A stretch of DNA of 64,000 bases. Source: Escherichia phage UPWr_E1. Positions 1-64,000 of this stretch are shown piece after piece. Under the pieces are notes generated by a model. It searched no databases and was not told the DNA's origin. It worked only from the letters and a program-made list of their open reading frames with translations. The stretch lies in sequence record PP418985.1. The stretch is one strand, 5' to 3'. The translations under genes were made by a program, and so were the position numbers. Numbering within the stretch: position 1 is the stretch's first letter; the number at the start of each line of letters is the position of its first letter.

Positions 1-210
1 ATGATTAATCCAGTAGCCGCAGCACTTGCTTCCGAAGAAACTTTGAAGTATATGGTAGAACATGCAGCAAAGAAAGGAGAAATTGTTACTGCCGATGAGA
101 TCGTAGAAACCATGCTCCGCGATCCGAAGGGTAACACTGCAAAGTTTTTCGGTGATCATCTTAAACTGGCTTACAAAACAATTATGGAGACCGTGAAGAA
201 TGCAAAATGA
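1..210 (+). CDS. hypothetical protein (69 aa; may be 5' truncated at window edge)
   Basis: ORF from track; stop overlaps next start (ATGA); no recognisable motif. Confidence 0.45.
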   Translation: MINPVAAALASEETLKYMVEHAAKKGEIVTADEIVETMLRDPKGNTAKFFGDHLKLAYKTIMETVKNAK

Positions 211-538
211 TGTGATTGAAATTATTATGAATCAATACCGAAACCGGATTTGGTCTGGACGTATCAAAGAAGAAAAGGCAAAACGGATCATCGAAAAATA
301 TGCTGAAAAGACTAAGCAAGCGCCAACGGCTAACAGAGTTATGATTCTTAAATGTCTGGTGCTTTCCGGTGACGATATGCCTATTGATGCAGAGACAGCC
401 ACCGATTTTCATAAGACCTATCGCCAGTGTGATGTAATTTTTACTTCTGGCTTCGGTAGTTATGACTCTATTATGTGGAATTTAATGCACCTTGAACCGA
501 TTATTTGGGACGTGCTTTCAGAGGAGGGCTACAATTGA
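200..538 (+). CDS. hypothetical protein (112 aa)
   Basis: ORF; start overlaps upstream stop. Confidence 0.5.
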   Translation: MQNDVIEIIMNQYRNRIWSGRIKEEKAKRIIEKYAEKTKQAPTANRVMILKCLVLSGDDMPIDAETATDFHKTYRQCDVIFTSGFGSYDSIMWNLMHLEPIIWDVLSEEGYN

Positions 539-885
539 ACATTGATATTCAGCGATTAATCGATCATCTTCATGCGGGAATACCTTATCATGGCGACGTT
601 ACCCGCGATATTCTTGATGTGTTGGAATATACCCAGCAAGTGATCAACGAAAAGCAAGCATTAGAATCACGGATCGACGAGGCAATAGGAAACATTGCAA
701 CCGAAGATGAATTAGATAATCACTTTGGACCTGTTCTTGATGCTCTTATGGCTGCGCGTGATACTAAGCTAAAACAGGATAAACAAGAATTTATCCTTGA
801 TGGTTTAGCTCGTTATCACAATGCAATTGATATTATGAATAACCAGCATGATTATGCTATTAGTGTTTTGCGAGGTCTGGCATGA
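535..885 (+). CDS. hypothetical protein (116 aa, probable TTG start)
   Basis: Track ORF 505-885; only in-frame start with an RBS (GAGGAGGG 521-528) is TTG 535, which overlaps the upstream stop. Confidence 0.4.
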   Translation: MNIDIQRLIDHLHAGIPYHGDVTRDILDVLEYTQQVINEKQALESRIDEAIGNIATEDELDNHFGPVLDALMAARDTKLKQDKQEFILDGLARYHNAIDIMNNQHDYAISVLRGLA

Positions 886-1166
886 AAGACACAAACGAAT
901 TTAACGGTATTCAGGTAAGCCCGAATTTTATTGTTCCATCACTGGTGACTAAGCTGAATGGTCATATGGTCGCTTTGTCTTCCACACCGCCAGAATCAGG
1001 AAAGTTTATCACTATCGTAGTTTATGCGGGGCAAATTTTCTCTCATGATTGCTGCATGAAAAATGGTGAACTGATGGTTGCAAATTATGACTACGGCGAC
1101 CTTGAATGGGAAGTTTTAGGACTGGCTAAAAGTGCTGAAATTCTGGGCTATATTCGATTAATTTAA
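882..1166 (+). CDS. hypothetical protein (94 aa)
   Basis: ORF; ATGA overlap with upstream stop. Confidence 0.5.
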   Translation: MKDTNEFNGIQVSPNFIVPSLVTKLNGHMVALSSTPPESGKFITIVVYAGQIFSHDCCMKNGELMVANYDYGDLEWEVLGLAKSAEILGYIRLI

Positions 1167-1184
1167 AATTTTTCTTAGAAAGTG

Positions 1185-1213
1185 TTGACAGCGATCCGGT
1201 GTTATTGCATAAT
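1185..1213 (+). promoter_or_regulatory. sigma70-type early promoter (TTGACA, 17 nt, CATAAT)
   Basis: -35 1185-1190, -10 1208-1213 with TG at 1206-1207. Confidence 0.6.
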
Positions 1214-1252
1214 ACACCCATCGAAACACGACACTTTCTAGGAGAATCAAAA

Positions 1253-1474
1253 ATGGCAACTGTTAAAATTATCAAATCTTCCGCTGGCTTCGGTTTCATG
1301 CGTGGCGCTAAGTACCCGATGATTATTGAAAACGTTGCCATCGAAGATGGTATGGCTAAAGTAACCAGCCGTCAATTGTTCGAAGCTGGTGTTAAAACTG
1401 CCGAATCATGGGCGCTTCGCTATCCTAACAAAACTTGGTCCTTCTTCCTGAATGGTGAGGCGGAGATCATTTAA
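1253..1474 (+). CDS. hypothetical protein (73 aa)
   Basis: ATG 1253 preceded by AGGAGAATCAA; promoter 1185-1213 upstream; track start 1199 (GTG) lies in the promoter. Confidence 0.6.
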   Translation: MATVKIIKSSAGFGFMRGAKYPMIIENVAIEDGMAKVTSRQLFEAGVKTAESWALRYPNKTWSFFLNGEAEII

Positions 1475-1477
1475 TTG

Positions 1478-1505
1478 TTGACACGGGGAGAGATCCCCGT
1501 ATAAT
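1478..1505 (+). promoter_or_regulatory. early promoter with spacer stem-loop (PeSL-like, type I)
   Basis: TTGACA 1478-1483; hairpin CGGGGA-gaga-TCCCCG 1484-1499; TATAAT 1500-1505. Confidence 0.75.
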
Positions 1506-1535
1506 GATAACCATACCAACTAAGGAGAATCAAAG

Positions 1536-1826
1536 ATGACCACTGAACAATTAATCAAGCATATCAGAAACATCATCTGGGATCTGTCTGGCGATAAAGA
1601 GGAACAAGCTGAACGCATTTTAGCTAAACTCTATAAACGCCGTGACTGTGGAGTATCAGTAAAGAAAGTAGAAACTTTCAAAGAATTGTCTTTCATCGAA
1701 GCTAAAAAGGATGGATTAATTTATCAGTTGACGGATGGTTACTGGTGCTATGATAATACTCGCTATGACACCGCGACTGATGCATTAAAAGCATGTAATG
1801 ACCATCTTCGCAAAACTACCGTTTGA
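1536..1826 (+). CDS. hypothetical protein (96 aa)
   Basis: ATG 1536 after AAGGAGAATCAAAG; stem-loop promoter 1478-1505. Confidence 0.6.
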   Translation: MTTEQLIKHIRNIIWDLSGDKEEQAERILAKLYKRRDCGVSVKKVETFKELSFIEAKKDGLIYQLTDGYWCYDNTRYDTATDALKACNDHLRKTTV

Positions 1827-1836
1827 GGATTATATT

Positions 1837-2034
1837 ATGAAGGTTAAAACATTGGCTGATATGGATGAGATCGAGACTCAAGTACACGCGGCGCTAGTCG
1901 GTTATGAGTTTGGTCGATTCCTTAATAAGTTCCATGATTATAAATGCTTAAATTGTGGTGCTCATAACGTAATTGGTGCTTGCTGTATTAATCCTGTTAT
2001 AGTACCATATAAAAGAAATGAAACAGAAGAGTGA
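1837..2034 (+). CDS. hypothetical small Cys-rich protein (65 aa)
   Basis: ATG 1837 after GAGGATTATATT; contains CLNCG...CC. Confidence 0.5.
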   Translation: MKVKTLADMDEIETQVHAALVGYEFGRFLNKFHDYKCLNCGAHNVIGACCINPVIVPYKRNETEE

Positions 2035-2044
2035 GGAATACAAA

Positions 2045-2479
2045 ATGAAAAAGTTGATGGCTACATTTCATGATATGCGAGATCTACCAGGTTTAGCACA
2101 TATCGATTTTCCTGTTACTATGGAAGTGTCGGAATATGACGGTTATCATGATATTCTGTTCATTAAAAATACTGAGTTTATCCGCTTAGGCGCTAAACCT
2201 GCTGTGCTGTACCCAGAAGGAAACCGGACAGCGGTCAGAAAAACAAATTCTGTTAAATTGGCATTTAGTTCAGATGTTGACTTGGAACCCGCTTTCGGAT
2301 ATACTCCGGTCGAGATCACGAAGTCAAATACATCTTTCGTGAAAGTAGGTGAGAAAACGCATATTTCAACCATGCAAGACGGTACACAATATCTATGGTC
2401 CGATTTCTGCCAGCGTTATGAGCGTTTATCATGGGCTACCCGCTTATGGTGCGTTGAGTATAAGGAGATCACAAAATGA
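2045..2479 (+). CDS. hypothetical protein (144 aa)
   Basis: ATG 2045 after GAGGAATACAAA. Confidence 0.55.
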   Translation: MKKLMATFHDMRDLPGLAHIDFPVTMEVSEYDGYHDILFIKNTEFIRLGAKPAVLYPEGNRTAVRKTNSVKLAFSSDVDLEPAFGYTPVEITKSNTSFVKVGEKTHISTMQDGTQYLWSDFCQRYERLSWATRLWCVEYKEITK

Positions 2480-2724
2480 TCACCGGATACATACCATATT
2501 CAACAACAAAACATATTGTCGGATTCGAAGACATAGAAAAGTCTTGCTTTCCTCTCAAGGTTGAAGTAGACTTTATTACAGAGAACGGATGGGCTTACGT
2601 TACTGTAGCAGAAATGAAGCGAGTAGGTTGGGAAAACTGCATACACCTACCGCATCTTATCCTAGATGTTCGTGCTGGTGAAATTGATATTGATGGAAAG
2701 ATCTATGGAGACAATGTAAAATGA
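2476..2724 (+). CDS. hypothetical protein (82 aa)
   Basis: ORF; ATGA overlap. Confidence 0.5.
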   Translation: MITGYIPYSTTKHIVGFEDIEKSCFPLKVEVDFITENGWAYVTVAEMKRVGWENCIHLPHLILDVRAGEIDIDGKIYGDNVK

Positions 2725-2975
2725 AAATTGAAATTTTCTACCGACGTTATTCATTCTTGGATAAAGTTAACCTTCCAATTATTGTTGAAGGTACACCATA
2801 TTATGAGGGCTTTTTGGTAACGACCGGAGAACTGCGAAAATCTGGAGTCCCCGTTGACCCTGAGTTTCATGATAATTATGAGTGGTGTTTCAGTGGCTTA
2901 TCTGCGAGTAGAGTAAAAGAAGCACGAAAAGCATCATGGTTTGCTCGCTTTAATAACTGGTTGAGGAAACTGTGA
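2721..2975 (+). CDS. hypothetical protein (84 aa)
   Basis: ORF; ATGA overlap. Confidence 0.5.
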   Translation: MKIEIFYRRYSFLDKVNLPIIVEGTPYYEGFLVTTGELRKSGVPVDPEFHDNYEWCFSGLSASRVKEARKASWFARFNNWLRKL

Positions 2976-3313
2976 TGAACGAAATGAAAATGTATATGAT
3001 CCTAAGTGATTCAGGATACACCTTCTTACAGGGTATTGATAGTGACTCGCGTCCTATTGTTTATGGCAAGGAACACCCGACCATCCCTGGGATCATTCTT
3101 GTTACGACAACATCACTTCGTCGAGTGTCGGAAAGTCCATACCTACAAAACGTAAAGCAAGACCGAGAATGGGCTTTCGAGTTAGGTAAAGATCTTGTTG
3201 AGTGGGTAAACTGTGAAGACAAGAACCAACGAAATCATGAAAGGAAGATTGCACGAATTGTACAGAGAAGAAAACTTGATGAAATCAAAAACAGGATTCT
3301 ACAATCAATGTAA
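2975..3313 (+). CDS. hypothetical protein (112 aa)
   Basis: ATG 2975 after GAGGAAA; overlaps upstream stop. Confidence 0.5.
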   Translation: MNEMKMYMILSDSGYTFLQGIDSDSRPIVYGKEHPTIPGIILVTTTSLRRVSESPYLQNVKQDREWAFELGKDLVEWVNCEDKNQRNHERKIARIVQRRKLDEIKNRILQSM

Positions 3314-3542
3314 CAGGGTATTCATTGTCCTGATGGATTCAGAAAACTATCCAGAACTCGCTAAAACGCGTTTCCCTTGCGTTGTTGAAGCATATAAGGT
3401 AAATGCACCGGATAAACAGTTTATCGTGTTAGCGAGCGAAATAGAGAGGTTAGGGGCGATTCCTAAACATGATGAATATATGTTTCGTAAGGTGTGCTCT
3501 GTACATCATTTTGATGTAGTAGTTAATTCACTAAAATCATAA
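3279..3542 (+). CDS. hypothetical protein (start uncertain)
   Basis: Track ORF 3213-3542 overlaps previous gene by 100 nt in another frame; downstream ATG chosen, no clear RBS. Confidence 0.3.
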   Translation: MKSKTGFYNQCNRVFIVLMDSENYPELAKTRFPCVVEAYKVNAPDKQFIVLASEIERLGAIPKHDEYMFRKVCSVHHFDVVVNSLKS

Positions 3543-3550
3543 AAAAGTTG

Positions 3551-3579
3551 TTGACAGGGGATCACGTATCCCCTATACT
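3551..3579 (+). promoter_or_regulatory. early promoter with spacer stem-loop (type I)
   Basis: TTGACA 3551-3556; GGGGAT-cacgt-ATCCCC 3557-3573; TATACT 3574-3579. Confidence 0.75.
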
Positions 3580-3621
3580 ACACACATCAAAACGAAACAC
3601 ACTTTCTTAAGGAGAATCAAA

Positions 3622-3900
3622 ATGAGCAACCTGTCTTTCGCTAAAGTAGAAATCACCAAAACTCGCGGTGGCTTTAAAATCAAAACTTCCAATATCACTT
3701 CCTGCCGTGGTTGCGTCCGGTTTGCGTTCGACTTAGCAGCGAAGCTGGGTATTAAAACCTTCACCGTTGAGAGCGGATCTAACTGGACCACTCTGATTGT
3801 TACTGCCGCTTGGATCAATGGCGAGTATGTAGAAAAAGCATACTTTGACATTTTCTATGACTACGAAGAAAAATGCTTTTATGCACTGCAAGACATGTAA
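3622..3900 (+). CDS. hypothetical protein (92 aa)
   Basis: ATG 3622 after AAGGAGAATCAAA; stem-loop promoter 3551-3579. Confidence 0.6.
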   Translation: MSNLSFAKVEITKTRGGFKIKTSNITSCRGCVRFAFDLAAKLGIKTFTVESGSNWTTLIVTAAWINGEYVEKAYFDIFYDYEEKCFYALQDM

Positions 3901-3910
3901 GGAGGATAAC

Positions 3911-4222
3911 GTGACAACACAAGATATTGTTAATGTTCTTTATATCTGGCCTACTGGTGCAATGATCTCGTATCTAGTATTCTGCTTGTACGCCAGATTC
4001 GACAAGGACACCAAAGAGGTCGATACAGGAGCATTTTGTATTGCTGCAATCGTATGGCCTATAACGTGGACAGTGGTTAATATTGTTATGTGCTATAAAG
4101 GATTGAAATGTTTTGGTTTGATGATTGCTGGTAAACCGGAAGCTAAACCGCGCACACATACCGGATTCAGTCCAAAACCAGTCGATGACGACGGTCGATA
4201 TAAACCGGAAGAAGATTTTTAA
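3911..4222 (+). CDS. hypothetical membrane protein (about 103 aa, GTG start)
   Basis: GTG 3911 follows AAGGAGGA; two hydrophobic segments; track start 3845 overlaps upstream gene. Confidence 0.45.
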   Translation: MTTQDIVNVLYIWPTGAMISYLVFCLYARFDKDTKEVDTGAFCIAAIVWPITWTVVNIVMCYKGLKCFGLMIAGKPEAKPRTHTGFSPKPVDDDGRYKPEEDF

Positions 4223-4229
4223 AAAACTG

Positions 4230-4266
4230 TTGACATGAAAATGCGGTTATCCTATAATAGCCGCAT
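4230..4266 (+). promoter_or_regulatory. early promoter with hairpin enclosing the -10
   Basis: TTGACA 4230-4235; TATAAT 4253-4258; inverted repeat ATGCGG 4241-4246 / CCGCAT 4261-4266. Confidence 0.65.
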
Positions 4267-4292
4267 CAAATGAACGATGTGAGGATTATATT

Positions 4293-4601
4293 ATGTTTAT
4301 CTCTTCTGCTACTCCAGTTAAAGTTTATGGCGAAACTGTGTATCTTCCGGCTGGCTATTGCTATGTTATCGTTGACCGTCACGGTGTAGTATATGCTTTT
4401 AAAGGTCGTCCGGTTGAAATTGATTCTGAATACGGTACATGGGGATATAAGGCCGCATACATGGATATTCCTGATTTTGGGGTACGCTTAGGAAGATTTG
4501 ATAATGATGTTAAACCATGCCTGATTAAGTATGCATCCTATGGTAAAACTGTTAAACCAAATAGCGTCGGTTGGATTGATGACGGCGTTAACGTGAAATA
4601 A
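4293..4601 (+). CDS. hypothetical protein (102 aa)
   Basis: ATG 4293 after GAGGATTATATT; promoter 4230-4266. Confidence 0.6.
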   Translation: MFISSATPVKVYGETVYLPAGYCYVIVDRHGVVYAFKGRPVEIDSEYGTWGYKAAYMDIPDFGVRLGRFDNDVKPCLIKYASYGKTVKPNSVGWIDDGVNVK

Positions 4602-4615
4602 TGTGAGGTGAATTT

Positions 4616-4909
4616 ATGCTGTCTACTCGTAAAATGGTTGTTGGTGTCGCTGAAAATGCTTTAGAAATCGCTGATGAGGCTTTGACCGTCGCTTATGTTC
4701 AACGTGAAGAATTGCTATTGAAACACGCGGACATGTTGGTTGAACTGAAAGAAGCGATCAAGGCTGGTAAAAGAAGCACCGCTATTGCCATTAAACTTTC
4801 TGATAGTGAAGATGAGATCGTGGAGATCCACACTAAGATTAAGGAAGTAGAAAAATACTCTGAAATGCTGCGACATAATCTTGATGAATTGGGGGTAAAT
4901 CATGGCTAA
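4616..4909 (+). CDS. hypothetical helical protein (97 aa)
   Basis: ATG 4616 after GTGAGGTGAATTT. Confidence 0.55.
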   Translation: MLSTRKMVVGVAENALEIADEALTVAYVQREELLLKHADMLVELKEAIKAGKRSTAIAIKLSDSEDEIVEIHTKIKEVEKYSEMLRHNLDELGVNHG

Positions 4910-5123
4910 GTTACGATCTGGACGAGTTTTAACGCTGGCTGAACTGAAAGAAAAAGGTTTAGACCCTGATTCTGTCGGTATTAGACCTATTAATTACATT
5001 CTGTTTCTAGAGGGTAAACTCTTTACTAATGCTCATCCAGCATTAAATGCACCACATTTTTATAAGTGCAATGACTTTAACGGTTATATCGTTCCAGAAT
5101 ATTTCTTAGAATTTGATGATTAA
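4902..5123 (+). CDS. hypothetical protein (73 aa)
   Basis: ORF overlapping upstream stop. Confidence 0.5.
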   Translation: MAKLRSGRVLTLAELKEKGLDPDSVGIRPINYILFLEGKLFTNAHPALNAPHFYKCNDFNGYIVPEYFLEFDD

Positions 5124-5409
5124 TATAAAACATTCACCGACCGGAAAGGGGTCGGTGATCTTCAATGATGATAAACCGTTAATCTTAATTCGAAATGGTG
5201 ACTGGACATTACATGATACCCGTGTTACTATCCATTCACCGCCTAAAGAGATTCAACGGGAATTGGTTAGGATCGCCCTAACCGATAAGCATAAAGAGGC
5301 GGTAGGCTATTCTCTTTTGAAGTTGGGTGTTGACTTTCCTTTCGAGTATACGCTAACATTCAGAGAGCAGTCAGTGAAGCTAACAGAGATTCTATTCTCT
5401 GAGATATGA
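5116..5409 (+). CDS. hypothetical protein (97 aa)
   Basis: ATG 5116; a perfect 9-bp hairpin (5134-5158) lies inside the 5' coding region. Confidence 0.45.
   Translation: MINIKHSPTGKGSVIFNDDKPLILIRNGDWTLHDTRVTIHSPPKEIQRELVRIALTDKHKEAVGYSLLKLGVDFPFEYTLTFREQSVKLTEILFSEI
5134..5158 (+). other. perfect 9-bp stem hairpin inside a coding region
   Basis: TCACCGACC-ggaaagg-GGTCGGTGA; no T-run follows. Confidence 0.5.
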
Positions 5410-5419
5410 GGATTATATA

Positions 5420-5851
5420 ATGGTTTATCCAACTCCTAGTAAGATTTACATCGATGATACCCATTTTATGGTTGATATGATGGGTATCACTTTTAGCGGT
5501 AAGATTAATATTGTAGAATGGGAATTACACGGTCAACCTGTTACTGACTATGACCACTATATCCCTTTTTTGGGTGATGATAATTTTGTTTCGTTTGACC
5601 ATGAAGGTTACATGATCTTTGAACAGTCCGACGTGCCTTTGTATCTTGCAATGATGCAAATTCCTACGAAAGTTTCTGTTGCTGAGGGTGATTGCGATTG
5701 TTGCGGTTGGTATACTGTAACAGATATTAAGTTGCCATCCGGTAAAGAACTTTACAATGAAGACCATTTTGGAAACTGCAATTTTCCGTGTGATTGGGAA
5801 GAATTTTTCGAACTGGTAGAAATTGAAAGAACTTATTTGAGGAAGGGATAA
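5420..5851 (+). CDS. hypothetical Cys-rich protein (143 aa)
   Basis: ATG 5420 after GAGGATTATATA. Confidence 0.55.
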   Translation: MVYPTPSKIYIDDTHFMVDMMGITFSGKINIVEWELHGQPVTDYDHYIPFLGDDNFVSFDHEGYMIFEQSDVPLYLAMMQIPTKVSVAEGDCDCCGWYTVTDIKLPSGKELYNEDHFGNCNFPCDWEEFFELVEIERTYLRKG

Positions 5852-6663
5852 TGAAGAAAGCATTAGGTTTAATTCCCTATACTGGCAATAAGGAAAAGTT
5901 ATTGCCATGTGTTAGTAAGTATTTCCCTAAGCATTATAACCGCTTTGTTGATGCCTTTTGTGGCGGCTTGAGCGTGTCTCTGTACGTCGAAGGTGATGTG
6001 CTGGCTAATGACTATGATCACCGCTTAATTGATGCTTACAAAGCGATTGACGAGTGTCCTGATCCGGTTTCTACGATCAAGCGGATTATTTCCGAAAATG
6101 GTTTGTCTCGTGATGATAAAGATGCTTACATGGCATTCCGTAAGAAGTATAACGAGAATCCAGATCCACTATCGCTGTTTGTGTTGATTCAGCATAGTTT
6201 TAGCAACATTAACCGTCATAACCGGAAGGGAGAATTTAATGCTAATTTTGGTCGCCGGACTTTTAACGAAAACGCGGTAGAGCGTGTCCTGAATTTTAAA
6301 GAAGAAAACAAAGACGGTCGAATCAATTTTACGTCTGGTCGTTATGACGAGATCGAGATCTTGCCCGGTGATTTCGTTTATTTGGACCCGCCGTACCTTA
6401 TCACTTCTGCGGAATATAATAAGTTCTGGAGTGACGAGGAAGAGATTAAATTCTATCAGTGGGTAGAATCTATTATGGCGAGTGGTTTTCAGTTTGGTAT
6501 CAGTAATGTCACACATCATAAGGGAAAGGTAAATGATCATCTTCTTGACTTTATCAAGCGGAATGATTTAAACTGCGTCCTGTTGAATAAGACCTATTGC
6601 CTAGATCGTTCAGGTGGCAAGTCTTCTGATACGCAAGAAGTTTATGTAACTAACGTAGATTGA
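5851..6663 (+). CDS. dam: DNA adenine (N6) methyltransferase, Dam family
   Basis: 270 aa; FCGGLSV (motif I) and DPPY (motif IV); colinear by eye with remembered T4 Dam. Confidence 0.9.
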   Translation: MKKALGLIPYTGNKEKLLPCVSKYFPKHYNRFVDAFCGGLSVSLYVEGDVLANDYDHRLIDAYKAIDECPDPVSTIKRIISENGLSRDDKDAYMAFRKKYNENPDPLSLFVLIQHSFSNINRHNRKGEFNANFGRRTFNENAVERVLNFKEENKDGRINFTSGRYDEIEILPGDFVYLDPPYLITSAEYNKFWSDEEEIKFYQWVESIMASGFQFGISNVTHHKGKVNDHLLDFIKRNDLNCVLLNKTYCLDRSGGKSSDTQEVYVTNVD

Positions 6664-6671
6664 GGTATAAC

Positions 6672-6953
6672 ATGGTAGAAATTTTTGGTTTTGAAGGTTA
6701 CAACTGTAAGTATTGCCAGAATGCAAAGCGCCTTTGTGAATCGCGTAAGATCCCTTACATCTACATTCCGGTTAATGATGGTGTTGACGAAAACGGTCGC
6801 CCTGTAAAGATTGATTCTATCATTGCCGATATTCAGGATCGCGCAGGGGTAGAAGTTATTGCCACCATGCCGCAGATTTTCTATAATGGTGATTATATTG
6901 GTGGCTTTGATGAGTTCCGATCCTTTGTAGTCAAAAACAAGATTAATGGTTAA
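6672..6953 (+). CDS. nrdC: thioredoxin/glutaredoxin-like protein (NrdC-like)
   Basis: CKYC redox motif, MPQIFYNGDYIGGFDE C-terminus; matches remembered T4 NrdC; ATG 6672 after GAGG. Confidence 0.8.
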   Translation: MVEIFGFEGYNCKYCQNAKRLCESRKIPYIYIPVNDGVDENGRPVKIDSIIADIQDRAGVEVIATMPQIFYNGDYIGGFDEFRSFVVKNKING

Positions 6954-6977
6954 ATACCTTCTTTGGAGGGTGAATTT

Positions 6978-7451
6978 ATGTTACTGACTGCTAAGAGTGC
7001 TAAAGAGTACAAACAAGAACTATTCGAAAAACAGGGGGGCATTTGCCCCCTTTGTCAATTGCCACTTTTTGAGGATATGAGCAAAAACCATCTTGACCAC
7101 GACCACGATCTAGATGGGAAAGGGCAAGGCCGCGTAAGGGGATTGCTTCATTCGTGTTGCAACCGCCTAGAAGGATCGTTGACCGGAGACTTTAAACGGT
7201 TTGGTGTTGGTGCTTTAGGTGCTGATTTCGTTGTTTGGGCTACAAACTATGTTAATTACATCAAAGGGGACTACACCAACAATCATTTACATCCTCAATA
7301 TGCTGTTGATAAAGTAAAACGATTTTCACGCTTGACACGCGCGGAGATGGTTGCTATTATGGACGCAGAAGGTTTCGATTACTGCGACGCTGATACAAGA
7401 GAAGAGATCACGAAGAAGTATAAGAAACAATTCATACAAAGATTAAGATAG
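6978..7451 (+). CDS. 49: endonuclease VII (Holliday junction resolvase, gp49)
   Basis: MLLT... N-terminus, CxxC zinc site, HLDHDH and GLLHSCCN motifs as in remembered T4 gp49; ATG 6978 after GGAGGGTGAATTT. Confidence 0.85.
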   Translation: MLLTAKSAKEYKQELFEKQGGICPLCQLPLFEDMSKNHLDHDHDLDGKGQGRVRGLLHSCCNRLEGSLTGDFKRFGVGALGADFVVWATNYVNYIKGDYTNNHLHPQYAVDKVKRFSRLTRAEMVAIMDAEGFDYCDADTREEITKKYKKQFIQRLR

Positions 7452-7454
7452 TAG

Positions 7455-7489
7455 TTGACAATAAGAAATGGGAGTAGTAAAATACTCCC
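7455..7489 (+). promoter_or_regulatory. early promoter with -10 inside hairpin loop (type II)
   Basis: TTGACA 7455-7460; GGGAGTA 7470-7476 / TACTCCC 7483-7489; TAAAAT 7478-7483. Confidence 0.7.
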
Positions 7490-7514
7490 ATCTAATCAAG
7501 AAGGAGAATCAACA

Positions 7515-7787
7515 ATGCGTAAGATGTTTAAAGCTGGTGTTGCCTATGTTTTTAAATCTGAGCAAGCACGTAAAGACTTCTTAGAGGATGACTACGAAGG
7601 ATTGAAAGATACCTACGAAGCAATCAAGAATGGATTTACTGTTCTTAAAGTGTCACCCATTGGTTATGTAAGTGAAATCTCGGTTGACGGGAAAACATAT
7701 ACCGCTAAAGACTTTGATCCGCGTTGGGAATTTATGCTGCTTCCGTGTGACCGCATTCTGTTTCGTGCTGTTCAATTAGTGAAATGA
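7515..7787 (+). CDS. repeat-domain family protein (1 module, 91 aa)
   Basis: ATG 7515 after AAGGAGAATCAAC; stem-loop promoter 7455-7489; GFxVLKV...DG.TY module. Confidence 0.6.
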   Translation: MRKMFKAGVAYVFKSEQARKDFLEDDYEGLKDTYEAIKNGFTVLKVSPIGYVSEISVDGKTYTAKDFDPRWEFMLLPCDRILFRAVQLVK

Positions 7788-7801
7788 TAGAGGATTATAT
7801 T

Positions 7802-8362
7802 ATGGTACAGAAAACGTATAAATTGTATCCGGCTAAGTCTTCAAATGATACTGTTTTTGAACGAGGTCGTTATTACACTTTCCGTAATGCTGAGTCCGCA
7901 GAGGAATTTGTTAAACGCTATCCACAACATAACAAGTTCCTGTATGGTGTGCTTCACAAGGGCTTTAAAGTTCTGACGGTTAATGTTATGGGTAAAGTGT
8001 ATTTGGTAGAAACTCATGATTATGAGGGCGCGTCAATCATGATTGATGCAAGCGAGCGCAAATACTTTAAACGCATCACTAAAAAGCAGTTTGAAGAAAT
8101 GAAACCAGTTAAGAAAGAAGACTCTCTGGAAGATCTGATTAACTTGTTTGGTAAAGTTCGCTCTATCTCCTTTGCGATTGAAGATGACATTACCGACAAT
8201 AAAATCTTTATCAAGAACGCGGAAGACCTGAAAGAGTTCCTTATTGAAAATAGATCTCGGCTGGAAACCTTTCTTGAAAGTGAAATTATTCGACATGATA
8301 CCTACGCTAAATTCAGCGCCGAGAAAGTGGAAGAACTGAAAGAGATTAAAAAGTCACTTTAA
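7802..8362 (+). CDS. repeat-domain family protein (module + C-terminal helical LKEFL region)
   Basis: ATG 7802 after AGAGGATTATATT (alternative in-frame ATG 7784); GFKVL...ERKYFKRI motif. Confidence 0.55.
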   Translation: MVQKTYKLYPAKSSNDTVFERGRYYTFRNAESAEEFVKRYPQHNKFLYGVLHKGFKVLTVNVMGKVYLVETHDYEGASIMIDASERKYFKRITKKQFEEMKPVKKEDSLEDLINLFGKVRSISFAIEDDITDNKIFIKNAEDLKEFLIENRSRLETFLESEIIRHDTYAKFSAEKVEELKEIKKSL

Positions 8363-8365
8363 CGC

Positions 8366-8400
8366 TTGACATGATGAAACGGGAGTAGTAAGATACTCCC
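8366..8400 (+). promoter_or_regulatory. early promoter with -10 inside hairpin loop (type II)
   Basis: TTGACA 8366-8371; GGGAGTA 8381-8387 / TACTCCC 8394-8400; TAAGAT 8389-8394. Confidence 0.7.
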
Positions 8401-8425
8401 ATCTAAACAACGAGAGGATTACATT

Positions 8426-9604
8426 ATGGCTAAATTCTTTGAAGGGCATTACTATGCATTCCGTGAAGGCGGTAAAGATGAGTTTCTAGATTTTTCTCGC
8501 TATTCAACTATTCTGACCGATGCTTCGCGCCGTGGTCATATTCGGGTTGCTGGAATCGTAGAAAAGGGCTTTAAAGTATTAGAAAAAGATGACCACGGTC
8601 ATGTTGTTACTATTGAAGCTGGTGATGTGGTTTATTCCGCTAAGGATATTGTGGATTATTGGGCTACTATGATCATGCACAATGAGCGCAAATACTTTAA
8701 ACGTATCTCAAAAGAGACATACGAAGCAATGAATAAGAAAGAGGATGTAATGCCGACCTACTTTGAAAAAGGTAAATGTTATTCATTCACTCCAGAAGGT
8801 TTGCAAGAATTTAAGCGATTCTGGGGAGAGCATGATCCAGAACACAAAGAAGCCATGAAACTTGTTGATTTTGTTGAGTATGGCTTTTTAGTTGAAGAAG
8901 AATTTCACGGATCAGCTACCATGATCACCGCGAAAGATGAAACCGTCAAGGCAGAACGTTTTTGTGACCAATGGAATTGCTTGTTTGATGGTAGCGAATT
9001 TGAATACTTCGCAGAGATCACCCGCGCTGAATATACCCGTATGCAAGAACGTGGTCAGAGATTTAAAGTAGGCGAACGCTACAAGCCAAATCCACATAAT
9101 TTGCCTCATTGGTTTAACACTGAAACCGTATCAAGTCATGTTATTGAAATTGTTCAAACGCTGGAACATGGATTTAAGGTAACTAAAGTAGATTCTTTCG
9201 GAAGTGTTGACGCGGTTGAAGTTGATGGTGTAGAATATACTCCTAAATCTTTTGGGCTTTGCTGGTATCACCTGATCAGCAATGATGAACGTTATTACTT
9301 TGTTGAACTGCCATCTGAACCGGAAGAAGCACTAGAAGATCATGATCATCTGTCTGAACTGGTTAAACTGTTTGGTGATCTGCCGGGTGGTGTAGGGGTG
9401 GCGGTAATGGGTGAAGGTGCTGTTATTCGCAACCTGAAAGACCTTAAAAAGTTCTTGTTCGACATGCTGCCTAAACTCGATGAGAATCTAGATACAGATA
9501 TTCAGAATCGCAAAGAAATTGTTAAAGAGACTGAAAAAGAGATCGAAGAGATTCGAGCAATTCGCCAGAAGGTGAAAGCAGTAAAGAAAAAAGTTAGTGC
9601 TTGA
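8426..9604 (+). CDS. repeat-domain family protein (3 modules + C-terminal helical region, 392 aa)
   Basis: Stem-loop promoter 8366-8400; internal repeats each ending ERKYFKRI / EFEYFAEI / ERYYFVEL. Confidence 0.65.
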   Translation: MAKFFEGHYYAFREGGKDEFLDFSRYSTILTDASRRGHIRVAGIVEKGFKVLEKDDHGHVVTIEAGDVVYSAKDIVDYWATMIMHNERKYFKRISKETYEAMNKKEDVMPTYFEKGKCYSFTPEGLQEFKRFWGEHDPEHKEAMKLVDFVEYGFLVEEEFHGSATMITAKDETVKAERFCDQWNCLFDGSEFEYFAEITRAEYTRMQERGQRFKVGERYKPNPHNLPHWFNTETVSSHVIEIVQTLEHGFKVTKVDSFGSVDAVEVDGVEYTPKSFGLCWYHLISNDERYYFVELPSEPEEALEDHDHLSELVKLFGDLPGGVGVAVMGEGAVIRNLKDLKKFLFDMLPKLDENLDTDIQNRKEIVKETEKEIEEIRAIRQKVKAVKKKVSA

Positions 9605-9634
9605 CATGCAAAGGGAGTATGCTATAATACTCCC
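9601..9634 (+). promoter_or_regulatory. early promoter with -10 inside hairpin loop (type II)
   Basis: TTGACA 9601-9606; GGGAGTAT 9613-9620 / ATACTCCC 9627-9634; TATAAT 9623-9628. Confidence 0.75.
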
Positions 9635-9658
9635 ACTTAACAACGAGAGGATTATATT

Positions 9659-10153
9659 ATGTGGGTACAAGATATTTGGTATACTGTAACTAAAGAAAAC
9701 CTTGACGCATTCAGCGACCAATCTTGCGCTAATAGCTCAATTGCTGGTATCCTTACTGATGTGTTTGGGGGTGTAGATAAAATTCGTTTTAAAGTTGTTG
9801 TTAGTTCGCTGGGTCAGGTGAAAGATCTTTACACCGACGATAAAGACCTTGATCTTAAACTTCGTCTTCGTATTGAAAATGCAAGTCTAGGTTATTGGTT
9901 TGAAGATAACGAATATGAATACTTCACACCAGCAATTAAAGTTTTTGCAACTAAACTGGAAGCTGTACTGAATCTTCGACCAATTAATGTTGACGGGTAC
10001 ATTATTAAAAATCTTCAGGAGTGGGATTCATATCTAGCTCAAGTTATCCGTAACAGCAAGCAGGAAGCCGCTAATAAGAAACGACAAGAGATCAAACAGC
10101 TTAAAGCTGAACTAGAAGCGGCAGAAAAAGAATTAGCAGAACTGGTAAAATAA
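9659..10153 (+). CDS. hypothetical protein with C-terminal coiled coil (164 aa)
   Basis: Stem-loop promoter 9601-9634; terminator 10163-10185 downstream. Confidence 0.6.
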   Translation: MWVQDIWYTVTKENLDAFSDQSCANSSIAGILTDVFGGVDKIRFKVVVSSLGQVKDLYTDDKDLDLKLRLRIENASLGYWFEDNEYEYFTPAIKVFATKLEAVLNLRPINVDGYIIKNLQEWDSYLAQVIRNSKQEAANKKRQEIKQLKAELEAAEKELAELVK

Positions 10154-10162
10154 CTATCAACG

Positions 10163-10185
10163 AGCGGGAGAAATCCCGCTTTTTC
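10163..10185 (+). terminator. intrinsic terminator
   Basis: AGCGGGA-gaaa-TCCCGCT then TTTTT. Confidence 0.8.
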
Positions 10186-10197
10186 ATAGGTGATACA

Positions 10198-12060
10198 ATG
10201 GAAAAACTAATCAAAGACATTACAGAAATCGCAACGGGTAAAGAAAACGAAGTAAGCAAAGAGAACGCGAACAAAGACGCGCGAACATTCCCGACACGTC
10301 GAGATCTGATTGCTGGTGCTGTGTCTAAACAGATTGCTAAAACCGTGTTACCTGAGCACATCTATAAAGCGCATGTAGACGGTGATATTCATTATCATGA
10401 TATGGATTATGCACCCGCTATGCCGTTTACTAACTGCTGTCTTGTTAATCTCAAAGACATGTTAGAGAATGGTTTTAAATTGGGTAGTGCACAAATCGAA
10501 AGTCCGAAATCAATCGGTGTTGCATGTGCTGTAACCGCTCAAATTATCGCACAGGTGGCAAGTCATCAATATGGCGGAACTACCATAGCAAACATTGATC
10601 AGGTTTTAGCGCCATACGTTGAGAAAACATATCATAAACACCTTGCTGATGCCGAAACCTACGGAATCAAAGCTGATACTCTCTATGCACAAGAGAAGAC
10701 AGAAAAAGAAACGCTAGACGGATATCAGGCGTTGGAATATGAGATCAACACTTTGTTCTCTACCAATGGTCAAACGCCTTTTGTGACTTTAACATTTGGT
10801 ATGGGTACTAGCTGGGAAGAAAAACTGATTCAGAAAGCGATCCTGAACGTTCGAACTAAAGGTTTAGGTAAAGATGGTATCACTCCGGTGTTTCCTAAGC
10901 TGGTGATGTTCTTAGAAGAAGGATTAAACCTTAAACCGGAAGATCCGAACTACGACATTAAGCAACTTGCATTGGAATGTTCTAGTAAGCGTCTTTACCC
11001 TGATTATATCTCTGCGAAGAATAACCGTAGTATCACTGGATCTAGTGTTCCGGTTAGCCCGATGGGTTGTCGTAGCTTCCTGGGTGTGTGGCATAATGAG
11101 AAAGGCGAAGAAGTATTAGACGGACGTAATAACTTAGGTGTTGTGACTCTGAATCTTCCGCGTATTGCTCTTATTGCCGCGCGTCGTGCTGGTAAAGCGT
11201 CTGTAATGCGCAGAATTGAGCTATTCGAACAAGAGCTAGCTAATCGTATGCCTATTTGCTTTGATGCGCTCATGAGTCGCGTAGACGCTTTAAAAGGCGC
11301 TAAAGCCAATGTTGCTCCTGTACTGTATACCGAAGGTGCATTTTTCCGTATTCATCAAAACGATGAAATTTTGGAAGTGCTGAAAGATGGTCGCGCTAGT
11401 ATCTCTCTTGGTTATATTGGTTTACATGAGGTATTGAGCGTCCTGTTTGGTGTCCATCCGTTTGATTCGGAAGATGCGCAGCGATACGGTAAACATATTC
11501 TTAAGATCTTGCGTCATTATACTGAAAAATGGAAGGACGAAACCGGACTTGGGTTTAGTCTTTACGGTACGCCAGCCGAGAGCCTTTGTTATCGATTTAA
11601 TCGACTTGACCGAGAGCAATTTGGTATTATTAAGGGTGCTACCGATAAAGACTGGTACACCAACTCATTCCACCTTGACGTAGACCGGAAGGTTACACCG
11701 TTTGAGAAAATCGACTTTGAGAAAGATTATCACTGGCTGGCGTCCGGTGGCATGATCTCTTATGTTGAGTTCCCAGACATGAAAAACAACCTGAAAGGTC
11801 TTGAAACTGTAGTAGACTATGCAATGGATAAATTGCACTACTTCGGTGTTAATACCCCTTCTGATGTGTGTCATGTATGCGGATCTACTAAGGAAATGAG
11901 AGCGACCGAGTTTGGTTTTGTTTGTCCTGATTGCGGCAATGATAATCTGGAAAAAATGAATGTTATCCGTCGCGTTAGTGGATATCTTGGATCTGTTGAT
12001 CTGCGTCCATTTAACCACGGGAAACACTCTGAGATGGTAAACCGCGTTAAGCATATGTAA
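10198..12060 (+). CDS. nrdD: anaerobic ribonucleoside-triphosphate reductase (class III)
   Basis: 620 aa; C-terminal glycyl-radical region and zinc ribbon (CHVCG...CPDCG); no intron interruption. Confidence 0.92.
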   Translation: MEKLIKDITEIATGKENEVSKENANKDARTFPTRRDLIAGAVSKQIAKTVLPEHIYKAHVDGDIHYHDMDYAPAMPFTNCCLVNLKDMLENGFKLGSAQIESPKSIGVACAVTAQIIAQVASHQYGGTTIANIDQVLAPYVEKTYHKHLADAETYGIKADTLYAQEKTEKETLDGYQALEYEINTLFSTNGQTPFVTLTFGMGTSWEEKLIQKAILNVRTKGLGKDGITPVFPKLVMFLEEGLNLKPEDPNYDIKQLALECSSKRLYPDYISAKNNRSITGSSVPVSPMGCRSFLGVWHNEKGEEVLDGRNNLGVVTLNLPRIALIAARRAGKASVMRRIELFEQELANRMPICFDALMSRVDALKGAKANVAPVLYTEGAFFRIHQNDEILEVLKDGRASISLGYIGLHEVLSVLFGVHPFDSEDAQRYGKHILKILRHYTEKWKDETGLGFSLYGTPAESLCYRFNRLDREQFGIIKGATDKDWYTNSFHLDVDRKVTPFEKIDFEKDYHWLASGGMISYVEFPDMKNNLKGLETVVDYAMDKLHYFGVNTPSDVCHVCGSTKEMRATEFGFVCPDCGNDNLEKMNVIRRVSGYLGSVDLRPFNHGKHSEMVNRVKHM

Positions 12061-12066
12061 TTTTCA

Positions 12067-12098
12067 GCCGATCCGAAAGGGTCGGCTTTTTCGTTTTT
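12067..12098 (+). terminator. intrinsic terminator after nrdD
   Basis: 8-bp stem GCCGATCC / GGGTCGGC with GAAA loop, then TTTTTCGTTTTT. Confidence 0.8.
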
Positions 12099-12103
12099 AG
12101 GTG

Positions 12104-12131
12104 TTGACAATCTTGTTAGCTCATGTATAAT
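12104..12131 (+). promoter_or_regulatory. sigma70-type early promoter (extended -10)
   Basis: TTGACA 12104-12109; TGTATAAT 12124-12131. Confidence 0.7.
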
Positions 12132-12163
12132 GCACATATCGAAAACAAAGAGAGGATAACATT

Positions 12164-12700
12164 ATGTTTTGTGTACTGAATAAAGAAATTAAAATTCGCA
12201 AGTTAGAAATTGGTGATGGTGTAGTTGTTAAAATGCACGCTAGCACACTGGCTAGCTTTGGTACAAAAGAAAGTTTCTTTATTATGGGAACTGTTGTTAA
12301 TATCTGCTGGAGTAAAGGCGAAGGCACACAAATCCGTAGTTTTTGTGTCGTTGACGAAGATAATAATCTGTATGTGATTCGCTATCAGAATCAATCTGTA
12401 TTGGTTTATACCGATAATTCACGAGAACTGTATACGCTGGACTTTGCTAAACTATGTGATTGTGATAAAAAGATTCAGGCGTACCACACAGAAGGCTGTT
12501 TTGGTGTTGGCGTCGAAGAGGAAGAGTACATCCCATTGGAAGTCGGGGCAGAAATTAAACATAGTGCCACGGATCGTATTTTTACGGTTGTTGCTGTTAA
12601 TGCAACTCAATTTGTAGCACAAGCACATAATACGGGATTCGTTATCTATGACATTGGTAATGCAAGTTCTCATTTTGAGGGCGTACAATTTCGTTTATAA
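12164..12700 (+). CDS. hypothetical protein (178 aa)
   Basis: Promoter 12104-12131; ATG 12164 after AGAGGATAACATT. Confidence 0.55.
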   Translation: MFCVLNKEIKIRKLEIGDGVVVKMHASTLASFGTKESFFIMGTVVNICWSKGEGTQIRSFCVVDEDNNLYVIRYQNQSVLVYTDNSRELYTLDFAKLCDCDKKIQAYHTEGCFGVGVEEEEYIPLEVGAEIKHSATDRIFTVVAVNATQFVAQAHNTGFVIYDIGNASSHFEGVQFRL

Positions 12701-12712
12701 TGTGAGGTGATT

Positions 12713-13243
12713 ATGTCTAAGTTATTGAATCGTAAGCGTAAAGCACAACGACACAAAGAACGAGCTAAAAAGATTGCTATTGAACTCTGTGAGCGTGAGG
12801 ATAGCTATTTGTCTACTGGTCGTTTGCATACATTCCATGCATTGATTGATGGTAAGCCAGTGTTGCATAATCATGATTGCTTGGCACTGTTTCACGAAAT
12901 CGAACCAATTCATCGTGAATGGGATGACAACAAAGCAAAAGGTCAATATTTCCTTACTTGTTCGTGCGGTCATGCTGGATGTGCTGGATATTGGGAACCT
13001 GTTACTATCCGCGAGAAAAATGATACTATTCAATGGGTTGCCCGTACCCGCGATGGTTATGATAAAGGTGCTGATTGTACTGGTGATAACGTAGTTTACT
13101 TTAATCGTGATTGGTATTATATGGCGCGATGTATGATCCTGTTTTATCTTGACTCGATGCCGTATGAATATTTCAGTTTCCAGAATGGGACCGAACTTAC
13201 TGGTAGAGAATGGTCTGAATACATTCGAAAAAATTTAAAATAA
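12713..13243 (+). CDS. hypothetical protein, basic N-terminus, Cys/His cluster (176 aa)
   Basis: ATG 12713 after GTGAGGTGATT; CSCGHAGCAGYW motif. Confidence 0.55.
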   Translation: MSKLLNRKRKAQRHKERAKKIAIELCEREDSYLSTGRLHTFHALIDGKPVLHNHDCLALFHEIEPIHREWDDNKAKGQYFLTCSCGHAGCAGYWEPVTIREKNDTIQWVARTRDGYDKGADCTGDNVVYFNRDWYYMARCMILFYLDSMPYEYFSFQNGTELTGREWSEYIRKNLK

Positions 13244-13247
13244 ACGC

Positions 13248-13276
13248 TTGACGGGGATCGCGAGATCCCCTATACT
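13248..13276 (+). promoter_or_regulatory. early promoter with spacer stem-loop (type I)
   Basis: TTGACG 13248-13253; GGGGATC-gcga-GATCCCC 13253-13270; TATACT 13271-13276. Confidence 0.75.
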
Positions 13277-13318
13277 ATATTCATCAAGACGAGATACAAC
13301 TTTACAGGAGAATCAAAT

Positions 13319-13471
13319 ATGTGGACTTTACTGATTTGGGAAACTGAAAACGCACAAGTAGAAATCCGTGAATACGAATACCTAAGCCCAGCTTATCTAT
13401 TGGCATCTCGCGGTGGTTACTATAAAGCGCAGATTGTAAACGAGTTCGGGGTAATTGAATATGAGTTCTGA
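13319..13471 (+). CDS. hypothetical small protein (50 aa, not in ORF track)
   Basis: ATG 13319 after AGGAGAATCAAAT downstream of stem-loop promoter 13248-13276; overlaps nrdG start by 11 nt. Confidence 0.4.
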   Translation: MWTLLIWETENAQVEIREYEYLSPAYLLASRGGYYKAQIVNEFGVIEYEF

Positions 13472-13964
13472 TACATACGGCAAACTACGCTATGCCGATA
13501 TTAAAGATTGTGATATGGTTAACGGTGAGGGAGTGAGAGTCTCCCTTTACGTTACCGGATGTTCACACGCATGTGATGGTTGCTTTAATGCTAGCCTACT
13601 CAATCCTAAGAACGGGGAACCATTCACCGATGATACAATGGGATTGGTTTTGGATCTGCTTAGACCGGATTTTATTCAGGGGCTAACCTTCTTAGGTGGT
13701 GATCCGTTGTATAAACGAAATTTAAAGGGTGTACAACGGATCATTGATGAAGTAAAATCATGGATGCCAAATAAAGATATTTGGCTATGGTCCGGTTATA
13801 CCCTTGACCAATTGAATGATGAGCAAAGAAAAATTATAGAATCAGTTGACATGTTCATCGATGGTCGGTATATTAAAGACATGCCAACGAAGAAGCCGTG
13901 GCGGGGGTCTGACAATCAAGTACAATACAAGATTGTTGATAATATCCCAGTGAAAATTATTTGA
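13461..13964 (+). CDS. nrdG: anaerobic ribonucleotide reductase activating protein (radical SAM)
   Basis: Cys cluster CSHACDGC; size about 167 aa; track start 13455 is TTG, ATG 13461 preferred. Confidence 0.85.
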   Translation: MSSDTYGKLRYADIKDCDMVNGEGVRVSLYVTGCSHACDGCFNASLLNPKNGEPFTDDTMGLVLDLLRPDFIQGLTFLGGDPLYKRNLKGVQRIIDEVKSWMPNKDIWLWSGYTLDQLNDEQRKIIESVDMFIDGRYIKDMPTKKPWRGSDNQVQYKIVDNIPVKII

Positions 13965-13974
13965 GGTGATTATT

Positions 13975-14463
13975 ATGAAATGGGAATTGGGTAAGATGTA
14001 CACTCTTGATGGTGACGAGAAGAAAGCAGAATTTACCAAATCGGAACTGTCAATAAACCGTCAAGTTGCCGAGTTTCTTGATGGGCGTCCTTTTACCGTC
14101 GAGGCTATGAGTAATGAGGGTCATGTTCTTGAAATCTCGTTAAGTGATGGTAAATGTATTTCTGTTCTGGACACTCCAATTGGTGCACATGGCGCGTGGT
14201 TTTGGGCTGGTGAACGTCGATTCTTTAAAGAAGTTAAAGAACCGGATTTAACCTTAGAACGTCTGGGTCTGCTTATGGAAGCCTACGACATTCAGTTAAT
14301 CGACAAGACGGGTCTACAACATAGTATTGCCAAAATTACTACCCTAGAAGGTATTAAGAGCGTTCTAAATGGTATGCCTAGCCGGATCGGTGCTATCCGC
14401 GAATACAAGCAAACGCGCGACCGTATGATCCAATTAGAATCACGTATCAAAAATGAGAGATAA
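13975..14463 (+). CDS. repeat-domain family protein (MKWExGK module + helical C-terminus)
   Basis: ATG 13975 after GAGGTGATTATT; MKWELGKMY...DGRPFTV...ERRFFKEV. Confidence 0.6.
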   Translation: MKWELGKMYTLDGDEKKAEFTKSELSINRQVAEFLDGRPFTVEAMSNEGHVLEISLSDGKCISVLDTPIGAHGAWFWAGERRFFKEVKEPDLTLERLGLLMEAYDIQLIDKTGLQHSIAKITTLEGIKSVLNGMPSRIGAIREYKQTRDRMIQLESRIKNER

Positions 14464-14467
14464 TATT

Positions 14468-14953
14468 ATGAAATGGGAAGAAGGTAAGACCTATGTGTTG
14501 GTTGGCGAGTACGAAAAGCGTATTTTGCGTGATTGTTGGCGTTACGAACAAAGACCTAATATTGATGGCAGGTTTACATATCTCGATAAACCATTTATTG
14601 TTGCTACGGTAGACCGTTGGGGTAATGTGCGTTCAATCTATAATCACGAAGGGGATTATATTAGTTCTATCGATATTGGTGATAATATATGGTTTTCCGA
14701 TGGCGACCGAGCGTGCTTCAAAGAAGTTTTATTACCTGGCCATGAACATGATCTAATCGATCTTCTCAAATTGGCGATGGATAATTATAAAATTCGTTTT
14801 GAATGCAAATCACATGCGGCTATCGGTGCTAACGCCTTGCGTCATATCTCCAGTTTTGAAGAGTTGAAAGATTTTCTTGACAAAATGCCGGAAAGAGTTC
14901 AAGCTATACAGGAAGCTGAGAAAGCGTTAAACGAACTTGATAAAATCGGTTAA
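14468..14953 (+). CDS. repeat-domain family protein
   Basis: MKWEEGKTY...DKPFIV...DRACFKEV; ATG 14468. Confidence 0.6.
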   Translation: MKWEEGKTYVLVGEYEKRILRDCWRYEQRPNIDGRFTYLDKPFIVATVDRWGNVRSIYNHEGDYISSIDIGDNIWFSDGDRACFKEVLLPGHEHDLIDLLKLAMDNYKIRFECKSHAAIGANALRHISSFEELKDFLDKMPERVQAIQEAEKALNELDKIG

Positions 14954-14965
14954 GAGGATTATATT

Positions 14966-15799
14966 ATGAAATGGGAAATTGGTAAAACTTACACTTGGAA
15001 AGATGAAAACGCTAAAACTGCGTTTATTGCTAACATAGAAGGTGTTCTTTCTCCGCTTAATAGCGATATTAGCGAAGCTATTGGCGACAAGCCATTTACA
15101 ATCATCGAGATCGAGGGTAATGGTTGGATTGATGTAATAGAGCTAGACGGTGTTTATCATACGGCGAAAACTGCTACAGGAAAAGACATTTGGACATCAA
15201 CATATTTCTTTAGTCCATTCGATAGAAAATTCTTTCGTGAAGTTGAAGAAGTTCCTCCTAAATGGGAAGTTGGTAAAACTTATATTTGGAAGGATGTAAA
15301 CGCAAAAGTGACGTTTTCTCACTGTTCTAATATCAACCGTAAAATTGCTGATTGGATAGGAGATGAGACTTTTACGGTATCTTCCGTTGATTCTGTTGGT
15401 TTCGTTACTATGATCGACGTCAATAATGATAATGCTTGTGGAACATTTAATCCTCATTCAGCTGGTGTTGATGATGATGTTGATGCTGTGTGGTTTGTTG
15501 GGCTTGAACGAAAATATTTTCGTGAAGTTGAAACAGTGAAAGAACCAGAAGAAAAGGTGAACGATGATTCTAAGATCGTTGGACAGTTGAAACGTCTGTT
15601 TAGTAGTCGTTATGGCCTGACAATGGTTAAATTTGGCGAAGCAAATGAAGGTAAAACCTTTGAACGTTTCGATGATTTCATTGCAGCACTTGACAAAATG
15701 GACGAAATCATGCAAGATCGCCAGAAGATTAAAGACCTTCAAGAAGATATTAAACGTCGTGAAGTTGAATTTTTGATTGGTAAAGAGCGAGGTTGGTAA
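14966..15799 (+). CDS. repeat-domain family protein (2 tandem modules + helical C-terminus, 277 aa)
   Basis: MKWEIGKTYTW...DRKFFREV then KWEVGKTYIW...ERKYFREV; ATG after GAGGATTATATT. Confidence 0.65.
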   Translation: MKWEIGKTYTWKDENAKTAFIANIEGVLSPLNSDISEAIGDKPFTIIEIEGNGWIDVIELDGVYHTAKTATGKDIWTSTYFFSPFDRKFFREVEEVPPKWEVGKTYIWKDVNAKVTFSHCSNINRKIADWIGDETFTVSSVDSVGFVTMIDVNNDNACGTFNPHSAGVDDDVDAVWFVGLERKYFREVETVKEPEEKVNDDSKIVGQLKRLFSSRYGLTMVKFGEANEGKTFERFDDFIAALDKMDEIMQDRQKIKDLQEDIKRREVEFLIGKERGW

Positions 15800-15800
15800 T

Positions 15801-16283
15801 ATGTTTGTTGTCGGTATGACCTATCAGTGGAAAGATAATAAAACGCGCGAAGATTTTACAAACTCTAGCGTTGCAAATGATGCAATAGCAGAGTTTATCG
15901 GCGACCGTCCATTTAAAGTTATTGCGTTTGATCACCATGCACCGGATATCGAATATGTTTCTGTGATTGAAATTGATGGCACGATATACACCTGCCGCAA
16001 TGTTGATGATGTACGTGAATACGCGCACAACTGGTTTTTGCAATCAGAAGAACGTTATTTTAAAGTGGTATCGGCAGAACTGACCACCGATGCAATGTTG
16101 GAACATTTTTTCAACAACTACGAAGTTTCTGTGCGTCGATATGGTGAAGAGGAAGTGTTTAAAATTGATGACTATAATCAATTTAAACGAGTATTTGCCA
16201 CTAAGTTACAGCATGATGTTGAACGCGAACAACGCATCAAGGAACTGGAAGAAGAACTGGAACGATTAAAGGCAGAGAAATGA
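15801..16283 (+). CDS. repeat-domain family protein (1 module + coiled-coil C-terminus)
   Basis: MTYQWKD...DRPFKV...ERYFKVV; ELEEELERLKAEK tail; ATG 15801. Confidence 0.6.
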   Translation: MFVVGMTYQWKDNKTREDFTNSSVANDAIAEFIGDRPFKVIAFDHHAPDIEYVSVIEIDGTIYTCRNVDDVREYAHNWFLQSEERYFKVVSAELTTDAMLEHFFNNYEVSVRRYGEEEVFKIDDYNQFKRVFATKLQHDVEREQRIKELEEELERLKAEK

Positions 16284-16549
16284 TCGAGGTCTACGGCATA
16301 CCTAAAGAGGCTTATCATTGTTATGGCTGTATCAATGCAATGAAGCTACTCGACGATCTGGGTATTCCGTATACACTTAAACCAGTATTCAAGCAGGTCG
16401 GGGTTGACATTATTCCCGACCGTGATATGATTGAAGAACTGGCGGGGAGGCTGAACTCAAAGAGCCTCCGATTTGTATACCCCCAGATATTCATTGACAA
16501 CGAGCACATTGGAGGCTATAAAGAACTGAGGGATATTTATGATTATTGA
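16280..16549 (+). CDS. nrdH: glutaredoxin-like protein (NrdH-like redoxin)
   Basis: CYGC redox motif, PQIFIDNEHIGGY C-terminus; near nrdG as in T4. Confidence 0.7.
   Translation: MIEVYGIPKEAYHCYGCINAMKLLDDLGIPYTLKPVFKQVGVDIIPDRDMIEELAGRLNSKSLRFVYPQIFIDNEHIGGYKELRDIYDY
16396..16431 (+). promoter_or_regulatory. promoter-like element embedded in the nrdH-like coding sequence
   Basis: Hairpin GGTCGGG 16396-16402 / CCCGACC 16415-16421 enclosing TTGACA 16404-16409; TGaTATGAT 16423-16431. Confidence 0.4.
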
Positions 16550-16697
16550 GAATTTAGTTTCGGTGTTCATTATTGCTTTATTTGCTATAATGGCTTTACC
16601 GTTGAAGACGTGTAAACACTGTAAAGGAACAGGATTGCGCGGTGATGGGTGTTGTGCTCATTGTCACGGATCTGGTAAAGTAAGTATCATTAAGTAA
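16539..16697 (+). CDS. small membrane-anchored protein with DnaJ-type zinc-finger repeats (52 aa, not in ORF track)
   Basis: ATG 16539; N-terminal hydrophobic helix then CKHCKGTG and CAHCHGSG (CxxCxGxG x2); embedded promoter-like element 16396-16431 upstream. Confidence 0.4.
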   Translation: MIIENLVSVFIIALFAIMALPLKTCKHCKGTGLRGDGCCAHCHGSGKVSIIK

Positions 16698-16718
16698 TTC
16701 TTGAGTGAGGAATATATT

Positions 16719-17006
16719 ATGTTAGTACACAATGCAATCGCACACATGGTTTACTCTCGATTTGGACGCATGGAAGAAATCAATATTACCGATGCAGATT
16801 TAGATCTGATGCAAGTCGAAGGCCAGACATATCTGAAAAATAACGGCGTGAATATCGGTAAAGCGCGTGTGCGTGAATTGTTGGTTGAATATATTCTCTC
16901 TGAATTTGGCATTAGTGCTTTCGGTGTGAAAGAGATTGCACCTAAGCGCGAAATTTCTGATAAAATGATCAAGAAATGCCAGAAAGCACGACGTAAGGGT
17001 TTCTAA
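16719..17006 (+). CDS. hypothetical protein (95 aa)
   Basis: ATG 16719 after GAGGAATATATT. Confidence 0.5.
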   Translation: MLVHNAIAHMVYSRFGRMEEINITDADLDLMQVEGQTYLKNNGVNIGKARVRELLVEYILSEFGISAFGVKEIAPKREISDKMIKKCQKARRKGF

Positions 17007-18475
17007 TGAAGATTGAAACATTAATCGCATTGCCAGCGGCGGGGAAAACTGATGCTATACTTTCCCACGTCCTAGAGACAAAAGAAAAAGCGGTTATTGC
17101 TTCGCCATCTCGTGTTTTAAGTGAACAATCTTACAATAAGTTTAAAAGAATGGGCGGTCGTGCTGTCTTGATTGATAGCACCAGACTAAGAAGCCTTAAG
17201 ACAGTGCAAGCGTCGATAATGCAATCAGTTAAAGATGGTGCTGGTGTGATATTCATTACACATACAGCGTTATCTAATATGGAGCGTTCAAAAATGTTTA
17301 GTGAATATGCTCTTTACATTGATGAAGTTCCTCAACTGGTTGAATTTAATGAGTATCCGTTTAAGTCTAATCTTGAACTTATCACGAAGCATTGCGAACC
17401 AATCGCCGACGAATCGGAATGCCTACAGAACTTAGTTCTAAAAGACTCTGAGAAGGCCGCTATCAAAGAAAAGATAGAAAGTGCAAAGGATGGTACTGAT
17501 ATGATCGATTCTTCTCTTAGAGGGCTTTATGAGGCGTTATTAGAGAAGAAAATCAACGTTATGGTAAAACATAACGAAGGACACCGGAAGAACGGGTCGA
17601 AAATTGTTTTCTTGAACGATAACAAACACGGTACGTGGGGAGACTTTAAAAAGGTTACGATAGCATGTGCAAATCTCTTTGATACATATAGTGGGAAGTA
17701 TCTACGATACTATGCAAATTGCGATTTTGTTCCTAGTGCGCTAGAATCCAGACTATATTTCAAAGAGTATAAAAATACAGATAGAGTTAACATCATCCTT
17801 ATGACGGACTCTGAACGATGGTCGCGTCACCAGTCAGAAACAAACAATACCTTTGAACGTCTTGTTGATATGGTTAAAAATGAATGTGGTGATGACTTCA
17901 TTTATACCGTGAATCGGGACCGTGAAGCGTGCACAAATGGTATTGGTGAGCGGATACCTTACGGATCTTATGGTCTTAACTCTTACATTCATCATAAAAA
18001 TGTTGCTGTGATGTTCAGCTTTAACCCTCAACGATGGGAGATTGATATTTTAAAAGGTCTTGCTAATAGTTGCGATCTCCCGACAAATGAGTTTTTGAAA
18101 GCGCGTCATGTGTCTGATTATCTGGAACCAGCATTTCAATTATGTTTGCGTTGTAACCTGAGAGACAACGAGAGCAAGGAGAATGTTAATCTATATGTTC
18201 CTGATTGGGCGTTGGTAGATTATCTAAAAACGTTTCTACCTAATGCCAATGTAATAACAGACCGAATGATTCCGCTAGAATGTGGTGAGCGTAAAGGGCG
18301 AAAATCATTTAAAAAGATGTTCGACTTTAACGAGCAAGAGAATGCAAGATTTAACGGATTTAAGTACCGCATGAAGAAAAAAGGAAAAACTCTTGATCCG
18401 TCTGACGGTGAATCAGTAGAGATGGTTAGAGTGTGGATAACTAAGCAAAGAAAGTATAATGGTAATGGGGAATAG
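17006..18475 (+). CDS. P-loop NTPase of unknown function (489 aa)
   Basis: Walker A ALPAAGKT near N-terminus, Walker B-like YIDEV; no T4 counterpart recognised. Confidence 0.6.
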   Translation: MKIETLIALPAAGKTDAILSHVLETKEKAVIASPSRVLSEQSYNKFKRMGGRAVLIDSTRLRSLKTVQASIMQSVKDGAGVIFITHTALSNMERSKMFSEYALYIDEVPQLVEFNEYPFKSNLELITKHCEPIADESECLQNLVLKDSEKAAIKEKIESAKDGTDMIDSSLRGLYEALLEKKINVMVKHNEGHRKNGSKIVFLNDNKHGTWGDFKKVTIACANLFDTYSGKYLRYYANCDFVPSALESRLYFKEYKNTDRVNIILMTDSERWSRHQSETNNTFERLVDMVKNECGDDFIYTVNRDREACTNGIGERIPYGSYGLNSYIHHKNVAVMFSFNPQRWEIDILKGLANSCDLPTNEFLKARHVSDYLEPAFQLCLRCNLRDNESKENVNLYVPDWALVDYLKTFLPNANVITDRMIPLECGERKGRKSFKKMFDFNEQENARFNGFKYRMKKKGKTLDPSDGESVEMVRVWITKQRKYNGNGE

Positions 18476-18500
18476 CCCGAAAGGGTTATTTCCTAAATAA
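18471..18500 (+). terminator. possible weak terminator
   Basis: AATAGCCC-gaaa-GGGTTATT (includes a G-U pair), then TCCTAAAT. Confidence 0.35.
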
Positions 18501-18515
18501 TAGCGAGGGTGCGAA

Positions 18516-19049
18516 GTGTCTGATTATGTAAACAATAAAGAGCTTTACGAAGAAATTTGTCGTTGGAAACAACGAATTGCAGCCGAAGGTCGACAAGTGC
18601 CAATGAGCGATCAAATCGGCCTAGCAATTATGCAAATCTCTAAAAATCTATCACGGCGTTTTAACTTTTCTGGCTATAGTCAAACATGGCGCGAAGAAAT
18701 GATCGACGATGGAATCGAAGCGGCGGTCAAGGGTTTGATTAATTTTGACGAGACAAAGTATAAAAATCCTCATGCTTACATCACGCAAGCGTGCTTTAAT
18801 GCTTTTGTGCAGCGCATTAAAAAAGAAAGAACAGCAACCGCCGCAAAATACAAATATTTTGTGCATCATGTATATGACGAACGCGACGCTGATATGTGCC
18901 AGATTGCTGATGAGGCATTCATACAGGACATTTACGATAAGATCAACAACTACGAGGAATCGGTCAATAAACCGAAAGCGCCAAAGGTTGAAGATGTATT
19001 GACCGAGGAATTGCCTAGCCTGGACCAATTTTATGAGATTGAAAATTAA
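18516..19049 (+). CDS. 55: late-transcription sigma factor gp55
   Basis: Long colinear stretch with remembered T4 gp55 (FNFSGY..., [29 protein letters not shown]); GTG start 18516 after GAGGGTG. Confidence 0.9.
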
Positions 19050-19266
19050 CATTTCCCGTTTGCTGGAAGAAGCAGAGTTTGAAACTGACCTTGTGCCGTA
19101 TTTCGCCAAATTATTTTTGAGAGATTGCGGCGTTCCGGTGGTTATCGATCCGTGCAATATCAAATCACCGGATCTTGAGGTCTTTACGGGTACAATCTCA
19201 CATAGCTATAATGTATCAGAAGATGAATTTTCTTTAATCATCGACTATATCCCAGAGGTAGAATAA
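19033..19266 (+). CDS. hypothetical protein (77 aa)
   Basis: ORF overlapping end of gene 55. Confidence 0.45.
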
Positions 19267-19267
19267 T

Positions 19268-19555
19268 ATGACTTACGATGAACAACATGACCAGATTGCA
19301 GTGAATGAAGTAGACAAAGTACAAGCAGAACTAGAGGCGAAAGCCGCTAAGAAAGCGGAAAAGATCTTGCGTAAGAACTCGCGAGAGATTGCACGCCTTA
19401 AGCGGTGGGCTGAACAAGCTATCATCGATGATAACCGTGATGCGTATATCTACGCTATCGGAAAATTACGTGATATCTACAAACAGCCACACACGCCAGA
19501 ACTGCTTTCTGCTATGTGGGTTAGTACACGGCAAACGGTATTAAGTATGCTGTAA
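19268..19555 (+). CDS. hypothetical protein (95 aa)
   Basis: ATG 19268; weak terminator follows. Confidence 0.55.
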   Translation: MTYDEQHDQIAVNEVDKVQAELEAKAAKKAEKILRKNSREIARLKRWAEQAIIDDNRDAYIYAIGKLRDIYKQPHTPELLSAMWVSTRQTVLSML

Positions 19556-19576
19556 TGGCTTTATAAGGGAGACTCT

Positions 19577-19600
19577 GAAAGGGGTTTCCCTTTTTATTTT
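19577..19600 (+). terminator. possible terminator
   Basis: Short GC stem around GGGGTTTCCC followed by TTTTTATTTT. Confidence 0.4.
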
Positions 19601-19604
19601 TCTG

Positions 19605-19613
19605 TGATATAGT
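19605..19613 (+). promoter_or_regulatory. extended -10 promoter element (TGaTATAGT) upstream of gene 47
   Basis: TG 19605-19606, TATAGT 19608-19613; no good -35. Confidence 0.4.
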
Positions 19614-19645
19614 GAGAGCATCGAAAACGAAGAGAGGAAGAGAAT

Positions 19646-20671
19646 ATGAAAATTTTGCTTTTGGGTGATCTGCATACTGGTATCGGTGGCGATGATCCGT
19701 GGGTGCATGAGTATATTCTTGATACCATCAAGAAAGCGGTTGAATACTCCAAAGAGCATAATATTAAGACATGGATTCAAACAGGGGATTGGTTTGATTG
19801 CCGAAAAGCAATTACCCATGAAACCATGAAATTTAACCGTACTAAGGTCATCCCGCTACTGGAAGAGGCTGGTATTACTTGTTATACCACAGTCGGGAAT
19901 CATGATATGTTTAAACGAAACAAGATCCAGCCTAACGCACCGCGTGAAGTGTTAAGCCAGTATGATTGCATTAAGGTTATTGATAAACCGGAAACAGTCA
20001 CCTTTGATGGTGTATCATTTGATCTGTTCCCGTGGTTTTGTGATGACAATAAATCAGAGATTTTAGAGTTTATTCAAAACTCATTCAGCGAATATTGTGT
20101 AGGCCATTGGGAATTGTCTGGCTACTATTTCTATAAAGGGCTAAAATCCGAAGGTTATAGCGCGGACTTCCTCAAGAAATACCGTGAAGTGTTTTCCGGT
20201 CACTTTCATACTATCAGTGATGGCGGTAACGTAACATATATTGGTACACCATACACACTAACGGCGGGTGACGAAAACGATCCGCGTGGTTTTTGGGTAT
20301 TCGATACCGATACACACAAAAAAGAGTTTATTCAGAATGACAAAACTTATCATGTGCGTATCACTTACCCGTCAGATGATAAAATCGATGTAGAACGCTT
20401 TAAGGGGCTTAGTGTGCGTCTTATTGCAACGGTTGCTGATAATGGGTTAACTAAGTTAGAAAGCGCGTTAGAGGCCGTTGTACACAAGCTAAAAGTGGTC
20501 CATAAGCTGGAGAGTAGCGCATCACAGGAAACAGGTGTTATTGAAGTTAAAAGCACTATTCAGATGGTCTATGAATATCTGGAAGAACAAAACCTAGAAC
20601 CGGAAGAACTTGCGGCGGTCAAGCGTATTTCTGATGAACTTTTAGCCGAAGTAAATAGCGCAAAAAGTTAG
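19646..20671 (+). CDS. 47: recombination/repair nuclease subunit gp47 (SbcD/Mre11-like)
   Basis: MKIL.LGD.H phosphoesterase N-terminus, GNHD, GHFH motifs; colinear with remembered T4 gp47. Confidence 0.9.
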   Translation: MKILLLGDLHTGIGGDDPWVHEYILDTIKKAVEYSKEHNIKTWIQTGDWFDCRKAITHETMKFNRTKVIPLLEEAGITCYTTVGNHDMFKRNKIQPNAPREVLSQYDCIKVIDKPETVTFDGVSFDLFPWFCDDNKSEILEFIQNSFSEYCVGHWELSGYYFYKGLKSEGYSADFLKKYREVFSGHFHTISDGGNVTYIGTPYTLTAGDENDPRGFWVFDTDTHKKEFIQNDKTYHVRITYPSDDKIDVERFKGLSVRLIATVADNGLTKLESALEAVVHKLKVVHKLESSASQETGVIEVKSTIQMVYEYLEEQNLEPEELAAVKRISDELLAEVNSAKS

Positions 20672-20700
20672 TTGACGCGGGGAGAAATCCCCGTTATACT
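20672..20700 (+). promoter_or_regulatory. early promoter with spacer stem-loop (type I)
   Basis: TTGACG 20672-20677; CGGGGA-gaaa-TCCCCG 20678-20693; TATACT 20695-20700. Confidence 0.75.
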
Positions 20701-20726
20701 CTCTAAAAAATTGATTGGAGGTTGTT

Positions 20727-20972
20727 ATGATTGCTAATGCACTGAAAGAAATCAACGAAGGTTTATCGAAATTCACTAAGATCCATGTATTTGAGGTTGT
20801 GCGAGATGGTCAGTATATGCTATCATTTCGGTCTAACTATGGTTTATGGACTCATGACGAAATCCCATTTGATCGTGAACATATCACCAAAGAGGGGCTA
20901 ACAAACATCGTATCCCGTAAGGTTGCTGATATTACCCAGAATGTGATTGCCCGTGAATCGTGGAGTATGTAA
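20727..20972 (+). CDS. hypothetical protein (81 aa)
   Basis: Stem-loop promoter 20672-20700; ATG 20727 after GGAGG. Confidence 0.55.
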   Translation: MIANALKEINEGLSKFTKIHVFEVVRDGQYMLSFRSNYGLWTHDEIPFDREHITKEGLTNIVSRKVADITQNVIARESWSM

Positions 20973-20973
20973 A

Positions 20974-21291
20974 ATGAAAACACTTGCACAAAAAGTAGTA
21001 GAATTTAATGCAGCTTTGCCTATGTTTGCTCGACGTAAGGGGATCTCCGTTGATGTATGGTATTCTAAAGAGCATGAAGAAGTTCGGATGATGGTCGAAA
21101 AGCGACTCACTGATACTACCGTTAAGTGTAAGATTCGCTCTATTCCTCGCGCGGAAATAGAATTTGATGAAAGCTATTATTTTACGCTACGTCATACACT
21201 GAAACAAGCAGTGGATGAACTTTTAGAAGACCTGAAACAATATGAAATTGAACGAGGAACATATTATGAATACGACTATGGTCGCGGCTGA
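20974..21291 (+). CDS. hypothetical protein (105 aa)
   Basis: ATG 20974 after GGAGT. Confidence 0.5.
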   Translation: MKTLAQKVVEFNAALPMFARRKGISVDVWYSKEHEEVRMMVEKRLTDTTVKCKIRSIPRAEIEFDESYYFTLRHTLKQAVDELLEDLKQYEIERGTYYEYDYGRG

Positions 21292-21838
21292 TTCTGATTC
21301 GCTGGTAATGGAACATTTTATTGAATTGGTGCACACATACACACTAAAACAATCACATTGCAAGAATCCGATCTATGGCTATCTGAAAGCGCGTATTGCT
21401 AAAATGTGGGGTCAGCCAGTGGTTAAGATGTGGTATGATGACGGTTATCGTCGTTACCTTAAAGTGATTCATCCACAGGATTTGATGGTAACTATGGACA
21501 TTGGCGTATTTGTAAAAGACAAAGTAGAAGCCATTATTAAGAGTGTGGTCGGTGAATATAATCCGATTGTGTATGGTGCTTTCGTCCAGTGGAAACAATC
21601 CAGCAAATATTATTTTCCTAATACACCTTTGACGTTAACAGGGTGGATCTCTGTTATGCATAGTGGGGTATTCCTGGAAGCGTCAGAGACGATGTATAAA
21701 GGGTATATTCTCCCACATCGACTGGTGAAATGTGATCACCGCTTGACGGTAGGTGAATTTCGCGATATTCTGGAACAACAAGCGGAAGACCTGCAAGGTG
21801 AAATTGATGAATTTTTAGAGGAACATAAACTAAAATGA
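21266..21838 (+). CDS. hypothetical protein (190 aa)
   Basis: ATG 21266 after GAGGAACATATT. Confidence 0.5.
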   Translation: MNTTMVAADSDSLVMEHFIELVHTYTLKQSHCKNPIYGYLKARIAKMWGQPVVKMWYDDGYRRYLKVIHPQDLMVTMDIGVFVKDKVEAIIKSVVGEYNPIVYGAFVQWKQSSKYYFPNTPLTLTGWISVMHSGVFLEASETMYKGYILPHRLVKCDHRLTVGEFRDILEQQAEDLQGEIDEFLEEHKLK

Positions 21839-22098
21839 TTCTATCGATGACCTACCTTAGACACAGGGTTATAGAAGGTCTTCGCGAATATCTGGCATTG
21901 AATAAAGGGGTTTATATTGACCCCTTTATGACATATGATCCGGCGACACTGGATTATGTTGTCATGCTGCCAGATCGCAGAGACACACTAGTTAAAGTGA
22001 AGGCAGCAAGTGTTTACAACTTTGATGAAGATGTGTTAGCATTTAATATTATGGAATGTGTGATCGCGGAGTGGCTTAATGGCAAAGTTAAATTTTAA
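21835..22098 (+). CDS. hypothetical protein (87 aa)
   Basis: ORF; ATGA overlap. Confidence 0.5.
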   Translation: MILSMTYLRHRVIEGLREYLALNKGVYIDPFMTYDPATLDYVVMLPDRRDTLVKVKAASVYNFDEDVLAFNIMECVIAEWLNGKVKF

Positions 22099-23761
22099 AA
22101 CCTTGCGCTATCAAAATATAATGAGCGTGGGTGCTGAACCTGTTGAGATTCAGTTAGACGGATTCAAAAAGACGTTGATCACTGGCGTTAACGGTGCTGG
22201 TAAATCAACGATGATCGAGGCTTTATGCTTTGTGTTGTTCGGTAAACCTTTTCGTAGTATCAAGAAAGGCCAATTGATTAACAGCGTCAACAAAAAGAAA
22301 CTGTTAGTCGAAGTCTGGTTTGAACTGGACGGGAAAGAGTTTTATATCAAACGTGGTCAAAAACCGGAAGTATTCGAAGTGCATCGCGACGGTCAAAAGA
22401 TCGACGAGAGCGCAAGCACCAAAGACTTTCAGGAATATTTTGAAGGTATCATAGGCATGAACCTAGCCAGCTTTAAACAGATCGTTGTTTTAGGTACTGC
22501 TGGTTATGTTCCGTTTATGAGTCTTCCGGCAGCGGGTCGCCGTAAACTGGTCGAGGATTTGCTTGATATTGCTACGCTAGGCGAAATGGATAAACTGAAT
22601 AAAGCGTATGTGCGCGAGATTACCCAGAATATCCAAATGCAGGAAATGAAAGCTAATCACGTTCAGCAACAAATCAACACTCATAAAAAGTACATAGAGG
22701 ACGCGAGCAAGGCTAGTGCCGAGAATCTACAGCGTTTGCAGAATATGTATGATAAAGAGGTAGAATCGGCTAAAGCATTTAAAGCCGAAGAAACGCGCTT
22801 GACCGATGAGCTATTGGCTGTTGTTATGCCGGAAGATCCTAGCGCGGCATTGGCTAAAATTAATACGGCTATCGCACAGATTGGTGCGCAGATCCAGAAC
22901 TTTGACCGTGTTATCCATATGCACGAGAAAGGCGGGATCTGTCCTACGTGCACACAACCGATCATTCAGGGTAATGATCAGGCTGTACGCGAACAAAAAG
23001 CACAAGCAGAACATAAACTGTCTCTTATTGACGAGAAACGCGTAGAATACGCAGAGAAAGCCAATTCTTTCCAGACAGCACAAACTAAGGTCTTGGAAAT
23101 TAAACGCGCTATAGAGTCACAGAGAGCGAATTTAACGGCATCTGTAGGTCGTGCTAAACAGATCCAGAAAGCAATTCAGGAATTACAAAAAGAAAGGGTT
23201 GACAATTCCAAAGAACTTGCTAAACTGGAACACGAACTGGTAGAGATTACTAATGAAAAATCAAAGCTAGTTCTTGAAAAATATCATCGTGGATTTGTAA
23301 CAGAAATGTTGAAGGATTCCGGTGTTAAGGCGTCTATCGTCAAGAAATATATTCCATATTTCAATGATCGGATTGCGTATTATCTTGATATCATGGAAGC
23401 GGATTATATCTTTACGTTAGATGAAGAGTTTAACGAAACAATCAAATCACGGGGGCGTGAATCGTTTTCGTATACATCATTCAGTCAAGGCGAAAAAGCA
23501 CGTATTGATCTTGCGATGCTCTTTACATGGCGCGATGTTGCTGGTAAGGTATCTGGTACTAATATTTCTTTGTTGGTACTCGACGAAATTTATGATGGGG
23601 CTACGGACGTTCAAGGCGTAAAAGCACTTGATTCCATCATTGACAAGTTAGATGATAACGTGTATATTATCAGCCATCGTGACCATAACCCTGATGATTT
23701 TAGCCGTCATCTCAAGATGGTTAAACGTGGGCGATTCACTGAAATGAATGTTAACATTTGA
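22079..23761 (+). CDS. 46: recombination/repair ATPase subunit gp46 (SbcC/Rad50-like)
   Basis: 560 aa; Walker A GVNGAGKST, long central coiled coil, C-terminal signature/Walker B (VLDEI). Confidence 0.9.
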   Translation: MAKLNFKTLRYQNIMSVGAEPVEIQLDGFKKTLITGVNGAGKSTMIEALCFVLFGKPFRSIKKGQLINSVNKKKLLVEVWFELDGKEFYIKRGQKPEVFEVHRDGQKIDESASTKDFQEYFEGIIGMNLASFKQIVVLGTAGYVPFMSLPAAGRRKLVEDLLDIATLGEMDKLNKAYVREITQNIQMQEMKANHVQQQINTHKKYIEDASKASAENLQRLQNMYDKEVESAKAFKAEETRLTDELLAVVMPEDPSAALAKINTAIAQIGAQIQNFDRVIHMHEKGGICPTCTQPIIQGNDQAVREQKAQAEHKLSLIDEKRVEYAEKANSFQTAQTKVLEIKRAIESQRANLTASVGRAKQIQKAIQELQKERVDNSKELAKLEHELVEITNEKSKLVLEKYHRGFVTEMLKDSGVKASIVKKYIPYFNDRIAYYLDIMEADYIFTLDEEFNETIKSRGRESFSYTSFSQGEKARIDLAMLFTWRDVAGKVSGTNISLLVLDEIYDGATDVQGVKALDSIIDKLDDNVYIISHRDHNPDDFSRHLKMVKRGRFTEMNVNI

Positions 23762-23978
23762 CAGAGTAACGCAGCCGGAGTTAGAATTGTATACCTTAAT
23801 CAATCTATATTCCGGTGAAGAATATGTAGTTAGTATGGGGGATATGAAAAACAGCATATACAGCGATGAAGACATAACAAAAATGTTGTCTTGTCGTCAT
23901 CATGAGTTCATGCTGGTCCCAAACTTTGATAAACTTGATTACCCTGATGCTGGGGTTGCAACAAACTTTAGAACGTGA
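23748..23978 (+). CDS. hypothetical protein (start uncertain)
   Basis: ORF overlapping end of gene 46. Confidence 0.35.
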   Translation: MLTFDRVTQPELELYTLINLYSGEEYVVSMGDMKNSIYSDEDITKMLSCRHHEFMLVPNFDKLDYPDAGVATNFRT

Positions 23979-23984
23979 TATACT
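23956..23984 (+). promoter_or_regulatory. sigma70-type promoter (TTGCAA, extended -10 TGaTATACT)
   Basis: -35 23956-23961; TG 23976-23977; TATACT 23979-23984. Confidence 0.6.
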
Positions 23985-24008
23985 GATTTTATTTTGGAGA
24001 TTAATATT

Positions 24009-24386
24009 ATGACTACTTCCGCAAACCTGGCTAAAATTACTGTAGCAGACATTCAGAACAAGAAAACCAGCCTCGAATTTGACCGAGCAATGAACAAGAT
24101 CCGTAAAGCGTGGGTACTACAAATGCCGGAAAGTGAGAAAGCTAAAATGAAGGTTATCCCGCAGCAAGCACGCTTTGAACTGTACGCACATATTGATGAT
24201 ATGGTGCAAAAAGAATGGATCGCGGCAATGCGCAAGTATTACGATGATTCAATTGCTAAAGGCGCTAAAACTATTCGAGGTAAAGATATTCTCGAAAAGG
24301 GTTATCAGATTGACACTGATGAACTGCTGATTGAAGCCGCTAGCGTAGTAGTAACTCGTCTGATCGCAATTGCTGATGGGAAGTGA
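24009..24386 (+). CDS. hypothetical protein in rpbA/45.2 position (125 aa)
   Basis: Promoter 23956-23984 (TTGCAA, TGaTATACT); ATG 24009; assignment is positional only. Confidence 0.5.
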   Translation: MTTSANLAKITVADIQNKKTSLEFDRAMNKIRKAWVLQMPESEKAKMKVIPQQARFELYAHIDDMVQKEWIAAMRKYYDDSIAKGAKTIRGKDILEKGYQIDTDELLIEAASVVVTRLIAIADGK

Positions 24387-24390
24387 TAGA

Positions 24391-24768
24391 ATGAAACGTA
24401 TGAGCTTAAAAGAACAATTAATGTTTATCGAACTTGACTATAAACTATTCCCGATACCGTTTGATTATGTCAAACGTGGCAGTGTGGTTAATTTTGATAT
24501 TGGAACCGATAGCAACATTTGGCATTTTGTTGTTGATGAGTTTGTTGATAATGTGATTCGTCGTAAACTTGCTTTTGAACCTTGCGGTGATCTGGTATAT
24601 CTCGAAGGCAAGAAGACCGCAAAGAATCCTGTTACTGTCTATGCTCTGCAACAATACTTGACAGCATATATTGGATTCAGATATACTCATACTATTGATG
24701 AGAAAGCTGCGGAAAACTTCCAAAACAAAATGCTCAAGATTCGTAACGAACACGAAGTAAACCCGTAA
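24391..24768 (+). CDS. hypothetical protein (125 aa)
   Basis: ATG 24391. Confidence 0.5.
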   Translation: MKRMSLKEQLMFIELDYKLFPIPFDYVKRGSVVNFDIGTDSNIWHFVVDEFVDNVIRRKLAFEPCGDLVYLEGKKTAKNPVTVYALQQYLTAYIGFRYTHTIDEKAAENFQNKMLKIRNEHEVNP

Positions 24769-24798
24769 TTAATTGATTAACATGATAAAGGTGATTTG

Positions 24799-25485
24799 AT
24801 GAAACTGACTAAAGAAACCATTGCTACCCTGAAAAACTTTTCCGCTATTAACCCAGGTATCATCCTGAAAAAAGGAAACGTCCTGATCACCAAAAACATG
24901 ACAAACGTTGTATATGGTGAAGCGACTCTGAATCAAGAACTGGAACACGAAATCGGGATCTATGATCTTAACTCTTTCCTGGGTATTCTGAATCTGGTAG
25001 GTGATGAAGCAGATATTACGGTTGATAACCGCACTGGTAACATTCGTGTGTCTAACGATCGTCTGAAAATTAATTATCCTGGTGCTAGTGCTGCCGCTAT
25101 CGTATCACCGAAAGGCCGAGTTACTCCACCTGCAAGCGATGTAGATTACGAACTGAGCAACGACGATCTGAAACAGCTTATGAAAATGAGCAACCAGCTT
25201 AAAGTGGACCGACTTGAGTTTCTACCGATTGATGGTCGTCTGATGATCAAAGGCTGGGAAGAGATTGACAAAAATAATCCGAATGAGATGTTTTGTCTTG
25301 ATATGGGCGAATATGCCGGAACCGCAGACTTCCATTTCTTTATTCGTAAAGATAACATGAAACTGGTTGCTACTGACTTCGGCGATTACAAACTGAGCTT
25401 CACTCGCCGTAAGGCTGTATGGCTGGCAAGTGAAACCGTATCTTATATGATCGCGTGTGACCTTGACTCCAGCTACACCGACTAA
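24799..25485 (+). CDS. 45: sliding clamp gp45
   Basis: 228 aa; colinear with remembered T4 gp45 (MKL.K.T...LKNF..IN.GI.LK, AIYDLN.FLGIL.LV). Confidence 0.92.
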   Translation: MKLTKETIATLKNFSAINPGIILKKGNVLITKNMTNVVYGEATLNQELEHEIGIYDLNSFLGILNLVGDEADITVDNRTGNIRVSNDRLKINYPGASAAAIVSPKGRVTPPASDVDYELSNDDLKQLMKMSNQLKVDRLEFLPIDGRLMIKGWEEIDKNNPNEMFCLDMGEYAGTADFHFFIRKDNMKLVATDFGDYKLSFTRRKAVWLASETVSYMIACDLDSSYTD

Positions 25486-25491
25486 TATAAT
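25463..25491 (+). promoter_or_regulatory. sigma70-type promoter overlapping the end of gene 45
   Basis: TTGACT 25463-25468; TATAAT 25486-25491 (17-nt spacer). Confidence 0.6.
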
Positions 25492-25498
25492 GTTTGTT

Positions 25499-25522
25499 GG
25501 GAGTGTAAATACTCCCCGTTTT
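25499..25522 (+). terminator. hairpin plus T-run after gene 45 (terminator-like; type II hairpin word)
   Basis: GGGAGT-gtaaat-ACTCCC 25499-25516 then CGTTTT; lies just downstream of promoter 25463-25491. Confidence 0.5.
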
Positions 25523-25550
25523 AATGATGTAATTTGTGAGAGGTGATTAT

Positions 25551-26525
25551 ATGCTGAGTGTTAATGAAAATGAGTTTCAGTGGGAACAGAAATACCGTCC
25601 GAAATCAATTTCTGAATGTATTCTGCCGGAAGCAGATAAAAAGATCTTCGCGCAGATTGTTAAGCAAGGCCGAATCCCTTCAATGATTCTGCATAGCCCA
25701 TCGCCGGGTACTGGTAAAACAACCGTTGCTAAGGCGCTTTGCGAAGATGTGGGTGTTGATTATCTGTTTGTTAACGGCGCAGATTGTAAGATTGATTTTA
25801 TCCGCGATGAGATTACACGCTTTGCGCAGAGTGTATCACTCGATGAAGAAAAACGAGAAAAAGGCAAAGTTGTTATTATCGATGAGTATGACCGAGCGGG
25901 GTTAGCTGACGCTCAAAGACACTTGCGTAGTTTCTCTGAGGCATACTCAAACAACGTGACATTCATTATCACAGCAAACGATCTAGAAGGTATTATCCCG
26001 GCGTTACGATCTCGATTTGATCCCATCACGTTTGGATCTCCGACTAAAGATGATCAGCTTCGCATGATGAAAGAAATGATCGTCCGGTGTAAAGCAATTC
26101 TTGATAAAGAAGGTGTGCCAGTAGAAGAAATGCGCGTATTGGCGGAACTGGTTAAGCAGAACTTCCCAGATTTCCGGCGCGTAATGAAACTTTTGGACCG
26201 CTACGCTAAACATGGTAAAATTGATGCTGGCGTATTGAGCATGGTTATCGAAAGTAGCAATACCGAAGTAACTGATGTGGTGGAAGCACTTAAAACTAAA
26301 CAGTTTGCTAATGTGCGTAAACTAGCACCGCGATATACCAATACATACGCTCAATTTGTCAAGAAACTTTATAATGAGTTGTATACTCAAGTTAAGCCAG
26401 CGTCGATTATTCGTCTGACCGAGATTATCGGTGAAAATAATCAGATGTTTGCACACGCGGCTGATAAAGAGATTCACATTGTCTTTTTGTTAATGCAATT
26501 AATGGTTGAATTGGAGTTCGTATAA
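25551..26525 (+). CDS. 44: clamp loader large subunit gp44 (AAA+)
   Basis: EQKYRP, HSPSPGTGKTTVAKAL Walker A, VIIDEYDR Walker B; colinear with remembered T4 gp44. Confidence 0.92.
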   Translation: MLSVNENEFQWEQKYRPKSISECILPEADKKIFAQIVKQGRIPSMILHSPSPGTGKTTVAKALCEDVGVDYLFVNGADCKIDFIRDEITRFAQSVSLDEEKREKGKVVIIDEYDRAGLADAQRHLRSFSEAYSNNVTFIITANDLEGIIPALRSRFDPITFGSPTKDDQLRMMKEMIVRCKAILDKEGVPVEEMRVLAELVKQNFPDFRRVMKLLDRYAKHGKIDAGVLSMVIESSNTEVTDVVEALKTKQFANVRKLAPRYTNTYAQFVKKLYNELYTQVKPASIIRLTEIIGENNQMFAHAADKEIHIVFLLMQLMVELEFV

Positions 26526-27103
26526 TGTTAGGTCAATTTTTCGGTGAAGATGATACACAATTAAACGAGCATGAAATTGCATGGCGCTCTCGTGATTGGG
26601 AAAAGGTGTCTGAATTAGCGGATACATTCACCGAGAAAACCGACAATGCATTATTTGCTCTGATGGATCATATCACCTTAGATAAACAGCGCGTTAATGT
26701 TGGGAATAATTCTGCATACAATCAGAGATGGATTAATACCGCTCTTTCCCAGCACGCAGATTGCCTATATAGCGCGTATGTGATGAATTTAATCGGTCAT
26801 GGCCTCCCAGATCAAATGCATTTTGATTATCTCTTACAGAGTATTTCTAAGGGGAAACGATACGGTAAATGGGCTAAACTAACAGAAGAATTAGACCAAA
26901 AATTGGTTTTAATGGCAGTGGCGAAAGCATATTGTGTAAATATGGATGACGCCCGATTTTATCTCGATTTGGCTAATGAAAAGGGATATATGGACAAGTT
27001 ATTGAAGCACATTAAACCGTATGCGACCGATGAACTTTTGGCGGGTGTTACTAAGAATCAGACAGAAAGGAAACGACTTAAAAAGATTATAGAAAGGTGG
27101 TAA
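26525..27103 (+). CDS. 62: clamp loader small subunit gp62
   Basis: 192 aa ORF between 44 and regA; start overlaps gene 44 stop. Confidence 0.8.
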   Translation: MLGQFFGEDDTQLNEHEIAWRSRDWEKVSELADTFTEKTDNALFALMDHITLDKQRVNVGNNSAYNQRWINTALSQHADCLYSAYVMNLIGHGLPDQMHFDYLLQSISKGKRYGKWAKLTEELDQKLVLMAVAKAYCVNMDDARFYLDLANEKGYMDKLLKHIKPYATDELLAGVTKNQTERKRLKKIIERW

Positions 27104-27104
27104 A

Positions 27105-27467
27105 ATGATTGAAATTAATTTGATTAATCCTGAAAACTTCCTTAAAATTAAGGAGACTTTAACCCGCTGCGGCATTGCCAACAATCGAGACAAGACACTG
27201 TATCAGTCTTGTCATATTCTCCAGAAGAAGGGGCGCTATTACATCGTTCATTTCAAGGAGTTGTTGAAATTAGATGGTCGTAGTGTTAAGATGACGTGGG
27301 AAGATGAATTGCGCCGTAATAATATTGCAAAACTTCTTGCGCAGTGGAATCTATGCACCCTGATTGATAGTGATTTTGAAACTACAGAAGTTAATAATTT
27401 CCGTGTACTGTCTTTTAAACAGAAAGAAGAGTGGACGCTGATCGAGAAATATCAGATCGGGCGATAA
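27105..27467 (+). CDS. regA: translational repressor RegA
   Basis: 120 aa; ETLTR.GIANN.DK.LYQSCHILQKKG.YYIVHFKE as in remembered T4 RegA. Confidence 0.9.
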   Translation: MIEINLINPENFLKIKETLTRCGIANNRDKTLYQSCHILQKKGRYYIVHFKELLKLDGRSVKMTWEDELRRNNIAKLLAQWNLCTLIDSDFETTEVNNFRVLSFKQKEEWTLIEKYQIGR

Positions 27468-27481
27468 GATACTGATGGGAT

Positions 27482-27517
27482 AGGGGTATTGACAAACTAA
27501 GTCGATTCCCCTATAAT
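27482..27517 (+). promoter_or_regulatory. sigma70-type promoter upstream of gene 43
   Basis: TTGACA 27489-27494; TATAAT 27512-27517; weak 5-bp stem AGGGG 27482-27486 / CCCCT 27508-27512 around the -35. Confidence 0.65.
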
Positions 27518-27549
27518 GAGTGTCTTTCGTAAGTGAAGGAGTTTATATT

Positions 27550-30228
27550 ATGTATTTTCTGTCATGTGAGCGAGTAGGTGATAAGATCTACGAGCGTTAT
27601 ATTGATGATGCTGGACAAGAACAAGAGCGTTACGTTGAATATACGCCAACTTTATTTCATCATGCCGCGCCTGGTATGGTTACAAATTATAAAGATATCT
27701 ATGGCAAGCCTTGCATTGCTAAAAAATTCCCATCTATGAACGAGGCCAACAAATGGCGTAAAAAGATGGGGGAAATGGGGCAAGAGGCACTAGGGATGGA
27801 TGATTTTATCATCTCCTATCTGTCCGATACGTATAAAGGAGAGATTCGATATGACCGAAATAAAATCCGTGTAGCATGGGTTGATATTGAGGTCACTGCC
27901 CCAGAATTTCCTAAACCAGAAGAAGCGAAATATCCTATCGATGCAATTACGCATTATGATTCCGTACATGATCGTTTCTTTGTATTTGATTTGAAAGGAA
28001 AAAACGGTGAATCTTGGGAAGCAAGCAAGTCTATTCTTCGCCCAGATATTGTAGAACGTGTTGTTTATAACGTCTATGATACAGAAGATGAATTGCTGTT
28101 AGAATACATCCGATTCTTTGAGGAAAACCGACCCGTTGGTTTCACTGGCTGGAACACAGAAACATTCGATATTCCATATATCATTAAACGTATCAGTAAT
28201 AAGTTCGGAAGTAGAACCGCTAACCGTCTAAGCCCGTGCGGTAAGATTAAATCCCGAATCTCACAGGATGATTTTGGCAACGAGCGTGAAGCATTTACGA
28301 TCATGGGGATCGAAAGCCTTGACTACATTGACTTATACAAGAAATTTAGCTTTACGACTCAACCAACATATGCATTAGATTATGTTGCTGAATATGAGAC
28401 AGGAATCGGTAAGGTTGATTATGATGGTCCGTTAAAGAAATTGCGTGATGACAACCATCAACTTTACATCGATTATAACATCGGCGACGTTGATCGTGTG
28501 CTGGCGATTGATAAAAAGCGTGGATTTATCGATCTTGTGTATAGTCTATGTTTCTATGCAAAGATTAAATTTAACCATGTTTATAACCCGATGAAAGTGT
28601 GGGATGCTATTATCTTCGGATCTCTGAAAGCTGAGGGTAAAGTAGTACCGGAAAATAAGATACAGCCTAAGCAGACATATCCTGGCGCATTCGTAAAAGA
28701 GCCAGTGCCTAATGCTTACCGTTGGATGATGAGCTTTGACTTAACAAGTCTGTATCCATCTATTATTCGACAGGTTAATATTTCGCCTGAAACAATCGCT
28801 GGATCTTTTGATGCTGCACCGATGCACGAGTATATCAATAAAACTGCACCACGTCCGAGTGATGAGTATTCTTGCTCGCCTAACGGATGGATGTATCGAA
28901 AAGATATTCATGGTATCGTACCGATTGAGATTAAAAAGGTATTCGATCAGCGTAAGCAGTACAAAAACATGATGTTGGCGTGTGATCGCAATGCTGAACT
29001 CTGTAAAGCGATTCTACACGATGAAAATCATGTTTATGGGGGAACCATTAGCTATAGCGTTGAAGTGCGTCACGACTTCGATGAAGCGTTTAAATCTATG
29101 CTTTCGGAATTAAGCAAAGATGCCTTAGAGAAATTGCTGGAAGAATGTAAAGACGAGTCGATCTTGTGCAATACAAACCAGCTTTCTCGAAAAGTTTTGA
29201 TCAACTCCCTTTATGGTGCGTTGGGGAATCCTAAATTCCGTTTTTATGATCTCCGTAACGCTAGTGCGATCACACTGTTCGGTCAGCTTGCAATTCAGTG
29301 GATTGAGCGTAAGATTAACGAATACTTAAACGAGCTTTGCGGAACAACCGATTTTGCATATGTTCGTTATTGTGATACTGACTCCGTTTATGTGCTGGTT
29401 AACAATGTTGTTGATAAGGTTGGCGGGGAAGATCGTTTCGACGATACCGAAAAACTTGTTGACTTCCTTGATAATTTCGGTAAACATCGAATGGAACCTA
29501 TTATCGACAAGGGATATCGCGAGTTATGCGAGTACATGAACAACTACGAGCACTTGATGTTTATGGACCGTGAGGCAATTGCTGGTCCTCCGTTGAAATC
29601 TGCGGGTATCGGTGGATTCTGGACTGGTAAAAAGCGTTATGCTCTTAATGTTTGGGATATGGAAGGAACGCGCTTTGCTGAACCTAAGCTAAAAATCATG
29701 GGCTTGGAAACGCAACGTAGCTCCACCCCTAAAGCATGTCAGAAATCACTGAAAGAATGTATTCGCCGTATGTTGCAGGAAGGGGAAGAATCGCTACAGG
29801 AATACTACGGTATTTTTGAGCAAGAATTTAGAAAACTTGACTATCTTGAGGTTGCTGCGGTATCATCTGCAAACAACCTACAGAAATACAGCGATTCAAA
29901 CGGGTATCCGATTAAGGGGTGTCCGTATGCGGTTAAGAGTGTGTTGTGTTATAATCGTAATGCTCGAAAATTCGGACTAGATCCGATTCGTGAAGGCGAG
30001 AAGGTTATGATTGTACCGCTTAAAGATCGAAATCCGTTTGGAGAAATCTGTTTTGGTTGGTTGTCCGGTACTCGTATTCCTCCAGAAATTGAATCAGAGG
30101 TGTTAAAGTGGTTAGACTGGCCTTTGTTGTTTAATAAGACTTTCGTCAAACCACTGGAGAACATTACCACGGCTGCAAAGCTGCAATATGAAAAAGTGGC
30201 ATCTCTTACAGACCTGTTTGACATTTAA
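27550..30228 (+). CDS. 43: DNA polymerase gp43 (family B, with 3'-5' exonuclease)
   Basis: About 892 aa; exo motif region, SLYPSII (pol motif A), DTDS (motif C); colinear with remembered T4 gp43; ATG 27550 after GTGAAGGAG; no intein or intron. Confidence 0.95.
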   Translation: MYFLSCERVGDKIYERYIDDAGQEQERYVEYTPTLFHHAAPGMVTNYKDIYGKPCIAKKFPSMNEANKWRKKMGEMGQEALGMDDFIISYLSDTYKGEIRYDRNKIRVAWVDIEVTAPEFPKPEEAKYPIDAITHYDSVHDRFFVFDLKGKNGESWEASKSILRPDIVERVVYNVYDTEDELLLEYIRFFEENRPVGFTGWNTETFDIPYIIKRISNKFGSRTANRLSPCGKIKSRISQDDFGNEREAFTIMGIESLDYIDLYKKFSFTTQPTYALDYVAEYETGIGKVDYDGPLKKLRDDNHQLYIDYNIGDVDRVLAIDKKRGFIDLVYSLCFYAKIKFNHVYNPMKVWDAIIFGSLKAEGKVVPENKIQPKQTYPGAFVKEPVPNAYRWMMSFDLTSLYPSIIRQVNISPETIAGSFDAAPMHEYINKTAPRPSDEYSCSPNGWMYRKDIHGIVPIEIKKVFDQRKQYKNMMLACDRNAELCKAILHDENHVYGGTISYSVEVRHDFDEAFKSMLSELSKDALEKLLEECKDESILCNTNQLSRKVLINSLYGALGNPKFRFYDLRNASAITLFGQLAIQWIERKINEYLNELCGTTDFAYVRYCDTDSVYVLVNNVVDKVGGEDRFDDTEKLVDFLDNFGKHRMEPIIDKGYRELCEYMNNYEHLMFMDREAIAGPPLKSAGIGGFWTGKKRYALNVWDMEGTRFAEPKLKIMGLETQRSSTPKACQKSLKECIRRMLQEGEESLQEYYGIFEQEFRKLDYLEVAAVSSANNLQKYSDSNGYPIKGCPYAVKSVLCYNRNARKFGLDPIREGEKVMIVPLKDRNPFGEICFGWLSGTRIPPEIESEVLKWLDWPLLFNKTFVKPLENITTAAKLQYEKVASLTDLFDI

Positions 30229-30245
30229 GATAAAGTGTGTATAAT
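30218..30245 (+). promoter_or_regulatory. sigma70-type promoter overlapping the stop of gene 43
   Basis: TTGACA 30218-30223; TATAAT 30240-30245 (16-nt spacer). Confidence 0.65.
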
Positions 30246-30272
30246 GGCGGGTGTTGGGTGACGATACCCGCC
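30246..30272 (+). other. 5'-leader hairpin downstream of promoter 30218-30245
   Basis: GGCGGGT 30246-30252 / ACCCGCC 30266-30272, 13-nt loop. Confidence 0.5.
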
Positions 30273-30289
30273 AACGTGAGAAATATACT

Positions 30290-30478
30290 ATGAGAGACAT
30301 TGAAAAGATTAAACGTGAACGTGAGGAAGGCATAGAGCATTTCAAGAAAGTTCACGGAAATCACAGCAACGAAGTATTTGTGACGATCGATGTTGGTGCG
30401 ATGAAAAAGTTAATTCAAGAGCACTACAAAGATCGAATAACAATGAAGCAATTAAAGTATTACGGATTAACTGAATAG
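30290..30478 (+). CDS. hypothetical protein (62 aa)
   Basis: Promoter 30218-30245 overlaps gene 43 stop; 5'-UTR hairpin 30246-30272; ATG 30290. Confidence 0.5.
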   Translation: MRDIEKIKREREEGIEHFKKVHGNHSNEVFVTIDVGAMKKLIQEHYKDRITMKQLKYYGLTE

Positions 30479-30489
30479 AGGTATTAATA

Positions 30490-31560
30490 ATGTCTGTACT
30501 GGAAAAACTGAAAAAGAACTCTACCCTGAAAACTACTGCGGTACTGTCTAAATCCAGCTTCTTTAACGAAAAAACAAATACTCGCACTAAGATCCCGATG
30601 CTGAATATTGCGTTTTCTGGCGATCTTAAAAAAGGCTTTCAATCTGGTCTGATTTTCTTTGCTGGTCCGTCTAAGCACTTTAAATCAAACATGGGATTAA
30701 CTTGTGTTAGTGCATACATGAAACAGAATCCCGATGCGGCTTGTTTGTTCTTTGATTCTGAGTTCGGTATTACTTCCGCATATCTGGAATCTATGGGTGT
30801 AGATCCTGATCGCGTGGTGCATGTTCCAATCAAGAACATCGAAGAACTTAAATTTGAAATTATGAACCAGCTTGAGCAAATTACCCGCGAAGATAAAGTG
30901 ATTATCTTTATCGACTCAATCGGTAACTTGGCAAGTAAAAAAGAAGTTGAAGACGCGATTAATGAGAAATCCGCACAGGATATGACGCGAGCTAAAGCAC
31001 TTAAAGGCTTGTTCCGTATGGTTACGCCGTATCTGACTATGAATGATATCCCGTGCATCGCTATTAACCACACTTACGAAACGCAAGAAATGTTTAGTAA
31101 GACCGTTATGTCCGGCGGTACGGGCGCGATGTATTCAGCCAATGAAGTTTTCATTATTGGTCGTCGTCAGCAGAAAGAAGGAACCGAAATTACTGGTTAT
31201 GATTTTATTCTGAATGCGGAAAAATCACGAACCGTTAAAGAAAAATCTAAGTTCCCGATTAGCGTAACATTTAGCGGTGGCATCGATCCTTATTCCGGTT
31301 TGCTGGAGTTGGCTGTAGAGTTAGGCTGGGTAGTGAAACCGTCAAACGGCTGGTATTCTCGTTCAATCCTGAATACTGAGACCGGAGAGATGGAAACCGA
31401 AGAACGCAAGTTCCGTGCTAAAGAAACCAATAGCATTGAGTTCTGGAAACCACTTCTGACAAACGATAAGTTTAACGAAGCAATCAACGATCATTATAAG
31501 CTGGGGCAAGTGATCAGCGACGAAGCAGTTGACAAAGAAATCGAAGATATGTTAGCATAA
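30490..31560 (+). CDS. uvsX: recombinase UvsX (RecA-like)
   Basis: 356 aa; GPSKHFKSN Walker A, CIAINHTYETQEMFSKTVM; colinear with remembered T4 UvsX. Confidence 0.92.
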   Translation: MSVLEKLKKNSTLKTTAVLSKSSFFNEKTNTRTKIPMLNIAFSGDLKKGFQSGLIFFAGPSKHFKSNMGLTCVSAYMKQNPDAACLFFDSEFGITSAYLESMGVDPDRVVHVPIKNIEELKFEIMNQLEQITREDKVIIFIDSIGNLASKKEVEDAINEKSAQDMTRAKALKGLFRMVTPYLTMNDIPCIAINHTYETQEMFSKTVMSGGTGAMYSANEVFIIGRRQQKEGTEITGYDFILNAEKSRTVKEKSKFPISVTFSGGIDPYSGLLELAVELGWVVKPSNGWYSRSILNTETGEMETEERKFRAKETNSIEFWKPLLTNDKFNEAINDHYKLGQVISDEAVDKEIEDMLA

Positions 31561-31572
31561 CAATGGTAGTAA

Positions 31573-31595
31573 AGGGGCTACGTGCCCCTTTTTCA
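31573..31595 (+). terminator. intrinsic terminator after uvsX
   Basis: GGGGC-tacgt-GCCCC then TTTTT. Confidence 0.75.
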
Positions 31596-31615
31596 TATCT
31601 AGAGAGGATTATATT

Positions 31616-31933
31616 ATGGATAAGAAACCAACAAGTTTAGAAGAAGCACACGGCTTGATTCAAGAAGCAATGAAGACAGTTATTCAGGAACTGATAATTG
31701 TTGATGAAGAGGGAGAGCATCATATTGTCTATATTCATAATGTTGAATACGATCCAGACACTAAAGGTATTGTGGTCGACTACTCCACGCCGTCAGATCG
31801 TGATGTGGTATATCCTCACGTCATTAAGGCGTTAACAGCGCAGATCAAAGAAGCAGAAGAAAAGTTGAAAAAAGAAACTTTCTGGTATAAACTCAAGACC
31901 TTTGTTATGCGTGTAGTTGGGGGCTATGTATGA
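31616..31933 (+). CDS. hypothetical protein in gene 40 position (105 aa)
   Basis: ATG 31616 after AGAGGATTATATT; terminator 31573-31595 upstream; positional only. Confidence 0.5.
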   Translation: MDKKPTSLEEAHGLIQEAMKTVIQELIIVDEEGEHHIVYIHNVEYDPDTKGIVVDYSTPSDRDVVYPHVIKALTAQIKEAEEKLKKETFWYKLKTFVMRVVGGYV

Positions 31934-33342
31934 TTAAAACTATCTTTTCACAGTTGATTTACAATGGCGCATTCTTTACGAATGTATGGCCTCACCTTAA
32001 AGCGGACTACTTCACCGAAGACGAAGAAAAACTGATTTATAAGCTGATTAAAAAGCACGTAGACGAATATTCCAATATTCCTACGCCAACTGCATTACAG
32101 ATTGCTTTAGACAAGGAGAGAGGCAATCAGACAACATATGAAGGGGCTAAAACTCTTCTTGATTCGCTTGAGAATACACCGGAAGACCTTGATTGGTTAA
32201 TGAAGGAAACCGAAAAATTTATTCGTGACCGTGCCATGTATAATGCAATGTCACGGGCGCTAGAGATTCAAGCGAACGCACAACTACCAAAAGAGAAACA
32301 GAATAAGAAATTGCCTGGCGAGGGAGCTATTCCTGAGATCATGCAGGAAGCACTATCCATTACGTTTGATTCTGATGTAGGTCATGACTGGTTTAATGAC
32401 TTTGAAAAACGATTCTTGCTATATCAGACTAAGGCGAATAAGATCCCGTTTAAGCTGCCGATGTTGAATAAAATCACGAAAGGTGGGGCAGAGAAAAAGA
32501 CATTGAATGTTTTACTCGCTGGTGTAAACGTTGGCAAATCATTGGGTTTGTGTTCTCTTGCTGCGGACTATATGGAATGCGGTTATAATGTTCTGTATAT
32601 CTCAATGGAGATGGCAGAGCACGTAGTAGCAAAACGTATTGACGCAAATTTGCTTGACATTACCTTAGATGAATTGGATAATGGCAATGTTTCCTTTGCT
32701 GAATATTCCGCACGCATGAAACGTGTCAAGAATAAGAAAGCAGGAGAACGTCCAATCGGCAAGCTGATGATCAAGCAGTATCCGACTGGTGGCGCGAACT
32801 CCAACCACTTTGAGGCGTTAATGAATGAATTGCGACTCAAGAAACAGTTTAAACCTGATGTTGTGATTGTTGACTATCTGGGGATTTGCGCATCGTCTCG
32901 TTTGCGTGTATACTCTGAAAATAGTTACACACTAGTTAAAGCTATTGCGGAAGAATTGCGCGGATTTTTTGTTAAGTGGGATGTTGTTGGTTGGACTGCG
33001 GCACAGACTACCCGTGCTGGTTGGGACGCATCGGATCTTAACATGAGTGATACCGCTGAATCAGCAGGTCTTCCGGCTACAGCCGATTTTATGTTGGGTG
33101 TAATTGAAACCGAAGACCTTGCAAAAATGGGTGTTCAATTACTCAAGCAGATTAAATCTCGTTACGGTGATAAGAACTACTATTCACGGTTTAACGTTGG
33201 TGTGAAAAAAGGAAATCAGCGTTGGTATGAAGTTCCAAACCAGATCGCAGATCAGGAGAATGCACAAGTTAAACCACAAAGCGCACAGCAAGCAGAGAAA
33301 CGAGAAAAACTCGACGAGCTAGCAAATAACATGACTTTCTAA
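31930..33342 (+). CDS. 41: replicative DNA helicase gp41 (DnaB-like)
   Basis: 470 aa; Walker A GVNVGKS in C-terminal RecA-like domain; position after uvsX. Confidence 0.9.
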   Translation: MIKTIFSQLIYNGAFFTNVWPHLKADYFTEDEEKLIYKLIKKHVDEYSNIPTPTALQIALDKERGNQTTYEGAKTLLDSLENTPEDLDWLMKETEKFIRDRAMYNAMSRALEIQANAQLPKEKQNKKLPGEGAIPEIMQEALSITFDSDVGHDWFNDFEKRFLLYQTKANKIPFKLPMLNKITKGGAEKKTLNVLLAGVNVGKSLGLCSLAADYMECGYNVLYISMEMAEHVVAKRIDANLLDITLDELDNGNVSFAEYSARMKRVKNKKAGERPIGKLMIKQYPTGGANSNHFEALMNELRLKKQFKPDVVIVDYLGICASSRLRVYSENSYTLVKAIAEELRGFFVKWDVVGWTAAQTTRAGWDASDLNMSDTAESAGLPATADFMLGVIETEDLAKMGVQLLKQIKSRYGDKNYYSRFNVGVKKGNQRWYEVPNQIADQENAQVKPQSAQQAEKREKLDELANNMTF

Positions 33343-33348
33343 TAAAAT

Positions 33349-33364
33349 GCGCCCTACGGGGCGC
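33349..33364 (+). other. intergenic hairpin after gene 41 (no T-run)
   Basis: GCGCCC-tacg-GGGCGC. Confidence 0.45.
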
Positions 33365-33392
33365 TGGTGAATGATTTGATAGGAGATATAAC

Positions 33393-34028
33393 ATGATCGC
33401 TAATGCTTTACCGCCAAAATGGATCGTAAGTCGTTTTTATACTCTAAAGGAAGGTAACGCGCCTGATGGTCGTCCGATCCGAGATCTGTTTCTGGAGATG
33501 ACTACAGCCGAAGCACAGTTTTATAATGATCTGACAGACGATAAGCCATTTCTCGTAAATTCGGTGGACCTTGATGGCAATGTCACATCAATCATCACAC
33601 ATGGTGGGGGAGTGAAAAATATTACTTCTCTGCGTGATCACGGTTGGGAAATTTCTTGTGTATTTCCTGCGGATGTACGCGGATTCTTTGATGAGGTATC
33701 TGATATTAAAGTAAATGCACTGGAACCATATGACGAGATCCCACCACTGAAAGAAGAAAAAGAGTTGACACCGGAAGATGTAGGTAGTACACTACACCCT
33801 GACCTATTTAAGAAGATTAGCGGTTTATGGACTGTTACCCTGTATCCAACCGTATTAGGTTTAGAATTGGGTATGCCAACTTATTCTGATATTGATAATT
33901 GGACTAAGCACATCGATAAAGATGTTGAAAAACAGCGAAACAATGCTAAAATGCAACTTAAAGAGAAACGCAAAGATCTTGAACGACAACTGAAAGAAAC
34001 AAAACATTTGCTTTCTACGTTCGCTTGA
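33393..34028 (+). CDS. repeat-domain family protein (divergent copy, 211 aa)
   Basis: PKWIVSRFYTL...DDKPFLV...DG.V...VRGFFDEV; ATG 33393 after AGGAGATATAAC. Confidence 0.55.
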   Translation: MIANALPPKWIVSRFYTLKEGNAPDGRPIRDLFLEMTTAEAQFYNDLTDDKPFLVNSVDLDGNVTSIITHGGGVKNITSLRDHGWEISCVFPADVRGFFDEVSDIKVNALEPYDEIPPLKEEKELTPEDVGSTLHPDLFKKISGLWTVTLYPTVLGLELGMPTYSDIDNWTKHIDKDVEKQRNNAKMQLKEKRKDLERQLKETKHLLSTFA

Positions 34029-34036
34029 CCTATAAT
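34007..34036 (+). promoter_or_regulatory. promoter-like element (TTGCTT -35 or MotA-box-like TTTGCTTTC, then TATAAT)
   Basis: TTGCTT 34007-34012; TATAAT 34031-34036; TTGACC 34025-34030 abuts the -10 with zero spacer. Confidence 0.4.
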
Positions 34037-34058
34037 GAAACTCTAAGGAGACTATATT

Positions 34059-34433
34059 ATGAAAAATATGATTACACCGGAAGATGTAGCATTTAAAACC
34101 GCAAATAACGGAGACATTCTTATCTTTATTAACGGTAAACATGCTGGTATGGTTGAACCGGAAGGACGCTGGGGAGTCGCCGAACTTTATGATGTGGCTG
34201 GTGTAGATCCGAAAACTGCAATTGTTTTTCTGGCGGATAAAGATCAAATGCGTCGAAAAATTTCTGCGCTCTATAATGAAGCAGTATATTTCTACGAACC
34301 GTTTCATCGTATTAAAACGATCTCCCGCGTGACTCGAAAAGACGTTAACGCTTGTGTTATCAAGATTGTAGAGAATCAGGATAAACTGACGAAAGACCAG
34401 ATTGTTGACTTACTGAAAGAGATTATTCTATGA
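34059..34433 (+). CDS. hypothetical protein (124 aa)
   Basis: Promoter-like TTGCTT...TATAAT 34007-34036; ATG 34059. Confidence 0.55.
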   Translation: MKNMITPEDVAFKTANNGDILIFINGKHAGMVEPEGRWGVAELYDVAGVDPKTAIVFLADKDQMRRKISALYNEAVYFYEPFHRIKTISRVTRKDVNACVIKIVENQDKLTKDQIVDLLKEIIL

Positions 34434-34606
34434 TTGGCTTTAAGCAGTTTGTTGAAGAAAATAAACTCAAAGAAGATATGACCGCTGGCGATGCTGGCGG
34501 CAATCCTGAGAAGATCGCAGCAGGGGAAACGAGCGGATCTATTACCAATCGTGGACCTAGCGTGGTGGGTAAAGAAAAACGCAAGAAGGAGAAAGACGGT
34601 GCTTAG
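34430..34606 (+). CDS. hypothetical small protein (58 aa, not in ORF track)
   Basis: ATG 34430 overlapping upstream stop; Gly/Lys-rich. Confidence 0.3.
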   Translation: MIGFKQFVEENKLKEDMTAGDAGGNPEKIAAGETSGSITNRGPSVVGKEKRKKEKDGA

Positions 34607-34757
34607 TATCATCATGTTTATCGTTGGCTTGCTGTCCGCTATTATCGGTGTTGTTGTTTTCGGATTATCTGGACACAAAACAAAAACAGAAAAGTTATCC
34701 GAGATCACAATGTATGTTGGTGTAGTTCTCATTTTGTTGTCGGTGGCGCTTAAATGA
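34599..34757 (+). CDS. hypothetical small membrane protein (about 52 aa, GTG start)
   Basis: GTG 34599 after AAGGAG; two hydrophobic helices; track ORF 34491-34757 has a long unlikely N-extension. Confidence 0.35.
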   Translation: MLSIIMFIVGLLSAIIGVVVFGLSGHKTKTEKLSEITMYVGVVLILLSVALK

Positions 34758-34957
34758 TTACGATGAAATGTCTTAAAAGCACATATGCACTTTTTGAAGC
34801 CGGAAAAGAATATGAATTTACAGAACTTGATCCGGTAGGCCGTTTTCGTGTATTCTCTTACACATCGCCAGATGGTAGTGTCTATAAATTTGGCTTAGAT
34901 GAAAACGGAGAGAATGAAAATGAAAGTGTAGGAACTTTCATGAAATTTGAGCTATAA
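34754..34957 (+). CDS. hypothetical protein (67 aa)
   Basis: ORF; ATGA overlap. Confidence 0.45.
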   Translation: MITMKCLKSTYALFEAGKEYEFTELDPVGRFRVFSYTSPDGSVYKFGLDENGENENESVGTFMKFEL

Positions 34958-34966
34958 GAGGTTATT

Positions 34967-35995
34967 ATGATTTACTACGCAGATTATGAAATAGCGGAAA
35001 AAGCCATATACGGCGAACGAAATTTTAAACGGTTGCATACTAGCTCATTTACGCTGGTCTGTAGTTGTCCGATCTGCGGTGACTCAAAGAAAAATCATAC
35101 TCAAGCGCGATTCCGTATCTATACCTATAAGGATAGTTTGCGTTGTGGCTGTTTCAACTGTAACTACAATCAGCCGTTAGGTGAATTTCTCAAACAGTAT
35201 AAGCCGGACCTATTCAGGGAATGGCTTATGGAGAGACGGAAGGAACAAGGCGACCACAAGAACACCACGTTCAAGCCACTGAAAAAGGTAGAAAAGCCGG
35301 AGATTAAGAAAGTGCAAACATTGCCTTTCTGTGAAAGATTAGATACTCTTCCGGCTAATCATCCTATAATAAAGTATGTCAGTGATCGTTGCATTCCCCA
35401 CGATAAATGGGATCTTCTGTATTTCACGAGAGAATGGCAAAAGGTAGCAAATCACATTAAGGCTGATACTTTTAAGAATCCGCAACCTGAACCGCGTTTA
35501 GTGATTCCTATCTTTAACCGTGAGAACAAGATAGAATCCATTCAGGGGCGAGCATTGAGAAAGGATTACGGAAAGACCAAATATATGACGATTAAAACTC
35601 ACGAGTTAGCGAGTAAGGTCTATGGTCTTGAACGCGCCGATCCGAGAAAGCCAGTGTATTTCTTAGAAGGTCCGATCGATTCATTGTTTATTGATAACGG
35701 GTGTGCAATTACTGGCGGTACTTTGGGATTAGATGAAATCCCTTTCCCAGACCAGCGAGTGTTTGTACTTGATGCGGAACCACGGTCAGCCGATACAATG
35801 CACCGACTGGAAAAGTTTATCAATGCAGGGGAAAAGATTGTTTTGTGGGATCGTTGTCCGTGGCATTCTAAAGACGTTAACGCCATGATTCAGGACGAGG
35901 GCGCTACACGCGACCAGATCATGGAATATATCAAAGAGAACACCGTACAAGGTCTGATGGCTAAAATGCGGTTTATGAAATATTGTAAATTTTAA
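34967..35995 (+). CDS. 61: DNA primase gp61
   Basis: 342 aa (T4 gp61 is about 342 aa); N-terminal zinc ribbon CPICGDSKKN...C..C; position after 41. Confidence 0.85.
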   Translation: MIYYADYEIAEKAIYGERNFKRLHTSSFTLVCSCPICGDSKKNHTQARFRIYTYKDSLRCGCFNCNYNQPLGEFLKQYKPDLFREWLMERRKEQGDHKNTTFKPLKKVEKPEIKKVQTLPFCERLDTLPANHPIIKYVSDRCIPHDKWDLLYFTREWQKVANHIKADTFKNPQPEPRLVIPIFNRENKIESIQGRALRKDYGKTKYMTIKTHELASKVYGLERADPRKPVYFLEGPIDSLFIDNGCAITGGTLGLDEIPFPDQRVFVLDAEPRSADTMHRLEKFINAGEKIVLWDRCPWHSKDVNAMIQDEGATRDQIMEYIKENTVQGLMAKMRFMKYCKF

Positions 35996-36009
35996 TTAAT
36001 GAGGTGAAT

Positions 36010-36528
36010 ATGTCAGAATTTAATTCTTGTGCTGGTCTGGTTAACGAAAAAGATATTAACGCGGCTATCGCCGCATATCATCACGCGATTGCAGAAGGTA
36101 AAGATCCGTTTCAGGTGATGCTAGAAATGCAAACTGGTTTGCAGGTTGCATTATCCGAAAAATTTGATTGGGTCCCAAATCCAACTAAGCTAGAGACTTG
36201 CGGTGAAATGCTGGATTGGATGCAACGGATGGATGACGCTATCGCAGACGAAACACGAGAGCTTTACACATCGCTGGGTGGAATGTCCAATGGTAAAGAT
36301 GCAAGTGCAATCTGGAAAATGTGGAAAAAGAACCACGGGGAAGCGCGAGCGCGTAAATTCTCTGAACTGTCACCAGAAGATCAGCTTGAAGTGAAATTTG
36401 AATTTGTGGACGCGATCCACTTCATTCTGTCAAAGATGATCCCGCTGGGTATTGACGCTCAAGAACTCTTTATTCTGTACTATCTGAAAAATGCTGAAAA
36501 CTTCGCCCGTCAAGAACGCGGCTACTAA
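36010..36528 (+). CDS. 56: dCTP pyrophosphatase gp56 (MazG-like)
   Basis: Colinear with remembered T4 gp56 (KDPFQVMLEMQ, SPEDQLEVKFEFVD, LYYLKNAENFARQERGY); ATG 36010. Confidence 0.88.
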   Translation: MSEFNSCAGLVNEKDINAAIAAYHHAIAEGKDPFQVMLEMQTGLQVALSEKFDWVPNPTKLETCGEMLDWMQRMDDAIADETRELYTSLGGMSNGKDASAIWKMWKKNHGEARARKFSELSPEDQLEVKFEFVDAIHFILSKMIPLGIDAQELFILYYLKNAENFARQERGY

Positions 36529-36555
36529 AAATTAGTTGACCCTACTCTATAATGG

Positions 36556-36600
36556 TTTTATTATGCCTCCCGTCGAAAGATTGGAGGCTTTTTTATTATG
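36556..36600 (+). repeat. 10-bp direct repeat TTTTATTATG flanking a 25-bp hairpin segment
   Basis: TTTTATTATG at 36556-36565 and 36591-36600; second copy supplies the ATG of ORF 36598. Confidence 0.6.
36565..36595 (+). terminator. hairpin plus T-run immediately before ORF 36598
   Basis: GCCTCC 36565-36570 / GGAGGC 36583-36588, then TTTTTT. Confidence 0.6.
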
Positions 36601-37101
36601 CAATTTACACCAGAAGAACTTAACATCATTGATGAAGTGATGAACTCTAAAGAAAATATCGATATGTCGATCCTTAATGGATTGATTGAAAAGACTGAAC
36701 GGTTAGTGCATCATGAAGCCTTGTATCGCGGTGTGAGCAAAAGAGAAGGCCGTAAGCTGGATACCTTAATTGTAGGTGATTCTTTCGTTGTAGAGCGTCC
36801 TATGAGCTTTACGCCACTGCAATCAACAGCAGAGGACTTTGCAACCGATGTTTATGCAACAGGAAAGATTATTGCAATAAAACCTACCAAGCCTTGCATG
36901 AATTATTACGAACATGCTATTGATCGAGTGGTGTCTAAAGAGTATGACAATCCGACTACTCGACTGTCTTTGTATGCTATGTTGGCGGATGAGCGCGAGT
37001 GCATATACAAGACAGGGACGACCATGATCCTTGATGAGATCGAGGAAGTTTACGCATGTAACGGCGATCTGATAGAGATTTACAAATTTTCTTTAATTTA
37101 A
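36598..37101 (+). CDS. hypothetical protein, possible Mod-like ADP-ribosyltransferase
   Basis: Position matches T4 modA/modB between 56 and dda; YRG, S-T and ERE motifs loosely fit R-S-ExE; weak. Confidence 0.45.
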   Translation: MQFTPEELNIIDEVMNSKENIDMSILNGLIEKTERLVHHEALYRGVSKREGRKLDTLIVGDSFVVERPMSFTPLQSTAEDFATDVYATGKIIAIKPTKPCMNYYEHAIDRVVSKEYDNPTTRLSLYAMLADERECIYKTGTTMILDEIEEVYACNGDLIEIYKFSLI

Positions 37102-37104
37102 GTG

Positions 37105-37133
37105 TTGACAGCACAAACCAGATAGACAATAAT
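37105..37133 (+). promoter_or_regulatory. sigma70-type early promoter
   Basis: TTGACA 37105-37110; AATAAT 37128-37133. Confidence 0.55.
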
Positions 37134-37162
37134 ACACACATACCAACTAAGGAGAATCAATT

Positions 37163-37918
37163 ATGAAACTGTTTGCTTTTAAATCTAACGAAGAATTGGC
37201 GCTGGTTGTTTTCCGTCTGAACTCTATCATGGCTGGCGCTTCTCGTCGTAACAAAGACTTCTCTATGAGCTTAGTCACTGTGCGTAACATCTATCGCCAG
37301 ACTCATTGCGCATATTCCGGTGAGGCTTTCGGTGAAGGTGATGACGGACTCTCCTTAGAGCGCATTGATTGCAATCTGGGATATGTTGATGGCAATGTAA
37401 TTCCGGTTAAACTGAAATACAATTCTTTCCGTGGTAATCATACTATCGAATCTCTTAAAGAGATCCAGGAACTAGGAACTAACGGTAAACTTTCTGATGA
37501 TGAAATTGCCCTACGTGCGAAGTACATCGAGTGGATCGAACTTAACGAGAATCGCATCAAAAATCAGGAAATGGCAATCGAAGAAAAGAAATTAGCAATC
37601 GAGCGCCACAAAAAGCACAACGAACCGGAGAAAGCAGATGCAGCCGAGCGAGCGATTAAAAATACTCTCTTCCGTATGGAAGAACGTTATCAGAAAATTG
37701 CAGATCTCAAGCAAGCCCTTAGCGAAATCAACAAGAAAGAGGAAAAACTTAAGGCTATTGCAAACAATACCGAAATCGTGCTAAAATATACCAGCGTTTT
37801 GATTGAATCTCTTTCTAAGTATGAGAACTTAACGCCAGCACAAAAAGAACGCGTGAAATACGGGCTTCCGATTGATGCGTCGTGGATTGAATTGATGAAA
37901 GCGAAGGTAGGTTTATAA
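37163..37918 (+). CDS. hypothetical protein in srd position (251 aa)
   Basis: Promoter 37105-37133; ATG 37163 after AAGGAGAATCAATT; C-terminal coiled coil; positional only. Confidence 0.55.
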   Translation: MKLFAFKSNEELALVVFRLNSIMAGASRRNKDFSMSLVTVRNIYRQTHCAYSGEAFGEGDDGLSLERIDCNLGYVDGNVIPVKLKYNSFRGNHTIESLKEIQELGTNGKLSDDEIALRAKYIEWIELNENRIKNQEMAIEEKKLAIERHKKHNEPEKADAAERAIKNTLFRMEERYQKIADLKQALSEINKKEEKLKAIANNTEIVLKYTSVLIESLSKYENLTPAQKERVKYGLPIDASWIELMKAKVGL

Positions 37919-38232
37919 TGCATGTATTTGCTGTATGTTATCGTGATAAAGACGGATTCTTTCAATACTCAGTGGACGCGAAAGGTCGCGTCCTAACTTG
38001 CGAAACACATGATGCTGCGTTAGCGTCAATGTGTGATCAGATAGATTATTGTGAGAGTCTATTGGCAGGTGAACCGAAATACAAGGTTGTACCTAAACGA
38101 AAATTTGGTATAATCCGATCTTCTGAAATTGTTCGGGATGGTATAGAATACAAAATTCCTGAATATGAAAAAGAACGGGTACGGCGAGAACTCAATACTA
38201 TCTGTGTTCGCAAGGTGAGGATTTTAGGATAA
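37918..38232 (+). CDS. hypothetical protein (104 aa)
   Basis: ORF; start overlaps upstream stop. Confidence 0.5.
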   Translation: MHVFAVCYRDKDGFFQYSVDAKGRVLTCETHDAALASMCDQIDYCESLLAGEPKYKVVPKRKFGIIRSSEIVRDGIEYKIPEYEKERVRRELNTICVRKVRILG

Positions 38233-39623
38233 TGAGCAGAGTATTAACTTTCGATATGTTGACAGACGGACAAAAACATGCTTTTGATGTTCTAATGAAA
38301 CGCATTGAACAAAAGAAGCATACCACTGTCCGGGGTGCGGCGGGTACTGGTAAAACCGCAATGATGAAATTCATTGTTCAGGAAATGGTCCGCCGTGGTG
38401 TAACTGGTGTGGTTTTGGCAACGCCTACCCACCAGGCTAAAAAAGTTTTGAGTAAGGCGGTAGGTCGTCAAGCATTTACTTTACATGCACTACTGCGACT
38501 AAACCCGACTAACTATGAAGATACTCAAGTATTTGAGCAAAAAGATACTCCTAAACTAGATGATGTTCAGATCATCATTGTTGATGAAGCGAGTATGGTC
38601 GATAAGAAACTATTTGATATTCTCATGAAGAGTATCAACGGTCGAATTGTTGTTATTGCAGTTGGCGATCCGCACCAGTTACGACCAGTTGATCCGAGTG
38701 GTGCAACGTCAATTTCTCCTTTCTTCACGGATGAAAATTTTCAAAACGTGGAGTTGACAGAAATTAAACGATCTAATGCACCGATCATTGATGTGGCGAC
38801 CGCTGTCCGTAACGGTAAATGGGTATTCGAAAAGCAGTGCGGTAACGAGGGTGTATTCCATAGCTCAACTCTGCCGGAGTTTATGAAGCATTATTTCGAA
38901 ACCGTTAAAACGCCGGAAGACCTTCTAGAAAACCGTATTCTGGCCTACACTAACAAGAGCGTCGAAAAACTAAATGAAATTGTACGTAAGCGCGTTTATA
39001 ACACCGATGAACCAGTGATTGTAGATGAAATTCTGGTTACTCAGGAACCGTTGATCGAATATATGCGAGATGAACGCGGGAAGAAGATTCCCAATGTTAT
39101 TTTTAACAATGGTGAGATGATCCGAGTTAAAGAGGTCATCCCGCGTGAATTTACATTACGTTGCACGGGGGTAGATCCGCAACCAGTTTTAGGCTATACT
39201 CTGAAAGTGGAAAGCGTCGATGATGACGAAGACAAAGAAATCCTAAATCAGAAAGTAGGTTTAGATGCAGTCGGAATCACTACAGATAAACCGGATTTAG
39301 TAGAAATCAACATTCTGACAGAACAACGTCAGAAGAACATTTTCTCTATCTATCTGAATACGGTCGCCGGACAATATCGCGAAATGAAGAAAGAGAATCC
39401 AAAATTTAAACCAGATTGGGATTCCTTCTGGACGATGAAGCGTATGTTCTTGAATGTAAAAGCATTACCAGCTTGCACCATTCATAAGTCACAAGGGATC
39501 AGCGTAGACCGCGTGTTCCTGTACACTCCTTGCATGTGTACAGACAATGTTGACTTTGAATTGGCAATGCAGTTATTATATGTTGGTGTTACCCGTGCGC
39601 GGTATCGAGTAGACTATATTTGA
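38232..39623 (+). CDS. dda: DNA helicase Dda (SF1B)
   Basis: Walker A GAAGTGKT, IIVDEASM; colinear with remembered T4 Dda incl. C-terminal LYVGVTRARYRVDYI. Confidence 0.92.
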   Translation: MSRVLTFDMLTDGQKHAFDVLMKRIEQKKHTTVRGAAGTGKTAMMKFIVQEMVRRGVTGVVLATPTHQAKKVLSKAVGRQAFTLHALLRLNPTNYEDTQVFEQKDTPKLDDVQIIIVDEASMVDKKLFDILMKSINGRIVVIAVGDPHQLRPVDPSGATSISPFFTDENFQNVELTEIKRSNAPIIDVATAVRNGKWVFEKQCGNEGVFHSSTLPEFMKHYFETVKTPEDLLENRILAYTNKSVEKLNEIVRKRVYNTDEPVIVDEILVTQEPLIEYMRDERGKKIPNVIFNNGEMIRVKEVIPREFTLRCTGVDPQPVLGYTLKVESVDDDEDKEILNQKVGLDAVGITTDKPDLVEINILTEQRQKNIFSIYLNTVAGQYREMKKENPKFKPDWDSFWTMKRMFLNVKALPACTIHKSQGISVDRVFLYTPCMCTDNVDFELAMQLLYVGVTRARYRVDYI

Positions 39624-39633
39624 GGAAATTATT

Positions 39634-39801
39634 ATGATTATGCGAAGTATCCCAGAATTTAATGATGTGACGGTAAGCCGTCACAATGGAACTGTTACCA
39701 TGTGCTTTAGATGGGGTCTGTACGGCTGGAACGTGTCCGGCGATAGTGAAGCTGCATGTATCAATAAAATGATCGAACATTTCACTAAGCGAGGTTTTTG
39801 A
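39634..39801 (+). CDS. hypothetical small protein (55 aa, not in ORF track)
   Basis: ATG 39634 after GAGGAAATTATT. Confidence 0.4.
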   Translation: MIMRSIPEFNDVTVSRHNGTVTMCFRWGLYGWNVSGDSEAACINKMIEHFTKRGF

Positions 39802-39802
39802 T

Positions 39803-40045
39803 ATGGTTGTTATTAACGATATCTCTAAGGTAATTCATCTTGAATCAATTGTCGCGTGGAACCGTCAAAAGATTCATTGTGACTATACACAACATGTAAT
39901 GAATTTTAACCACAAGGTACGCGCATACATGGCAACGGATCGACTGTTAACCGATAATTACGGTAAAGGAATTATTGATTGTAGCGGTTTCATTCTGGAT
40001 AAAAACGATCTGGAGTTATTCCGACACATCGCGGAGGATATTTAA
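39803..40045 (+). CDS. hypothetical protein (80 aa)
   Basis: ORF; ATG overlaps upstream stop. Confidence 0.5.
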   Translation: MVVINDISKVIHLESIVAWNRQKIHCDYTQHVMNFNHKVRAYMATDRLLTDNYGKGIIDCSGFILDKNDLELFRHIAEDI

Positions 40046-40046
40046 A

Positions 40047-40715
40047 ATGCTTCCAGTGGATTTAATGATTGACTTTGAAAGTTTAGGTTATCCGCCTGAT
40101 GGGGCGGTAATCAATATGGCGGCAATCGGATTTAAAGAAGACCCACATAATCCACCGACTTTTAAAGAACTGGTTGACAATTCCTTTCTGGTAAAATTTG
40201 ATATTCCTTCCCAGAAAGGTGTAAGGATCTTTGATCATGGTGTGGTTGAATGGTGGAAGAATACCGCCTCAGAAGGCATGAGAAAGCAATTAATCACAAA
40301 TGGTACGGAAGTATCAACTAAAGAAGGTTTAGCGCGTTTTAACGCATTCTGTGAATCTGTAGGAGTAGATCCGGTTAAATCCGTAATGTGGTCACGCGGT
40401 AATGCGTTTGATATTCCGTTACTAGTTGATATGATTCGACGTGCTCATAATACCCGTGAGACGTTCAGCCTTGAACCTGTGCGATTCTGGAACATCCGAG
40501 ATGTTCGCACCGCCATTGAGCGTACATTGATGCATCGTGGTATGTGTGAATGCCCGTTACCAATGGGTACGCTAGACGGATTTATCGCGCATGATGCAAT
40601 TCATGATTGCGCTCGCGATATTCTTATGCTAATCTATGCACAACGTTATGCTATGGGTCTGGAAGACCTACCAGAAAATCCAGATCCAAATTCAGTTAAG
40701 AAACAAAGGGGATAA
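40047..40715 (+). CDS. dexA: exonuclease A (DexA, 3'-5' DNA exonuclease)
   Basis: Colinear with remembered T4 DexA (IDFE..G, WWKN, GTLDGFIAHDAIHDCARDILM, YAMGLED); ATG 40047 after GGAGGATATTTAAA. Confidence 0.9.
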   Translation: MLPVDLMIDFESLGYPPDGAVINMAAIGFKEDPHNPPTFKELVDNSFLVKFDIPSQKGVRIFDHGVVEWWKNTASEGMRKQLITNGTEVSTKEGLARFNAFCESVGVDPVKSVMWSRGNAFDIPLLVDMIRRAHNTRETFSLEPVRFWNIRDVRTAIERTLMHRGMCECPLPMGTLDGFIAHDAIHDCARDILMLIYAQRYAMGLEDLPENPDPNSVKKQRG

Positions 40716-40716
40716 T

Positions 40717-40890
40717 ATGCCATTATATGATTATTCTTGTGAAGAACACGGTCAATTTCAGAAAATCCGCAAAATTTCCGAGCGTGAAAATGCAGAATGC
40801 CCTGAATGCGGTAAAGAATGCAAACAGGGATTGACTGCCCCGCGCGGGATTAATGGCGGGTATTACGATAAAAATGTGCGCGTGTCATGA
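40717..40890 (+). CDS. FmdB-type zinc-ribbon protein (57 aa)
   Basis: MPLYDYSCEEHG...CPECG: two CxxC pairs typical of FmdB zinc ribbon; ATG 40717. Confidence 0.5.
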   Translation: MPLYDYSCEEHGQFQKIRKISERENAECPECGKECKQGLTAPRGINGGYYDKNVRVS

Positions 40891-40997
40891 GTCATATACT
40901 TGACAATCACTCAATTTTTAATATGATTGTTGCAGCCGTCTTTGTGGCGGTTGCAGTAAGTTATGGTTATGTTATGAAGAGGTTTAATAATGAGTGA
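40887..40997 (+). CDS. hypothetical transmembrane peptide (36 aa)
   Basis: ATG 40887 overlapping upstream stop; single hydrophobic helix; stop overlaps gene 39 start. Confidence 0.25.
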   Translation: MSHILDNHSIFNMIVAAVFVAVAVSYGYVMKRFNNE

Positions 40998-42813
40998 GTT
41001 CCGCATTTTATCTGATCGTGAACATGTCCTTAAGCGTGCAGGAATGTATATAGGATCAACAACTTACGAAGAACATCAACGTTTCCTGTTCGGTAAGTGG
41101 ACAAAAATTTCATACGTTCCTGGACTGGTTAAAATCATTGATGAGATCATCGACAACTCTGTAGACGAGGCGATCCGCACTAACTTTGAATTTGCCAATG
41201 TGATTAGCGTCGATATCCAAAACAATATTGTTACGGTAACAGACAATGGTCGCGGTATTCCTCAACATATGGTTACTACCCCAGAGGGTACGCAGATTCC
41301 GCAACCTGTAGCCGCATGGACACGAACAAAAGCAGGGTCTAACTTTGATGATACAAATCGACTAACGCAAGGGATGAACGGCGTAGGATCGTCGTTGTCA
41401 AACTTCTTTAGCGATTGGTTTACTGGTGTGACCTGTGACGGTGAAACAGAAATGACCGTTCAATGTACAAACGGTGCTGAAAATATCACATGGTCATCGA
41501 AACCATCAAAATTGAAGGGAACGAAGGTTACATTTTGTCCAGACTTCGACCACTTCGAAGGTTATATGATGGACAACTCTGTTTTAGATATTGTTCATGA
41601 TCGTCTGCAATCATTGAGCGTAATCTTTCCTAAGATCACGTTTAAGTTTAATGGTAAACGTATTGTTAGTAAGTTCAAGGATTATGCTAAACTATACAAT
41701 GATGATCCGTTTGTCATTGAAGATAAAAACTTTTCACTTGCCCTAGTTCCTGCGGTTGAAGGTGAAGGTTTTAAATCAGTATCATTTGCTAATGGTCTGT
41801 TTACCAAAAACGGGGGAACACACGTAGACTACGTGACAGATGATCTTTGTGAAGAGATTGTAAAACGAATCAAGAAAGAATATAAGGTTGATGTTACTAA
41901 AGCTGCGGTTAAGTCTGGATTGACCTGTATTTTGATTGTTCGTGAATTGCCTAACCTTCGTTTTGATTCACAGACAAAAGAACGCTTGACTAATCCAACT
42001 GGTGATATCAAGCGACACATTGATCTGGACTTTAAAAAACTGGCTAAAGTCATTGCGAAGAAAGAAAACATTATCATGCCTATTATTGCTGTAGTCCTGG
42101 CACGCAAAGAGGCAGCAGATAAAGCGGCAGCGACTAAGGCAGCAAAGGCAGCAAAACGGGCTAAGGTAGCAAAACACGTTAAAGCTAACCTTATTGGAAC
42201 TGACGCAGAAACTACCCTGTTTTTGACGGAAGGTGATTCCGCAATCAACTATCTGATCTCTGTACGTGACCAAGATTTACATGGCGGTTTCCCGTTGCGA
42301 GGTAAAACTCTTACAACGTGGGAGCAACCAGAGGCAAAGATCGTTAAGAACGCCGAAATTTTTAACATCATGGCGATCACTGGTTTGCAATTTGGTGTTG
42401 ATGCATTGGAAGTTATGCAATACAAAAATATTGCTATTATGACAGACGCTGATACTGACGGCATAGGGTCTATTAAACCTAGTCTGATCTCTTTCTTTGC
42501 ACGTTGGCCTGAATTGTTCGAAGATGGACGAATCCGGTTTATCAAAACACCTATTATCATTGCTGAACCAAAGAAAGGTGATGATGTTCGATGGTATTAT
42601 GACCTAGAAGATTTCGAGAACGACCGAGATAATATCAAAGGTTACAACATTCGATATATCAAAGGTTTAGCATCGCTCACAGAATCAGACTATCATCGCG
42701 TGATCAACGATCCTGTCATGGAGATCATCACGTTACCGGAAAACTATAAAGAGCTATTCGATTTGCTCTATAGTGAAGATGCAGATCAGCGCAAAATTTG
42801 GATGCAATCATAA
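40990..42813 (+). CDS. 39: DNA topoisomerase II large subunit gp39 (GyrB-like ATPase), unsplit
   Basis: 607 aa, the length I recall for unsplit T2/T6-type gp39; GHKL ATPase and TOPRIM-like regions; Lys/Ala-rich linker; no separate gene 60. Confidence 0.9.
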   Translation: MSEFRILSDREHVLKRAGMYIGSTTYEEHQRFLFGKWTKISYVPGLVKIIDEIIDNSVDEAIRTNFEFANVISVDIQNNIVTVTDNGRGIPQHMVTTPEGTQIPQPVAAWTRTKAGSNFDDTNRLTQGMNGVGSSLSNFFSDWFTGVTCDGETEMTVQCTNGAENITWSSKPSKLKGTKVTFCPDFDHFEGYMMDNSVLDIVHDRLQSLSVIFPKITFKFNGKRIVSKFKDYAKLYNDDPFVIEDKNFSLALVPAVEGEGFKSVSFANGLFTKNGGTHVDYVTDDLCEEIVKRIKKEYKVDVTKAAVKSGLTCILIVRELPNLRFDSQTKERLTNPTGDIKRHIDLDFKKLAKVIAKKENIIMPIIAVVLARKEAADKAAATKAAKAAKRAKVAKHVKANLIGTDAETTLFLTEGDSAINYLISVRDQDLHGGFPLRGKTLTTWEQPEAKIVKNAEIFNIMAITGLQFGVDALEVMQYKNIAIMTDADTDGIGSIKPSLISFFARWPELFEDGRIRFIKTPIIIAEPKKGDDVRWYYDLEDFENDRDNIKGYNIRYIKGLASLTESDYHRVINDPVMEIITLPENYKELFDLLYSEDADQRKIWMQS

Positions 42814-42816
42814 CAC

Positions 42817-42855
42817 TTGACATAAAAGGGAGATTCTCTATAATGGGAGTCTCCC
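42817..42855 (+). promoter_or_regulatory. early promoter inside a hairpin that also has terminator architecture
   Basis: TTGACA 42817-42822; TATAAT 42839-42844 in the loop of stem GGGAGA 42828-42833 / TCTCCC 42850-42855; T-run 42856-42859. Confidence 0.65.
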
Positions 42856-42878
42856 TTTTCTTTTATGAGGATTTAATA

Positions 42879-43178
42879 ATGAGCAAAAAGAATAACATGA
42901 TGATGAGTATGGCAAAGTTCATGGAAGCAGACCTGATCAAAAATACAGTACAACATGAACGCCAGCGAGAAGCCGCAGTGATTGCAGAACAAGGTTTTCA
43001 GGTTATCCGCAATCCACCTAAAGATACGATTAAATCGAAATACAGAGACGATCTGAAAGACCATGAAGTACGGGAACTGGTTAATGATCTGCGTGACATT
43101 GCCATCAAATATCATGGTTATCAGTGCTTACGAGAACTGATCGCAGAGCGAGTAATGGATGCACTGAAAAAAGATTAA
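42879..43178 (+). CDS. hypothetical protein (100 aa)
   Basis: Hairpin promoter/terminator 42817-42860; ATG 42879 after GAGGATTTAATA. Confidence 0.55.
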   Translation: MSKKNNMMMSMAKFMEADLIKNTVQHERQREAAVIAEQGFQVIRNPPKDTIKSKYRDDLKDHEVRELVNDLRDIAIKYHGYQCLRELIAERVMDALKKD

Positions 43179-43185
43179 AAAGTTG

Positions 43186-43220
43186 TTGACACTGGATCGG
43201 GGATATATCATAATGTCCCC
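43186..43220 (+). promoter_or_regulatory. early promoter with hairpin enclosing the -10
   Basis: TTGACA 43186-43191; CATAAT 43209-43214; stem GGGGA 43199-43203 / TCCCC 43216-43220. Confidence 0.65.
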
Positions 43221-43244
43221 ATCGAAAACAAAAGGTTGACTTAT

Positions 43245-43439
43245 ATGAAACCGTTTAAGAATGAAGAAACTCAAAAATTTTGTGAAAAAATTGCAGAAAT
43301 CTACTTGACAGGGGAGAAGGAAAAAGCTAATATTATGTTCAAAGAGGCAGTTTCCTTGATGAAAGTATCACGCTGGGAACTGATCGCAATGCAAGACCAA
43401 ATTCGTTATCTAGTAACAAAGGAGAATCAAAATGCGTAA
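43245..43439 (+). CDS. hypothetical protein (64 aa)
   Basis: Promoter 43186-43220; ATG 43245. Confidence 0.5.
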   Translation: MKPFKNEETQKFCEKIAEIYLTGEKEKANIMFKEAVSLMKVSRWELIAMQDQIRYLVTKENQNA

Positions 43440-43626
43440 CCATTACATCGAACTGGCAAGCCGTAGAGTTTCCGATCTGAAAGGCGTAATTGCTTACTAT
43501 GAAGAAGTCCTGAAAAACGAAATTGCTGATTGGGAACGTAAAGAATACAGCAAGTGCTTAGAGAAAAGCCGCGCTGAACTGGTTGACGCAGAAGCCCATC
43601 TGCAATGGGTGATTGAAAATGTATAA
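43432..43626 (+). CDS. hypothetical protein (64 aa)
   Basis: ATG 43432 after AAGGAGAATCAAA. Confidence 0.55.
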   Translation: MRNHYIELASRRVSDLKGVIAYYEEVLKNEIADWERKEYSKCLEKSRAELVDAEAHLQWVIENV

Positions 43627-43636
43627 GGAGTAGAAA

Positions 43637-43894
43637 ATGAGTCGAAGTTTTGATTTTATGTTCGCCAAGTGTCATCGAGAAAAGAAATCGATGGACCTGT
43701 TTATGAAATGTTTGAGGTATGAATATGCGCACCTTCGGAAGAACAAAATTGATCCGCAAGTTTCCTACGAAAACATCAAGAAATATGCGAAAGAAGTGAT
43801 TGACAACGATTGCACCGTGACATATAATGCGTTTATTGATTTATGGGCGTGGGATGTAATCTACGCAGAGATGGACAAAGAAGATTTTAATTAA
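43637..43894 (+). CDS. hypothetical protein (85 aa)
   Basis: ATG 43637 after AAGGAGTAGAAA; contains consensus promoter 43800-43828 in its 3' part. Confidence 0.55.
   Translation: MSRSFDFMFAKCHREKKSMDLFMKCLRYEYAHLRKNKIDPQVSYENIKKYAKEVIDNDCTVTYNAFIDLWAWDVIYAEMDKEDFN
43800..43828 (+). promoter_or_regulatory. consensus sigma70 promoter inside the upstream ORF, 80 nt before rIIA
   Basis: TTGACA 43800-43805; 17-nt spacer; TATAAT 43823-43828. Confidence 0.6.
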
Positions 43895-43908
43895 GTGAGG
43901 ATTATATT

Positions 43909-46017
43909 ATGAAAATGCATATTGATAATGAAGAAGTATTTGGTAGTGACCTGAGCGGTGCGGTTGATTTTTCTCTGAAAGCAAGTAGCAAGGCTTTTAT
44001 GGTGCTTTCTAAGAACACGTATCAATATTGTGAGCGTGCTTGCGTCCGTGAGTATTCATGCAATGCTACAGACACTCACAAAGAAGCCGGAACCTTAGAT
44101 CGTCCGTTTGATATTCATTTACCGACTGCAATCGAACCGTATTTCTCTGTGCGTGATTATGGTACGGGTATTCCGTCTAAGAAAGAATTAGAACAACTGT
44201 TTACTGTTTACTTTGAATCAACCAAAGACCAGACTAATGATTATATCGGATCTTTTGGTTTAGGTGCGAAGTCTGCTTATAGCTATACTGACACCTTTAC
44301 AATCGTAAACTACTACAATGGTCGCGCTTATGGCTTTACTGCATTCGTGCAAAACTCTATGCCGAAAATGGTGCAGATTTTCGACGAACCGACCTATGAA
44401 GACAATGGTCTGAAAATCACTATTCCAGTGAAAGAGAAAGATATTCAGACATGGCATCGAGAAGCACAATTTGTACTGCGTCATTTTGGGGAACACAAAC
44501 CTAATATCAATGCCATCGAAATTAATTATTTCCCTAGCTTTGATAATTATTATGTGTGTAATGGACGTGATAACGATTCCTATGTGGTATATGCAATCAT
44601 GGGTAAGATCCAGTATCCGATCCCGTATGAATATGTTCGCGGAACATGGTTAGAAGCGGTAAACCGCCAGCACCAGACCATTTACATCAATTTCGAGTTA
44701 GGTGATCTGGACCTGATGCCATCGCGTGAAGAAGTTCACTTGTCAATTGAGACTAAAGCGAACATCGAAAAACGCATTGCAGAAATCAATGAAATGATGT
44801 TGGAAAAGGTTAAAGAAAAGATCGCCAGCATTGAAACAGAGCGTAAACTTGCGCAATTTATGAGCGAGTATTCATCGACTCAACGCAATATTATTAGCAA
44901 AATGGGTAAGATCGGACAGTGGGATGATCCGGTAGCAATCTATAATAAGTTTGTGAATGCGGGTAAAGATTCGCCAAATGACGTAGAAGGACAGGTGTAT
45001 ACTCTGTATCGCACTCGACACACAATCAGCAAATTGCGCCCTGCTTTCGTTAGCAGTCAATACAACATTACGCACTTTGTATGGATTCATAAAGAAGATA
45101 TTCTGTGTGTAATTGATGATACAGATAAACCGAAACTGCGTGCACTGACTCTTAACGGCATGGTCCAGGAATACGGCATCAATAAAAAGGTACTGGTGTT
45201 CCGTCAGAACAACGAAAAACATATGGAGACTTTCGAGTACATCAAACAGTATTATGATGAATCGGAAATGACCGTGATTAAAGTGTCCGAGGCCGACGAC
45301 CTGCGTGCTAAAGCAGTTAAGCCGGAGAAGACCGAGCGTACACAACGTGAAGCTACTCCTAAGCTACCTAACGTGTATATCATGGAAAAGATTGGTGACA
45401 GTTGGCATAAAACCAGCCATCACATGAAAGCGGCAGAGATTCGCGAGTTATCAGGCTTGCACATGTTCCGCGTGGGGGATGCATTCGAAAGCCGTATCCG
45501 TCAATCGATCTATAATGAAAATACATTACACACGGCGCTTGACTACTTCGGGGTAACAAAGTATATTATTACCCGTAATGAGACACAAAAATATCTCGTT
45601 GACGAACAACTGGAATGTGCGCTAGAATTTGTTCGCGGTAAGCTGGCGGGTCTGGCTAAGAAGGTTAAGACCAATCATCTGGGGTATGGCGAATATCTGG
45701 GTGTGATCACTATGTTGTTTCATGACGATGAACTAGAACGCTGTATTCCAGAATTTATTGACAGACTGTACGGTCGTCATTATAATAAAGAGGTTTCCAA
45801 GTTACTCCTTCGTACTCGTTGGATTATGGACGAAGAAACTAAAAAGATCTGTGATGAAAAATTCACGGCAGCAAACGAACGAATTAAAGCAGTTTGTGCG
45901 AAGTTTAAAGAGAATAGCCCGTTACTGTATGATATTGTAGATAACTGGTATCGTATTCTGCATAACGACAAACGCGCACAAGACTTTATGAAACTGGTTA
46001 AGAATGTTAAATTTTAA
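43909..46017 (+). CDS. rIIA: rIIA protein
   Basis: 702 aa (T4 rIIA about 725 aa); N-terminal ATPase-like region (DYGTGIP); position between 39 and rIIB. Confidence 0.75.
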   Translation: MKMHIDNEEVFGSDLSGAVDFSLKASSKAFMVLSKNTYQYCERACVREYSCNATDTHKEAGTLDRPFDIHLPTAIEPYFSVRDYGTGIPSKKELEQLFTVYFESTKDQTNDYIGSFGLGAKSAYSYTDTFTIVNYYNGRAYGFTAFVQNSMPKMVQIFDEPTYEDNGLKITIPVKEKDIQTWHREAQFVLRHFGEHKPNINAIEINYFPSFDNYYVCNGRDNDSYVVYAIMGKIQYPIPYEYVRGTWLEAVNRQHQTIYINFELGDLDLMPSREEVHLSIETKANIEKRIAEINEMMLEKVKEKIASIETERKLAQFMSEYSSTQRNIISKMGKIGQWDDPVAIYNKFVNAGKDSPNDVEGQVYTLYRTRHTISKLRPAFVSSQYNITHFVWIHKEDILCVIDDTDKPKLRALTLNGMVQEYGINKKVLVFRQNNEKHMETFEYIKQYYDESEMTVIKVSEADDLRAKAVKPEKTERTQREATPKLPNVYIMEKIGDSWHKTSHHMKAAEIRELSGLHMFRVGDAFESRIRQSIYNENTLHTALDYFGVTKYIITRNETQKYLVDEQLECALEFVRGKLAGLAKKVKTNHLGYGEYLGVITMLFHDDELERCIPEFIDRLYGRHYNKEVSKLLLRTRWIMDEETKKICDEKFTAANERIKAVCAKFKENSPLLYDIVDNWYRILHNDKRAQDFMKLVKNVKF

Positions 46018-46028
46018 GAGGTGATATT

Positions 46029-46160
46029 ATGACTAAACTGACCGCTATCCAGAAAGAAACCATCCGTAAACAATACGCTCGCGGCTTGACTAAAGGCGAA
46101 CTGGCACGAATCTATAATGTATCAGACCGCACAATCCGCAAGGTTGTAGAAGCAAAATAA
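46029..46160 (+). CDS. small helix-turn-helix protein (43 aa, not in ORF track)
   Basis: ATG 46029 after GAGGTGATATT; GLTKGELARIYNVSDRTIRKV resembles an HTH. Confidence 0.4.
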   Translation: MTKLTAIQKETIRKQYARGLTKGELARIYNVSDRTIRKVVEAK

Positions 46161-46172
46161 TTCTGGTATAAT
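46144..46172 (+). promoter_or_regulatory. extended -10 promoter upstream of rIIB
   Basis: TTGTAG 46144-46149; TGgTATAAT 46164-46172; leader hairpin 46183-46200. Confidence 0.55.
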
Positions 46173-46222
46173 GATGTGAATCGGGCGGCGAGAGTCGCCC
46201 AACTAATAGAGGAATGAATAAT

Positions 46223-47215
46223 ATGACTAAAGCAAAAATCACCGTCTCTGACCGTAACGTTCAATGTCTGGACTCCGCAAAACAAATCAAACTGGCTAAA
46301 CAGTGGGGCGAAGGTAAGTTTACTACCCGCGAAGCACTTGCGGCAGCATTTGGTGTATCTCGTCGCACTGCCTCCCGTGTATTACTGATTCAGAAAGACG
46401 CAGTAGCGGAAGGTCGCAAGGCACTAGAAAACCGTAAAGCACGCCGTAAAACCAGTAAAGGAAAAGGCGGTGAACGCGCAAAAAAGCCCGTGACTACTTC
46501 CTCAAAAATCGTAGCAATAGCCTCATCTAAATTTATTACTATTACATGTGGTGACATTGTTTATACTGCTGATCCATCACATGTTAACTTTAATGAAGCA
46601 CTGGAAGCGATTAAACATAATGATTTCATCAAAGCTATTACGCTGATTGACATTAAGAAAGCGGTTGAAGTATATTATCACGGTGCTTTCCGTATCGAAA
46701 ATGGTATTGTGTATTATCATAATATTGTTCTTGATAATAATCTGACTCGTCGAGTTGTGGAGTCGATTAAAGAGAATAAGCCATATACGCACTATCTGAA
46801 CTTCTTTGAGAAGTGTAAGAAGAATCCTAGCCGTAAGGCGGTAGATCGTCTGTTTGACTTCTTAGAGCACAACGACATTGAGATCGGGGAAGACGGTTGT
46901 TTCTATGCATGGAAACGTGTTGATGTTGATTATAAAGATTTCTTTACGCATACGTTTGATAATAGCCCAGGGCGCACGGTTAAAATGAAGCGTAAAGACG
47001 TGGACCCGGATGATGATCGTACTTGCTCTAATGGCCTCCACGTTGCAGCGAAACACTATATTCCGCACTATGGCGGTGGGCGAGGCCGAATCATTAAATG
47101 CAAAGTTGATCCGCGTCACGTTGTAAGTATCCCGAAAGATTATGCGAATGCCAAAATGCGCTGTCATCGTTACTATGTGGTTGAAGATGTAACCGAAGGT
47201 TTTAGCCATTACTAA
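46223..47215 (+). CDS. rIIB: rIIB protein
   Basis: About 330 aa (T4 rIIB about 312 aa); follows rIIA; promoter 46144-46172; alternative in-frame ATG 46214. Confidence 0.7.
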   Translation: MTKAKITVSDRNVQCLDSAKQIKLAKQWGEGKFTTREALAAAFGVSRRTASRVLLIQKDAVAEGRKALENRKARRKTSKGKGGERAKKPVTTSSKIVAIASSKFITITCGDIVYTADPSHVNFNEALEAIKHNDFIKAITLIDIKKAVEVYYHGAFRIENGIVYYHNIVLDNNLTRRVVESIKENKPYTHYLNFFEKCKKNPSRKAVDRLFDFLEHNDIEIGEDGCFYAWKRVDVDYKDFFTHTFDNSPGRTVKMKRKDVDPDDDRTCSNGLHVAAKHYIPHYGGGRGRIIKCKVDPRHVVSIPKDYANAKMRCHRYYVVEDVTEGFSHY

Positions 47216-47229
47216 TAGAGGAATTAATT

Positions 47230-47547
47230 ATGATTGATATGAAAGTTACTTGCGAAAGTGCACATGTTGAAGTAGAACAGGTATTATATCCATCTCGACG
47301 CGTTACGGTGACTTTAGACGATGTGGATCTGGCTAATAATGTTACCGTTGAAGATATTGCTAACGAGTATGACCATGATGAACTGTTAGATGCAATCCCT
47401 GAACATGTTGTGATCCAGCACGTAGTAAGCAATAATGATCCATCGACTTTCATTAAAGAATATGGCGCTGATGAAATGCTCGATGAAATTGGTGAAAAGA
47501 TTGTTATTGCATGGCTTGAAAACAACGGCTATACTGTAGAACAATAA
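47230..47547 (+). CDS. hypothetical acidic protein (105 aa)
   Basis: ATG 47230 after AGAGGAATTAATT; terminator 47556-47578 follows. Confidence 0.55.
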   Translation: MIDMKVTCESAHVEVEQVLYPSRRVTVTLDDVDLANNVTVEDIANEYDHDELLDAIPEHVVIQHVVSNNDPSTFIKEYGADEMLDEIGEKIVIAWLENNGYTVEQ

Positions 47548-47555
47548 TAAACATA

Positions 47556-47578
47556 GGCCGCTTTGCGCGGCCTTTCTT
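47556..47578 (+). terminator. intrinsic terminator
   Basis: GGCCGC-tttg-CGCGGCC then TTTCTT. Confidence 0.7.
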
Positions 47579-47592
47579 AGAGGGAATACATT

Positions 47593-47904
47593 ATGACGGT
47601 CACGATTATTACCAAATACGACGACGAAAATGTGATTTACGGTGATGTGGTTGTTGTTCACGGTCGTAGCATGAAAGTTACTGGTAATTGTAAAGATGGT
47701 GCTATTATTTGCGGTGAATTGGTGAGAACCGTCAATCCTATCACCGACGAACAAAAGCGAGACATTATCAGAAAACTTAAAGACAGTGGATATTGTAACG
47801 TTGTGGTGATTCAGGAAAAATTTGAAGTAGGCCACTTATACACAAATCAGAAAACAATTCCGGTATCAATGGTTAAAGGCGGTTATAATGCTAGGTCATT
47901 CTAA
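47593..47904 (+). CDS. hypothetical protein (103 aa)
   Basis: ATG 47593 after AGAGGGAATACATT. Confidence 0.55.
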   Translation: MTVTIITKYDDENVIYGDVVVVHGRSMKVTGNCKDGAIICGELVRTVNPITDEQKRDIIRKLKDSGYCNVVVIQEKFEVGHLYTNQKTIPVSMVKGGYNARSF

Positions 47905-48250
47905 AATAGAAGATTGCTCATTCAGAGCAATGAAAGATGATTTTTCGGTCCTGTACGCGTCTATCCGAGAATTGTTTGTAGATTTTAAGCAATTCAGGGA
48001 ATACAAAGGCGTTAAGATGCGGGAGTGGGTATTCTGGCCTTTCTATATCATTACTCTGTTTTCTATGGTATTTTGTTTTGTCGGGATCACTATCGCTAGT
48101 TTTGTCACTTGCGTTTTCCTGATTATCCGGTGTATCATGTTTGCTTTGATTGCTGCCCCGTTTATTGTTTCAATCCTTCCGTTAAAATGGCTATTGGATT
48201 GGGCTGATAAATCTGATAAAGTAAAGAATGTGATTTGTAAGCGTGTATGA
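47888..48250 (+). CDS. hypothetical membrane protein (120 aa)
   Basis: Two or three hydrophobic helices; immediately upstream of gene 52. Confidence 0.45.
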   Translation: MLGHSKIEDCSFRAMKDDFSVLYASIRELFVDFKQFREYKGVKMREWVFWPFYIITLFSMVFCFVGITIASFVTCVFLIIRCIMFALIAAPFIVSILPLKWLLDWADKSDKVKNVICKRV

Positions 48251-48257
48251 GGTGAAG

Positions 48258-49604
48258 ATGAATAAATCAGTTACTTACCGCAGCCTTGAAAGCATTGTAC
48301 ATAATGAAGCTAAGGAATATGCGATCTATTCCGCCGAGGAACGCGGTATTCCTCAATTAGTAGATGGTCTTAAACCAGTGCAACGCTTTGTTATGGAATG
48401 TGCTTTGCAAAAGAGTAAAGGCGACCGTAAGAAATTCCGTAAGATGGCAGATATTGGATCTGGTGTTGCTGAGTTGGGTTATCACCACGGGGAAACTAAT
48501 GCCGTAGAAGCCGGATCACTTATGGCGAATACATGGAGCAATAATACTCCACTGCTTGACGGTCAAGGTAACTTCGGATCGCGTTTAGTCCAGAAAGCGG
48601 GTGCAGCACGTTATATCTTTGCTCGTGTGCATGAAAACTTCTTTAAAATCTATAAAGATATGAATTGCGCACCTAAGCACGAAGATCTGGAACACATCCC
48701 GCCATCGTTCTACTTGCCAGTTGTGCCAATGGTATTAGCTAATGGTATTAGTGGTATTGCTACAGGGTATAAAACTGACATTTTACCGCATTCACTGGAA
48801 AGCCTTATTGAATGCACAGAGCTAGCACTTGCCGGAAAACTGGATAAAGAACCTAGTGTTCAATTCCCAAAATTCACGGGTAAAGTTATCCCGCGCGATG
48901 ACCGCGATGGTGTTATTCTTGAGGGTACATATGAACTAAACGGCAAGACTAAGCTGACAATATCAGAAGTTCCTTATAAGTTCGACCGTGAAGAATATGT
49001 AGCTGTACTGGATGCACTGGAAGAAAAAGATCTGATTGTATCGTATAATGACCGTTGCTCTAAGGACGGATTCAGATTTGAGGTAACACTGAAACGTGAT
49101 TATTTCAAAAGCGAAGATGAATCCGCTCGACATGAGCAGATCATGAAGGATTTTAAGCTAACGCAGTTAGTAGCCCAGAATATCGTAGTAGTTAACGAAC
49201 GTGGTTTAGTAGAAGTATTCGAGAAAGCGAGCGATTTGATCCGTCGATTCGTCGAAATCCGATTAGGCTATGTAGATAAACGCATTGAATTGATGCAAGC
49301 CGAAACACTGGAAGCATACAATTATGCAATGGCTAAAGCAGAATTTATCGACCGTGTGATTAAGGGCGAAATCGAGCTACAGGGCAAGAAAAAGGCCGAG
49401 GTAATGCAATCCATCAATGAACATGAAAAACTTCGCCCATATGCCGATAAGCTCGTTTCTATGCCATTGTATAGCGTTACTCAAGAAGAGTACGATCGAC
49501 TGGTCAAAGATGCCGATAAACATCATAGTGAATATGAGTATTGGACAAAGACGACCGCAATGAAGGAATATAAGAAAGATCTTAAAGAACTTAAGAAGGC
49601 TTGA
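48258..49604 (+). CDS. 52: DNA topoisomerase II medium subunit gp52 (GyrA-like)
   Basis: DGLKPVQR start motif, GNFGSR region; about 448 aa (T4 gp52 about 442 aa); ATG 48258 after TGAGGTGAAG. Confidence 0.9.
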   Translation: MNKSVTYRSLESIVHNEAKEYAIYSAEERGIPQLVDGLKPVQRFVMECALQKSKGDRKKFRKMADIGSGVAELGYHHGETNAVEAGSLMANTWSNNTPLLDGQGNFGSRLVQKAGAARYIFARVHENFFKIYKDMNCAPKHEDLEHIPPSFYLPVVPMVLANGISGIATGYKTDILPHSLESLIECTELALAGKLDKEPSVQFPKFTGKVIPRDDRDGVILEGTYELNGKTKLTISEVPYKFDREEYVAVLDALEEKDLIVSYNDRCSKDGFRFEVTLKRDYFKSEDESARHEQIMKDFKLTQLVAQNIVVVNERGLVEVFEKASDLIRRFVEIRLGYVDKRIELMQAETLEAYNYAMAKAEFIDRVIKGEIELQGKKKAEVMQSINEHEKLRPYADKLVSMPLYSVTQEEYDRLVKDADKHHSEYEYWTKTTAMKEYKKDLKELKKA

Positions 49605-49810
49605 TTATGAAAGAATATCCAGAAGGCGGTTATATTGCATTTGTGTACAACAATGAAAAGATTGTACCGATGGTCGTTGAGACTATGGAAGAAGCCAACC
49701 GGATCACTATTGAATCTCTGAACAAGTTAGCAGAGATAACAAACACACCAGAACACAGAGCAACGATAGATTATTTGATGAAAGAATTTTTGGAGGGAAA
49801 GTATGACTGA
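49601..49810 (+). CDS. hypothetical protein (69 aa)
   Basis: ORF; ATGA overlap. Confidence 0.5.
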   Translation: MIMKEYPEGGYIAFVYNNEKIVPMVVETMEEANRITIESLNKLAEITNTPEHRATIDYLMKEFLEGKYD

Positions 49811-50198
49811 ACGACGCATCACTTCAAATGGTTTAGGTATCCATCATACATGGATGGTTGATCCAGACAAAAATCCTTATAAACTGTACGATAAAACCGT
49901 TAAACCGTGGAATAATAGCGTATGGGAAACATCACCAACAACAGCACCTATTATGACTGATCCGAAACCGATTAGCCCGATGGCAGATCCAGTACAGATT
50001 AAGCCGTTACCTTACCAGATAACGACCAATAGCATCGCCAACAAACAAGAAAATGATATTGATATGATCTACGAGATGATTAAACTTTGGCGTGATGTTT
50101 ATCTGGGTGTTCTCTATAACACAGATAAAAGTGCACATGAGGCGGCGTTACTGGCATCTCATGCGGTAGACGAAGCCAAAAAGAAATTTAGTAAGTAA
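49803..50198 (+). CDS. hypothetical protein (131 aa)
   Basis: ORF; terminator 50208-50236 follows. Confidence 0.5.
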   Translation: MTERRITSNGLGIHHTWMVDPDKNPYKLYDKTVKPWNNSVWETSPTTAPIMTDPKPISPMADPVQIKPLPYQITTNSIANKQENDIDMIYEMIKLWRDVYLGVLYNTDKSAHEAALLASHAVDEAKKKFSK

Positions 50199-50207
50199 CT
50201 GATTATT

Positions 50208-50230
50208 AAGCCGATCCTCGTGGTCGGCTT
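50208..50230 (+). repeat. 23-nt terminator hairpin repeat, copy 1
   Basis: AAGCCGATCCTCGTGGTCGGCTT; identical in inverse orientation at 61354-61376; same stem with a different loop at 12066-12088. Confidence 0.8.
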
Positions 50231-50236
50231 TTTTAT
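50208..50236 (+). terminator. intrinsic terminator (repeated element, copy 1)
   Basis: AAGCCGATC-ctcgt-GGTCGGCTT then TTTTTT. Confidence 0.8.
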
Positions 50237-50248
50237 TTTAAAAAGTTG

Positions 50249-50277
50249 TTGACTTCAAGAATCTAGCATTGCATAAT
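50249..50277 (+). promoter_or_regulatory. sigma70-type early promoter
   Basis: TTGACT 50249-50254; TGCATAAT 50270-50277. Confidence 0.65.
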
Positions 50278-50308
50278 ACACACAACTAAACAAAAAGGAG
50301 ACTCAAAA

Positions 50309-50515
50309 ATGAAAGTACGTTGCATTGAAACAGATCACATCAATTATAGCTTTAGTGTCGGGTGTGATTATGATGTTGATGTATTCACAGACAATAGCGG
50401 AAACACATTTGATGTAGTCCACGGCGACTATATTTGGTTTTACTTTGACAAACAACAACTTACTGCAACCAAACGAAACGGTGATCCGGTAGCAAAATTT
50501 GAAATAATCGAATAA
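50309..50515 (+). CDS. hypothetical protein (68 aa)
   Basis: Promoter 50249-50277; ATG 50309 after AAAGGAGACTCAAA. Confidence 0.55.
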   Translation: MKVRCIETDHINYSFSVGCDYDVDVFTDNSGNTFDVVHGDYIWFYFDKQQLTATKRNGDPVAKFEIIE

Positions 50516-50520
50516 AGTAT

Positions 50521-50555
50521 ATTGACACCAGAACAAGGGAGTAGTAACATACTCC
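50521..50555 (+). promoter_or_regulatory. early promoter with -10 inside hairpin loop (type II)
   Basis: TTGACA 50521-50526; GGGAGTA 50536-50542 / TACTCCC 50549-50555; TAACAT 50544-50549. Confidence 0.7.
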
Positions 50556-50580
50556 CACACCAAACAAAAGGAGAATCAAA

Positions 50581-50854
50581 GATGAACAACGAAAACAGCA
50601 AGGTGTTAGCAATTGCCGATAAAGTAGGCTATTGGAAATGCTGGGATGATATGGAGAAATTAGGCGGTCGCTATCTCGATAACTTAGAGTTGCATTATTG
50701 CCAAGCGCGTAATGCGGAAGTCGCGGGAGTAGCAATTGAAGATATTCCGTCTAAGATCTTCGGATTCTCGAAAGATGATACTTTAGAATATGTTTTCAAG
50801 GCTGTTATGGATCAAGCATGGGAAGACGCAGAGACACGCGCTCTTGATTGGTGA
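50581..50854 (+). CDS. hypothetical protein (91 aa)
   Basis: Stem-loop promoter 50521-50555; ATG 50581 after AAGGAGAATCAAAG. Confidence 0.55.
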
Positions 50855-50858
50855 TAAT

Positions 50859-51032
50859 ATGAACTGGTATAAAATTTGGAAAAATCAGGTGGAGGCTTAT
50901 CTAGGGTATAAGCCCACCGACGAAGAATTACTTGAAGCAATGTACGAAGACGGCCTAAATCCGAAAGTAGCCGCGCAAGAATACGCGGAATGGGTGAAGG
51001 TCGAAGATAATTTAAAATTCCATAAAAATTAG
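50859..51032 (+). CDS. hypothetical protein (57 aa)
   Basis: ATG 50859 after GGTGATAAT. Confidence 0.45.
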   Translation: MNWYKIWKNQVEAYLGYKPTDEELLEAMYEDGLNPKVAAQEYAEWVKVEDNLKFHKN

Positions 51033-51067
51033 TTGACGCCAAAGGTCGTCGGTAGTAAGATACTCCC
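51033..51067 (+). promoter_or_regulatory. early promoter with degenerate type II hairpin
   Basis: TTGACG 51033-51038; TAAGAT 51056-51061; 3' arm TACTCCC 51061-51067 kept, 5' arm degenerate. Confidence 0.6.
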
Positions 51068-51094
51068 ATACCGAAACGAAAGAAGGAGAATCAC

Positions 51095-51307
51095 ATGAAA
51101 TCTATTGAGCAAGTAGTGACTGAATTTATGAGCTACGAAGGAAACCGCATCTTTGGACGTTCTCAAGTTCGCGAGATCGTAGAAGAAGTTGCGGGAGAGT
51201 TTGCGGAATCTGGTCACGTTATCACACAAGAACGTAAAGAAGAAGCAGTAAGCCAGATCATGGCTATTCAGAAAATGCGTATTAATGCACGAGCGGGTAA
51301 AAATTAA
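51095..51307 (+). CDS. hypothetical protein (70 aa)
   Basis: Promoter 51033-51067; ATG 51095 after AGGAGAATCAC. Confidence 0.55.
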   Translation: MKSIEQVVTEFMSYEGNRIFGRSQVREIVEEVAGEFAESGHVITQERKEEAVSQIMAIQKMRINARAGKN

Positions 51308-51317
51308 AAAATAGTTG

Positions 51318-51346
51318 TTGACAGGGGATCGCCGATCCCCTACAAT
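51318..51346 (+). promoter_or_regulatory. early promoter with spacer stem-loop (type I)
   Basis: TTGACA 51318-51323; GGGGATC-gcc-GATCCCC 51324-51340; TACAAT 51341-51346. Confidence 0.75.
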
Positions 51347-51377
51347 GAACTCATCAAGACAACGAAGGAGAATCAAA

Positions 51378-51533
51378 ATGAAACATACTCACAAATTAAT
51401 GGTTAAATTTGAAGGCGCTAAAGGATATGAACGTTATGGTGTATTCTTCTCTGAGGATGATGCGTGGGATGCTGGTCTGGCAACGTTCTCTGAGCACAAC
51501 AACATTGAAGACTTTACTGTAGAAGAAATTTAA
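51378..51533 (+). CDS. hypothetical protein (51 aa)
   Basis: Stem-loop promoter 51318-51346; ATG 51378 after AAGGAGAATCAAA. Confidence 0.5.
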   Translation: MKHTHKLMVKFEGAKGYERYGVFFSEDDAWDAGLATFSEHNNIEDFTVEEI

Positions 51534-51541
51534 AAAAGTAG

Positions 51542-51576
51542 TTGACACCGGATTAAGGGAGTAGTAAGATACTCCC
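51542..51576 (+). promoter_or_regulatory. early promoter with -10 inside hairpin loop (type II)
   Basis: TTGACA 51542-51547; GGGAGTA 51557-51563 / TACTCCC 51570-51576; TAAGAT 51565-51570. Confidence 0.7.
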
Positions 51577-51604
51577 ATCAAGACAAAACACTGAGGAATA
51601 TATT

Positions 51605-52372
51605 ATGAAAAACCTGATCGCTGCTATCATTCTTTCTGCTACTGCTTTCGGTGCTAATGCTGCGTCCTTCGATTGCGCTAAAGCTACTACCAAATCAGAG
51701 AAGTTTATTTGCGCGAATGAGTCTATCTCCGAACTGGATTCTAAACTTCATGAAGTATATGTTAAAGCTGTTAAGATTGATCCGTCTCTGAAACAAGAGC
51801 AACGCAACTGGAATAAAACTGTTCGTGATACAATGATCAATATCGGGCAGATTCAGCCACTGGAGGCTGTATATAACGCTCAAATTCAAAACTTGATGAA
51901 TGTATTGCCTAAAGAAGAAACCTCGTCAGAAAGAGAATCAGAGGCTTCTGTGAAGGTTGAAGAACAACAACCGAAACAGGAAGAAAAAGTTGTAGTTCAA
52001 CCGAAGAAAGAAAAGAAACCACAAACCAGCGAGTTTACCTTGCAATGTGAATCTCACTTTAAATGGAAAAATATCGACGGAGCAAACACTAAGCCGAAAG
52101 CACAGCCATTTTATAAAGAGTACAATCCAGGTGAATTGACTCTGAAAGTAAAAGATGGTCAGATTATCCATTTTACATACATCGACAATAATGATGTGCA
52201 TAAGGCAAACACAAAACGAGTAGTTGATGACAACGGAATGATCGTTTTTAGCGGCTGGAAAGAAAATAAAAAGTATTATGTGTGGCGTGAACAGGATAGC
52301 GATATCATTCGCTTAGAAGTCCGCGAACAAGGATACTCTAAAATCTATGTTGACCAGTACGGGTGCAGATAA
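51605..52372 (+). CDS. secreted protein with N-terminal DUF1311 (LprI/YecT-like) domain
   Basis: Signal peptide MKNLIAAIILSATAFGANA; FDCAKATTKSEKFICANESISELDSKLHEVY fits the C..A....E..IC....L...D..L...Y DUF1311 signature; Lys/Glu-rich linker; stem-loop promoter 51542-51576. Confidence 0.65.
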   Translation: MKNLIAAIILSATAFGANAASFDCAKATTKSEKFICANESISELDSKLHEVYVKAVKIDPSLKQEQRNWNKTVRDTMINIGQIQPLEAVYNAQIQNLMNVLPKEETSSERESEASVKVEEQQPKQEEKVVVQPKKEKKPQTSEFTLQCESHFKWKNIDGANTKPKAQPFYKEYNPGELTLKVKDGQIIHFTYIDNNDVHKANTKRVVDDNGMIVFSGWKENKKYYVWREQDSDIIRLEVREQGYSKIYVDQYGCR

Positions 52373-52374
52373 TT

Positions 52375-52662
52375 ATGAAATTCAACAGCATGAAGATTAC
52401 AAAAGATTGGTGGAAGGCGATGCAAGATACTCCAGAAACCAAATTAAGCGAGACAACAACCACAATACAAGTTGATTACGAAGATCCTAAAGACATATAC
52501 AGAGAGATTTTAATCAGAGAGCTTATAAAAGCTGGAAACTATCAAACACCAGATGGCCTTATTGACATGATGGTTAAAGGTCTGTATAGTGGTAAAAATC
52601 CAGATGTTTTACCGTGGTACGAGGGATATTTTAAAACATATCGTGACCACAACCGAAAATAA
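52375..52662 (+). CDS. hypothetical protein (95 aa)
   Basis: ATG 52375 overlapping upstream stop. Confidence 0.5.
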   Translation: MKFNSMKITKDWWKAMQDTPETKLSETTTTIQVDYEDPKDIYREILIRELIKAGNYQTPDGLIDMMVKGLYSGKNPDVLPWYEGYFKTYRDHNRK

Positions 52663-52685
52663 GTTGTTGACGTGAGGATTATATT

Positions 52686-52877
52686 ATGGTAATTTTTAAT
52701 CGTGATGGTATTATAGTTCGACAGCATCCATTCCTTGAATACTATCAGGTTGAACAATGGGGATATGGGGATTGCTCGCGCTCATACGGTCAAAGCTGGG
52801 GATACCGTACAGTTTTTGAATCAACTAATATTGACAAAGTACGACAGAAAGTTTTAGAAATTCTTAACGATAAGTGA
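52686..52877 (+). CDS. hypothetical protein (63 aa)
   Basis: ATG 52686 after GAGGATTATATT. Confidence 0.5.
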   Translation: MVIFNRDGIIVRQHPFLEYYQVEQWGYGDCSRSYGQSWGYRTVFESTNIDKVRQKVLEILNDK

Positions 52878-52887
52878 GGATTACATC

Positions 52888-53256
52888 ATGGAAATTCAAA
52901 ACAATTACGAAAAATGTGTTATTATCAATGATCTGCAACGTCAATTGCACCACTACGAAACCGATTATAAAACAGCAACCAAAACTGGAAAGCTGAAAGT
53001 GTGGGAAGTCTGGTATAACCGGAACTATCTGGGGAGCATCCACAAACTTGATCGCAGTGATGTTTATACAATGCATGTAGGCGCTTGTGGTGAATCGGAT
53101 GTAGCATTTAATTTCATGGAAGCACTTGCATTCTATGTAGAATATCTGGTAGACTATATCGAGTTGGAAGAGGAAGTGGTAGAATTGCTTCCTCCACCGG
53201 AAGAAGCGCCGGAAGCAACGATCCTGAAAGCATTAAAGAAAATCTTTGTTAAGTGA
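52888..53256 (+). CDS. hypothetical protein (122 aa)
   Basis: ATG 52888 after GTGAGGATTACATC. Confidence 0.5.
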   Translation: MEIQNNYEKCVIINDLQRQLHHYETDYKTATKTGKLKVWEVWYNRNYLGSIHKLDRSDVYTMHVGACGESDVAFNFMEALAFYVEYLVDYIELEEEVVELLPPPEEAPEATILKALKKIFVK

Positions 53257-53264
53257 GGTGAACT

Positions 53265-53597
53265 ATGAAAAACGTACTGATTGTGTGGGAACTGATTCCA
53301 GAAACTACTGAATTATACATGGTACAGGTTGACAATAAAGAATTTGAAATTCTGAAACACGTCAACTGCAAATATATTAACATTGATGACATGACCCCAG
53401 AAATGGACTATGTAAACTATGCTCTCATGCAGCCTAGCTGGATTAGTGATGAAACTAAAGCAGACGCCGAATCGCTGGGTGTACCGGAAGAAGTATTAGC
53501 GAAATGGCATCAATTCAAAGTTGAAATAAAAGAGGGTGAACCGTTTATTCCTAGCGGTATGATCGATGCGGTGATTGTAACAGGTTTTCATATGTAA
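53265..53597 (+). CDS. hypothetical protein (110 aa)
   Basis: ATG 53265 after GTGAGGTGAACT. Confidence 0.5.
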   Translation: MKNVLIVWELIPETTELYMVQVDNKEFEILKHVNCKYINIDDMTPEMDYVNYALMQPSWISDETKADAESLGVPEEVLAKWHQFKVEIKEGEPFIPSGMIDAVIVTGFHM

Positions 53598-53609
53598 GGA
53601 CATTATACA

Positions 53610-53942
53610 ATGTTTAACTATGACAAATATGAATCATGGAAAGCGACCGAATTGAAAGAGGCAGCGCGGTTAATCACACCGCGTCTTTATCCGGTGTTGT
53701 TTAGCGCCGATAAAGTAACAAGGGAAGTAAACGAGGCGCTATCGGTTTTAGGTTATCTGATCGATAAAGTAGAGAAAACATCGGTATTCACAAATAGCGT
53801 AGAATATACCCGGTATAGAGTGTTTTTAGATTCCTTGCTCGTTGTTATTAAAGCACTAAATGATCATAACTACACCATGAACATGACGAAAATAATCGAC
53901 GAAGCAAGAATTATGACAGAGAATATTTTCGGTAAATTTTGA
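53610..53942 (+). CDS. hypothetical protein (110 aa), paralog of 54057-54380
   Basis: ATG 53610; C-terminus ...MTENIFGKF. Confidence 0.5.
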   Translation: MFNYDKYESWKATELKEAARLITPRLYPVLFSADKVTREVNEALSVLGYLIDKVEKTSVFTNSVEYTRYRVFLDSLLVVIKALNDHNYTMNMTKIIDEARIMTENIFGKF

Positions 53943-54056
53943 TTATGAAAGATGATGAATCATTGAAAATTGCACTGGTTATGCTATTACAATGTATAGA
54001 ATTAGCAAACCACGAAAAAATGTTGATACAGCAGCGTGAAACTATGAGAGGTGATT

Positions 54057-54380
54057 ATGATCGAGTTTGAAATTGACAACTTTCACGAAAAAGCAGAAGA
54101 CCTAACCAAAATTTTGATTAGTCGAGGTGCATATAATACGAAAGATATTATAAAAGAAGTTAATGTAGCGATGGACGCGATCCGAAAGGAATTTAAACAT
54201 ATTTCAGCGATTGGAGAAAATGGTCATCTTGAAGATGTTGAGCTGGTAGCACTGCGACGCTATTACTTCTTTGTTGATTGCATCATTGATCTAGCTAAAA
54301 ATTATAGCCATTACATGAAAGATATTGTAAAAGATGCACGTAAGCTGGCAGAGAATGTTTACGGGAAGTTTCCAGAATGA
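54057..54380 (+). CDS. hypothetical protein (107 aa), paralog of 53610-53942
   Basis: ATG 54057 after GAGAGGTGATT; C-terminus ...LAENVYGKFPE. Confidence 0.5.
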   Translation: MIEFEIDNFHEKAEDLTKILISRGAYNTKDIIKEVNVAMDAIRKEFKHISAIGENGHLEDVELVALRRYYFFVDCIIDLAKNYSHYMKDIVKDARKLAENVYGKFPE

Positions 54381-54625
54381 AATTAGAACAAGCGATTGTA
54401 TACTTTGAGATGGGCTATGATATTGCTCGTGTAGAGTGGGAAGATGGTGATTTTGTCCGATTGATTGATCTTCCAGAAACAGCTATTGCACTGGTCAAAG
54501 TAGAAAACGGCATACAACGAAATTATGCGTTCTCTGACGAAGACAAACAAGCCGATGACTGGTACGCTACCTGTTTTCATCATACAGCGTCAAAATGTGA
54601 TTCAGGGGCTTCTATGCGCCAATAA
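54377..54625 (+). CDS. hypothetical protein (82 aa)
   Basis: ORF; bidirectional terminator 54631-54657 follows. Confidence 0.5.
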   Translation: MKLEQAIVYFEMGYDIARVEWEDGDFVRLIDLPETAIALVKVENGIQRNYAFSDEDKQADDWYATCFHHTASKCDSGASMRQ

Positions 54626-54630
54626 AAAAG

Positions 54631-54657
54631 AAGGGGAGGCCGAAAGGCTTCCCCTTT
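54631..54657. terminator. bidirectional terminator between convergent early (+) and late (-) units
   Basis: AAGGGGAGGC-cgaaag-GCTTCCCCTT flanked by AAAAAAG upstream and TTT downstream. Confidence 0.75.
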
Positions 54658-54660
54658 AAG

Positions 54661-55317
54661 TTATCTAATCCTTCCGAGGATTCTGGCAGATTGATTGCAA
54701 AGAGTATCTAAATTCTCAATGTCAATATCTGGTTTATTCTTCCATGCAATGGCGATACTACCAGAATAGACATTATCGAGATTGAATATAGGACAAGAAT
54801 ACATGAATCCTATATCGATATTCTCTAATTTTTTCTCCCTCGACGGAATATACTGGAAATCTTTATCGGTAAAATAGGATTTACCTAAAAGATGCCTACG
54901 ATATTCTTCGCTCGTTTTATTGATAGGGAAGCCGCCTAAATTCTTTTCATCAATTGTATGTGGCAATTTTCCTTCGTATGCCACCAAATCAACGAAATAG
55001 TTTAGGTTTTTTGGACGAAAGCTAAAAACAGCAGAAAAATCGGCATCTGCCGACACATGAACTATCTGTAACTGCTCCTGTGCTGCATTATCAAAATTGC
55101 GGTCTTTTTCTACCTGGAGAACGTGAGCATAAGTCTCATAACGAGTTTCTTTATAAAGCGCAAACAACTCGTTTTTGCTATAAACGACAAATGCTAATAT
55201 AGACAACACAACGGCAGCAAAAACACGAAGTACGAGCAACTCCGTGCTTTTAGTTGTGAAAATAGCGCGCAGGACATTTGAGATAGCAAAGTCTTTCTCT
55301 TTTTCAGAAACTTGCAT
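54661..55317 (-). CDS. t: holin T (T4-type class III holin)
   Basis: 218 aa (same as T4 T); single N-terminal TM helix; LQIVH.S..ADFSAV.SFRPKNLNYFVD..AYEGKLP, RILGR as in remembered T4 T. Confidence 0.9.
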   Translation of the reverse strand: MQVSEKEKDFAISNVLRAIFTTKSTELLVLRVFAAVVLSILAFVVYSKNELFALYKETRYETYAHVLQVEKDRNFDNAAQEQLQIVHVSADADFSAVFSFRPKNLNYFVDLVAYEGKLPHTIDEKNLGGFPINKTSEEYRRHLLGKSYFTDKDFQYIPSREKKLENIDIGFMYSCPIFNLDNVYSGSIAIAWKNKPDIDIENLDTLCNQSARILGRIR

Positions 55318-55351
55318 ATAATGCCCTAAAAATAACTATGACAGTGTACCA

Positions 55352-55591
55352 TTATTTAGGTACTTGACTATCACCCGTTTTATTCTGCTCGTTGCTATCT
55401 TCCGTCTGTTCTTTATTAAACTCCTTATAAAGTTCTTCCACAAAACGGTCATCAATTGGCGTATTGGTATATGCCGCAAGACGACGAGCGCAATAGAAGA
55501 AAATTTTAGTGAGCATCTTTTCACTAATTAACTTTGATAATAATTTCATTCCGAAACTAGACAAAGCACCAATGACGATATTATAGACCAT
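55352..55591 (-). CDS. hypothetical protein (79 aa)
   Basis: ATG 55591 preceded on - strand by AAGGAG; N-terminal hydrophobic segment, acidic C-terminus. Confidence 0.55.
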   Translation of the reverse strand: MVYNIVIGALSSFGMKLLSKLISEKMLTKIFFYCARRLAAYTNTPIDDRFVEELYKEFNKEQTEDSNEQNKTGDSQVPK

Positions 55592-55642
55592 AGCCGTTTC
55601 TCCTTAGTAGTTCCCTTCCGTGGGAGCTTTCCTTAATTCTTT

Positions 55643-55945
55643 TTAGCGGTTGCTCAAACGTCTATAGCGAAGATGGGAAATACCCCTGTTTGTAGTTACC
55701 GTGATCGTTACTCCCTGCGGCACAATACAAGAATGGATCTGTCCCCAATCATGACCCTTATGACTCCCAGACACACAAAAGCCATGCAAAAGCAATTCAG
55801 AGTCACCGCCACCACCACCAGAAGAATGAGCACCAAATGAAACCGTACCGAAAGCGTCTGGTGTCCATCCATTAGGGATATCAAACCAACCCTGATTCGC
55901 TTTACCAGCTTTATTACCTAAAACACCATCTACCCACCATCCCAT
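55643..55945 (-). CDS. small glycine-rich paralog C (100 aa)
   Basis: GWWVDG...GWFDIPNGW...GGGGGD; start overlaps paralog B stop (TAATG). Confidence 0.6.
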   Translation of the reverse strand: MGWWVDGVLGNKAGKANQGWFDIPNGWTPDAFGTVSFGAHSSGGGGGDSELLLHGFCVSGSHKGHDWGQIHSCIVPQGVTITVTTNRGISHLRYRRLSNR

Positions 55946-56244
55946 TAATGCATTCTCCTAAATTGGAAGTGGTTTAAACTTCCTTTGCCAATACTAAAGC
56001 TGACAGTAGCGCCAGCACCAACTAAAGAACTAGCTCCCCAACTTCCTGCACTACCGGCGTGATGACCAGATTCAAGAGTACCGTTTACATATAGCTCTGC
56101 ATCTAGGTCATTACCAGCGGCTTCGGCATGAACAGATACAATACCGCATGAATCTGCCACCCAACCATTAGGAATACCAAACCATCCACCATTAGCATAA
56201 ATGCTAATAGCATTTGCCATTCTTCCAGCAATCCACCCAGCCAT
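55945..56244 (-). CDS. small glycine-rich paralog B (99 aa)
   Basis: AGWIAG...GGWFGIPNGW; 2 nt after paralog A stop. Confidence 0.6.
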   Translation of the reverse strand: MAGWIAGRMANAISIYANGGWFGIPNGWVADSCGIVSVHAEAAGNDLDAELYVNGTLESGHHAGSAGSWGASSLVGAGATVSFSIGKGSLNHFQFRRMH

Positions 56245-56246
56245 AA

Positions 56247-56543
56247 TTAAAACTCCATAAATTTAAAGTATTCAATCCCACCGACACCACCATGACCAAA
56301 TGTAACAGTACATCCAGCAGGAACAAACGCATTAACGGTAAATCCCCAATCCCCGCCACCACGACGACGAGCGGCAACTACACCATCAACGGAAATATGC
56401 ATATCACCCCAACCATCATTAGCATTATGCCGCAAAACAGCAACCCCTGCACGACTGGGTACATATCCATTTGGAATATCAAAAACATGCCATTTTAAAG
56501 CATCAATTTTAGTATTAATTTCACTACCGACCCAATATCCCAT
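56247..56543 (-). CDS. small glycine-rich paralog A (98 aa)
   Basis: MGYWVG...WHVFDIPNGY...GGGDWG...GHGGVGG; 38 nt downstream of gp37 stop, RBS TAAGGA. Confidence 0.6.
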   Translation of the reverse strand: MGYWVGSEINTKIDALKWHVFDIPNGYVPSRAGVAVLRHNANDGWGDMHISVDGVVAARRRGGGDWGFTVNAFVPAGCTVTFGHGGVGGIEYFKFMEF

Positions 56544-56554
56544 TTAAGATCCTT

Positions 56555-56573
56555 AGCGGGGAGAAATCCCCGC
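56555..56573 (-). other. intercistronic hairpin between gene 37 and glycine-rich paralog A
   Basis: + strand AGCGGGGA-gaaa-TCCCCGCT; same stem word as the type I promoter hairpins; T-run only on + strand side. Confidence 0.55.
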
Positions 56574-56581
56574 TATTTTAA

Positions 56582-59500
56582 TTAACCAAATAATTTAGCC
56601 TCAATTGCAGCAAGACGTTCACGAAGAATTTTATTTTCTTCTTTAAGAAGTGCAATTTCTTCTGTGTGTTCGTTGATTGCAGCAGTAATTAAACCAATAA
56701 CACCGTTATAGTTCAAACGAAGAAGGTTTTCACCAACCGGATCGCCTTCAACTAGTTCCGGTAAAATGGCTTGAACTTCTTGAGCAATCAAACCAGCATT
56801 AGGCTCCCATCGTTCGCTACCGTCTTCATTTACTCCGCGTTTTTGAAGATACATATAACCGTTAATTTTTGAAAGTGTCTGTGATGCATTTTCAAATTTA
56901 ACTAAATCCTTCTTCACGCGAATATCAGAACGGATATAAATGTCACGAACATATGTCGAATAGTTGTCATTCGCCTGAATCAAATGACCATGAGAAATAA
57001 TAGCTTTGTCAACTTCGGTCCATAAAGCAGCACCAACACTCCATAATCCAGGATGTTCTTGATGGAAGATACCCCATGAGGCAATATGTTGTCCGTTTGC
57101 CATCAGGTTAATACGTCCATCACCACCATGCGCTAAACCAGTGTCATTATCACCAATAGCAATTGATGCGCCTCCCCAAACCGGAACCGTACCAACACCA
57201 ATTCTAGGAGTTTGAATCAAAGGGCAATAAAACTGTCCGTTAGCATGAAACTCAAACACACCTTGTGGATGGTTAGCCCCTGGTGTAGCTTCCGCAGATC
57301 CAACACGAATAACAGCTTGTCCCCATGTTCCGGGAGTACGACGTAAGCCAAAGTCAGCCTTAGTAGAATATCCTTGACCTGTGATCTGGCTATGTCCTTT
57401 AATAAGTGGATAATAGCTATCTTGTCCAACACTACCCTGATCAATAAAGATAGGTGCTTCTTCGCGCCACTGTCCGTCCCATGAACCGGAATGATTAGCA
57501 ACCCACTGTGTAGCGTTTATATAGATGCGGTCTTTGCTAATACTAACATTATTAAAATTTTGTGGCGCAAGTGCTATCTCGCCATTATTCGTGATGTGTA
57601 TACCAGCCTGAGTTGCATAGCTATAAAATGCTAGCGAATTATCCGCACCACCTTTACCAATATACCAGTTATTATTTCCGCCTATATCACCGCGAATATG
57701 CAAAGAATTGCTAGCGGTAGTCGATAGTACAATCGCATCACCCGGACGTTTAATGGTTAGTCGACCGTCGGATTCAACTTCACCAAAGAACTTAGTTTTA
57801 ATTGCACCCGTCGCTAAAGTACGTTCAGTGGAAAAATGAGCGCCTTTGCTATCTTCTAACTGAATAATGTTATCACGAGCATTATTGCTATCACCCCAAT
57901 GATTAAACCGGAAATAATCGCGTGATTGCTTACCACCCGCTTCAAACGTCAGCGTACCTTTACTTAAATTAACATCACCACCAAAGGTAGCAGCAAGCGA
58001 ACTACTTTTTAATCTTAAAATATCAGCACCGCTAGTTCCACCTAAAGTAACATCACCAGTTTTGAATTGATAACGGAAAGGTCTATTTGTGTTAAAGTTT
58101 CCATCTTGATCATTTTCGTCGGTGGAAAGAATATAAAGACTTTCACCATCATTACGGAAAATTGTACCAAAATTACCGCCATACATTTTAAATGCATTGG
58201 ATGAACGGAATTTAACTTCTGTGTTAAAAGTTGTAGTTGATTTAAACGTTGTTGAACTACCGAAGTTAACAACACCATTAAAATCTTGTTGTGCTGTCCA
58301 TGTGTGGCGACCATCTTCCACAACAATACGGCGAACGGTATTAGTTCTATTTCCCGGATTACCAGCTACACGAACGACAAAATAACGGTAGTTAGCTTGT
58401 GACACAGTACCACGCCAAACCTGAACGGTGCGACCTGTTCCGGTATGCTCACTAGGTCCAACGGATAACATAATTAAGTTACCGTCAATCGTTCCCCAAT
58501 CCATATTTGCTGGCATGTTCTTGACTTTATTCAGCGGTACGCTATACATCCCGCCAGGAACAAAATCAAATGTTTGCCAGTCTAGCTCTGTTAATTGAGC
58601 TTTAACACCACCCATACCCAAAGTAATTGGCAGAGAATAAGATGTATATACTTCGTTCCATGTACCCCAAACGCCATTAGTATATGCGCGCTCAAAAATA
58701 CGTCCGCGAGTAGTTGCACCTGTTCCGGCAGTAGTAAATTTTTGGAAAATAGCACCACCAGAAGCACGCTGTTTAACTTCCAGCAAACCAACAATAACAG
58801 GCGGCAAACCTTCACCTGTAGGGCAGTTAATAACGGCATCAGTGCCTAAAATATTATATAAACCTGGAGTTTTAAAATCATTCAGGTTTCCGTCATAGAA
58901 AGTCGCTGGTGTGACATTACCTACTTGTTGCCACGGTCCCCATTTAGGCGCAGAAGCATCCCACGCAGCAGCAAGACAACGAGTATAAACAACACCAAAT
59001 CTGGTCGTATATCTCTGTGTGCGAGAATATTTTCCACCTTCATATACTTCTAAAAGTCCTTGAGCGGACGATCCTTCTTCTGGGAAATTTCTGTCAAAGG
59101 TAGCAATGGTATTTGAACTATTCCGCCACAAACCAAAATGTTCCGCGCCACCTAGATCATTAAGATCAATTGTGGTTGACAATGGACGAGTACCGGATTG
59201 AATATTTCTCCACACACCCCACGGACCATCAACACCATTCCATTTAGCAGACAAAGAACGAATATAAACATTTCCGTATCTAGTTGTATATCTCTGAGTT
59301 CCAGCAAATTGCCCAGCCGTAAACACTTCCAATACACCAACAGCATTTTCTTCTGGGAATTTATTTGCAGGTTGCGCATTTGTTGAAGTAGATTTAGACC
59401 AAATGCCAGTAAATTTACCAGTCGGTCCATAATTATCTAAATTTGCATCAGTTGGCAATTCGCCGCGAAAGTGTCCCAAAGTAATTACATTATTGCTGTC

Positions 59501-59626
59501 ATCTTTTGTATATAGTTCTCGATCCGCTAGGTTAATAGCAAGTTCACCCGGAGTTAGAATATTCGCATCCGGCTTGCGACCTGCCGTACTTGTTCTTTTA
59601 AATTGGATTCTCTGTAAATCTGCCAT
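56582..59626 (-). CDS. 37: long tail fibre distal subunit gp37 with C-terminal intramolecular chaperone domain
   Basis: 1014 aa (T4 gp37 about 1026 aa); between 36-like gene and holin; C-terminal about 120 aa contain SDIRVKKDL plus coiled coil, typical of peptidase S74 auto-cleaving chaperone domains. Confidence 0.85.
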   Translation of the reverse strand: MADLQRIQFKRTSTAGRKPDANILTPGELAINLADRELYTKDDSNNVITLGHFRGELPTDANLDNYGPTGKFTGIWSKSTSTNAQPANKFPEENAVGVLEVFTAGQFAGTQRYTTRYGNVYIRSLSAKWNGVDGPWGVWRNIQSGTRPLSTTIDLNDLGGAEHFGLWRNSSNTIATFDRNFPEEGSSAQGLLEVYEGGKYSRTQRYTTRFGVVYTRCLAAAWDASAPKWGPWQQVGNVTPATFYDGNLNDFKTPGLYNILGTDAVINCPTGEGLPPVIVGLLEVKQRASGGAIFQKFTTAGTGATTRGRIFERAYTNGVWGTWNEVYTSYSLPITLGMGGVKAQLTELDWQTFDFVPGGMYSVPLNKVKNMPANMDWGTIDGNLIMLSVGPSEHTGTGRTVQVWRGTVSQANYRYFVVRVAGNPGNRTNTVRRIVVEDGRHTWTAQQDFNGVVNFGSSTTFKSTTTFNTEVKFRSSNAFKMYGGNFGTIFRNDGESLYILSTDENDQDGNFNTNRPFRYQFKTGDVTLGGTSGADILRLKSSSLAATFGGDVNLSKGTLTFEAGGKQSRDYFRFNHWGDSNNARDNIIQLEDSKGAHFSTERTLATGAIKTKFFGEVESDGRLTIKRPGDAIVLSTTASNSLHIRGDIGGNNNWYIGKGGADNSLAFYSYATQAGIHITNNGEIALAPQNFNNVSISKDRIYINATQWVANHSGSWDGQWREEAPIFIDQGSVGQDSYYPLIKGHSQITGQGYSTKADFGLRRTPGTWGQAVIRVGSAEATPGANHPQGVFEFHANGQFYCPLIQTPRIGVGTVPVWGGASIAIGDNDTGLAHGGDGRINLMANGQHIASWGIFHQEHPGLWSVGAALWTEVDKAIISHGHLIQANDNYSTYVRDIYIRSDIRVKKDLVKFENASQTLSKINGYMYLQKRGVNEDGSERWEPNAGLIAQEVQAILPELVEGDPVGENLLRLNYNGVIGLITAAINEHTEEIALLKEENKILRERLAAIEAKLFG

Positions 59627-59660
59627 TTTATAAAATCCTTAACGGTTATTAGAATAATAT

Positions 59661-59690
59661 TATTTAGAAAAGCGGGGATAATCCCCCGCT
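59661..59690 (-). terminator. - strand terminator between the gene 36-like gene and gene 37
   Basis: + strand AGCGGGG-ataatc-CCCCGCT 59671-59690; on - strand followed by TTTCTAAATA. Confidence 0.55.
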
Positions 59691-59694
59691 AGAA

Positions 59695-61185
59695 TTAGAA
59701 AGTACCAAAATCAATTACCGCATTAAGCGGAACAGCGCCAACATCATCAGGAGTTGGTTTGTGTCCTTCGTGGTATAATTCAAATGTATCTGTGTCCTGA
59801 GTATTGTTTCGGGATTTAACGAAAATAATTTTAGAATCATGTGTGATGCCTAGTTTCTCGTGCGCTTTAATATCACTAACACGATGAATCATTGCTGTGC
59901 CATCTAAGCTATTAAGTCCAGCGTAGCAATTGTCACCATTATAGTTAGCTTTTGCTGTACGAACGCCGTTTGCAGCAGGAACTGTCAACGCACCTGTCAT
60001 GGTATCGCCAGTCACATTAACATAGCGAGCATCAGCCAATTTACGGTGATCTACATAGTTCCATGCGGTCCATGATTCATTAGAACAAGAACGCCAGCAC
60101 ATCGGATGATCAATAGATTCAGGATAATATACCTGAACAATTCGACGAGTACCGACCGCATCTTCTGGGCGATATACCATCAAAACGCCGTTATAATAGC
60201 TATCAGACGGTTTATTAGTACCTGATCCAGCATTTTCCACACGATAGATACCGCGATTAATAAGAGTGTTCCAATCAACGTTTCCAATGATTGTTGGATT
60301 TGCTACCATTGATTTTTTCTCAAAGTAGCTCAAACGAACCAATTCATTCGGACCAGCAGGATCGTTTGTCGCCAACATTCTAGGCGCTTGCAAGTTACCT
60401 TCCATAATATCACCAGCACGTTTAACCTGTGCATCATTGGTGACATTACCTAGTCCAACATCGGCTTTAGTTGGTTTATTGTTGGTGTGATAAAAACGAC
60501 CTTCTTTGCCATTAACAAAAATGGTAGGCTCATCTTTGCTACGGAATACCAACGTATCAAGAACGTTACCATAATAGATCTTAGTCGCATCAAAATTAAT
60601 TAAATCACGTCCCCTTGCAATTAATTTCGAATCAACCGATAGTTTAACAGTGACAGTGTTTAAATTATATGTTCCTGTGAGAGTATCACCGCGACGAGAC
60701 ACCAAATCTAAATCATTATTCGTCGGCTTATTAACAGGGCTATAGACGCGTTGACCAGTGTCTTTAATGGTTGTCCCTTCGATGGTCCCTTTAGTTTTAA
60801 AATCACCTGTGGTAGTGTCAATATAAGCCATGATAACATCATCACGAGCATTAACAAAGCCGATGGATTTCCACGAATGCAAACCCCAACTTACACCATC
60901 AAAGTTAGCAGCATCACTCTTGCCTTTAAAGATCCCGTTCTTTTTGGTTTCTCCACCGGATGCGCTACCTACGCTTAAACCTTCCTCAAAATGGACCAGT
61001 TTCTGAAATGTACCACCTTCGGTTGCACTGACGGAATCAGAATCTTCCGCCGTCGGCTTGTCAAACGCAGTATAGATTTTATGACCTTTATAGAAAAGCT
61101 GGTCCCCCGCTGGCTGGATCGTCAAGTTTCCTTGCGTCCAAATGGGAGATCCGCCTACAGTAGATCCATGTTTCAAATCTGCCAT
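59695..61185 (-). CDS. 36: tail fibre protein (gp36-like by position, 496 aa)
   Basis: Between 35-like and 37; late promoter TATAAATA 61219-61226 upstream; larger than T4 gp36 (about 221 aa), so assignment is positional. Confidence 0.55.
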   Translation of the reverse strand: MADLKHGSTVGGSPIWTQGNLTIQPAGDQLFYKGHKIYTAFDKPTAEDSDSVSATEGGTFQKLVHFEEGLSVGSASGGETKKNGIFKGKSDAANFDGVSWGLHSWKSIGFVNARDDVIMAYIDTTTGDFKTKGTIEGTTIKDTGQRVYSPVNKPTNNDLDLVSRRGDTLTGTYNLNTVTVKLSVDSKLIARGRDLINFDATKIYYGNVLDTLVFRSKDEPTIFVNGKEGRFYHTNNKPTKADVGLGNVTNDAQVKRAGDIMEGNLQAPRMLATNDPAGPNELVRLSYFEKKSMVANPTIIGNVDWNTLINRGIYRVENAGSGTNKPSDSYYNGVLMVYRPEDAVGTRRIVQVYYPESIDHPMCWRSCSNESWTAWNYVDHRKLADARYVNVTGDTMTGALTVPAANGVRTAKANYNGDNCYAGLNSLDGTAMIHRVSDIKAHEKLGITHDSKIIFVKSRNNTQDTDTFELYHEGHKPTPDDVGAVPLNAVIDFGTF

Positions 61186-61218
61186 AAAGTAACCTCAAAA
61201 ATTAGTTATAGTTCCGAG

Positions 61219-61226
61219 TATTTATA
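61219..61226 (-). promoter_or_regulatory. T4-type late promoter (TATAAATA) for the gene 36-like tail fibre gene
   Basis: + strand TATTTATA 61219-61226 = TATAAATA on - strand, about 34 nt upstream of ATG 61185 with GAGGT RBS between. Confidence 0.65.
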
Positions 61227-61344
61227 GAATGTTAACAAAATATCGCTTTGCGACGTGCCGTAGGCACTGATTATTTTTTAACCGAAACAAATTTTCTATA
61301 TTCTAAAGATCTTTCTTCGTTTTGGTTATGTTTTAACCAACTGC

Positions 61345-61376
61345 ATAAAAATAAAGCCGACCACGAGGATCGGCTT
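61345..61376 (-). terminator. - strand terminator after the gene 35-like gene (repeated element, inverted copy)
   Basis: + 61354-61376 is the exact reverse complement of 50208-50230; on - strand followed by TATTTTTAT. Confidence 0.75.
61354..61376 (-). repeat. 23-nt terminator hairpin repeat, copy 2 (inverted)
   Basis: Reverse complement is identical to 50208-50230. Confidence 0.8.
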
Positions 61377-61386
61377 GTTAAAAATG

Positions 61387-62526
61387 TTAATCAACATCAA
61401 ACTCTTTAAAGTTGTTGGATGTGATGTGTTTATTATCTCTAGGCAGCTTAAGAAGACTCATAACAGGGTTATCGAAATTGCCGTTATCCTGAATGTGAGT
61501 TGTTCTAATACCGTTAACACCAAAGGAAGTAGGTCCGGTAGTTTTGACGACACCGCTTATAGGAGTAATCAGGATGTTTCTAACCTTAACAACACCTTCA
61601 TTGGAGTTGGTTGGATATCTGATACAACCAGTTACTACACTATCGACACCTTCCGGTACAGTATAAACAGCTTCGAATTTTTCCCATTGATCTTTCTGGC
61701 TGGCATTGTAGCGAACGCCAGTTTTATATTGTCCCTCCATAAAATAGTTATGGAAGAATCGCGCTGTTACGTTGGCTGCTGCTGCGGCACTATCACGGAA
61801 CAATTCAAAAGATATTGATAGTTTGTCACCTGCCTTGATGTTAAAATCTTCAAGTGGTGCGCTGATCTCATCATGAGGCCATTGTATTAGCTCGAAATGT
61901 TCGGCATCTTCGCTAACATACTCGACCGGATAATCTAAAAATCGTTGTGGTGTTCCTGTAATTGCAAGATCATCTATAGTATCATAGACTTTCTCAATCT
62001 GTATAGATGAATCTTGCCCTTCTCCGTGAGTTGCTTGCATACCTTCACAAACAATTTTACCCATTTTAGTAGAGTAAATTGCTGCATACGATACACGAGG
62101 CATTTGCTGTAATAGAATATAATTAGGGAAAGACACAGATCCTAACTTAGCAAATATACCATCACTTACAACATCTGCAAATAGTTCTCCATGTGATGCC
62201 ATTGCGATAATATAATCCCCTTTCAGTAAAGAAAGATAATCACGCATTGCCAATACAGCACCACGACCATAGAATACCTTTTCTTCGTGTAATTGTCCAG
62301 TTGGAGTAAGAACTTTAAAGTTTAGGCCAGTCTCATAGCCAGTCCCGACGATCTCCACTCCATTAAATCTAATCCTTGCTGGTTTGGAAGAATCCGCATT
62401 AGATCCGCGCACTTCCAGCTTATACATCACAGAGTTGTTTTCTGAAATGCTTGTAAATGTCGCGGAGTCTTCGTCGAAATGCGCAAACTTAATTCCAGTA
62501 TTGCGTAATTCTATCTCTTGTGTCAT
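61387..62526 (-). CDS. 35: tail fibre hinge protein (gp35-like by position, 379 aa)
   Basis: Size close to T4 gp35 (372 aa); directly downstream of gene 34. Confidence 0.55.
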   Translation of the reverse strand: MTQEIELRNTGIKFAHFDEDSATFTSISENNSVMYKLEVRGSNADSSKPARIRFNGVEIVGTGYETGLNFKVLTPTGQLHEEKVFYGRGAVLAMRDYLSLLKGDYIIAMASHGELFADVVSDGIFAKLGSVSFPNYILLQQMPRVSYAAIYSTKMGKIVCEGMQATHGEGQDSSIQIEKVYDTIDDLAITGTPQRFLDYPVEYVSEDAEHFELIQWPHDEISAPLEDFNIKAGDKLSISFELFRDSAAAAANVTARFFHNYFMEGQYKTGVRYNASQKDQWEKFEAVYTVPEGVDSVVTGCIRYPTNSNEGVVKVRNILITPISGVVKTTGPTSFGVNGIRTTHIQDNGNFDNPVMSLLKLPRDNKHITSNNFKEFDVD

Positions 62527-62538
62527 AATAACCCCATA

Positions 62539-62554
62539 GGGGGCTTTCGCCCCC
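62539..62554 (-). other. intercistronic hairpin between gene 34 and the gene 35-like gene
   Basis: + strand GGGGGC-tttc-GCCCCC (GAAA loop on - strand); T-run only on + strand side. Confidence 0.5.
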
Positions 62555-62560
62555 TTTTAA

Positions 62561-64000
62561 TTAGTCTTCCCAGATAAAATCTACGGTACGAGTCAGATTA
62601 TTGGCAATAATTTTAACATTACCAACCTTGATCCAGTCACGAACCGTCATAGAGTTCATCAAACCACCTTCGGCAACCACTGCCCCGATTTCCTGAGCAG
62701 TAGGCTTGTTCTGTTTGGTGTAAATTTCGCCCCATGCGGTCCATTGACCATCTGTACCGGAACGGATATAATGCTTATGAGTACCATCAGGCGACCAGAT
62801 TTGGGTAAGGCCGTTTTCATCAGTACCCCATTGCATCAATGTACCATTTTTCTTTTCTGGGTAGGTTTCTTTGATGTTTTGGGTAGTTACTCGCATGTTC
62901 CAGAAGCCAATGTTACCAATTGCTGGTGCAGTAGTAGCGATCGCTTCATGCTTAACTGATACAATAGACGCATTATCCATAATCAATTTACCAGTCATTG
63001 TATCGCCAGCATTCTTAACAAACTGACGATTAAGAACTTCGTCTGCGTTTCCTGCGTGGACGATCTGATATTTCTGTCCGGCAATCTCTGTAGTAAGCGT
63101 CTGATAACCTGCTTTGATGTTAACACTTCCACCGTGACCGATATTCAACATACCATCTGGGGAACGAGTCATTGCCGGATTAGACTGGTCAACAATGTAT
63201 AAACCGCCTTGTTTCGCATACAGGTTACGACCTGCAATAAAGTCTCTATATGCTGCCGCGTCGCCATTATGTTCCATAGCAAAGGCGTAATGCTCTACGA
63301 ATCCACCATCATTAATTTTACCGAAAGCGATAGCATCACTATCAACTACTTGCGCCGTACCAGTACCACCAACGATAATAGACCATGAGTTTTCCATACC
63401 TTCTGACAGGGTTGTGCCATGCAATGTAATTCCGGTGTGACCATCAACTCCACGCTCACCCAATACCAGATGACCATTACTTGGATCGTCAGTAGAGTTT
63501 TTAGTCACATACAGAGTTTCAAAGGAACCTGATTTTAAGCACTCTAAATCGCCCTTCACGTTAACGTTTTTATTAAACGTGTAATTGCTCTCGATGGTCT
63601 GATCAATGTCTCTACGCGCCCATTTAGCGGCCTCTACGTTACCCAATTTCAAACTATTCTGGGCGGTTGCCATCTTAGGTAAGAAATTAGCAAGTGCGTA
63701 GTTTAATCCTTTCGGAGTTACCGCAATCCCATCATGCTGATAGTTATCGAGATCTTGAGTAGAACCTTGCAGATTGTCACCAACAAAACAGTTTTCTTGT
63801 GTTGCTACTTTCAGGAATCCGCGACGGGCTTCCGTTGCTTGCCATGACTCTTCTGTCTGCGCAACATACTTGAAGTTTTTAGGCGAAATTGCTACATTGT
63901 CCATAGTACCAGCGACGGTTTCGGCTTGAGTACCAATTCGGATAATACCTTCTTTACCTTCGGTGGCCTTTTTGCCTTGCAGCTTTTTAGGAGTAATGAT
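62561..64000 (-). CDS. 34: long tail fibre proximal subunit gp34, C-terminal part (5' end beyond window)
   Basis: Reading frame stays open to the window edge; C-terminus colinear with remembered T4 gp34 (SPKN.K..AQ.E..W.AT...RGF, RDWIKVGNVKII...VDFIWED). Confidence 0.85.
   Translation of the reverse strand: MITPKKLQGKKATEGKEGIIRIGTQAETVAGTMDNVAISPKNFKYVAQTEESWQATEARRGFLKVATQENCFVGDNLQGSTQDLDNYQHDGIAVTPKGLNYALANFLPKMATAQNSLKLGNVEAAKWARRDIDQTIESNYTFNKNVNVKGDLECLKSGSFETLYVTKNSTDDPSNGHLVLGERGVDGHTGITLHGTTLSEGMENSWSIIVGGTGTAQVVDSDAIAFGKINDGGFVEHYAFAMEHNGDAAAYRDFIAGRNLYAKQGGLYIVDQSNPAMTRSPDGMLNIGHGGSVNIKAGYQTLTTEIAGQKYQIVHAGNADEVLNRQFVKNAGDTMTGKLIMDNASIVSVKHEAIATTAPAIGNIGFWNMRVTTQNIKETYPEKKNGTLMQWGTDENGLTQIWSPDGTHKHYIRSGTDGQWTAWGEIYTKQNKPTAQEIGAVVAEGGLMNSMTVRDWIKVGNVKIIANNLTRTVDFIWED

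Follow-up and report, generated by a model that had tools for sequence, protein, structure and literature searches.

Two stereotyped translation-initiation motifs precede genes throughout the window, a 64,000-nt stretch of an RB49-like T4-type coliphage of the genus Krischvirus that forms a portion of the phage's early-gene half. The initial annotation had taken both as ends of a cassette in which promoter, leader and ribosome-binding site travel together. This idea is right for motif A, which is promoter-linked in 10 of 11 cases in the window and in 25 of 26 in RB49, yet it is already published as the PeSL 'mobile regulatory cassette' (PMC2839356); it fails for motif B (5 of 21 copies, p = 0.76), a favoured ribosome-binding sequence tied to no promoter and probably a selected initiation region. 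The best overall explanation is probably that motif A is the 3' module of the PeSLs, carrying a putative RegB target, with motif B as such a selected region.

Two initiation motifs in the window

GenBank relatives are ~95% identical to the window, and 58 Krischvirus records match it at 90-99% identity. Motif A consists of GGAGAATCAA, then 1-5 nt, then ATG. Exact AGGAGAATCAA is found nine times on the + strand (1240, 1523, 3610, 7502, 13306, 37150, 43420, 50569 and 51366), and two further copies have one mismatch (50296, 51084). With up to one mismatch, 11 copies were observed versus 1.7 by shuffling, and none of 100 shuffles had as many. Motif B, GAGGATTATATTATG, has eight exact copies (1825, 4281, 7790, 9647, 14954, 31604, 43897 and 52674), and 15 + strand copies with up to two mismatches versus 0.29 expected. 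A called gene start immediately follows every motif copy; the starts come from our own caller, which rewards a Shine-Dalgarno (SD) sequence, and match the starts deposited for GEC-3S, RB49 and kvi. Both motifs are real and far above chance. All sites of the initial annotation lie within 3 nt of ours, although motif A at 1523 and 50296 had been missed, and the sites at 51083 and 5408 are one-mismatch copies of motifs A and B, respectively. Its 'dozens' of genes is a fair description, as the window holds 32 (11 with motif A and 21 with motif B, with the classes as defined here).

The downstream genes, described earlier as unrelated, mostly are so: in an all-against-all blastp the proteins following motifs A and B are mostly unrelated, and the single old paralogue family found (30-35% amino acid identity) has members that differ in motif class. 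The identity also exceeds a generic SD. The exact spacer TTATATT is present in 8 of the 21 GAGGA-N7-ATG sites, with 0.06 expected from the positional frequencies of other genes. At least eight identical spacers arose in just 5 of 20000 column shuffles, and by this test spacer positions co-vary beyond single-position preferences. A third stereotyped ribosome-site class, GAGGTGA, is found at nine genes.

Motif A as the 3' end of PeSL units

A sigma70-type early promoter with a stem-loop lies directly before 10 of the 11 motif A copies, compared with 11 of 92 other genes (p = 1.5e-7). In RB49, 25 of 26 copies are promoter-proximal (p = 1.6e-17); the early strand carries all 26, and the median ORF is 71 aa. 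In these promoter-linked copies, motif A closes, at the 3' end, a unit of promoter, stem-loop and CA-rich leader. Such a PeSL, ~60-75 bp long, combines AT-rich DNA and a sigma70 promoter close to consensus with a stem-loop of 7-9 bp G/C (folding energy -10 to -14 kcal/mol, z -2.7 to -5.0) either between -35 and -10 or over -10. Its leader, G-poor and CA-rich, ends with GGAGAATCAA, 1-5 nt and ATG. In the window, 64 + strand sites and 8 - strand sites matched the promoter criteria. Our scan of RB49 found 51 promoter-proximal genes, equal to the 51 PeSLs reported there (PMC2839356).

All units given here and below are on the + strand. Motif A follows promoters at 1185..1255 (-35 TTGACA, -10 CATAAT, leader and GGAGAATCAAAAATG; 73-aa ORF), 1478..1538 (GGGGAGAGATCCCC stem-loop between -35 and -10; 96-aa ORF), 3551..3624 (GGGGATC..GATCCCC stem-loop; 92-aa ORF), 7455..7517 (GGGAGTAGTAAAATACTCCC stem-loop overlapping -10; 90-aa ORF), 13248..13321 (GGGGATCGCGAGATCCCC stem-loop; 50-aa ORF, DUF7170), 50249..50311 (variant GGAGACTCAAAAATG; 68-aa ORF), 50522..50584 (stem-loop over -10; 90-aa ORF), 51033..51097 (GGAGAATCACATG; 70-aa ORF) and 51318..51380 (GGGGATCGCCGATCCCC stem-loop; 51-aa ORF), all PeSLs, and at 37105..37165, where an early promoter and the leader CATACCAACTA lead to GGAGAATCAATTATG and srd (251 aa). 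The sole motif A copy without its own promoter (43421..43434, 64-aa ORF) belongs to the second gene of a unit whose PeSL, at 43186..43247 before another 64-aa ORF, has a different ribosome site. Other ribosome sites also follow a PeSL with stem-loop at 20672..20729 (GGAGGTTGTTATG) and early promoters at 27489..27552 (before gene 43, DNA polymerase; AAGGAGTTTATATTATG), 30218..30292 (with a downstream hairpin; 62-aa ORF) and 36536..36600 (before modB). Motif B is promoter-linked at 4230..4295 (PeSL-type promoter, exact motif; 102-aa ORF), 8366..8428 (PeSL, 7455-type stem-loop, GAGGATTACATTATG; 392-aa frd.2-like gene), 9601..9661 (PeSL, 7455-type stem-loop, exact motif; 164-aa ORF), 12104..12166 (early promoter, variant GAGGATAACATTATG; 178-aa ORF) and 51542..51607 (PeSL, stem-loop over -10, variant GAGGAATATATTATG; 255-aa ORF). 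The motif A cassette is not rigid. One promoter/stem-loop type is joined to motif A in two units (7455, 50522) and to motif B in three (8366, 9601, 51542), and identical promoter and leader sequences have different ribosome sites in the window and in relatives.

The expectation that cassette boundaries coincide with synteny breaks holds for the motif A units, where gene-content differences with relatives end inside PeSLs. Indels relative to 11 relatives repeatedly end in PeSLs, leaving chimeric PeSLs, and once the crossover is within motif A itself, at the ECD7 deletion junction in the 51033 unit (51083, overlap 11 nt). A PeSL-ORF-PeSL arrangement of the window is one chimeric PeSL in RB49 (50312|50549), with the crossover between -10 and SD. 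The 68-aa ORF of the 50249 unit is missing in RB49 and six other relatives (recurrent breakpoint 50305-50313), the 50522 unit has a recurrent breakpoint at 50549, between -10 and SD, and for the 51318 unit LF73P4 and MIZ4 have a breakpoint at 51317-51329. A gp38 adhesin cassette indel relative to RB49 and GEC-3S has its breakpoint at 1474|1512, at the 1478 unit. Between 49.4 and 54.9 kb, 7 of 15 distinct breakpoints fall in intergenic or initiation-region DNA, which makes up 11% of that stretch (p = 5.6e-4).

The promoter, stem-loop and recombination model was shown for RB49 and phi1 (Arbiol et al. 2010, PMC2839356), and it is very probably reproduced in this window. The PeSLs of these phages (PMC2839356; Comeau et al. 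2014, PMC4122927), which are of the same genus as the window phage, and the window units are alike in their AT-rich region, TTGACA-N16-17-TATAAT promoter and 3' SD + ATG, their stem-loop of a G-run and a C-run, placed between the promoter boxes or over them, their position before small ORFans in hyperplastic regions, and their association with indels and with chimeric junctions that cross over between -10 and SD/ATG; there is no essential difference. Both papers colour the SD, but the invariant GGAGAATCAA block is not described in them, two ribosome-site classes are not distinguished, and neither RegB nor GGAG appears. Under this model, PeSL promoters would be fired by host RNA polymerase at the onset of infection, each unit would be shielded from read-through by its own stem-loop, and the small ORFs between PeSLs could be swapped, deleted and inserted by phage homologous recombination because the units resemble one another. 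In integron gene cassettes and lambdoid 'morons', an analogy drawn in PMC2839356, small accessory ORFs are likewise mobile with their expression signals. Unlike integron cassettes, however, PeSL units have no integrase or attC sites, and what moves them is general homologous recombination between regulatory linkers that resemble each other.

Motif B at gene junctions and the rival explanations

As a cassette part, motif B was rejected. Its five promoter-proximal copies among 21 represent no enrichment, and comparison of the copies found no common sequence beyond the 15-mer, the flanks being unrelated. The 16 copies without a promoter within 85 nt mostly lie 10-23 nt past the stop of an unrelated upstream gene or follow a terminator. 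Exact copies without promoter are found at gene-gene junctions at 1825..1839 (upstream TGA overlapping the SD, gap 10 nt), 7790..7804 (gap 14 nt), 14954..14968 (gap 12 nt; GGGGAATATATTATG in RB49, GEC-3S and kvi) and 52674..52688 (gap 23 nt), before rIIA at 43897..43911 (gap 14 nt), and past a terminator hairpin before a gp40-like gene at 31604..31618. Junction copies with one mismatch are at 5408..5422 (stop overlapping the SD, gap 10 nt) and 16707..16721 (gap 21 nt). Variants lie within the end of the upstream gene at 21254..21268 (26-nt overlap) and, with the stop overlapping the SD, at 39622..39636 (GAGGAAATTATTATG) and 52876..52890 (GAGGATTACATCATG).

Motif B is kept in orthologues despite coding sequence at 86-88% identity. 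In RB49, 20 of 216 early-strand genes are within one mismatch of the 15-mer, versus 0 of 46 on the late strand (p = 0.03), a bias that is only modestly significant. A at -3 and T at -4 are favoured by genes of every kind, which makes some of the identity generic. It is nevertheless rather likely that selection on the RNA sequence itself maintains motif B. It is a lineage-specific preferred start region of early-strand genes, with a GAGG SD, fixed spacing and an AU-only spacer ending in ATT. It serves some genes after promoters and more of them 10-23 nt past an upstream stop, a position that would support translational coupling.

A purely translational optimum, in which both motifs are simply the strongest E. 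coli ribosome sites reached by convergent selection with no regulator, appears doubtful. Every gene class does prefer A(-3), T(-4) and AU-rich spacers, the GAGGTGA class is stereotyped too, and the spacer of the strong T7 gene 10 site is AU-alternating in a similar way. However, the most highly expressed genes are among those of the late strand, where none of 46 has motif A and none of 46 is within two mismatches of the motif B 15-mer; motif A is limited to the first gene past an early promoter (25 of 38 GGAG sites versus 1 of 34 internal ones), and the co-variation of spacer positions is not expected from single-position preferences. Identity by descent alone, with recombination or gene conversion copying the motifs by concerted evolution without selection, is improbable. 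It accords with the crossovers within PeSLs and even within motif A, with PeSL sub-families that have longer common leaders (for example CCACTTAGGAGAATCAAACAATG, twice in RB49), and with the short homology (<50 bp) that suffices for T4-type recombination (PMC2839356). The invariant block, however, is only 10 nt in motif A and 15 nt in motif B, with variable sequence on either side, and the coding sequence of unrelated genes stands directly upstream of the motif B junction copies. Additionally, the window has the exact consensus at 14954 through two point differences from three relatives, a pattern that resembles single-base substitution more than a conversion tract.

In some 30 early T4 mRNAs, RegA has its binding site in AU-rich, unstructured RNA that separates SD and AUG. 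This translational repressor is encoded by regA (27105..27467, +), a low-confidence candidate trans factor for motif B. As in T4 and RB69, the gene is present and conserved: its product matches T4 RegA (1REG, E = 4e-48) and PF01818, and retains the RNA-binding residues K14, T18, R21, W81 and F106. Motif B resembles the T4/RB69 operators (PMC3014915) in being AU-rich, unstructured and located between SD and AUG of early genes; it is largely limited to early-strand genes, and its AUUAUG also occurs in the operators of T4 gene 44 and rIIB (PMC3014915). However, it does not have their 5' poly(A) tract and is absent from the local orthologues of T4 targets (genes 44, 45, rIIB, dexA and regA), and since RegA sites are notoriously degenerate, this likeness is weak evidence. 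Motif B as a RegA operator, with GAGGAUUAUAUUAUGAAA as the putative binding sequence of Krischvirus RegA, is quite improbable. Very improbable is that both motifs are ends of one promoter-leader-RBS cassette pasted before new genes, which is true of motif A and agrees with the five motif B copies after PeSL promoters (4230, 8366, 9601, 12104, 51542), but not with the 16 that stand behind unrelated coding sequence or a terminator, the single promoter/stem-loop type that bears either motif, or the different ribosome sites behind an identical promoter and leader in relatives.

A putative RegB/S1 target in motif A

The invariant 10-mer of motif A fits the 11-nt RegB/S1 RNase target consensus GGAGRAYARAA (PMC1702504) at 10 of 11 positions. 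Among 388 + strand GGAG/GGAU sites, seven fit this well, and all seven are motif A. RegB/S1 cuts GG^AG before a 7-nt A-rich tail. GGAG serves as SD in 38 of 51 promoter-proximal, 34 of 165 internal and 9 of 46 late-strand genes of RB49, and is followed by AATCA[AC] in 25 of 38, 1 of 34 and 0 of 9 of these, respectively. Predicted single-strandedness is higher for motif A regions (0.62) than for others (0.50). The regB gene, located outside the window, is present in 58 of 58 relatives; that of RB49 is a full-length PF10715 member with the SD GGAUAAUAAAA, and regB's own SD is reported to be cleaved in vivo (PMC3014915).

T4 RegB/S1 sites (Durand et al. 2006, PMC1702504) and motif A are alike as 11-nt single-stranded GGAG sequences with an A-rich tail in the SD of early promoter-proximal genes and not of late ones, and like T4 the lineage encodes RegB, with regB's own SD being such a site. 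Motif A, as a putative target, is however much less variable in sequence than the degenerate sites of T4. At position 8 it has C (GGAGAAUCAAA) where the consensus has A, which T4 and SELEX substrates strongly prefer, and T4 gene 1 RNA, which has C both there and at position 10, makes a poor substrate (PMC1702504). The putative substrate for RegB + S1 is the motif A form GGAGAAUCAAA, and the comparison form is GGAGAAUAAAA. No earlier publication of this reading of the 10-mer was found.

Tentatively, the 10-mer may be a dual signal, Shine-Dalgarno and putative RegB/S1 target in one, which would be why it is invariant while its flanks vary. Its invariance could alternatively reflect repeated homogenisation through PeSL-PeSL recombination. 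With the dual signal, translation of a newly gained ORF would start immediately, and RegB/S1 would silence the ORF within minutes. If the RegB reading is true, early shut-off would be built into the motif A cassettes.

Recurrent initiation regions in the early genes

Two start-region sequences recur across the window: motif A, AGGAGAATCAA, has nine exact and two one-mismatch copies (shuffle expectation 1.7 at that stringency), and motif B, GAGGATTATATTATG, has eight exact copies, and 15 on the plus strand at up to two mismatches (0.29 in shuffles). Every copy ends with a called start codon. The initial annotation had reported such repeats in front of unrelated genes; its sites are all correctly placed, within 3 nt, although the motif A copies at 1523 and 50296 were overlooked, and the downstream genes are indeed unrelated, with the exception of one old paralogue family, within which the motifs differ. 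Nor is the resemblance that of a generic Shine-Dalgarno (SD) sequence, as identity extends beyond it into the spacer: TTATATT occupies 8 of the 21 GAGGA-N7-ATG sites, against 0.06 expected from other genes, and eight or more identical spacers arise in just 5 of 20000 column shuffles. Three classes of start were defined as follows: class A – GGAGA[AC]TCA, 1-5 nt, ATG (11 window genes), class B – GAGGA, 7 nt, ATG (21 genes), and class C – (T)GAGGTGA, 2-7 nt, ATG (nine genes, absent from the initial annotation).

Genes were called by a script using codon usage and SD sequences (103 on the plus strand and nine on the minus strand), and the called starts match the deposited annotation of GEC-3S, RB49 and kvi. 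Motifs A and B are dependable markers of true start codons in Krischvirus annotation. The first 20 kb of the window are matched at 90-99% identity by 58 GenBank phages, all Krischvirus (RB49, phi1, JSE, GEC-3S, ECD7 and others). The plus strand is the early-gene strand of RB49; 1-46017 corresponds to RB49 from position 47.7 kb down to rIIA, 46018-54625 is the continuation with rIIB, gene 52 and a hyperplastic region, and 54661-64000 carries late tail-fibre genes on the opposite strand. No Rfam family matches anywhere within the window.

The early paralogue family (7515, 7802, 8426, 13975, 14468, 14966 and 15801, within 7515-9604 and 13975-16283) has a similar N-terminus, three members starting with MKWE. 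The paralogues at 13975, 14468 and 15801 differ by about 23% (nucleotide) from the RB49 alleles, in blocks that begin a few dozen nt past the start codon. Paralogy was rejected as the origin of the common start regions, the case being limited to this one old family, with 30-35% amino-acid identity among its members and motif classes that differ between them.

Motif A and the PeSL cassettes

When the window is searched for TTGACA-N16-18-TATAAT-like promoters, the plus strand has 64 hits and the minus strand eight. Predicted intergenic promoters number 21 (20 solid, one doubtful); they lie 26-47 nt upstream of starts, are oriented towards the downstream ORF and have a stereotyped distance from -10 to ATG of either 29-34 or 39-44 nt. 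Motif A stands at the 3' end of 10 of them. Class A is strongly associated with promoters (10 of 11 genes promoter-proximal, p = 1.5e-7), whereas class B is not (5 of 21, p = 0.76), and class C is never promoter-proximal, either in the window (0/9) or on the RB49 early strand (0/17). The same analysis of the whole RB49 genome assigns 26 genes to class A; all are early-strand genes, their median length is 71 aa, and 25 are among the 51 promoter-proximal genes in total (p = 1.6e-17). An exact motif A 11-mer also occurs antisense inside RB49 late gene 11 (L004 28582-28592, minus strand), away from called early genes.

Judged by their sequence, the promoter units of the window are the PeSLs (promoter-early stem-loops) of Arbiol et al. 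2010. The PeSL is a conserved composite of about 100 bp, made up of an AT-rich region, a sigma70 promoter, a stem-loop and an SD sequence with ATG; 51 are described in RB49, enriched in hyperplastic regions and preceding ORFans, where they are linkers for ORF insertion, deletion and swapping by homologous recombination (PMC2839356). Promoter and terminator activity, excised mini-circles, and crossovers between the -10 and the SD or ATG were demonstrated in RB49 and phi1 only (PMC2839356). All ten units folded here have predicted stems of 7-9 bp of G/C (-10.1 to -13.9 kcal/mol, z -2.7 to -5.0). The stem-loop is GGGGATC...GATCCCC between -35 and -10 in the units with left coordinates 1478, 3551, 13248, 20672 and 51318, and GGGAGTAGTAAnATACTCCC over the -10 in those at 7455, 8366, 9601, 50522, 51033 and 51542. 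The leaders are CA-rich and poor in G (38% A, 29% C, 13% G). Units gather at 1-14 kb and 50-52 kb, and the median motif A ORF is 73 aa; in a Pfam scan of eight such ORFs, six have no match, one is DUF7170 (unknown function) and one has a sub-threshold hit.

The initial annotation read the shared start regions as promoter, leader and ribosome-binding site travelling together as a cassette. This stands for motif A, given its promoter-proximal copies, and is equivalent to the published PeSL model, as Arbiol et al. 2010 describe the same units in RB49 and phi1; it fails for motif B, of which 16 of 21 copies lack a promoter. As the correct part of the interpretation is already published for this phage group, its novelty is low.

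The proposed comparison of cassette boundaries with breaks in synteny came out positive for the PeSL units. In eight further relatives, 49.4-54.9 kb varies in its series of PeSL + ORF units, with endpoints that recur, and 7 of the 15 distinct indel endpoints fall in intergenic or initiation-region DNA, which makes up 11% of this stretch (p = 5.6e-4). Of the eight endpoints classed as within coding sequence, five are no more than 20 nt from a stop codon (51014-17, 51025, 51297, 51526 and 52649), and those at 51014-17, 51025 and 51526 are near the AT-rich start of the next PeSL. A gp38 adhesin cassette is present in RB49 and GEC-3S at 1474|1512 and absent from the window; its right junction is inside a PeSL, with leader and motif A common to the window and RB49 and the promoter core different. 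At 50312|50549 the window has an extra 68-aa ORF flanked by two PeSLs, where RB49 has one chimeric PeSL with its left half from one element and its right half from the other. ECD7 has a three-ORF deletion (50305|51083) by which the PeSL at 50249 is fused with the start region of gene 51095, the two sides overlapping by 11 nt within motif A, and in a deletion in LF73P4 and MIZ4 (51317-29|51526) the crossover is in the AT-rich/-35 part of the PeSLs.

The cassette is modular and not rigid. The stem-loop type over the -10 is paired with motif A (7455, 50522, 51033) or with motif B (8366, 9601, 51542), and the promoter and leader of the 51033 element reappear in relatives before another SD and ORF. 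Divergent-allele blocks relative to RB49 have no specific tie to motif A or B; their starts lie 10-45 nt past the start codons of genes of every class. This pattern is general gene-wise mosaicism and is no evidence for the two motifs.

Several other differences among relatives were seen. An insertion at 51016 in several relatives carries two extra ORFs (L127 about 1620-2100, L130 about 1350-1860, L132 about 1625-2135), the first of 66 aa with a signal-peptide- or lipoprotein-like N-terminus (MKKMIAIALLASAC...) and the second of 80 aa behind a near-copy of the 51033 PeSL. Gene 51605-52372 has an N-terminal LprI-like match, and its 3' third (52007-52370) is a same-length 365-nt replacement unique to UPWr_E1, all nine relatives examined having one different common allele. 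A host-range module swap comprises the distal tail-fibre block 55643-59626 (minus strand) together with the gp38-type cassette absent at 1474|1512. The block has little or no similarity to RB49 over 55645-59499; it consists of the distal tail-fibre gene (56582-59626, 1014 aa) with a C-terminal Peptidase_S74 intramolecular-chaperone domain, followed by a tandem trio of paralogous ORFs, each about 100 aa long and without a Pfam match (55643-56543).

Starts without promoters

Among the 16 promoterless motif B copies, at least five have an upstream stop codon overlapping the SD (TGAGGA, 10-nt gap), and others have a stop 12-23 nt upstream or overlapping reading frames. The flanks beyond the 15-mer are unrelated among copies. 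The TATATT of motif B (or TATAAT on the opposite strand) was dropped as a candidate -10 element, there being no suitable -35 or extended -10, and the start would fall inside the gene. Class C (4616, 12713, 13975, 25551, 36010, 46029, 48258, 53265 and 54057) is often overlapped by an upstream TGA stop. Another arrangement is seen at gene 47 of RB49, where the ribosome site and the ATG are parted by the free-standing HNH endonuclease gene ORF040 (RB49 26380-26934), which lies precisely between them, uses the site of gene 47 and provides a replacement at the 3' end of ORF040; ORF040 is absent from the window (19634-19649).

Motif B could simply be the strongest ribosome-binding site, and it is partly generic, as all genes favour A at -3 and T at -4. 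However, sequences within one mismatch of it precede 20 of 216 early-strand and none of 46 late-strand genes in RB49 (p = 0.03), orthologous sites are unchanged where the coding sequence is down to 86-88% identity, and three relatives differ at two points from the exact consensus that is present in the window at 14954; together these argue against the simple strongest-site explanation and for an early-phase-specific constraint. Recognition of motif B as a translational operator by RegA is improbable. RegA is encoded within the window with its RNA-binding residues conserved, and the spacer UUAUAUU is AU-rich and just 5' of the AUG, a weak criterion; however, both the 5' poly(A) tract of T4 and the UAA repeats of RB69 are missing from GAGGAUUAUAUUAUG, and motif B precedes none of the window counterparts of well-known RegA targets, which are genes 44 and 45, rIIB, dexA and regA. 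The exact 15-mer gives, among the IMG/VR matches listed, single scattered hits in unrelated contigs, which are uninformative on its distribution.

A candidate RegB/S1 target in the cassette ribosome site

Across the 26 motif A copies of RB49, GGAGAATCAA is almost constant, and the bases before GGAG and after the 10-mer are variable. Conservation of AATCAA cannot be explained by pairing with 16S rRNA. In T4, the nuclease RegB together with ribosomal protein S1 cuts GG^AG within an 11-nt single-stranded site, GGAGRAYARAA (rarely with U at position 4), in the initiation regions of early genes, sparing those of middle and late genes (PMC1702504, PMC3014915). All 11 window copies of motif A contain GGAG, and the motif agrees with this consensus at 10 of 11 positions; its tail AAUCAAA matches RAYARAA at six of seven, with C at position 8, where A is strongly preferred. 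Of 388 GGAG/GGAU sites on the window plus strand, all seven that match the consensus at 10 of 11 positions are motif A sites. In RB49, GGAG followed by AATCA[AC] is specific to the first gene behind an early promoter: GGAG serves as SD in 38 of 51 promoter-proximal early-strand genes, 34 of 165 internal early-strand genes and 9 of 46 late-strand genes, and AATCA[AC] follows in 25 of 38, 1 of 34 and 0 of 9, respectively. Motif A is predicted to be more often unpaired than other starts (mean probability 0.62 vs 0.50).

The regB gene lies outside the window, and is carried by all 58 window-matching relatives at 90% identity or more; RB49 RegB is full-length (PF10715 member, E = 1e-48), and the SD of RB49 regB itself is GGAUAAUAAAA, the regB SD being reported as cleaved in vivo (PMC3014915). 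RB49-type phages are missing MotA and middle promoters and have no MotA/AsiA middle-mode transcription (PMC1524935), so shutting off early genes post-transcriptionally would be more important to them. From these sequence comparisons motif A is quite possibly a RegB/S1 target, at somewhat less than even odds. RegB acts poorly on T4 gene 1 RNA, which has C at both position 8 and position 10 (PMC1702504), and the identity of motif A may come partly from homogenisation by recombination. The match of the PeSL ribosome site to RegB/S1 is not mentioned in either PeSL paper (PMC2839356, PMC4122927).

A broader and rather doubtful extension of the RegB/S1 reading is that PeSLs carry a built-in post-transcriptional timer, with the three start classes as a temporal code. 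The invariant GGAGAAUCAA of motif A would be SD sequence and RegB/S1 cleavage site in one, so that host polymerase would turn on any ORF caught between two cassettes at time zero and the phage nuclease would turn it off minutes later. In this lineage without MotA/AsiA, class A would be cleavable and classes B and C resistant, class B possibly being read by RegA or another factor. If the RegB reading is true, S1-stimulated cutting is expected of RNAs with GGAGAAUCAAA or GGAGAAUAAAA and not with GAGGAUUAUAUUAUG.

PeSL cassettes are a way for large lytic phages to gain and shuffle accessory genes with the expression programme kept intact, a point that dates from 2010 and holds again for a new isolate and ten further genomes. 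The possible new contribution is the link of the cassette ribosome site to the RegB/S1 nuclease. Should that link be true, the choice of RegB targets by S1 could be studied on about 25 near-identical natural substrates in each Krischvirus genome, and horizontally acquired genes would inherit their shut-off along with their promoter.

What the first reader, a model, noticed from the sequence alone, without database searches (positions are those of the whole stretch)
1478..51346. Type I stem-loop promoters: GGGGA...TCCCC hairpin exactly filling the -35/-10 spacer
At 1478, 3551, 13248, 20672 and 51318, a TTGAC(A/G) hexamer is followed directly by a 16-17 nt perfect hairpin of the form (C)GGGGA(T)-loop-(A)TCCCC(G) and then TATAAT/TATACT/TACAAT. 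This matches my recollection of promoter-early stem-loop (PeSL) cassettes described for RB49/RB43-type T4-like phages and proposed to mediate modular gene shuffling, but I cannot verify that attribution here. Each precedes a small unknown ORF with an almost identical leader and RBS.
Basis: partly seen in the sequence, partly recalled or inferred. Interest (0 to 1): 0.65.

Follow-up and report, generated by a model that had tools for sequence, protein, structure and literature searches.

The report
Known phage promoter-hairpin cassettes (PeSLs)
These are five copies of an already described regulatory cassette of RB49-like T4-type phages: a strong early promoter with a G/C hairpin packed between its two recognition boxes, which also marks the joints where small genes are swapped between related phages.

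Summary
The window is a Krischvirus, an RB49-like T4-type coliphage, 94-96% identical to RB49, JSE and JK32. The five elements are PeSLs ("promoter-early stem-loops", Arbiol et al. 2010, PMC2839356), of the published subclass with the stem-loop between -35 and -10.

Window 3541-3610 is 70/70 identical to RB49 PeSL211/210, the cassette whose stem-loop was tested as a terminator in a lacZ reporter. The published high-activity promoter, PeSL206/205, has the same architecture.

Stems are conserved in all relatives examined. Five of seven indel or replacement events between the window and six relatives lie within 50 nt of a PeSL, two of them at elements of this finding (1478, 51318).

Caveats:
- None of the hairpins has a U-tract, and published terminator predictions skip them, so "terminator" most likely means attenuator.
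- The shared leader and RBS holds for four of five, not 20672.

One detail I did not find in the two PeSL papers: the hairpin loops flip to their reverse complement between relatives (GCGA/TCGC, GGT/ACC, GGC/GCC).

Verdict: real, correctly interpreted, already known.

The parts
1475..1535 (+). PeSL cassette between the RB49p080 and RB49p078 orthologues. It contains -35 TTGACA 1478-1483, spacer hairpin CGGGGA-GAGA-TCCCCG 1484-1499 (stem closes A1483-T1500), -10 TATAAT 1500-1505, and leader CATACCAACTAAGGAGAATCAAAG before ATG 1536.
   Evidence: This is the empty-site allele of the gene 38 cassette: RB49, JK32 and others carry about 908 bp (g38, a canonical terminator and a promoter with a non-hairpin spacer) here.
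3543..3621 (+). PeSL cassette, orthologue of RB49 PeSL071/070. It contains -35 TTGACA 3551-3556, spacer hairpin GGGGAT-CACGT-ATCCCC 3557-3573, -10 TATACT 3574-3579, then leader and AGGAGAATCAAA RBS before ATG 3622.
   Evidence: Window 3541-3610 is 70/70 identical to RB49 PeSL211/210. The RB49 orthologue was predicted as early promoter Pe:43045.
13244..13318 (+). PeSL cassette, orthologue of RB49 PeSL054/053. It contains -35 TTGACG 13248-13253, hairpin GGGGATC-GCGA-GATCCCC 13253-13270, -10 TATACT 13271-13276, then leader and AGGAGAATCAAA RBS before ATG 13319.
   Evidence: Present in 58 of 58 Krischvirus records. Annotated as a promoter with -35/-10 signals in GEC-3S. Predicted as Pe:33349 in RB49.
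20672..20726 (+). PeSL cassette between gene 47 (stop TAG 20669-20671) and the RB49p038 orthologue. It contains -35 TTGACG 20672-20677, hairpin CGGGGA-GAAA-TCCCCG 20678-20693, -10 TATACT 20695-20700, and a different leader with a GGAGG RBS before ATG 20727.
   Evidence: The hairpin is invariant in RB49, JK32, FL15, G2248, LF73P4 and OZ035808. It is not in the 2006 list of predicted RB49 early promoters.
51308..51377 (+). PeSL cassette, orthologue of RB49 PeSL264/263. It contains -35 TTGACA 51318-51323, hairpin GGGGATC-GCC-GATCCCC 51324-51340, -10 TACAAT 51341-51346, then leader CATCAAGACAACGAAGGAGAATCAAA before ATG 51378.
   Evidence: Predicted as Pe:158983 in RB49. It has two different upstream genes in relatives, and FL15 replaces it together with its 51-aa ORF.
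1536..1826 (+). Downstream ORF, 96 aa, unknown function (RB49p078 orthologue).
   Evidence: phrog_14129, unknown function.
3622..3900 (+). Downstream ORF, 92 aa, unknown function (RB49p070 orthologue).
13319..13471 (+). Downstream ORF, 50 aa, DUF7170 (RB49p053 orthologue).
20727..20972 (+). Downstream ORF, 81 aa, unknown function (RB49p038 orthologue).
51378..51533 (+). Downstream ORF, 51 aa, unknown function (RB49p263 orthologue).

Best explanation
The five elements are PeSLs (promoter-early stem-loops) of an RB49-like phage, of the subclass with the stem-loop inside the promoter spacer.

Step 1, promoter. The near-consensus -35 and -10 hexamers at 16-17 bp spacing, mostly with an A/T-rich stretch upstream, are read by host sigma70 RNA polymerase immediately after infection. 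They start an early transcript about 7 nt after the -10 box that carries a short leader, a strong RBS and a small accessory ORF. This is shown in a reporter for the same-architecture RB49 cassette PeSL206/205 and inferred for this phage.

Step 2, hairpin. The hairpin lies upstream of that start site, so it is transcribed only in RNA that begins at an upstream promoter and reads through the preceding gene. There the 7-8 bp G/C stem acts as an attenuator, or as a protection for the 3' end. This insulates each cassette and limits the build-up of read-through along a row of strong promoters. It is shown in a lacZ reporter for the hairpin that is identical to window 3557-3573. Its strength in the phage is inferred and is probably partial, because there is no U-tract. 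Placing the palindrome in the spacer, the one promoter segment not read base-specifically, lets promoter and insulator fit into intergenic gaps of 55-79 nt that begin 0-10 nt after the upstream stop codon.

Step 3, recombination. The 60-100 bp cassette is repeated about 50 times per genome. It therefore offers patches of homology for the phage recombination system, so ORFs flanked by PeSLs are deleted, inserted or exchanged. Minicircles were shown for RB49 and phi1. Breakpoints at PeSLs are shown here by comparison.
For: Identity of the genome: 94-96% nucleotide identity to RB49, JSE and JK32, collinear with RB49p001-p084 and p248-p274.

Definition and experiments in PMC2839356:
- sigma70-like promoter, AT-rich upstream region and a GGGG...CCCC stem-loop;
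- the position between -35 and -10 is one of the two commonest;
- PeSL206/205 gave about 13,000 Miller units;
- the stem-loop of PeSL211/210 cut lacZ expression about as much as rrnB T1;
- minicircles arise from PeSL-PeSL recombination, and in RB49 the crossover was in the loop.

PeSL211/210 = TTGACAGGGGATCACGTATCCCCTATACT plus leader, 70/70 identical to window 3541-3610. PeSL206/205, 210/209 and 192/191 are also spacer-hairpin cassettes.

Non-randomness: 5 hits against 0.02 expected; hairpin z-scores -2.6 to -4.1.

Conservation: stems are conserved at all orthologous sites in up to 11 genomes and contigs, apart from an extra G in FL15 (3551 site), a G-to-T change in the outermost stem base in phi1 and a change in the outermost G-T pair in G2248. 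The 13248 cassette is in 58 of 58 Krischvirus records.

Independent predictions and annotation: the orthologues of 3551, 13248 and 51318 are predicted early promoters in Nolan et al. 2006, and GEC-3S annotates the 13248 orthologue as a promoter.

Plasticity: 5 of 7 indel or replacement events in the early region against 6 relatives lie within 50 nt of a PeSL, although PeSL +/-50 nt covers only about 4% of that region.
- gene 38 cassette at 1478;
- RB49p080 deleted by a PeSL-PeSL join in ERZ1034939;
- a window-specific ORF, 50309-50515, between two PeSLs;
- replacement of 51318 plus its ORF in FL15.

The same hairpin family occurs without any promoter between late tail-fibre genes (56556, 59672). 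This fits a role for the stem-loop that does not depend on the promoter.
Against: - None of the five hairpins is followed by a U-tract (UAUAAU, UAUACU or UACAAU follow). The terminator scan did not list them.
- TransTerm in Nolan et al. 2006 lists no terminator at the RB49 orthologues of the 3551, 13248 and 20672 sites. Targeted searches of that file found none at the 51318 orthologue either, though that check is less secure. The G2248 annotators, who marked many terminators, marked none there.
- The published terminator test was one hairpin in a plasmid reporter. I could not see the cloned fragment's exact limits, because the supplement is not held.
- No transcript 5' or 3' ends are available for this phage, and none were found in the searchable literature.
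- 20672 lacks the shared leader, is absent from the 2006 promoter list, and sits in a conserved replication/recombination block rather than a hyperplastic region.
- Indels are confined to intergenic DNA in any case, and PeSLs fill much of it. The breakpoint enrichment is therefore overstated by a whole-region null.
Confidence: 0.93

Rival explanations
1. The palindrome is mainly a DNA-level element. It forms a hairpin or cruciform that is processed by the phage replication or recombination machinery, or by an unknown structure-specific protein. This would create the recombination hot spot, and any effect on RNA would be secondary.
For: - Loops flip to their exact reverse complement between otherwise identical orthologues. 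This is the signature of template switching or intrastrand pairing at inverted repeats (PMC8604942, PMC8794818).
- The RB49 minicircle crossover was mapped inside the loop.
- Arbiol et al. themselves speculate about a GGGG...CCCC-binding recombination protein.
- Sequencing reactions stall at the stem-loops unless betaine is added.
- Block conversions start right at the hairpin: Whisky and KFS-EC at the 13248 site, and the window's 3551 allele equals RB49 PeSL211/210 rather than RB49 PeSL071/070.
Against: - Loop flips are expected at any perfect short palindrome and do not show a dedicated function.
- Several crossovers lie outside the hairpin, in the AT-rich region or the RBS. The phi1 minicircle is one. 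The RB49p080 deletion joins at AGGAGAATCAAA.
- No recombinase is known.
- A reporter effect of the hairpin on expression was measured.
- This reading is compatible with the PeSL reading rather than exclusive of it.
Confidence: 0.25
2. The palindrome is an operator. A dimeric phage or host protein would bind GGGGA...TCCCC in the spacer to shut off, or otherwise tune, this subset of early promoters.
For: - A palindrome between -35 and -10 is a classical operator position.
- The outer half-sites GGGGA and TCCCC are the best-conserved part across paralogues.
Against: - The distance between the half-sites varies: 4, 7, 8, 4 and 7 nt in the window, and 5-7 nt in other paralogues. This is incompatible with one rigid dimer on B-DNA.
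- The inner stem positions covary between paralogues (ATC/GAT against AG/CT), keeping pairing rather than sequence.
- The same stems sit in other PeSL subclasses over the -10 box, over the -35 box, upstream or downstream, and between late genes without a promoter.
- No candidate regulator was identified.
Confidence: 0.07
3. The hairpins are full Rho-independent terminators that happen to overlap promoters.
For: - They are stable G/C stems just after stop codons.
- The published reporter result was "comparable with" rrnB T1 for the identical hairpin.
- In RB49 the alternative allele at the 1478 site has a canonical terminator just upstream of the promoter instead of the spacer hairpin. Some stem-loop is therefore always present at this junction.
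Against: - There is no U-tract after any of the five stems.
- They were not predicted by TransTerm or by the G2248 annotators.
- The reporter assay measures lacZ output, not termination itself.
Confidence: 0.2

Closest known systems
PeSLs (promoter-early stem-loops) of coliphages RB49 and phi1, subclass with the stem-loop between -35 and -10 (Arbiol et al. 2010, Genome Biol Evol 2:140, PMC2839356)
   Same: Everything that defines them is shared:
- the genus of the genome;
- TTGACA-N16-17-TATAAT-like promoter;
- Gn-loop-Cn hairpin in the spacer;
- stop codon and A/T-rich stretch upstream;
- shared leader and RBS in four of five;
- a small ORF of unknown function downstream;
- association with indels.

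Window 3541-3610 is identical to RB49 PeSL211/210. Four of the five have positional orthologues in RB49.
   Different: Nothing essential differs. The 1478 element has no RB49 counterpart of the same subclass: RB49 has gene 38, a canonical terminator and a promoter with a plain spacer there. The loops differ, some by inversion.
PeSLs of T4/PST and of KVP40/nt-1, and PmSLs (Comeau et al. 2014, PMC4122927)
   Same: Composite promoter plus stem-loop cassettes in hyperplastic regions, implicated in indels.
   Different: The stems differ (AGNA-loop-TCNT; A3-4G3-loop-C3T3-4). The promoters are less sigma70-like (TTTACW...TAYWAT; TTGYVH...TAWWAT). Some are built on middle promoters. These are analogues, not the same sequence family.
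Morons of lambdoid phages (Hendrix et al. 2000) and integron gene cassettes
   Same: Single accessory genes that carry their own expression signals and are inserted between resident genes. The PeSL authors make both comparisons.
   Different: [quoted passage not shown]
- Integron cassettes need an integrase acting on folded attC sites.
- No integrase is known in RB49-type phages, and the PeSL itself is the proposed homology.
Rho-independent terminators
   Same: A stable G/C hairpin directly after a gene. Three of the five loops are GNRA tetraloops (GAGA, GCGA, GAAA), as in bona fide terminators of this window (12066, 19565, 54633).
   Different: There is no U-tract, and the -10 hexamer follows instead. 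The loop orientation is not conserved: GCGA and TCGC are both found.

Membership tests
PeSL (RB49/phi1 type) | Near-consensus sigma70 -35 and -10 hexamers at about 17 bp spacing | tested here: met
   TTGACA/TTGACG plus TATAAT/TATACT/TACAAT with spacers of 16-17 nt; 10-12 of 12 consensus positions.
PeSL (RB49/phi1 type) | Stem-loop with polyG...polyC arms inside the cassette; subclass defined by position between -35 and -10 | tested here: met
   GGGGA(TC)-loop-(GA)TCCCC stems of 7-8 bp fill the spacer. Energies are -10 to -14 kcal/mol, z = -2.6 to -3.6.
PeSL (RB49/phi1 type) | Upstream gene's stop codon in an A/T-rich region just 5' of the -35 box | tested here: met
   The stop codon lies 0-10 nt before the -35 box. 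The 25 nt upstream are 64-80% A+T at four sites and 56% at 1478, against 59.5% for the window. The feature is weak at 1478, where the cassette abuts the coding sequence.
PeSL (RB49/phi1 type) | Shine-Dalgarno sequence and start codon of a downstream ORF, usually an ORFan, at the 3' end | tested here: met
   AGGAGAATCAAA-N-ATG at four sites and GGAGG-N6-ATG at 20672. The ORFs are 50-96 aa and of unknown function.
PeSL (RB49/phi1 type) | Sequence family shared with the published RB49/phi1 cassettes | tested here: met
   70/70 identity of window 3541-3610 to RB49 PeSL211/210. 51318 is close to PeSL206/205. Positional orthologues exist in RB49 for 3551, 13248, 20672 and 51318.
PeSL (RB49/phi1 type) | Preferential association with variable regions and with indels between close relatives | tested here: met
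   5 of 7 indel or replacement events lie within 50 nt of a PeSL, including 1478 and 51318. 13248 and 20672 are stable in all genomes examined.
PeSL (RB49/phi1 type) | Promoter activity and attenuation of read-through | not testable with these tools
   Published only for RB49 cassettes of identical or near-identical sequence, in plasmid reporters.
Rho-independent terminator | U-rich tract immediately 3' of the stem | tested here: not met
   The stems are followed by TATAAT, TATACT or TACAAT. They are not listed by the terminator scan or by the G2248 annotation. TransTerm lists none at the RB49 orthologues of 3551, 13248 and 20672.
Dimeric-protein operator | Fixed spacing of the two half-sites | tested here: not met
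   The GGGGA-to-TCCCC distance is 4, 7, 8, 4 and 7 nt. The inner stem covaries between paralogues.

The most novel reading that the evidence does not exclude
The spacer palindromes are active DNA hairpins in vivo, not just RNA signals. Their loops flip by template switching at measurable frequency. The same intrastrand pairing or strand switching would then be what starts PeSL-to-PeSL exchange. Cassette shuffling in these phages would be driven by replication template switching at self-perfecting palindromes rather than by ordinary homologous recombination between 60-100 bp repeats.
Probability: 0.25. Interest if true: 0.45.

Novelty: already known. Interest (0 to 1): 0.15.

Why it matters
The finding matters mainly as a correct annotation. 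In any RB49-like genome these motifs mark early transcription units and the likely joints of gene-cassette exchange. One example here is where the receptor-binding adhesin gene 38 is present or absent.

This check adds three small things:
- Independent comparative support for the PeSL shuffling model, from genomes sequenced after 2010.
- The point that this subclass lacks a U-tract, so its terminator role deserves a direct test.
- The loop flip-flop polymorphism, which is cheap evidence that the palindromes fold at the DNA level.

Tried and rejected
- **Dam methylation.** Four of the five hairpins contain GATC and the phage encodes Dam. However, GATC is not unusual in the window (359 observed against 351 expected from a Markov model). 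It follows from the GGGGATC/GATCCCC stem, so I dropped the idea.
- **GNRA loops as proof of an RNA-level role.** GAGA, GCGA and GAAA looked strand-specific. But relatives carry the inverted loop TCGC at 100% flank identity, and the copy at 56558 is read from the other strand. Loop sequence is therefore not constrained.
- **Rfam and tRNA scans of the window.** Nothing was found.
- **IMG/VR search for relatives through the endonuclease VII protein.** It returned only two contigs. Pattern scans of IMG/VR and of the metagenomes found the GATC-type spacer hairpin only in stretches that could be grouped with Krischvirus PeSLs by their flanks, so I saw no sign of it outside this lineage. A looser pattern would have given thousands of chance hits and was not run.
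- **Operator hypothesis.** Rejected on variable half-site spacing and covariation.
- **Literature that could not be read.** The supplements of Arbiol et al. 2010 are not held, so the exact cloned fragments are unknown. Desplats et al. [quoted passage not shown] A search for Krischvirus transcriptomes found nothing relevant.
- **Intermediate loop alleles at 13248.** None were seen in phi1, GEC-3S, Whisky or KFS-EC.

Full report
**1. The observation**

Reading the five sites directly confirms the description.
- A TTGACA or TTGACG hexamer is followed at once by a G/C-armed palindrome of the form (C)GGGGA(TC)-loop-(GA)TCCCC(G).
- Then comes TATAAT, TATACT or TACAAT. The spacers are 16 nt (1478) or 17 nt (3551, 13248, 20672, 51318).
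- A gapped pattern search finds exactly these five, all on the + strand, against 0.02 expected from dinucleotide-preserving shuffles.
- Each folds into a single 7-8 bp hairpin. In four of the five the closing pair uses the last base of the -35 hexamer and the first base of the -10 hexamer, so "exactly filling the spacer" is fair; at 13248 the stem ends within the spacer.
- RNA energies are -10.1 to -13.9 kcal/mol with z = -2.6 to -3.6. DNA z-scores are -2.6 to -4.1.
- The -35 box begins 0-10 nt after the stop codon of the preceding + strand gene. The ATG of a 50-96 aa ORF follows 26-42 nt after the -10 box.
- All five ORFs match only families of unknown function.
- The claimed common leader and RBS (CATCAAGAC or CATACCAAC ... 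AGGAGAATCAAA-N-ATG) is real for four sites but not for 20672.

**2. What the window is**

Megablast places the window in the genus Krischvirus. It is 94-96% identical to RB49, JSE, JK32 and about 55 other records.
- It runs in reverse orientation from about RB49 position 47.7 kb through the record origin to about 147.7 kb.
- It therefore covers RB49p084-p001 and p274-p248.
- No record in the collection is closer than about 96%.

**3. What the elements are**

Arbiol et al. 2010 (PMC2839356) described in RB49 and phi1 about 50 "promoter-early stem-loops" (PeSLs) per genome. A PeSL has these parts:
- sequences identical to the sigma70 consensus;
- an AT-rich region upstream that holds the upstream stop codon;
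- a stem-loop "generally involving GGGG...CCCC";
- the Shine-Dalgarno sequence and start codon of the next ORF.

They distinguish five subclasses by stem-loop position. [quoted passage not shown] Comeau et al. 2014 restate the RB49 type as Gn-loop-Cn with TTGACA-N17-TATAAT.

I extracted the RB49 intergenic regions named in that paper.
- PeSL211/210 reads TTGACA-GGGGATCACGTATCCCC-TATACT plus leader. Its stem-loop, placed between a strong promoter and lacZ, reduced expression about as much as rrnB T1. It is 70/70 identical to window 3541-3610.
- PeSL206/205 gave about 13,000 Miller units. It reads TTGACA-GGGGATCGGTGATCCCC-TATAAT.
- PeSL210/209 and PeSL192/191, which flank the minicircle-forming ORFs, are also spacer-hairpin cassettes.

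In the paper's nomenclature the window's elements are:
- PeSL071/070 (3551);
- PeSL054/053 (13248);
- gene 47/ORF038 (20672);
- PeSL264/263 (51318);
- an allele with no RB49 equivalent, between ORF080 and ORF078 (1478).

Three of the RB49 orthologues were already predicted as early promoters by Nolan et al. 2006: Pe:43045, Pe:33349 and Pe:158983. GEC-3S annotates the 13248 orthologue as a promoter.

A census of the window shows about 23 PeSL-like promoters representing all five published subclasses. One is a second abundant type with GGGAGTAG-TAAnAT-ACTCCC over the -10 box.

**4. Conservation in relatives**

At the orthologous sites I compared RB49, JK32, FL15, G2248, LF73P4, OZ035808, two IMG/VR genomes and several metagenome contigs.
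- The stems are conserved, apart from an extra G in FL15, a G-to-T change in the outermost stem base in phi1 and a change in the outermost G-T pair in G2248.
- The 60 nt around 13248 are present in 58 of 58 Krischvirus records.
- The exact GATC-type motif was found in IMG/VR only in two Krischvirus genomes, six to seven copies each. In the metagenomes it was found in 14 stretches, which could be grouped with Krischvirus PeSLs by their flanks.

**5. Cassette shuffling, tested on new genomes**

I aligned the window to six relatives and listed every break of more than 40 nt. Of seven true indel or replacement events in the early region, five have their ends within 50 nt of a PeSL.
- At 1478, RB49, JK32, OZ035808 and others carry 908 bp made of gene 38, a canonical terminator and a promoter whose 16-nt spacer is not a hairpin. 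The window, FL15, G2248 and one IMG/VR genome have the spacer-hairpin PeSL directly after ORF080.
- In metagenome contig ERZ1034939, ORF080 itself is missing. The upstream PeSL is joined to ORF078 within the shared AGGAGAATCAAA.
- The window has an extra 68-aa ORF (50309-50515) between two PeSLs. It is absent from RB49, FL15, G2248 and OZ035808.
- A 504-bp insert in FL15 and OZ035808 sits at the PeSL near 51033.
- A 589-bp insert in LF73P4 sits at the PeSL at 42817.
- FL15 replaces 51318 plus its 51-aa ORF by another ORF. In two further genomes that other ORF precedes the same spacer-hairpin PeSL.

The two other events are a homing HNH endonuclease (RB49p040) and a 141-bp difference near 2750. 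PeSL +/-50 nt covers only about 4% of the early region. But indels are restricted to intergenic DNA anyway, so the enrichment is qualitatively, not quantitatively, convincing.

There is also ectopic exchange between PeSLs.
- The window's 3551 allele, with the rare loop CACGT, equals RB49's PeSL211/210, not RB49's own PeSL071/070.
- One IMG/VR genome carries that allele at both places.
- Whisky and KFS-EC have a 3-nt block downstream of the 13248 -10 box converted to the 3551-type sequence.

**6. How it most likely works**

The promoter function rests on the near-consensus hexamers and on the published reporter result for a cassette of the same architecture.

The hairpin lies upstream of the predicted start site. 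On RNA it therefore exists only in read-through transcripts from upstream. The published interpretation is a terminator or attenuator that insulates cassettes, and the tested hairpin is identical to the one at 3557-3573.

I qualify this in four ways:
- None of the five stems is followed by a U-tract, and the terminator scan does not list them.
- TransTerm lists none at the RB49 orthologues of 3551, 13248 and 20672. Targeted searches for the 51318 orthologue also found none, but that check is less secure.
- The G2248 annotators, who marked many hairpins, including those over the -10 box, marked none of these.
- The reporter measured lacZ output only.

Partial attenuation, pausing or 3'-end protection is therefore more likely than efficient termination.

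The RB49 allele at 1478 supports an insulating role in general. There a canonical terminator stands just before the promoter and the spacer is plain. In the gene-38-less allele the stem-loop has moved into the spacer. Some stem-loop always separates the upstream gene from the next start site.

The tight packing (stop codon 0-10 nt before the -35 box, intergenic gaps of 55-79 nt) explains why the spacer is used. It is the only part of the promoter free of base-specific contacts.

**7. Rivals**

- *Operator for a dimeric protein.* This is unlikely. The half-site distance varies (4, 7, 8 nt). Inner stem positions covary between paralogues. The same stems occur in other positions relative to promoters and between late genes with no promoter.
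- *A DNA-level role in recombination.* This is compatible with, and partly supported by, the data in section 8.
- *GATC/Dam involvement.* Checked and dropped.

**8. One detail not in the PeSL papers**

The loops differ between orthologues by exact reverse complementation, while the flanks are identical.
- At 13248, 30 records match the GCGA allele at 60/60 and 7 records match the TCGC allele at 60/60. No intermediates were seen among five further genomes inspected.
- At 3551, GGT (RB49, FL15) contrasts with ACC (JK32), and GGC with GCC.
- At 51318, GCC contrasts with GGC.

Neither PeSL paper contains the words inversion, flip or cruciform.

Spacer inversion between inverted repeats is the known signature of replication template switching (PMC8604942, PMC8794818). 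It is therefore unsurprising in itself. It does show three things:
- The palindromes pair intrastrand at the DNA level in nature.
- Loop sequence and orientation are not under selection.
- The GNRA loops seen in the window are not evidence for an RNA-specific constraint.

**9. Verdict**

The elements are already known, down to sequence identity with a published, experimentally tested cassette.

Noticed in passing
window 13253-13270, 3557-3573, 51324-51340 and orthologues (e.g. L006:26055, L028:5983, L005:23232, L020:682): The hairpin loops flip to their exact reverse complement between relatives, while stems and flanks stay identical. Examples are GCGA (30 records) against TCGC (7 records) at the 13248 site, GGT against ACC and GGC against GCC at the 3551 site, and GCC against GGC at the 51318 site. 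The two PeSL papers do not mention this.
   Followed up: partly
window 1474-1512; RB49 L001:45367-46143: The adhesin gene 38 of RB49, JK32 and others is inserted exactly at the 1478 PeSL, about 55 kb from gene 37. The window has no gene 38 homologue at all (tblastn). Instead it has three ORFs of about 100 aa (55643-56543, - strand) after a 1014-aa gene 37, as in G2248. The whole segment 55645-59499 is replaced relative to RB49.
   Followed up: partly
window 50249-50556: A 68-aa ORF (50309-50515) flanked by two PeSLs is present in the window but absent from RB49, FL15, G2248 and OZ035808. It looks like a textbook PeSL-ORF-PeSL cassette.
   Followed up: partly
window 7455-7493, 8366-8400, 9601-9640, 50522-50556, 51033-51067, 51542-51576 (also 4230, 42817, 43186): A second abundant PeSL subclass has a GGGAGTAG-TAAnAT-ACTCCC hairpin in which the -10 box is the loop and 3' arm. 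The G2248 annotators mark its orthologues as terminators.
   Followed up: partly
window 56556-56573 and 59672-59688 (late tail-fibre genes, - strand): GCGGGGA-loop-TCCCCGC hairpins of the same family as the 20672 spacer hairpin sit between gene 36, gene 37 and the following ORF. They have no promoter and no T-run.
   Followed up: no
window, e.g. 4276-4300, 5403-5427, 7789-7813, 9642-9666, 14953-14977, 31603-31627, 43892-43916, 52669-52693: A second stereotyped translation start, GAGGATTATATTATG, recurs at many genes alongside the AGGAGAATCAAA-N-ATG type. The two RBS types combine freely with the different hairpin subclasses.
   Followed up: no
window 19643-19649: RB49 and JK32 carry a 563-bp insert here, just upstream of gene 47: the HNH homing endonuclease RB49p040. 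The window lacks it.
   Followed up: no
window 13455-15799: Four tandem ORFs of about 165-277 aa start with near-identical ATGAAATGGGAA(A/G)TTGGTAA sequences. This is a local paralogue array, and part of it (15296-15565) is strongly divergent from all relatives.
   Followed up: no
L041 (Whisky) and L042 (KFS-EC), orthologues of window 13277-13283: The three bases after the -10 box of the 13248 cassette are converted as a block to the sequence of the 3551-type cassettes (TATACTACACACATC). This indicates ectopic exchange between PeSLs, with a boundary at the hairpin or the -10 box.
   Followed up: partly

Follow-up and report, generated by a model that had tools for sequence, protein, structure and literature searches.

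Several predicted early promoters of Escherichia phage UPWr_E1 carry the same inverted repeat, GGGAGTA/TACTCCC, around the -10 box. They raise the question of whether the repeat serves the promoter itself, the RNA transcribed across it, a DNA-binding protein, or the exchange of the genes that lie on either side. The stretch analyzed in full (64,000 nucleotides from PP418985.1, hereafter "the window") is Krischvirus DNA, of an RB49-like coliphage, and 58 Krischvirus genomes, RB49 and Phi1 included, are 91-97% identical to it. The elements are real but not new: promoter-early stem-loops (PeSLs) were published as a class in 2010 and proposed to be recombination modules (Arbiol et al. 2010, Genome Biol Evol 2:140, PMC2839356). 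As described there, RB49 and phi1 each have about 50 PeSLs in five subclasses defined by stem position, of which stems "between -35 and -10" and stems "overlapping the -10" are the commonest; most lie in hyperplastic regions, upstream of ORFans or of plastic genes (nrdD, for example). The work was extended by Comeau et al. 2014 (PMC4122927). It is very probable that the six sites described here are PeSLs of the subclass with the stem-loop over the -10 box and, as part of the same joint judgement, that they act by the mechanism proposed below.

Promoter cassettes with a stem-loop over the -10 box

The exact pattern GGGAGTA-N(3-30)-TACTCCC was searched on both strands of the window, with 100 dinucleotide-preserving shuffles as control. 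Five such palindromes were found, all on the + strand and with 6 or 8 nucleotides between the arms, and none occurred in the shuffles; the arm 7-mer alone occurs 15 times in the window, against 3.8 expected. With a sixth, degenerate copy the cassettes are as follows.

7455-7517, + strand: PeSL copy 1; -35 TTGACA 7455-7460, 5' arm 7470-7476, -10 TAAAAT 7478-7483, 3' arm 7483-7489 (palindrome 7470-7489), predicted start A 7490, ATG 7515; fold -13.8 kcal/mol
8366-8428, + strand: PeSL copy 2; -35 8366-8371, 5' arm 8381-8387, -10 TAAGAT 8389-8394, 3' arm 8394-8400 (palindrome 8381-8400), predicted start A 8401, ATG 8426 (frd.2-like gene)
9601-9661, + strand: PeSL copy 3, with 8-nt loop; -35 9601-9606, 5' arm 9613-9619, TGn-extended -10 TATAAT 9623-9628, 3' arm 9628-9634 (palindrome 9613-9634), predicted start A 9635, ATG 9659
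50522-50584, + strand: PeSL copy 4; -35 50522-50527, 5' arm 50537-50543, -10 TAACAT 50545-50550, 3' arm 50550-50556 (palindrome 50537-50556), predicted start A 50557, ATG 50582
51033-51097, + strand: degenerate copy; TTGACG 51033-51038, -10 TAAGAT 51056-51061, 3' arm TACTCCC 51061-51067, ATG 51095
51542-51607, + strand: PeSL copy 5; -35 51542-51547, 5' arm 51557-51563, -10 TAAGAT 51565-51570, 3' arm 51570-51576 (palindrome 51557-51576), predicted start A 51577, ATG 51605

A sequence-only reading had described five sites as TTGACA, about 10 nt, GGGAGTA, a loop containing the -10, and TACTCCC, with the same 7-bp arms at each. The exact palindromes, the TTGACA and the TAnnAT -10 hexamers are all present as described, but the fourth site begins at 50522 rather than 50521, and TTGACA is separated from the 5' arm by 6 nt in the copy at 9601 and by 9 nt in the other four. 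The loop takes in the first five bases of the -10; the sixth, T(-7), opens the 3' arm. The loop itself is 6 nt, or 8 nt in the copy at 9613. The sixth site was rightly read as keeping the 3' arm only: TTGACG and TAAGAT are followed by ACTCCC, GTCGTCGGTA stands in place of the 5' arm, and a stable hairpin is absent (z = -0.5, no better than shuffles). Retention of the 3' arm despite loss of the 5' arm is as expected if the 3' arm is core promoter.

The reading of these sites as promoters holds up well: they agree with the early promoters of RB49-type phages, which are near-consensus sigma-70 promoters, and the GEC-3S record has a promoter annotated at two of them. The -35/-10 spacers of the five intact copies are 17, 17, 16, 17 and 17 nt in genome order, and a promoter scan scored 10-12 of 12 consensus matches in the three copies that it covered. 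The 25 nt upstream of the cassettes are 68-88% A+T (window mean 59.5%), the distance from the upstream stop to the -35 is between -4 and +8 nt, and GGAG or GAGG followed by ATG is found 24-28 nt past the predicted start. Copy 1 starts 3 nt past the stop of gene 49 (endonuclease VII), and in copy 3 the TGA stop of the upstream gene (9602-9604) is inside the -35. An A follows CCC in the cassettes and is the predicted start site. RB49 early promoters favour C at -3 to -1, and 5'-end mapping bears out their predicted consensus (Nolan et al. 2006, PMC1524935); the C preference fits the ACTCCC-then-A layout seen here. No relevant transcriptome or start-site data for Krischvirus came out of a literature search.

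The agreement with PeSLs of RB49 and phi1 extends to the genus, the whole cassette (AT-rich region, TTGACA-N16/17-TAnnAT, stem-loop, Shine-Dalgarno sequence and ATG), the intergenic position before small ORFans, and the association with indel junctions between close relatives; the subclass with the stem over the -10 box is itself among those described, and no essential difference was found. The near-consensus promoter, AT-rich upstream region, Shine-Dalgarno sequence, phage type and indel junctions of PeSLs were all found here, and five copies have the stem-loop, which the sixth lacks. The neighbours of the window cassettes encode hypothetical proteins, both in the gene 49-nrdD region and in that downstream of gene 52. 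The passages of the PeSL papers drawn on here emphasize G(n)-loop-C(n) stems, and in them the GGGAGTA/TACTCCC subfamily, its covariation and its missing U-tract are not singled out. No Rfam family was recognized in a scan of the whole window. An IMG/VR scan for the exact palindrome returned at least 120 loci, nearly all single chance matches. TTGAC lay no more than 20 nt upstream in 7 of the 240 strand-wise matches listed (about 4 expected by chance), the contigs concerned have no protein in common with the window, and among the matches listed there was no evidence of the module outside Krischvirus.

A -10 box in a loop brings to mind promoters that depend on a hairpin, such as those of the N4 virion RNA polymerase and the single-strand promoters of conjugative plasmids. 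By analogy, the repeat could act on DNA, a supercoiling-driven hairpin or cruciform exposing the -10 as single strand and tuning open-complex formation. N4 promoters and F Frpo also combine promoter elements with an inverted repeat, but there the fold creates the promoter, whereas the PeSLs of the window are normal duplex sigma-70 promoters for whose geometry the fold is dispensable: the 16-17 nt spacing is canonical in linear duplex, and the hairpin-less copy retains all promoter elements. Moreover, T(-7) would be paired in the hairpin, 7-bp arms with a 6-nt loop extrude poorly, and sister PeSLs have their stems either entirely within the spacer or ahead of the -35, so that stem position is not fixed relative to polymerase contacts. 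Action through DNA extrusion is accordingly given very little credence.

Base pairing in the stem

Predicted folding energies of the five intact hairpins range from -11.9 to -13.8 kcal/mol (z = -4.0 to -6.1), and none of 200 shuffles was as stable. Among Phi1 paralogues, pair 4 of the stem, usually A-T, is G.T in GGGGGTA/TACTCCC, G-C in GGGGGTA/TACCCCC and T-A in GGGTGTA/TACACCC, this last variant coming from direct inspection and standing outside the formal pair count; the remaining two single arm changes, TGCTCCC and TACTCTC, also leave wobble pairs. Four further promoters of the window have a hairpin around the -10 built from different arms, and loops of 6 and 8 nt are both tolerated. Because one stem pair takes the forms A-T, G.T, G-C and T-A, and because other arms give the same layout, base pairing appears to be selected in its own right and not merely inherited, although the covariation series among paralogues behind this claim is small. 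Formal covariation is thin: in the 20 N6-loop sequences to which the count was confined (MAFFT misaligned the 8-nt-loop copies, putting a gap at the 5' end), both members of one pair vary, and an equally high score is reached by 34 of 500 shuffles. In orthologues, 4 of 56 arm columns and 6 of 33 spacer columns are variable, so that at this low divergence no clear excess of conservation sets the arms apart from their flanks. One copy in ECD7 has two disrupting changes (TACTACA), which indicates that the hairpin is not indispensable at every site.

The same substitutions bear on whether the palindrome is instead a double-stranded operator, at which a dimeric phage protein bound over the -10 would switch a subset of early promoters off or on, or would target site-specific recombination there. 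Recognition of the stems by a DNA-binding protein was raised as a speculation by Arbiol et al. (2010, PMC2839356), a repressor would be well placed on a site that overlaps the -10, and the arms are identical in the five window copies next to spacers (from the -35 to the 5' arm) that differ wholly among paralogues; T4 early-promoter shut-off is also incompletely understood. An operator would, however, be expected to have fixed half-site spacing and base-specific conservation. Here the half-sites are 6 or 8 nt apart, a variation ill suited to rigid dimers, pair 4 varies, and the arm changes are wobble-compatible or compensatory, as for a folded single strand rather than a duplex read base by base; unrelated arms also occupy the same layout at other promoters. 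We know of no candidate binding protein, and an operator seems very improbable. Equally hard to credit is the broader suggestion that the GGGAGTA/TACTCCC subfamily, with about ten members per genome, provides sites for a putative phage factor whose target would be the RNA hairpin or the palindrome. If true, such a factor would bring common control of these early genes (processing, antitermination or shut-off) or targeted recombination, and would be of consequence for phages without the MotA middle-mode switch.

Possible roles of the hairpin in read-through RNA

Each cassette fills the short interval between two consecutive small early genes and comprises an AT-rich stretch, a near-consensus host sigma-70 promoter, and a 24-28 nt leader with Shine-Dalgarno sequence and start codon. 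The 3' arm, TACTCCC, combines the final base of the -10 with the discriminator and, counted from the predicted start, ends at -1; the 5' arm is a complementary stretch in the spacer. In the mechanism favoured here, transcripts from the cassette's own promoter would therefore be without the hairpin, and only RNA reading through from upstream promoters would fold it. The hairpin's most likely role there is to mark where the upstream unit ends, perhaps as a weak terminator or attenuator, or as a block to 3' exonucleases, and it may so insulate each small gene cassette. The role of attenuator or 3'-end barrier is suggested by the layout of the -10-overlapping hairpin. Among 17 promoters taken by inspection as intergenic, 15 have either a stem that reaches the start site or lies immediately upstream of it, or a canonical terminator right ahead of the promoter; the exceptions are the degenerate copy at 51033, with no stable stem, and 42817, where a long stem extends beyond the predicted start.

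Like rho-independent terminators, these hairpins are G+C-rich, lie on the sense strand and stand between a stop codon, which they closely follow, and the next transcription unit, but they lack the U-tract that directly follows the hairpin of an intrinsic terminator, and the stem is only 7-9 bp. The hairpin tails are ATCTAATC, ATCTAAAC, ACTTAACA, ACACCAAA and ATCAAGAC, with 0-3 T in the next 8 nt as against 6-7 in true terminators of the window, and a terminator scan of the + strand of the window did not call these hairpins. With neither a T-run nor a call, efficient intrinsic termination at these sites is doubtful. In other records ARNOLD did call the copy-1 hairpin, in G37-3 (-12.0), and the equivalent intact cassette of the 50-52 kb region, in G2494 (-12.0). 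For other PeSLs, promoter strength, a stem-loop-dependent drop in downstream reporter expression, and mini-circles have been measured (PMC2839356). The PeSLs assayed were 211/210 for the stem-loop and 193/192 and 206/205 for promoter activity; in Phi1 the stem of all three, GGGGATC...GATCCCC, lies within the spacer rather than about the -10. In the lacZ assay of Arbiol et al. 2010 (PMC2839356), termination and RNA decay are inseparable. RegB cleavage at the GGAG of the 5' arm was considered and set aside, as RegB is inhibited by secondary structure.

Crossovers between cassettes

The KFS-EC genome has lost exactly the segment corresponding to window 7455-8365, the 911 bp between two copies, and retains a single chimeric cassette with the spacer of copy 1 and the loop and leader of copy 2, which places the crossover within GGGAGTAGTAA. 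When the 50-52 kb region was compared with eight relatives, indel breakpoints mapped to 50312/50549, 51014-51080, 51297-51329 and 51526-51529, all in or adjoining promoter cassettes. Copy 4 and the 68-aa ORF that precedes it (50309-50515) are missing in RB49, Phi1, ECD7, PHB13 and Cognac, and the degenerate copy looks like a recombinant of hairpin-less and intact cassettes when set against FL04, KMB43, PHB13 and Cognac. These junctions indicate that the cassettes serve as crossover points for the swapping of small genes. With a core of about 45 bp in about ten copies per genome, the phage recombination system would cross over between copies, and the intervening genes would be deleted, inserted or swapped.

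Frequent recombination could also account for the hairpin with no function of its own, the cassettes being recent duplicates whose arms are homogenized by recombination and gene conversion. Crossovers can be seen directly within the core, divergence among the genomes compared is only 4-9%, so that orthologues give little power, and one ECD7 copy and one window copy have lost the pairing and kept the promoter. Gene conversion should, however, also homogenize the adjoining spacer and leader, which differ among paralogues with identical arms; a single pair that has undergone both compensatory and wobble changes speaks for selection on pairing, and unrelated arm sequences recur in the same layout. 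A functionless hairpin is therefore considered very unlikely. The sequence-only reading had seen in the repeats a mobile or recombinogenic module rather than convergence. A recombinogenic module is well supported by the precise cassette-to-cassette deletion in KFS-EC, the breakpoints at 50-52 kb and the PeSL model of Arbiol et al. 2010. The dismissal of convergence was too strong, given that other arm sequences yield the same -10 layout and one stem pair covaries among paralogues.

The cassettes resemble morons, integron-like cassettes and the "linker" sequences of Botstein and Campbell in modular phage evolution: small accessory genes travel with their own promoter and transcript-ending signal, and conserved boundaries serve as crossover points. 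They differ in having no integrase and no attC-type site, and exchange appears to proceed by general homologous recombination of the phage over about 11-45 bp of identity.

The UPWr_E1 window is a clean textbook case of PeSLs that adds little new in itself. Possible additions are further natural recombinants among some 58 genomes, a small covariation series that points to selected pairing, and a -10-overlapping class without a U-tract, whose role in RNA is putative. PeSLs are among the few concrete mechanisms proposed for the shuffling of accessory genes in large lytic phages with essential operons left intact: gene, promoter and transcript boundary would move as a unit, and the shared boundary would be the site of crossover.

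Five cassettes with a common hairpin

An exact search of the window for GGGAGTA-N(3-30)-TACTCCC gives five matches, on the + strand only, and none was found in 100 dinucleotide-preserving shuffles; the 7-mer on its own occurs 15 times, versus about 3.7 expected. TTGACA lies upstream of each palindrome.

GGGAGTA/TACTCCC cassettes of the window (TTGACA start; palindrome; strand; -10 hexamer; -35/-10 spacer)
Copy 1: 7455; 7470-7489; +; TAAAAT; 17 nt
Copy 2: 8366; 8381-8400; +; TAAGAT; 17 nt
Copy 3: 9601; 9613-9634; +; TATAAT; 16 nt
Copy 4: 50522; 50537-50556; +; TAACAT; 17 nt
Copy 5: 51542; 51557-51576; +; TAAGAT; 17 nt

The layout proposed in the sequence-only reading, with the -10 in the loop of a hairpin downstream of TTGACA, holds at all five sites with small corrections: copy 4 starts at 50522 rather than 50521, the "about 10 nt" gap from TTGACA to the 5' arm measures 6 nt at 9601 and 9 nt in the other four copies, and the loop contains five bases of the -10, whose last T opens the 3' arm. 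RNA folding of the five hairpins yields -11.9 to -13.8 kcal/mol (z = -4.0 to -6.1), equalled by 0 of 200 shuffles. A degenerate copy at 51033 (TTGACG...TAAGAT ACTCCC) does, as was claimed, keep the 3' arm only; its 5' arm is gone and its fold is at chance level.

Fifty-eight phage records match the window between 7000 and 12000, at 90-97% identity, and every one is an RB49-like coliphage of the T4 type in the genus Krischvirus (RB49, Phi1, JSE and GEC-3S among them); the GEC-3S record has promoters annotated at two of these sites. Copies 1-3 lie between gene 49 (endonuclease VII) and nrdD; a second cluster, copies 4 and 5 with the degenerate copy, lies amid small hypothetical genes downstream of gene 52. 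All copies share the orientation of the genes and start between 4 nt inside and 8 nt past the upstream stop codon. At 9601-9606 the -35 TTGACA includes the TGA stop (9602-9604) of the upstream 392-aa ORF, a sign of tight cassette packing. The 25 nt upstream of the cassettes are 68-88% A+T, an A directly follows CCC, and an ATG preceded by GGAG or GAGG is found 24-28 nt further on.

An Rfam scan of the whole window found no family, and an IMG/VR pattern scan for the palindrome gave, among the matches listed, essentially chance-level hits in unrelated contigs. A few of those listed (loci L015/L088/L105, L057/L083 and L113) have TTGACA near GGGAGTA...TACTCCC; they have no protein in common with the window and their number is near chance expectation.

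Promoter-early stem-loops and recombination

Approximately 50 promoter-early stem-loops (PeSLs) each were described in RB49 and phi1 by Arbiol et al. (2010, PMC2839356), comprised of an AT-rich region, a sigma-70 consensus promoter, a stem-loop, a Shine-Dalgarno sequence and a start codon. By that account most of them precede ORFans in hyperplastic regions, and they also occur in the vicinity of nrdD; stem position defines five subclasses, of which 'between -35 and -10' and 'overlapping the -10 box' are the commonest. The stem-loop was proposed as a terminator or attenuator of upstream transcription and the entire cassette as a homologous recombination site that shuffles flanking ORFs, with physical evidence of excised mini-circles; the idea has been extended to T4/PST and KVP40/nt-1 (Comeau et al. 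2014). The "Type II promoter" and the "mobile or recombinogenic module" of the sequence-only reading are, respectively, the PeSL subclass with the stem over the -10 and the model already published. The feature is real and was rightly described and interpreted, yet has been known since 2010, and its interest is low. The PeSLs that Arbiol et al. describe as assayed (211/210, 206/205 and 193/192) are all of the spacer-stem type in Phi1, unlike the -10-overlapping copies here, and the lacZ read-out used there cannot distinguish termination from RNA decay.

Recombination at the cassettes is borne out in relatives. In phage KFS-EC the two ORFs that separate copies 1 and 2 are missing; the locus aligns to 2721-7499 and 8366-12754 of the window with 45 bp common to both alignments, which amounts to a cassette-to-cassette deletion of exactly 911 bp. 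The lone remaining cassette has the copy-1 spacer fused to the copy-2 loop and leader, which places the crossover within GGGAGTAGTAA. Against eight relatives, alignments of the second cluster break at 50312/50549, 51014-51080, 51297-51329 and 51526-51529, each in or adjoining a promoter cassette, and only 5 of the 58 genomes cover the region to at least 80%. There, a 68-aa ORF (50309-50515) together with copy 4 is an insertion relative to RB49, with its junction in the conserved leader. The degenerate copy at 51033 reads as a recombinant of a hairpin-less and an intact cassette, the two that flank an extra ORF in FL04.

A separate presence/absence polymorphism, with no PeSL link, is an HNH homing-endonuclease gene of ~730 bp between dam and nrdC, missing from the window (site 6656/6658), RB49 and Phi1.

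HNH gene in retrieved loci
GEC-3S: L001 1916-2671
KMB43: L124 5116-5871
phiS: L127 5116-5871

Constraint on the two arms

The window, together with 18 loci from 14 related phages, yielded 33 distinct cassette sequences, of which 32 are GGGAGTA/TACTCCC-like. Among paralogues, spacers and leaders differ, arms are nearly invariant and -10 positions 3-5 are free to vary (TAAAAT, TAAGAT, TAACAT, TAATAT, TATTAT, TATAAT); among orthologues, divergence is too low to inform. Apart from pair 4 (below), the arm variants seen are TGCTCCC (U.G wobble; GEC-3S, Phi1 and ECD7), TACTCTC (G.U wobble; Phi1) and one disrupted copy, TACTACA, in ECD7. Five further Phi1 cassettes of this subfamily lie outside the window's region.

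Additional Phi1 cassettes (L138, Phi1 108000-138000; minus strand, offsets on the reverse complement)
5987
6268
6493
16142
21810

Three of these five are the source of variants at pair 4: GGGGGTA/TACTCCC (G.U, or G.T as DNA), GGGGGTA/TACCCCC (G-C) and GGGTGTA/TACACCC (U-A, or T-A as DNA). Compensatory arm changes in relatives are thus found in the Phi1 paralogues, but in a formal count over 20 N6-loop sequences, where 98.6% of cells were paired and a single pair had changed on both sides, the two-sided-change score was equalled in 34 of 500 shuffles, so that the covariation is suggestive and not strong.

The 3' arm spans -7 to -1, with A as the predicted start (+1). Because it occupies these positions and RB49 early promoters favour C from -3 to -1, a preference consistent with 5'-end mapping (Nolan et al. 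2006), it is mostly core promoter (discriminator and start context), and the 5' arm is its complement, set in the spacer. With an 8-nt loop, the 5' arm is displaced by ~2-3 nt relative to the -35 and -10 and the 3' arm stays in position; as core promoter, ACTCCCAT is therefore kept in the hairpin-less cassette of the window, FL04, KMB43, PHB13 and Cognac. Spacer-stem PeSLs have ACACAC-AT in place of the 3' arm.

A palindrome might instead be an operator recognized as duplex DNA, a reading disfavoured by variable half-site spacing, covariation of the arms and the presence of unrelated arms in the same layout. The wobble intermediates, compensatory changes and 6-or-8-nt loop speak for a single strand that folds, in the simplest case RNA, rather than for a duplex operator. 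Pure hitch-hiking through gene conversion, as the cause of like arms, is likewise disfavoured by divergent flanks beside identical arms and by the compensatory changes.

Hairpin placement and its probable effect on upstream RNA

Early promoters were collected as TTGAC-N16-18-(T/C)AnnnT with a ribosome-binding site and start codon; 17 were judged intergenic by inspection, and 16 of the 17 are paired with a hairpin.

Early promoters of the window by hairpin placement
1478, 3551, 13248, 20672, 51318: GGGGATC...GATCCCC-type stem, entirely in spacer
7455, 8366, 9601, 50522, 51542: GGGAGTA/TACTCCC stem around -10
1185 (GGTGT/ACACC), 4230 (GCGGTTAT/ATAGCCGC), 43186 (GGGGATAT/ATGTCCCC), 42817 (14-bp stem, TATAAT as loop, T-run after): other arms around -10
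12104, 50249: no embedded stem, canonical terminator immediately upstream
51033: degenerate copy, no stable stem

Several of these have features of their own. At 42817-42866, a perfect 14-bp hairpin (AAAGGGAGATTCTC/GGGAGTCTCCCTTT) comes after TTGACA; its 6-nt loop consists of exactly TATAAT, and TTCTTTTA follows, which makes it a canonical intrinsic terminator merged base-for-base with a consensus promoter (-23.2 kcal/mol). The 3' arms at 1185, 4230 and 43186 end directly before a CAT(C) start context. GATC Dam sites, one or two per stem, are frequent in the spacer-stem PeSLs (TTGACA-GGGGATC...GATCCCC-TATACT), and a Dam methylase is among the phage's own genes (5851-6663). Canonical terminators of the same family (AGCCGATCC...GGTCGGCT with a T-run) stand immediately before promoters 12104 and 50249 (12066-12131 and 50208-50277, respectively). 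Within 25463-25525, TTGACT-N17-TATAAT lies just upstream of a GGGAGT/ACTCCC hairpin with near-identical arms (25499-25517), then GTTTT; that stem is after the -10, not around it.

In the hairpin-paired promoters the end of the hairpin coincides with the start site or falls just short of it, except at 42817, where the long stem passes the predicted start. This common placement across differing stem positions fits a role on RNA coming from upstream and misfits one in polymerase-promoter contacts. A promoter-intrinsic cruciform is disfavoured: the promoter already has canonical geometry as duplex, T(-7) would be paired, the arms are short, and stem position varies among PeSL classes.

No T-run follows the GGGAGTA/TACTCCC hairpins (0-3 T in the next 8 nt, versus 6-7 at the real terminators 12066 and 50208 and at hairpin 42817), and a terminator scan did not call them on the + strand. 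ARNOLD-based annotation does call a terminator at the copy-1 hairpin (G37-3) and at the equivalent intact second-cluster cassette (G2494). Since the 3' arm ends at -1, the cassette's own transcript would begin just past the hairpin and not include it. On the best reading, the hairpin would be a weak attenuator, a barrier to 3' exonucleases, or both, closing off the upstream message and insulating the cassette.
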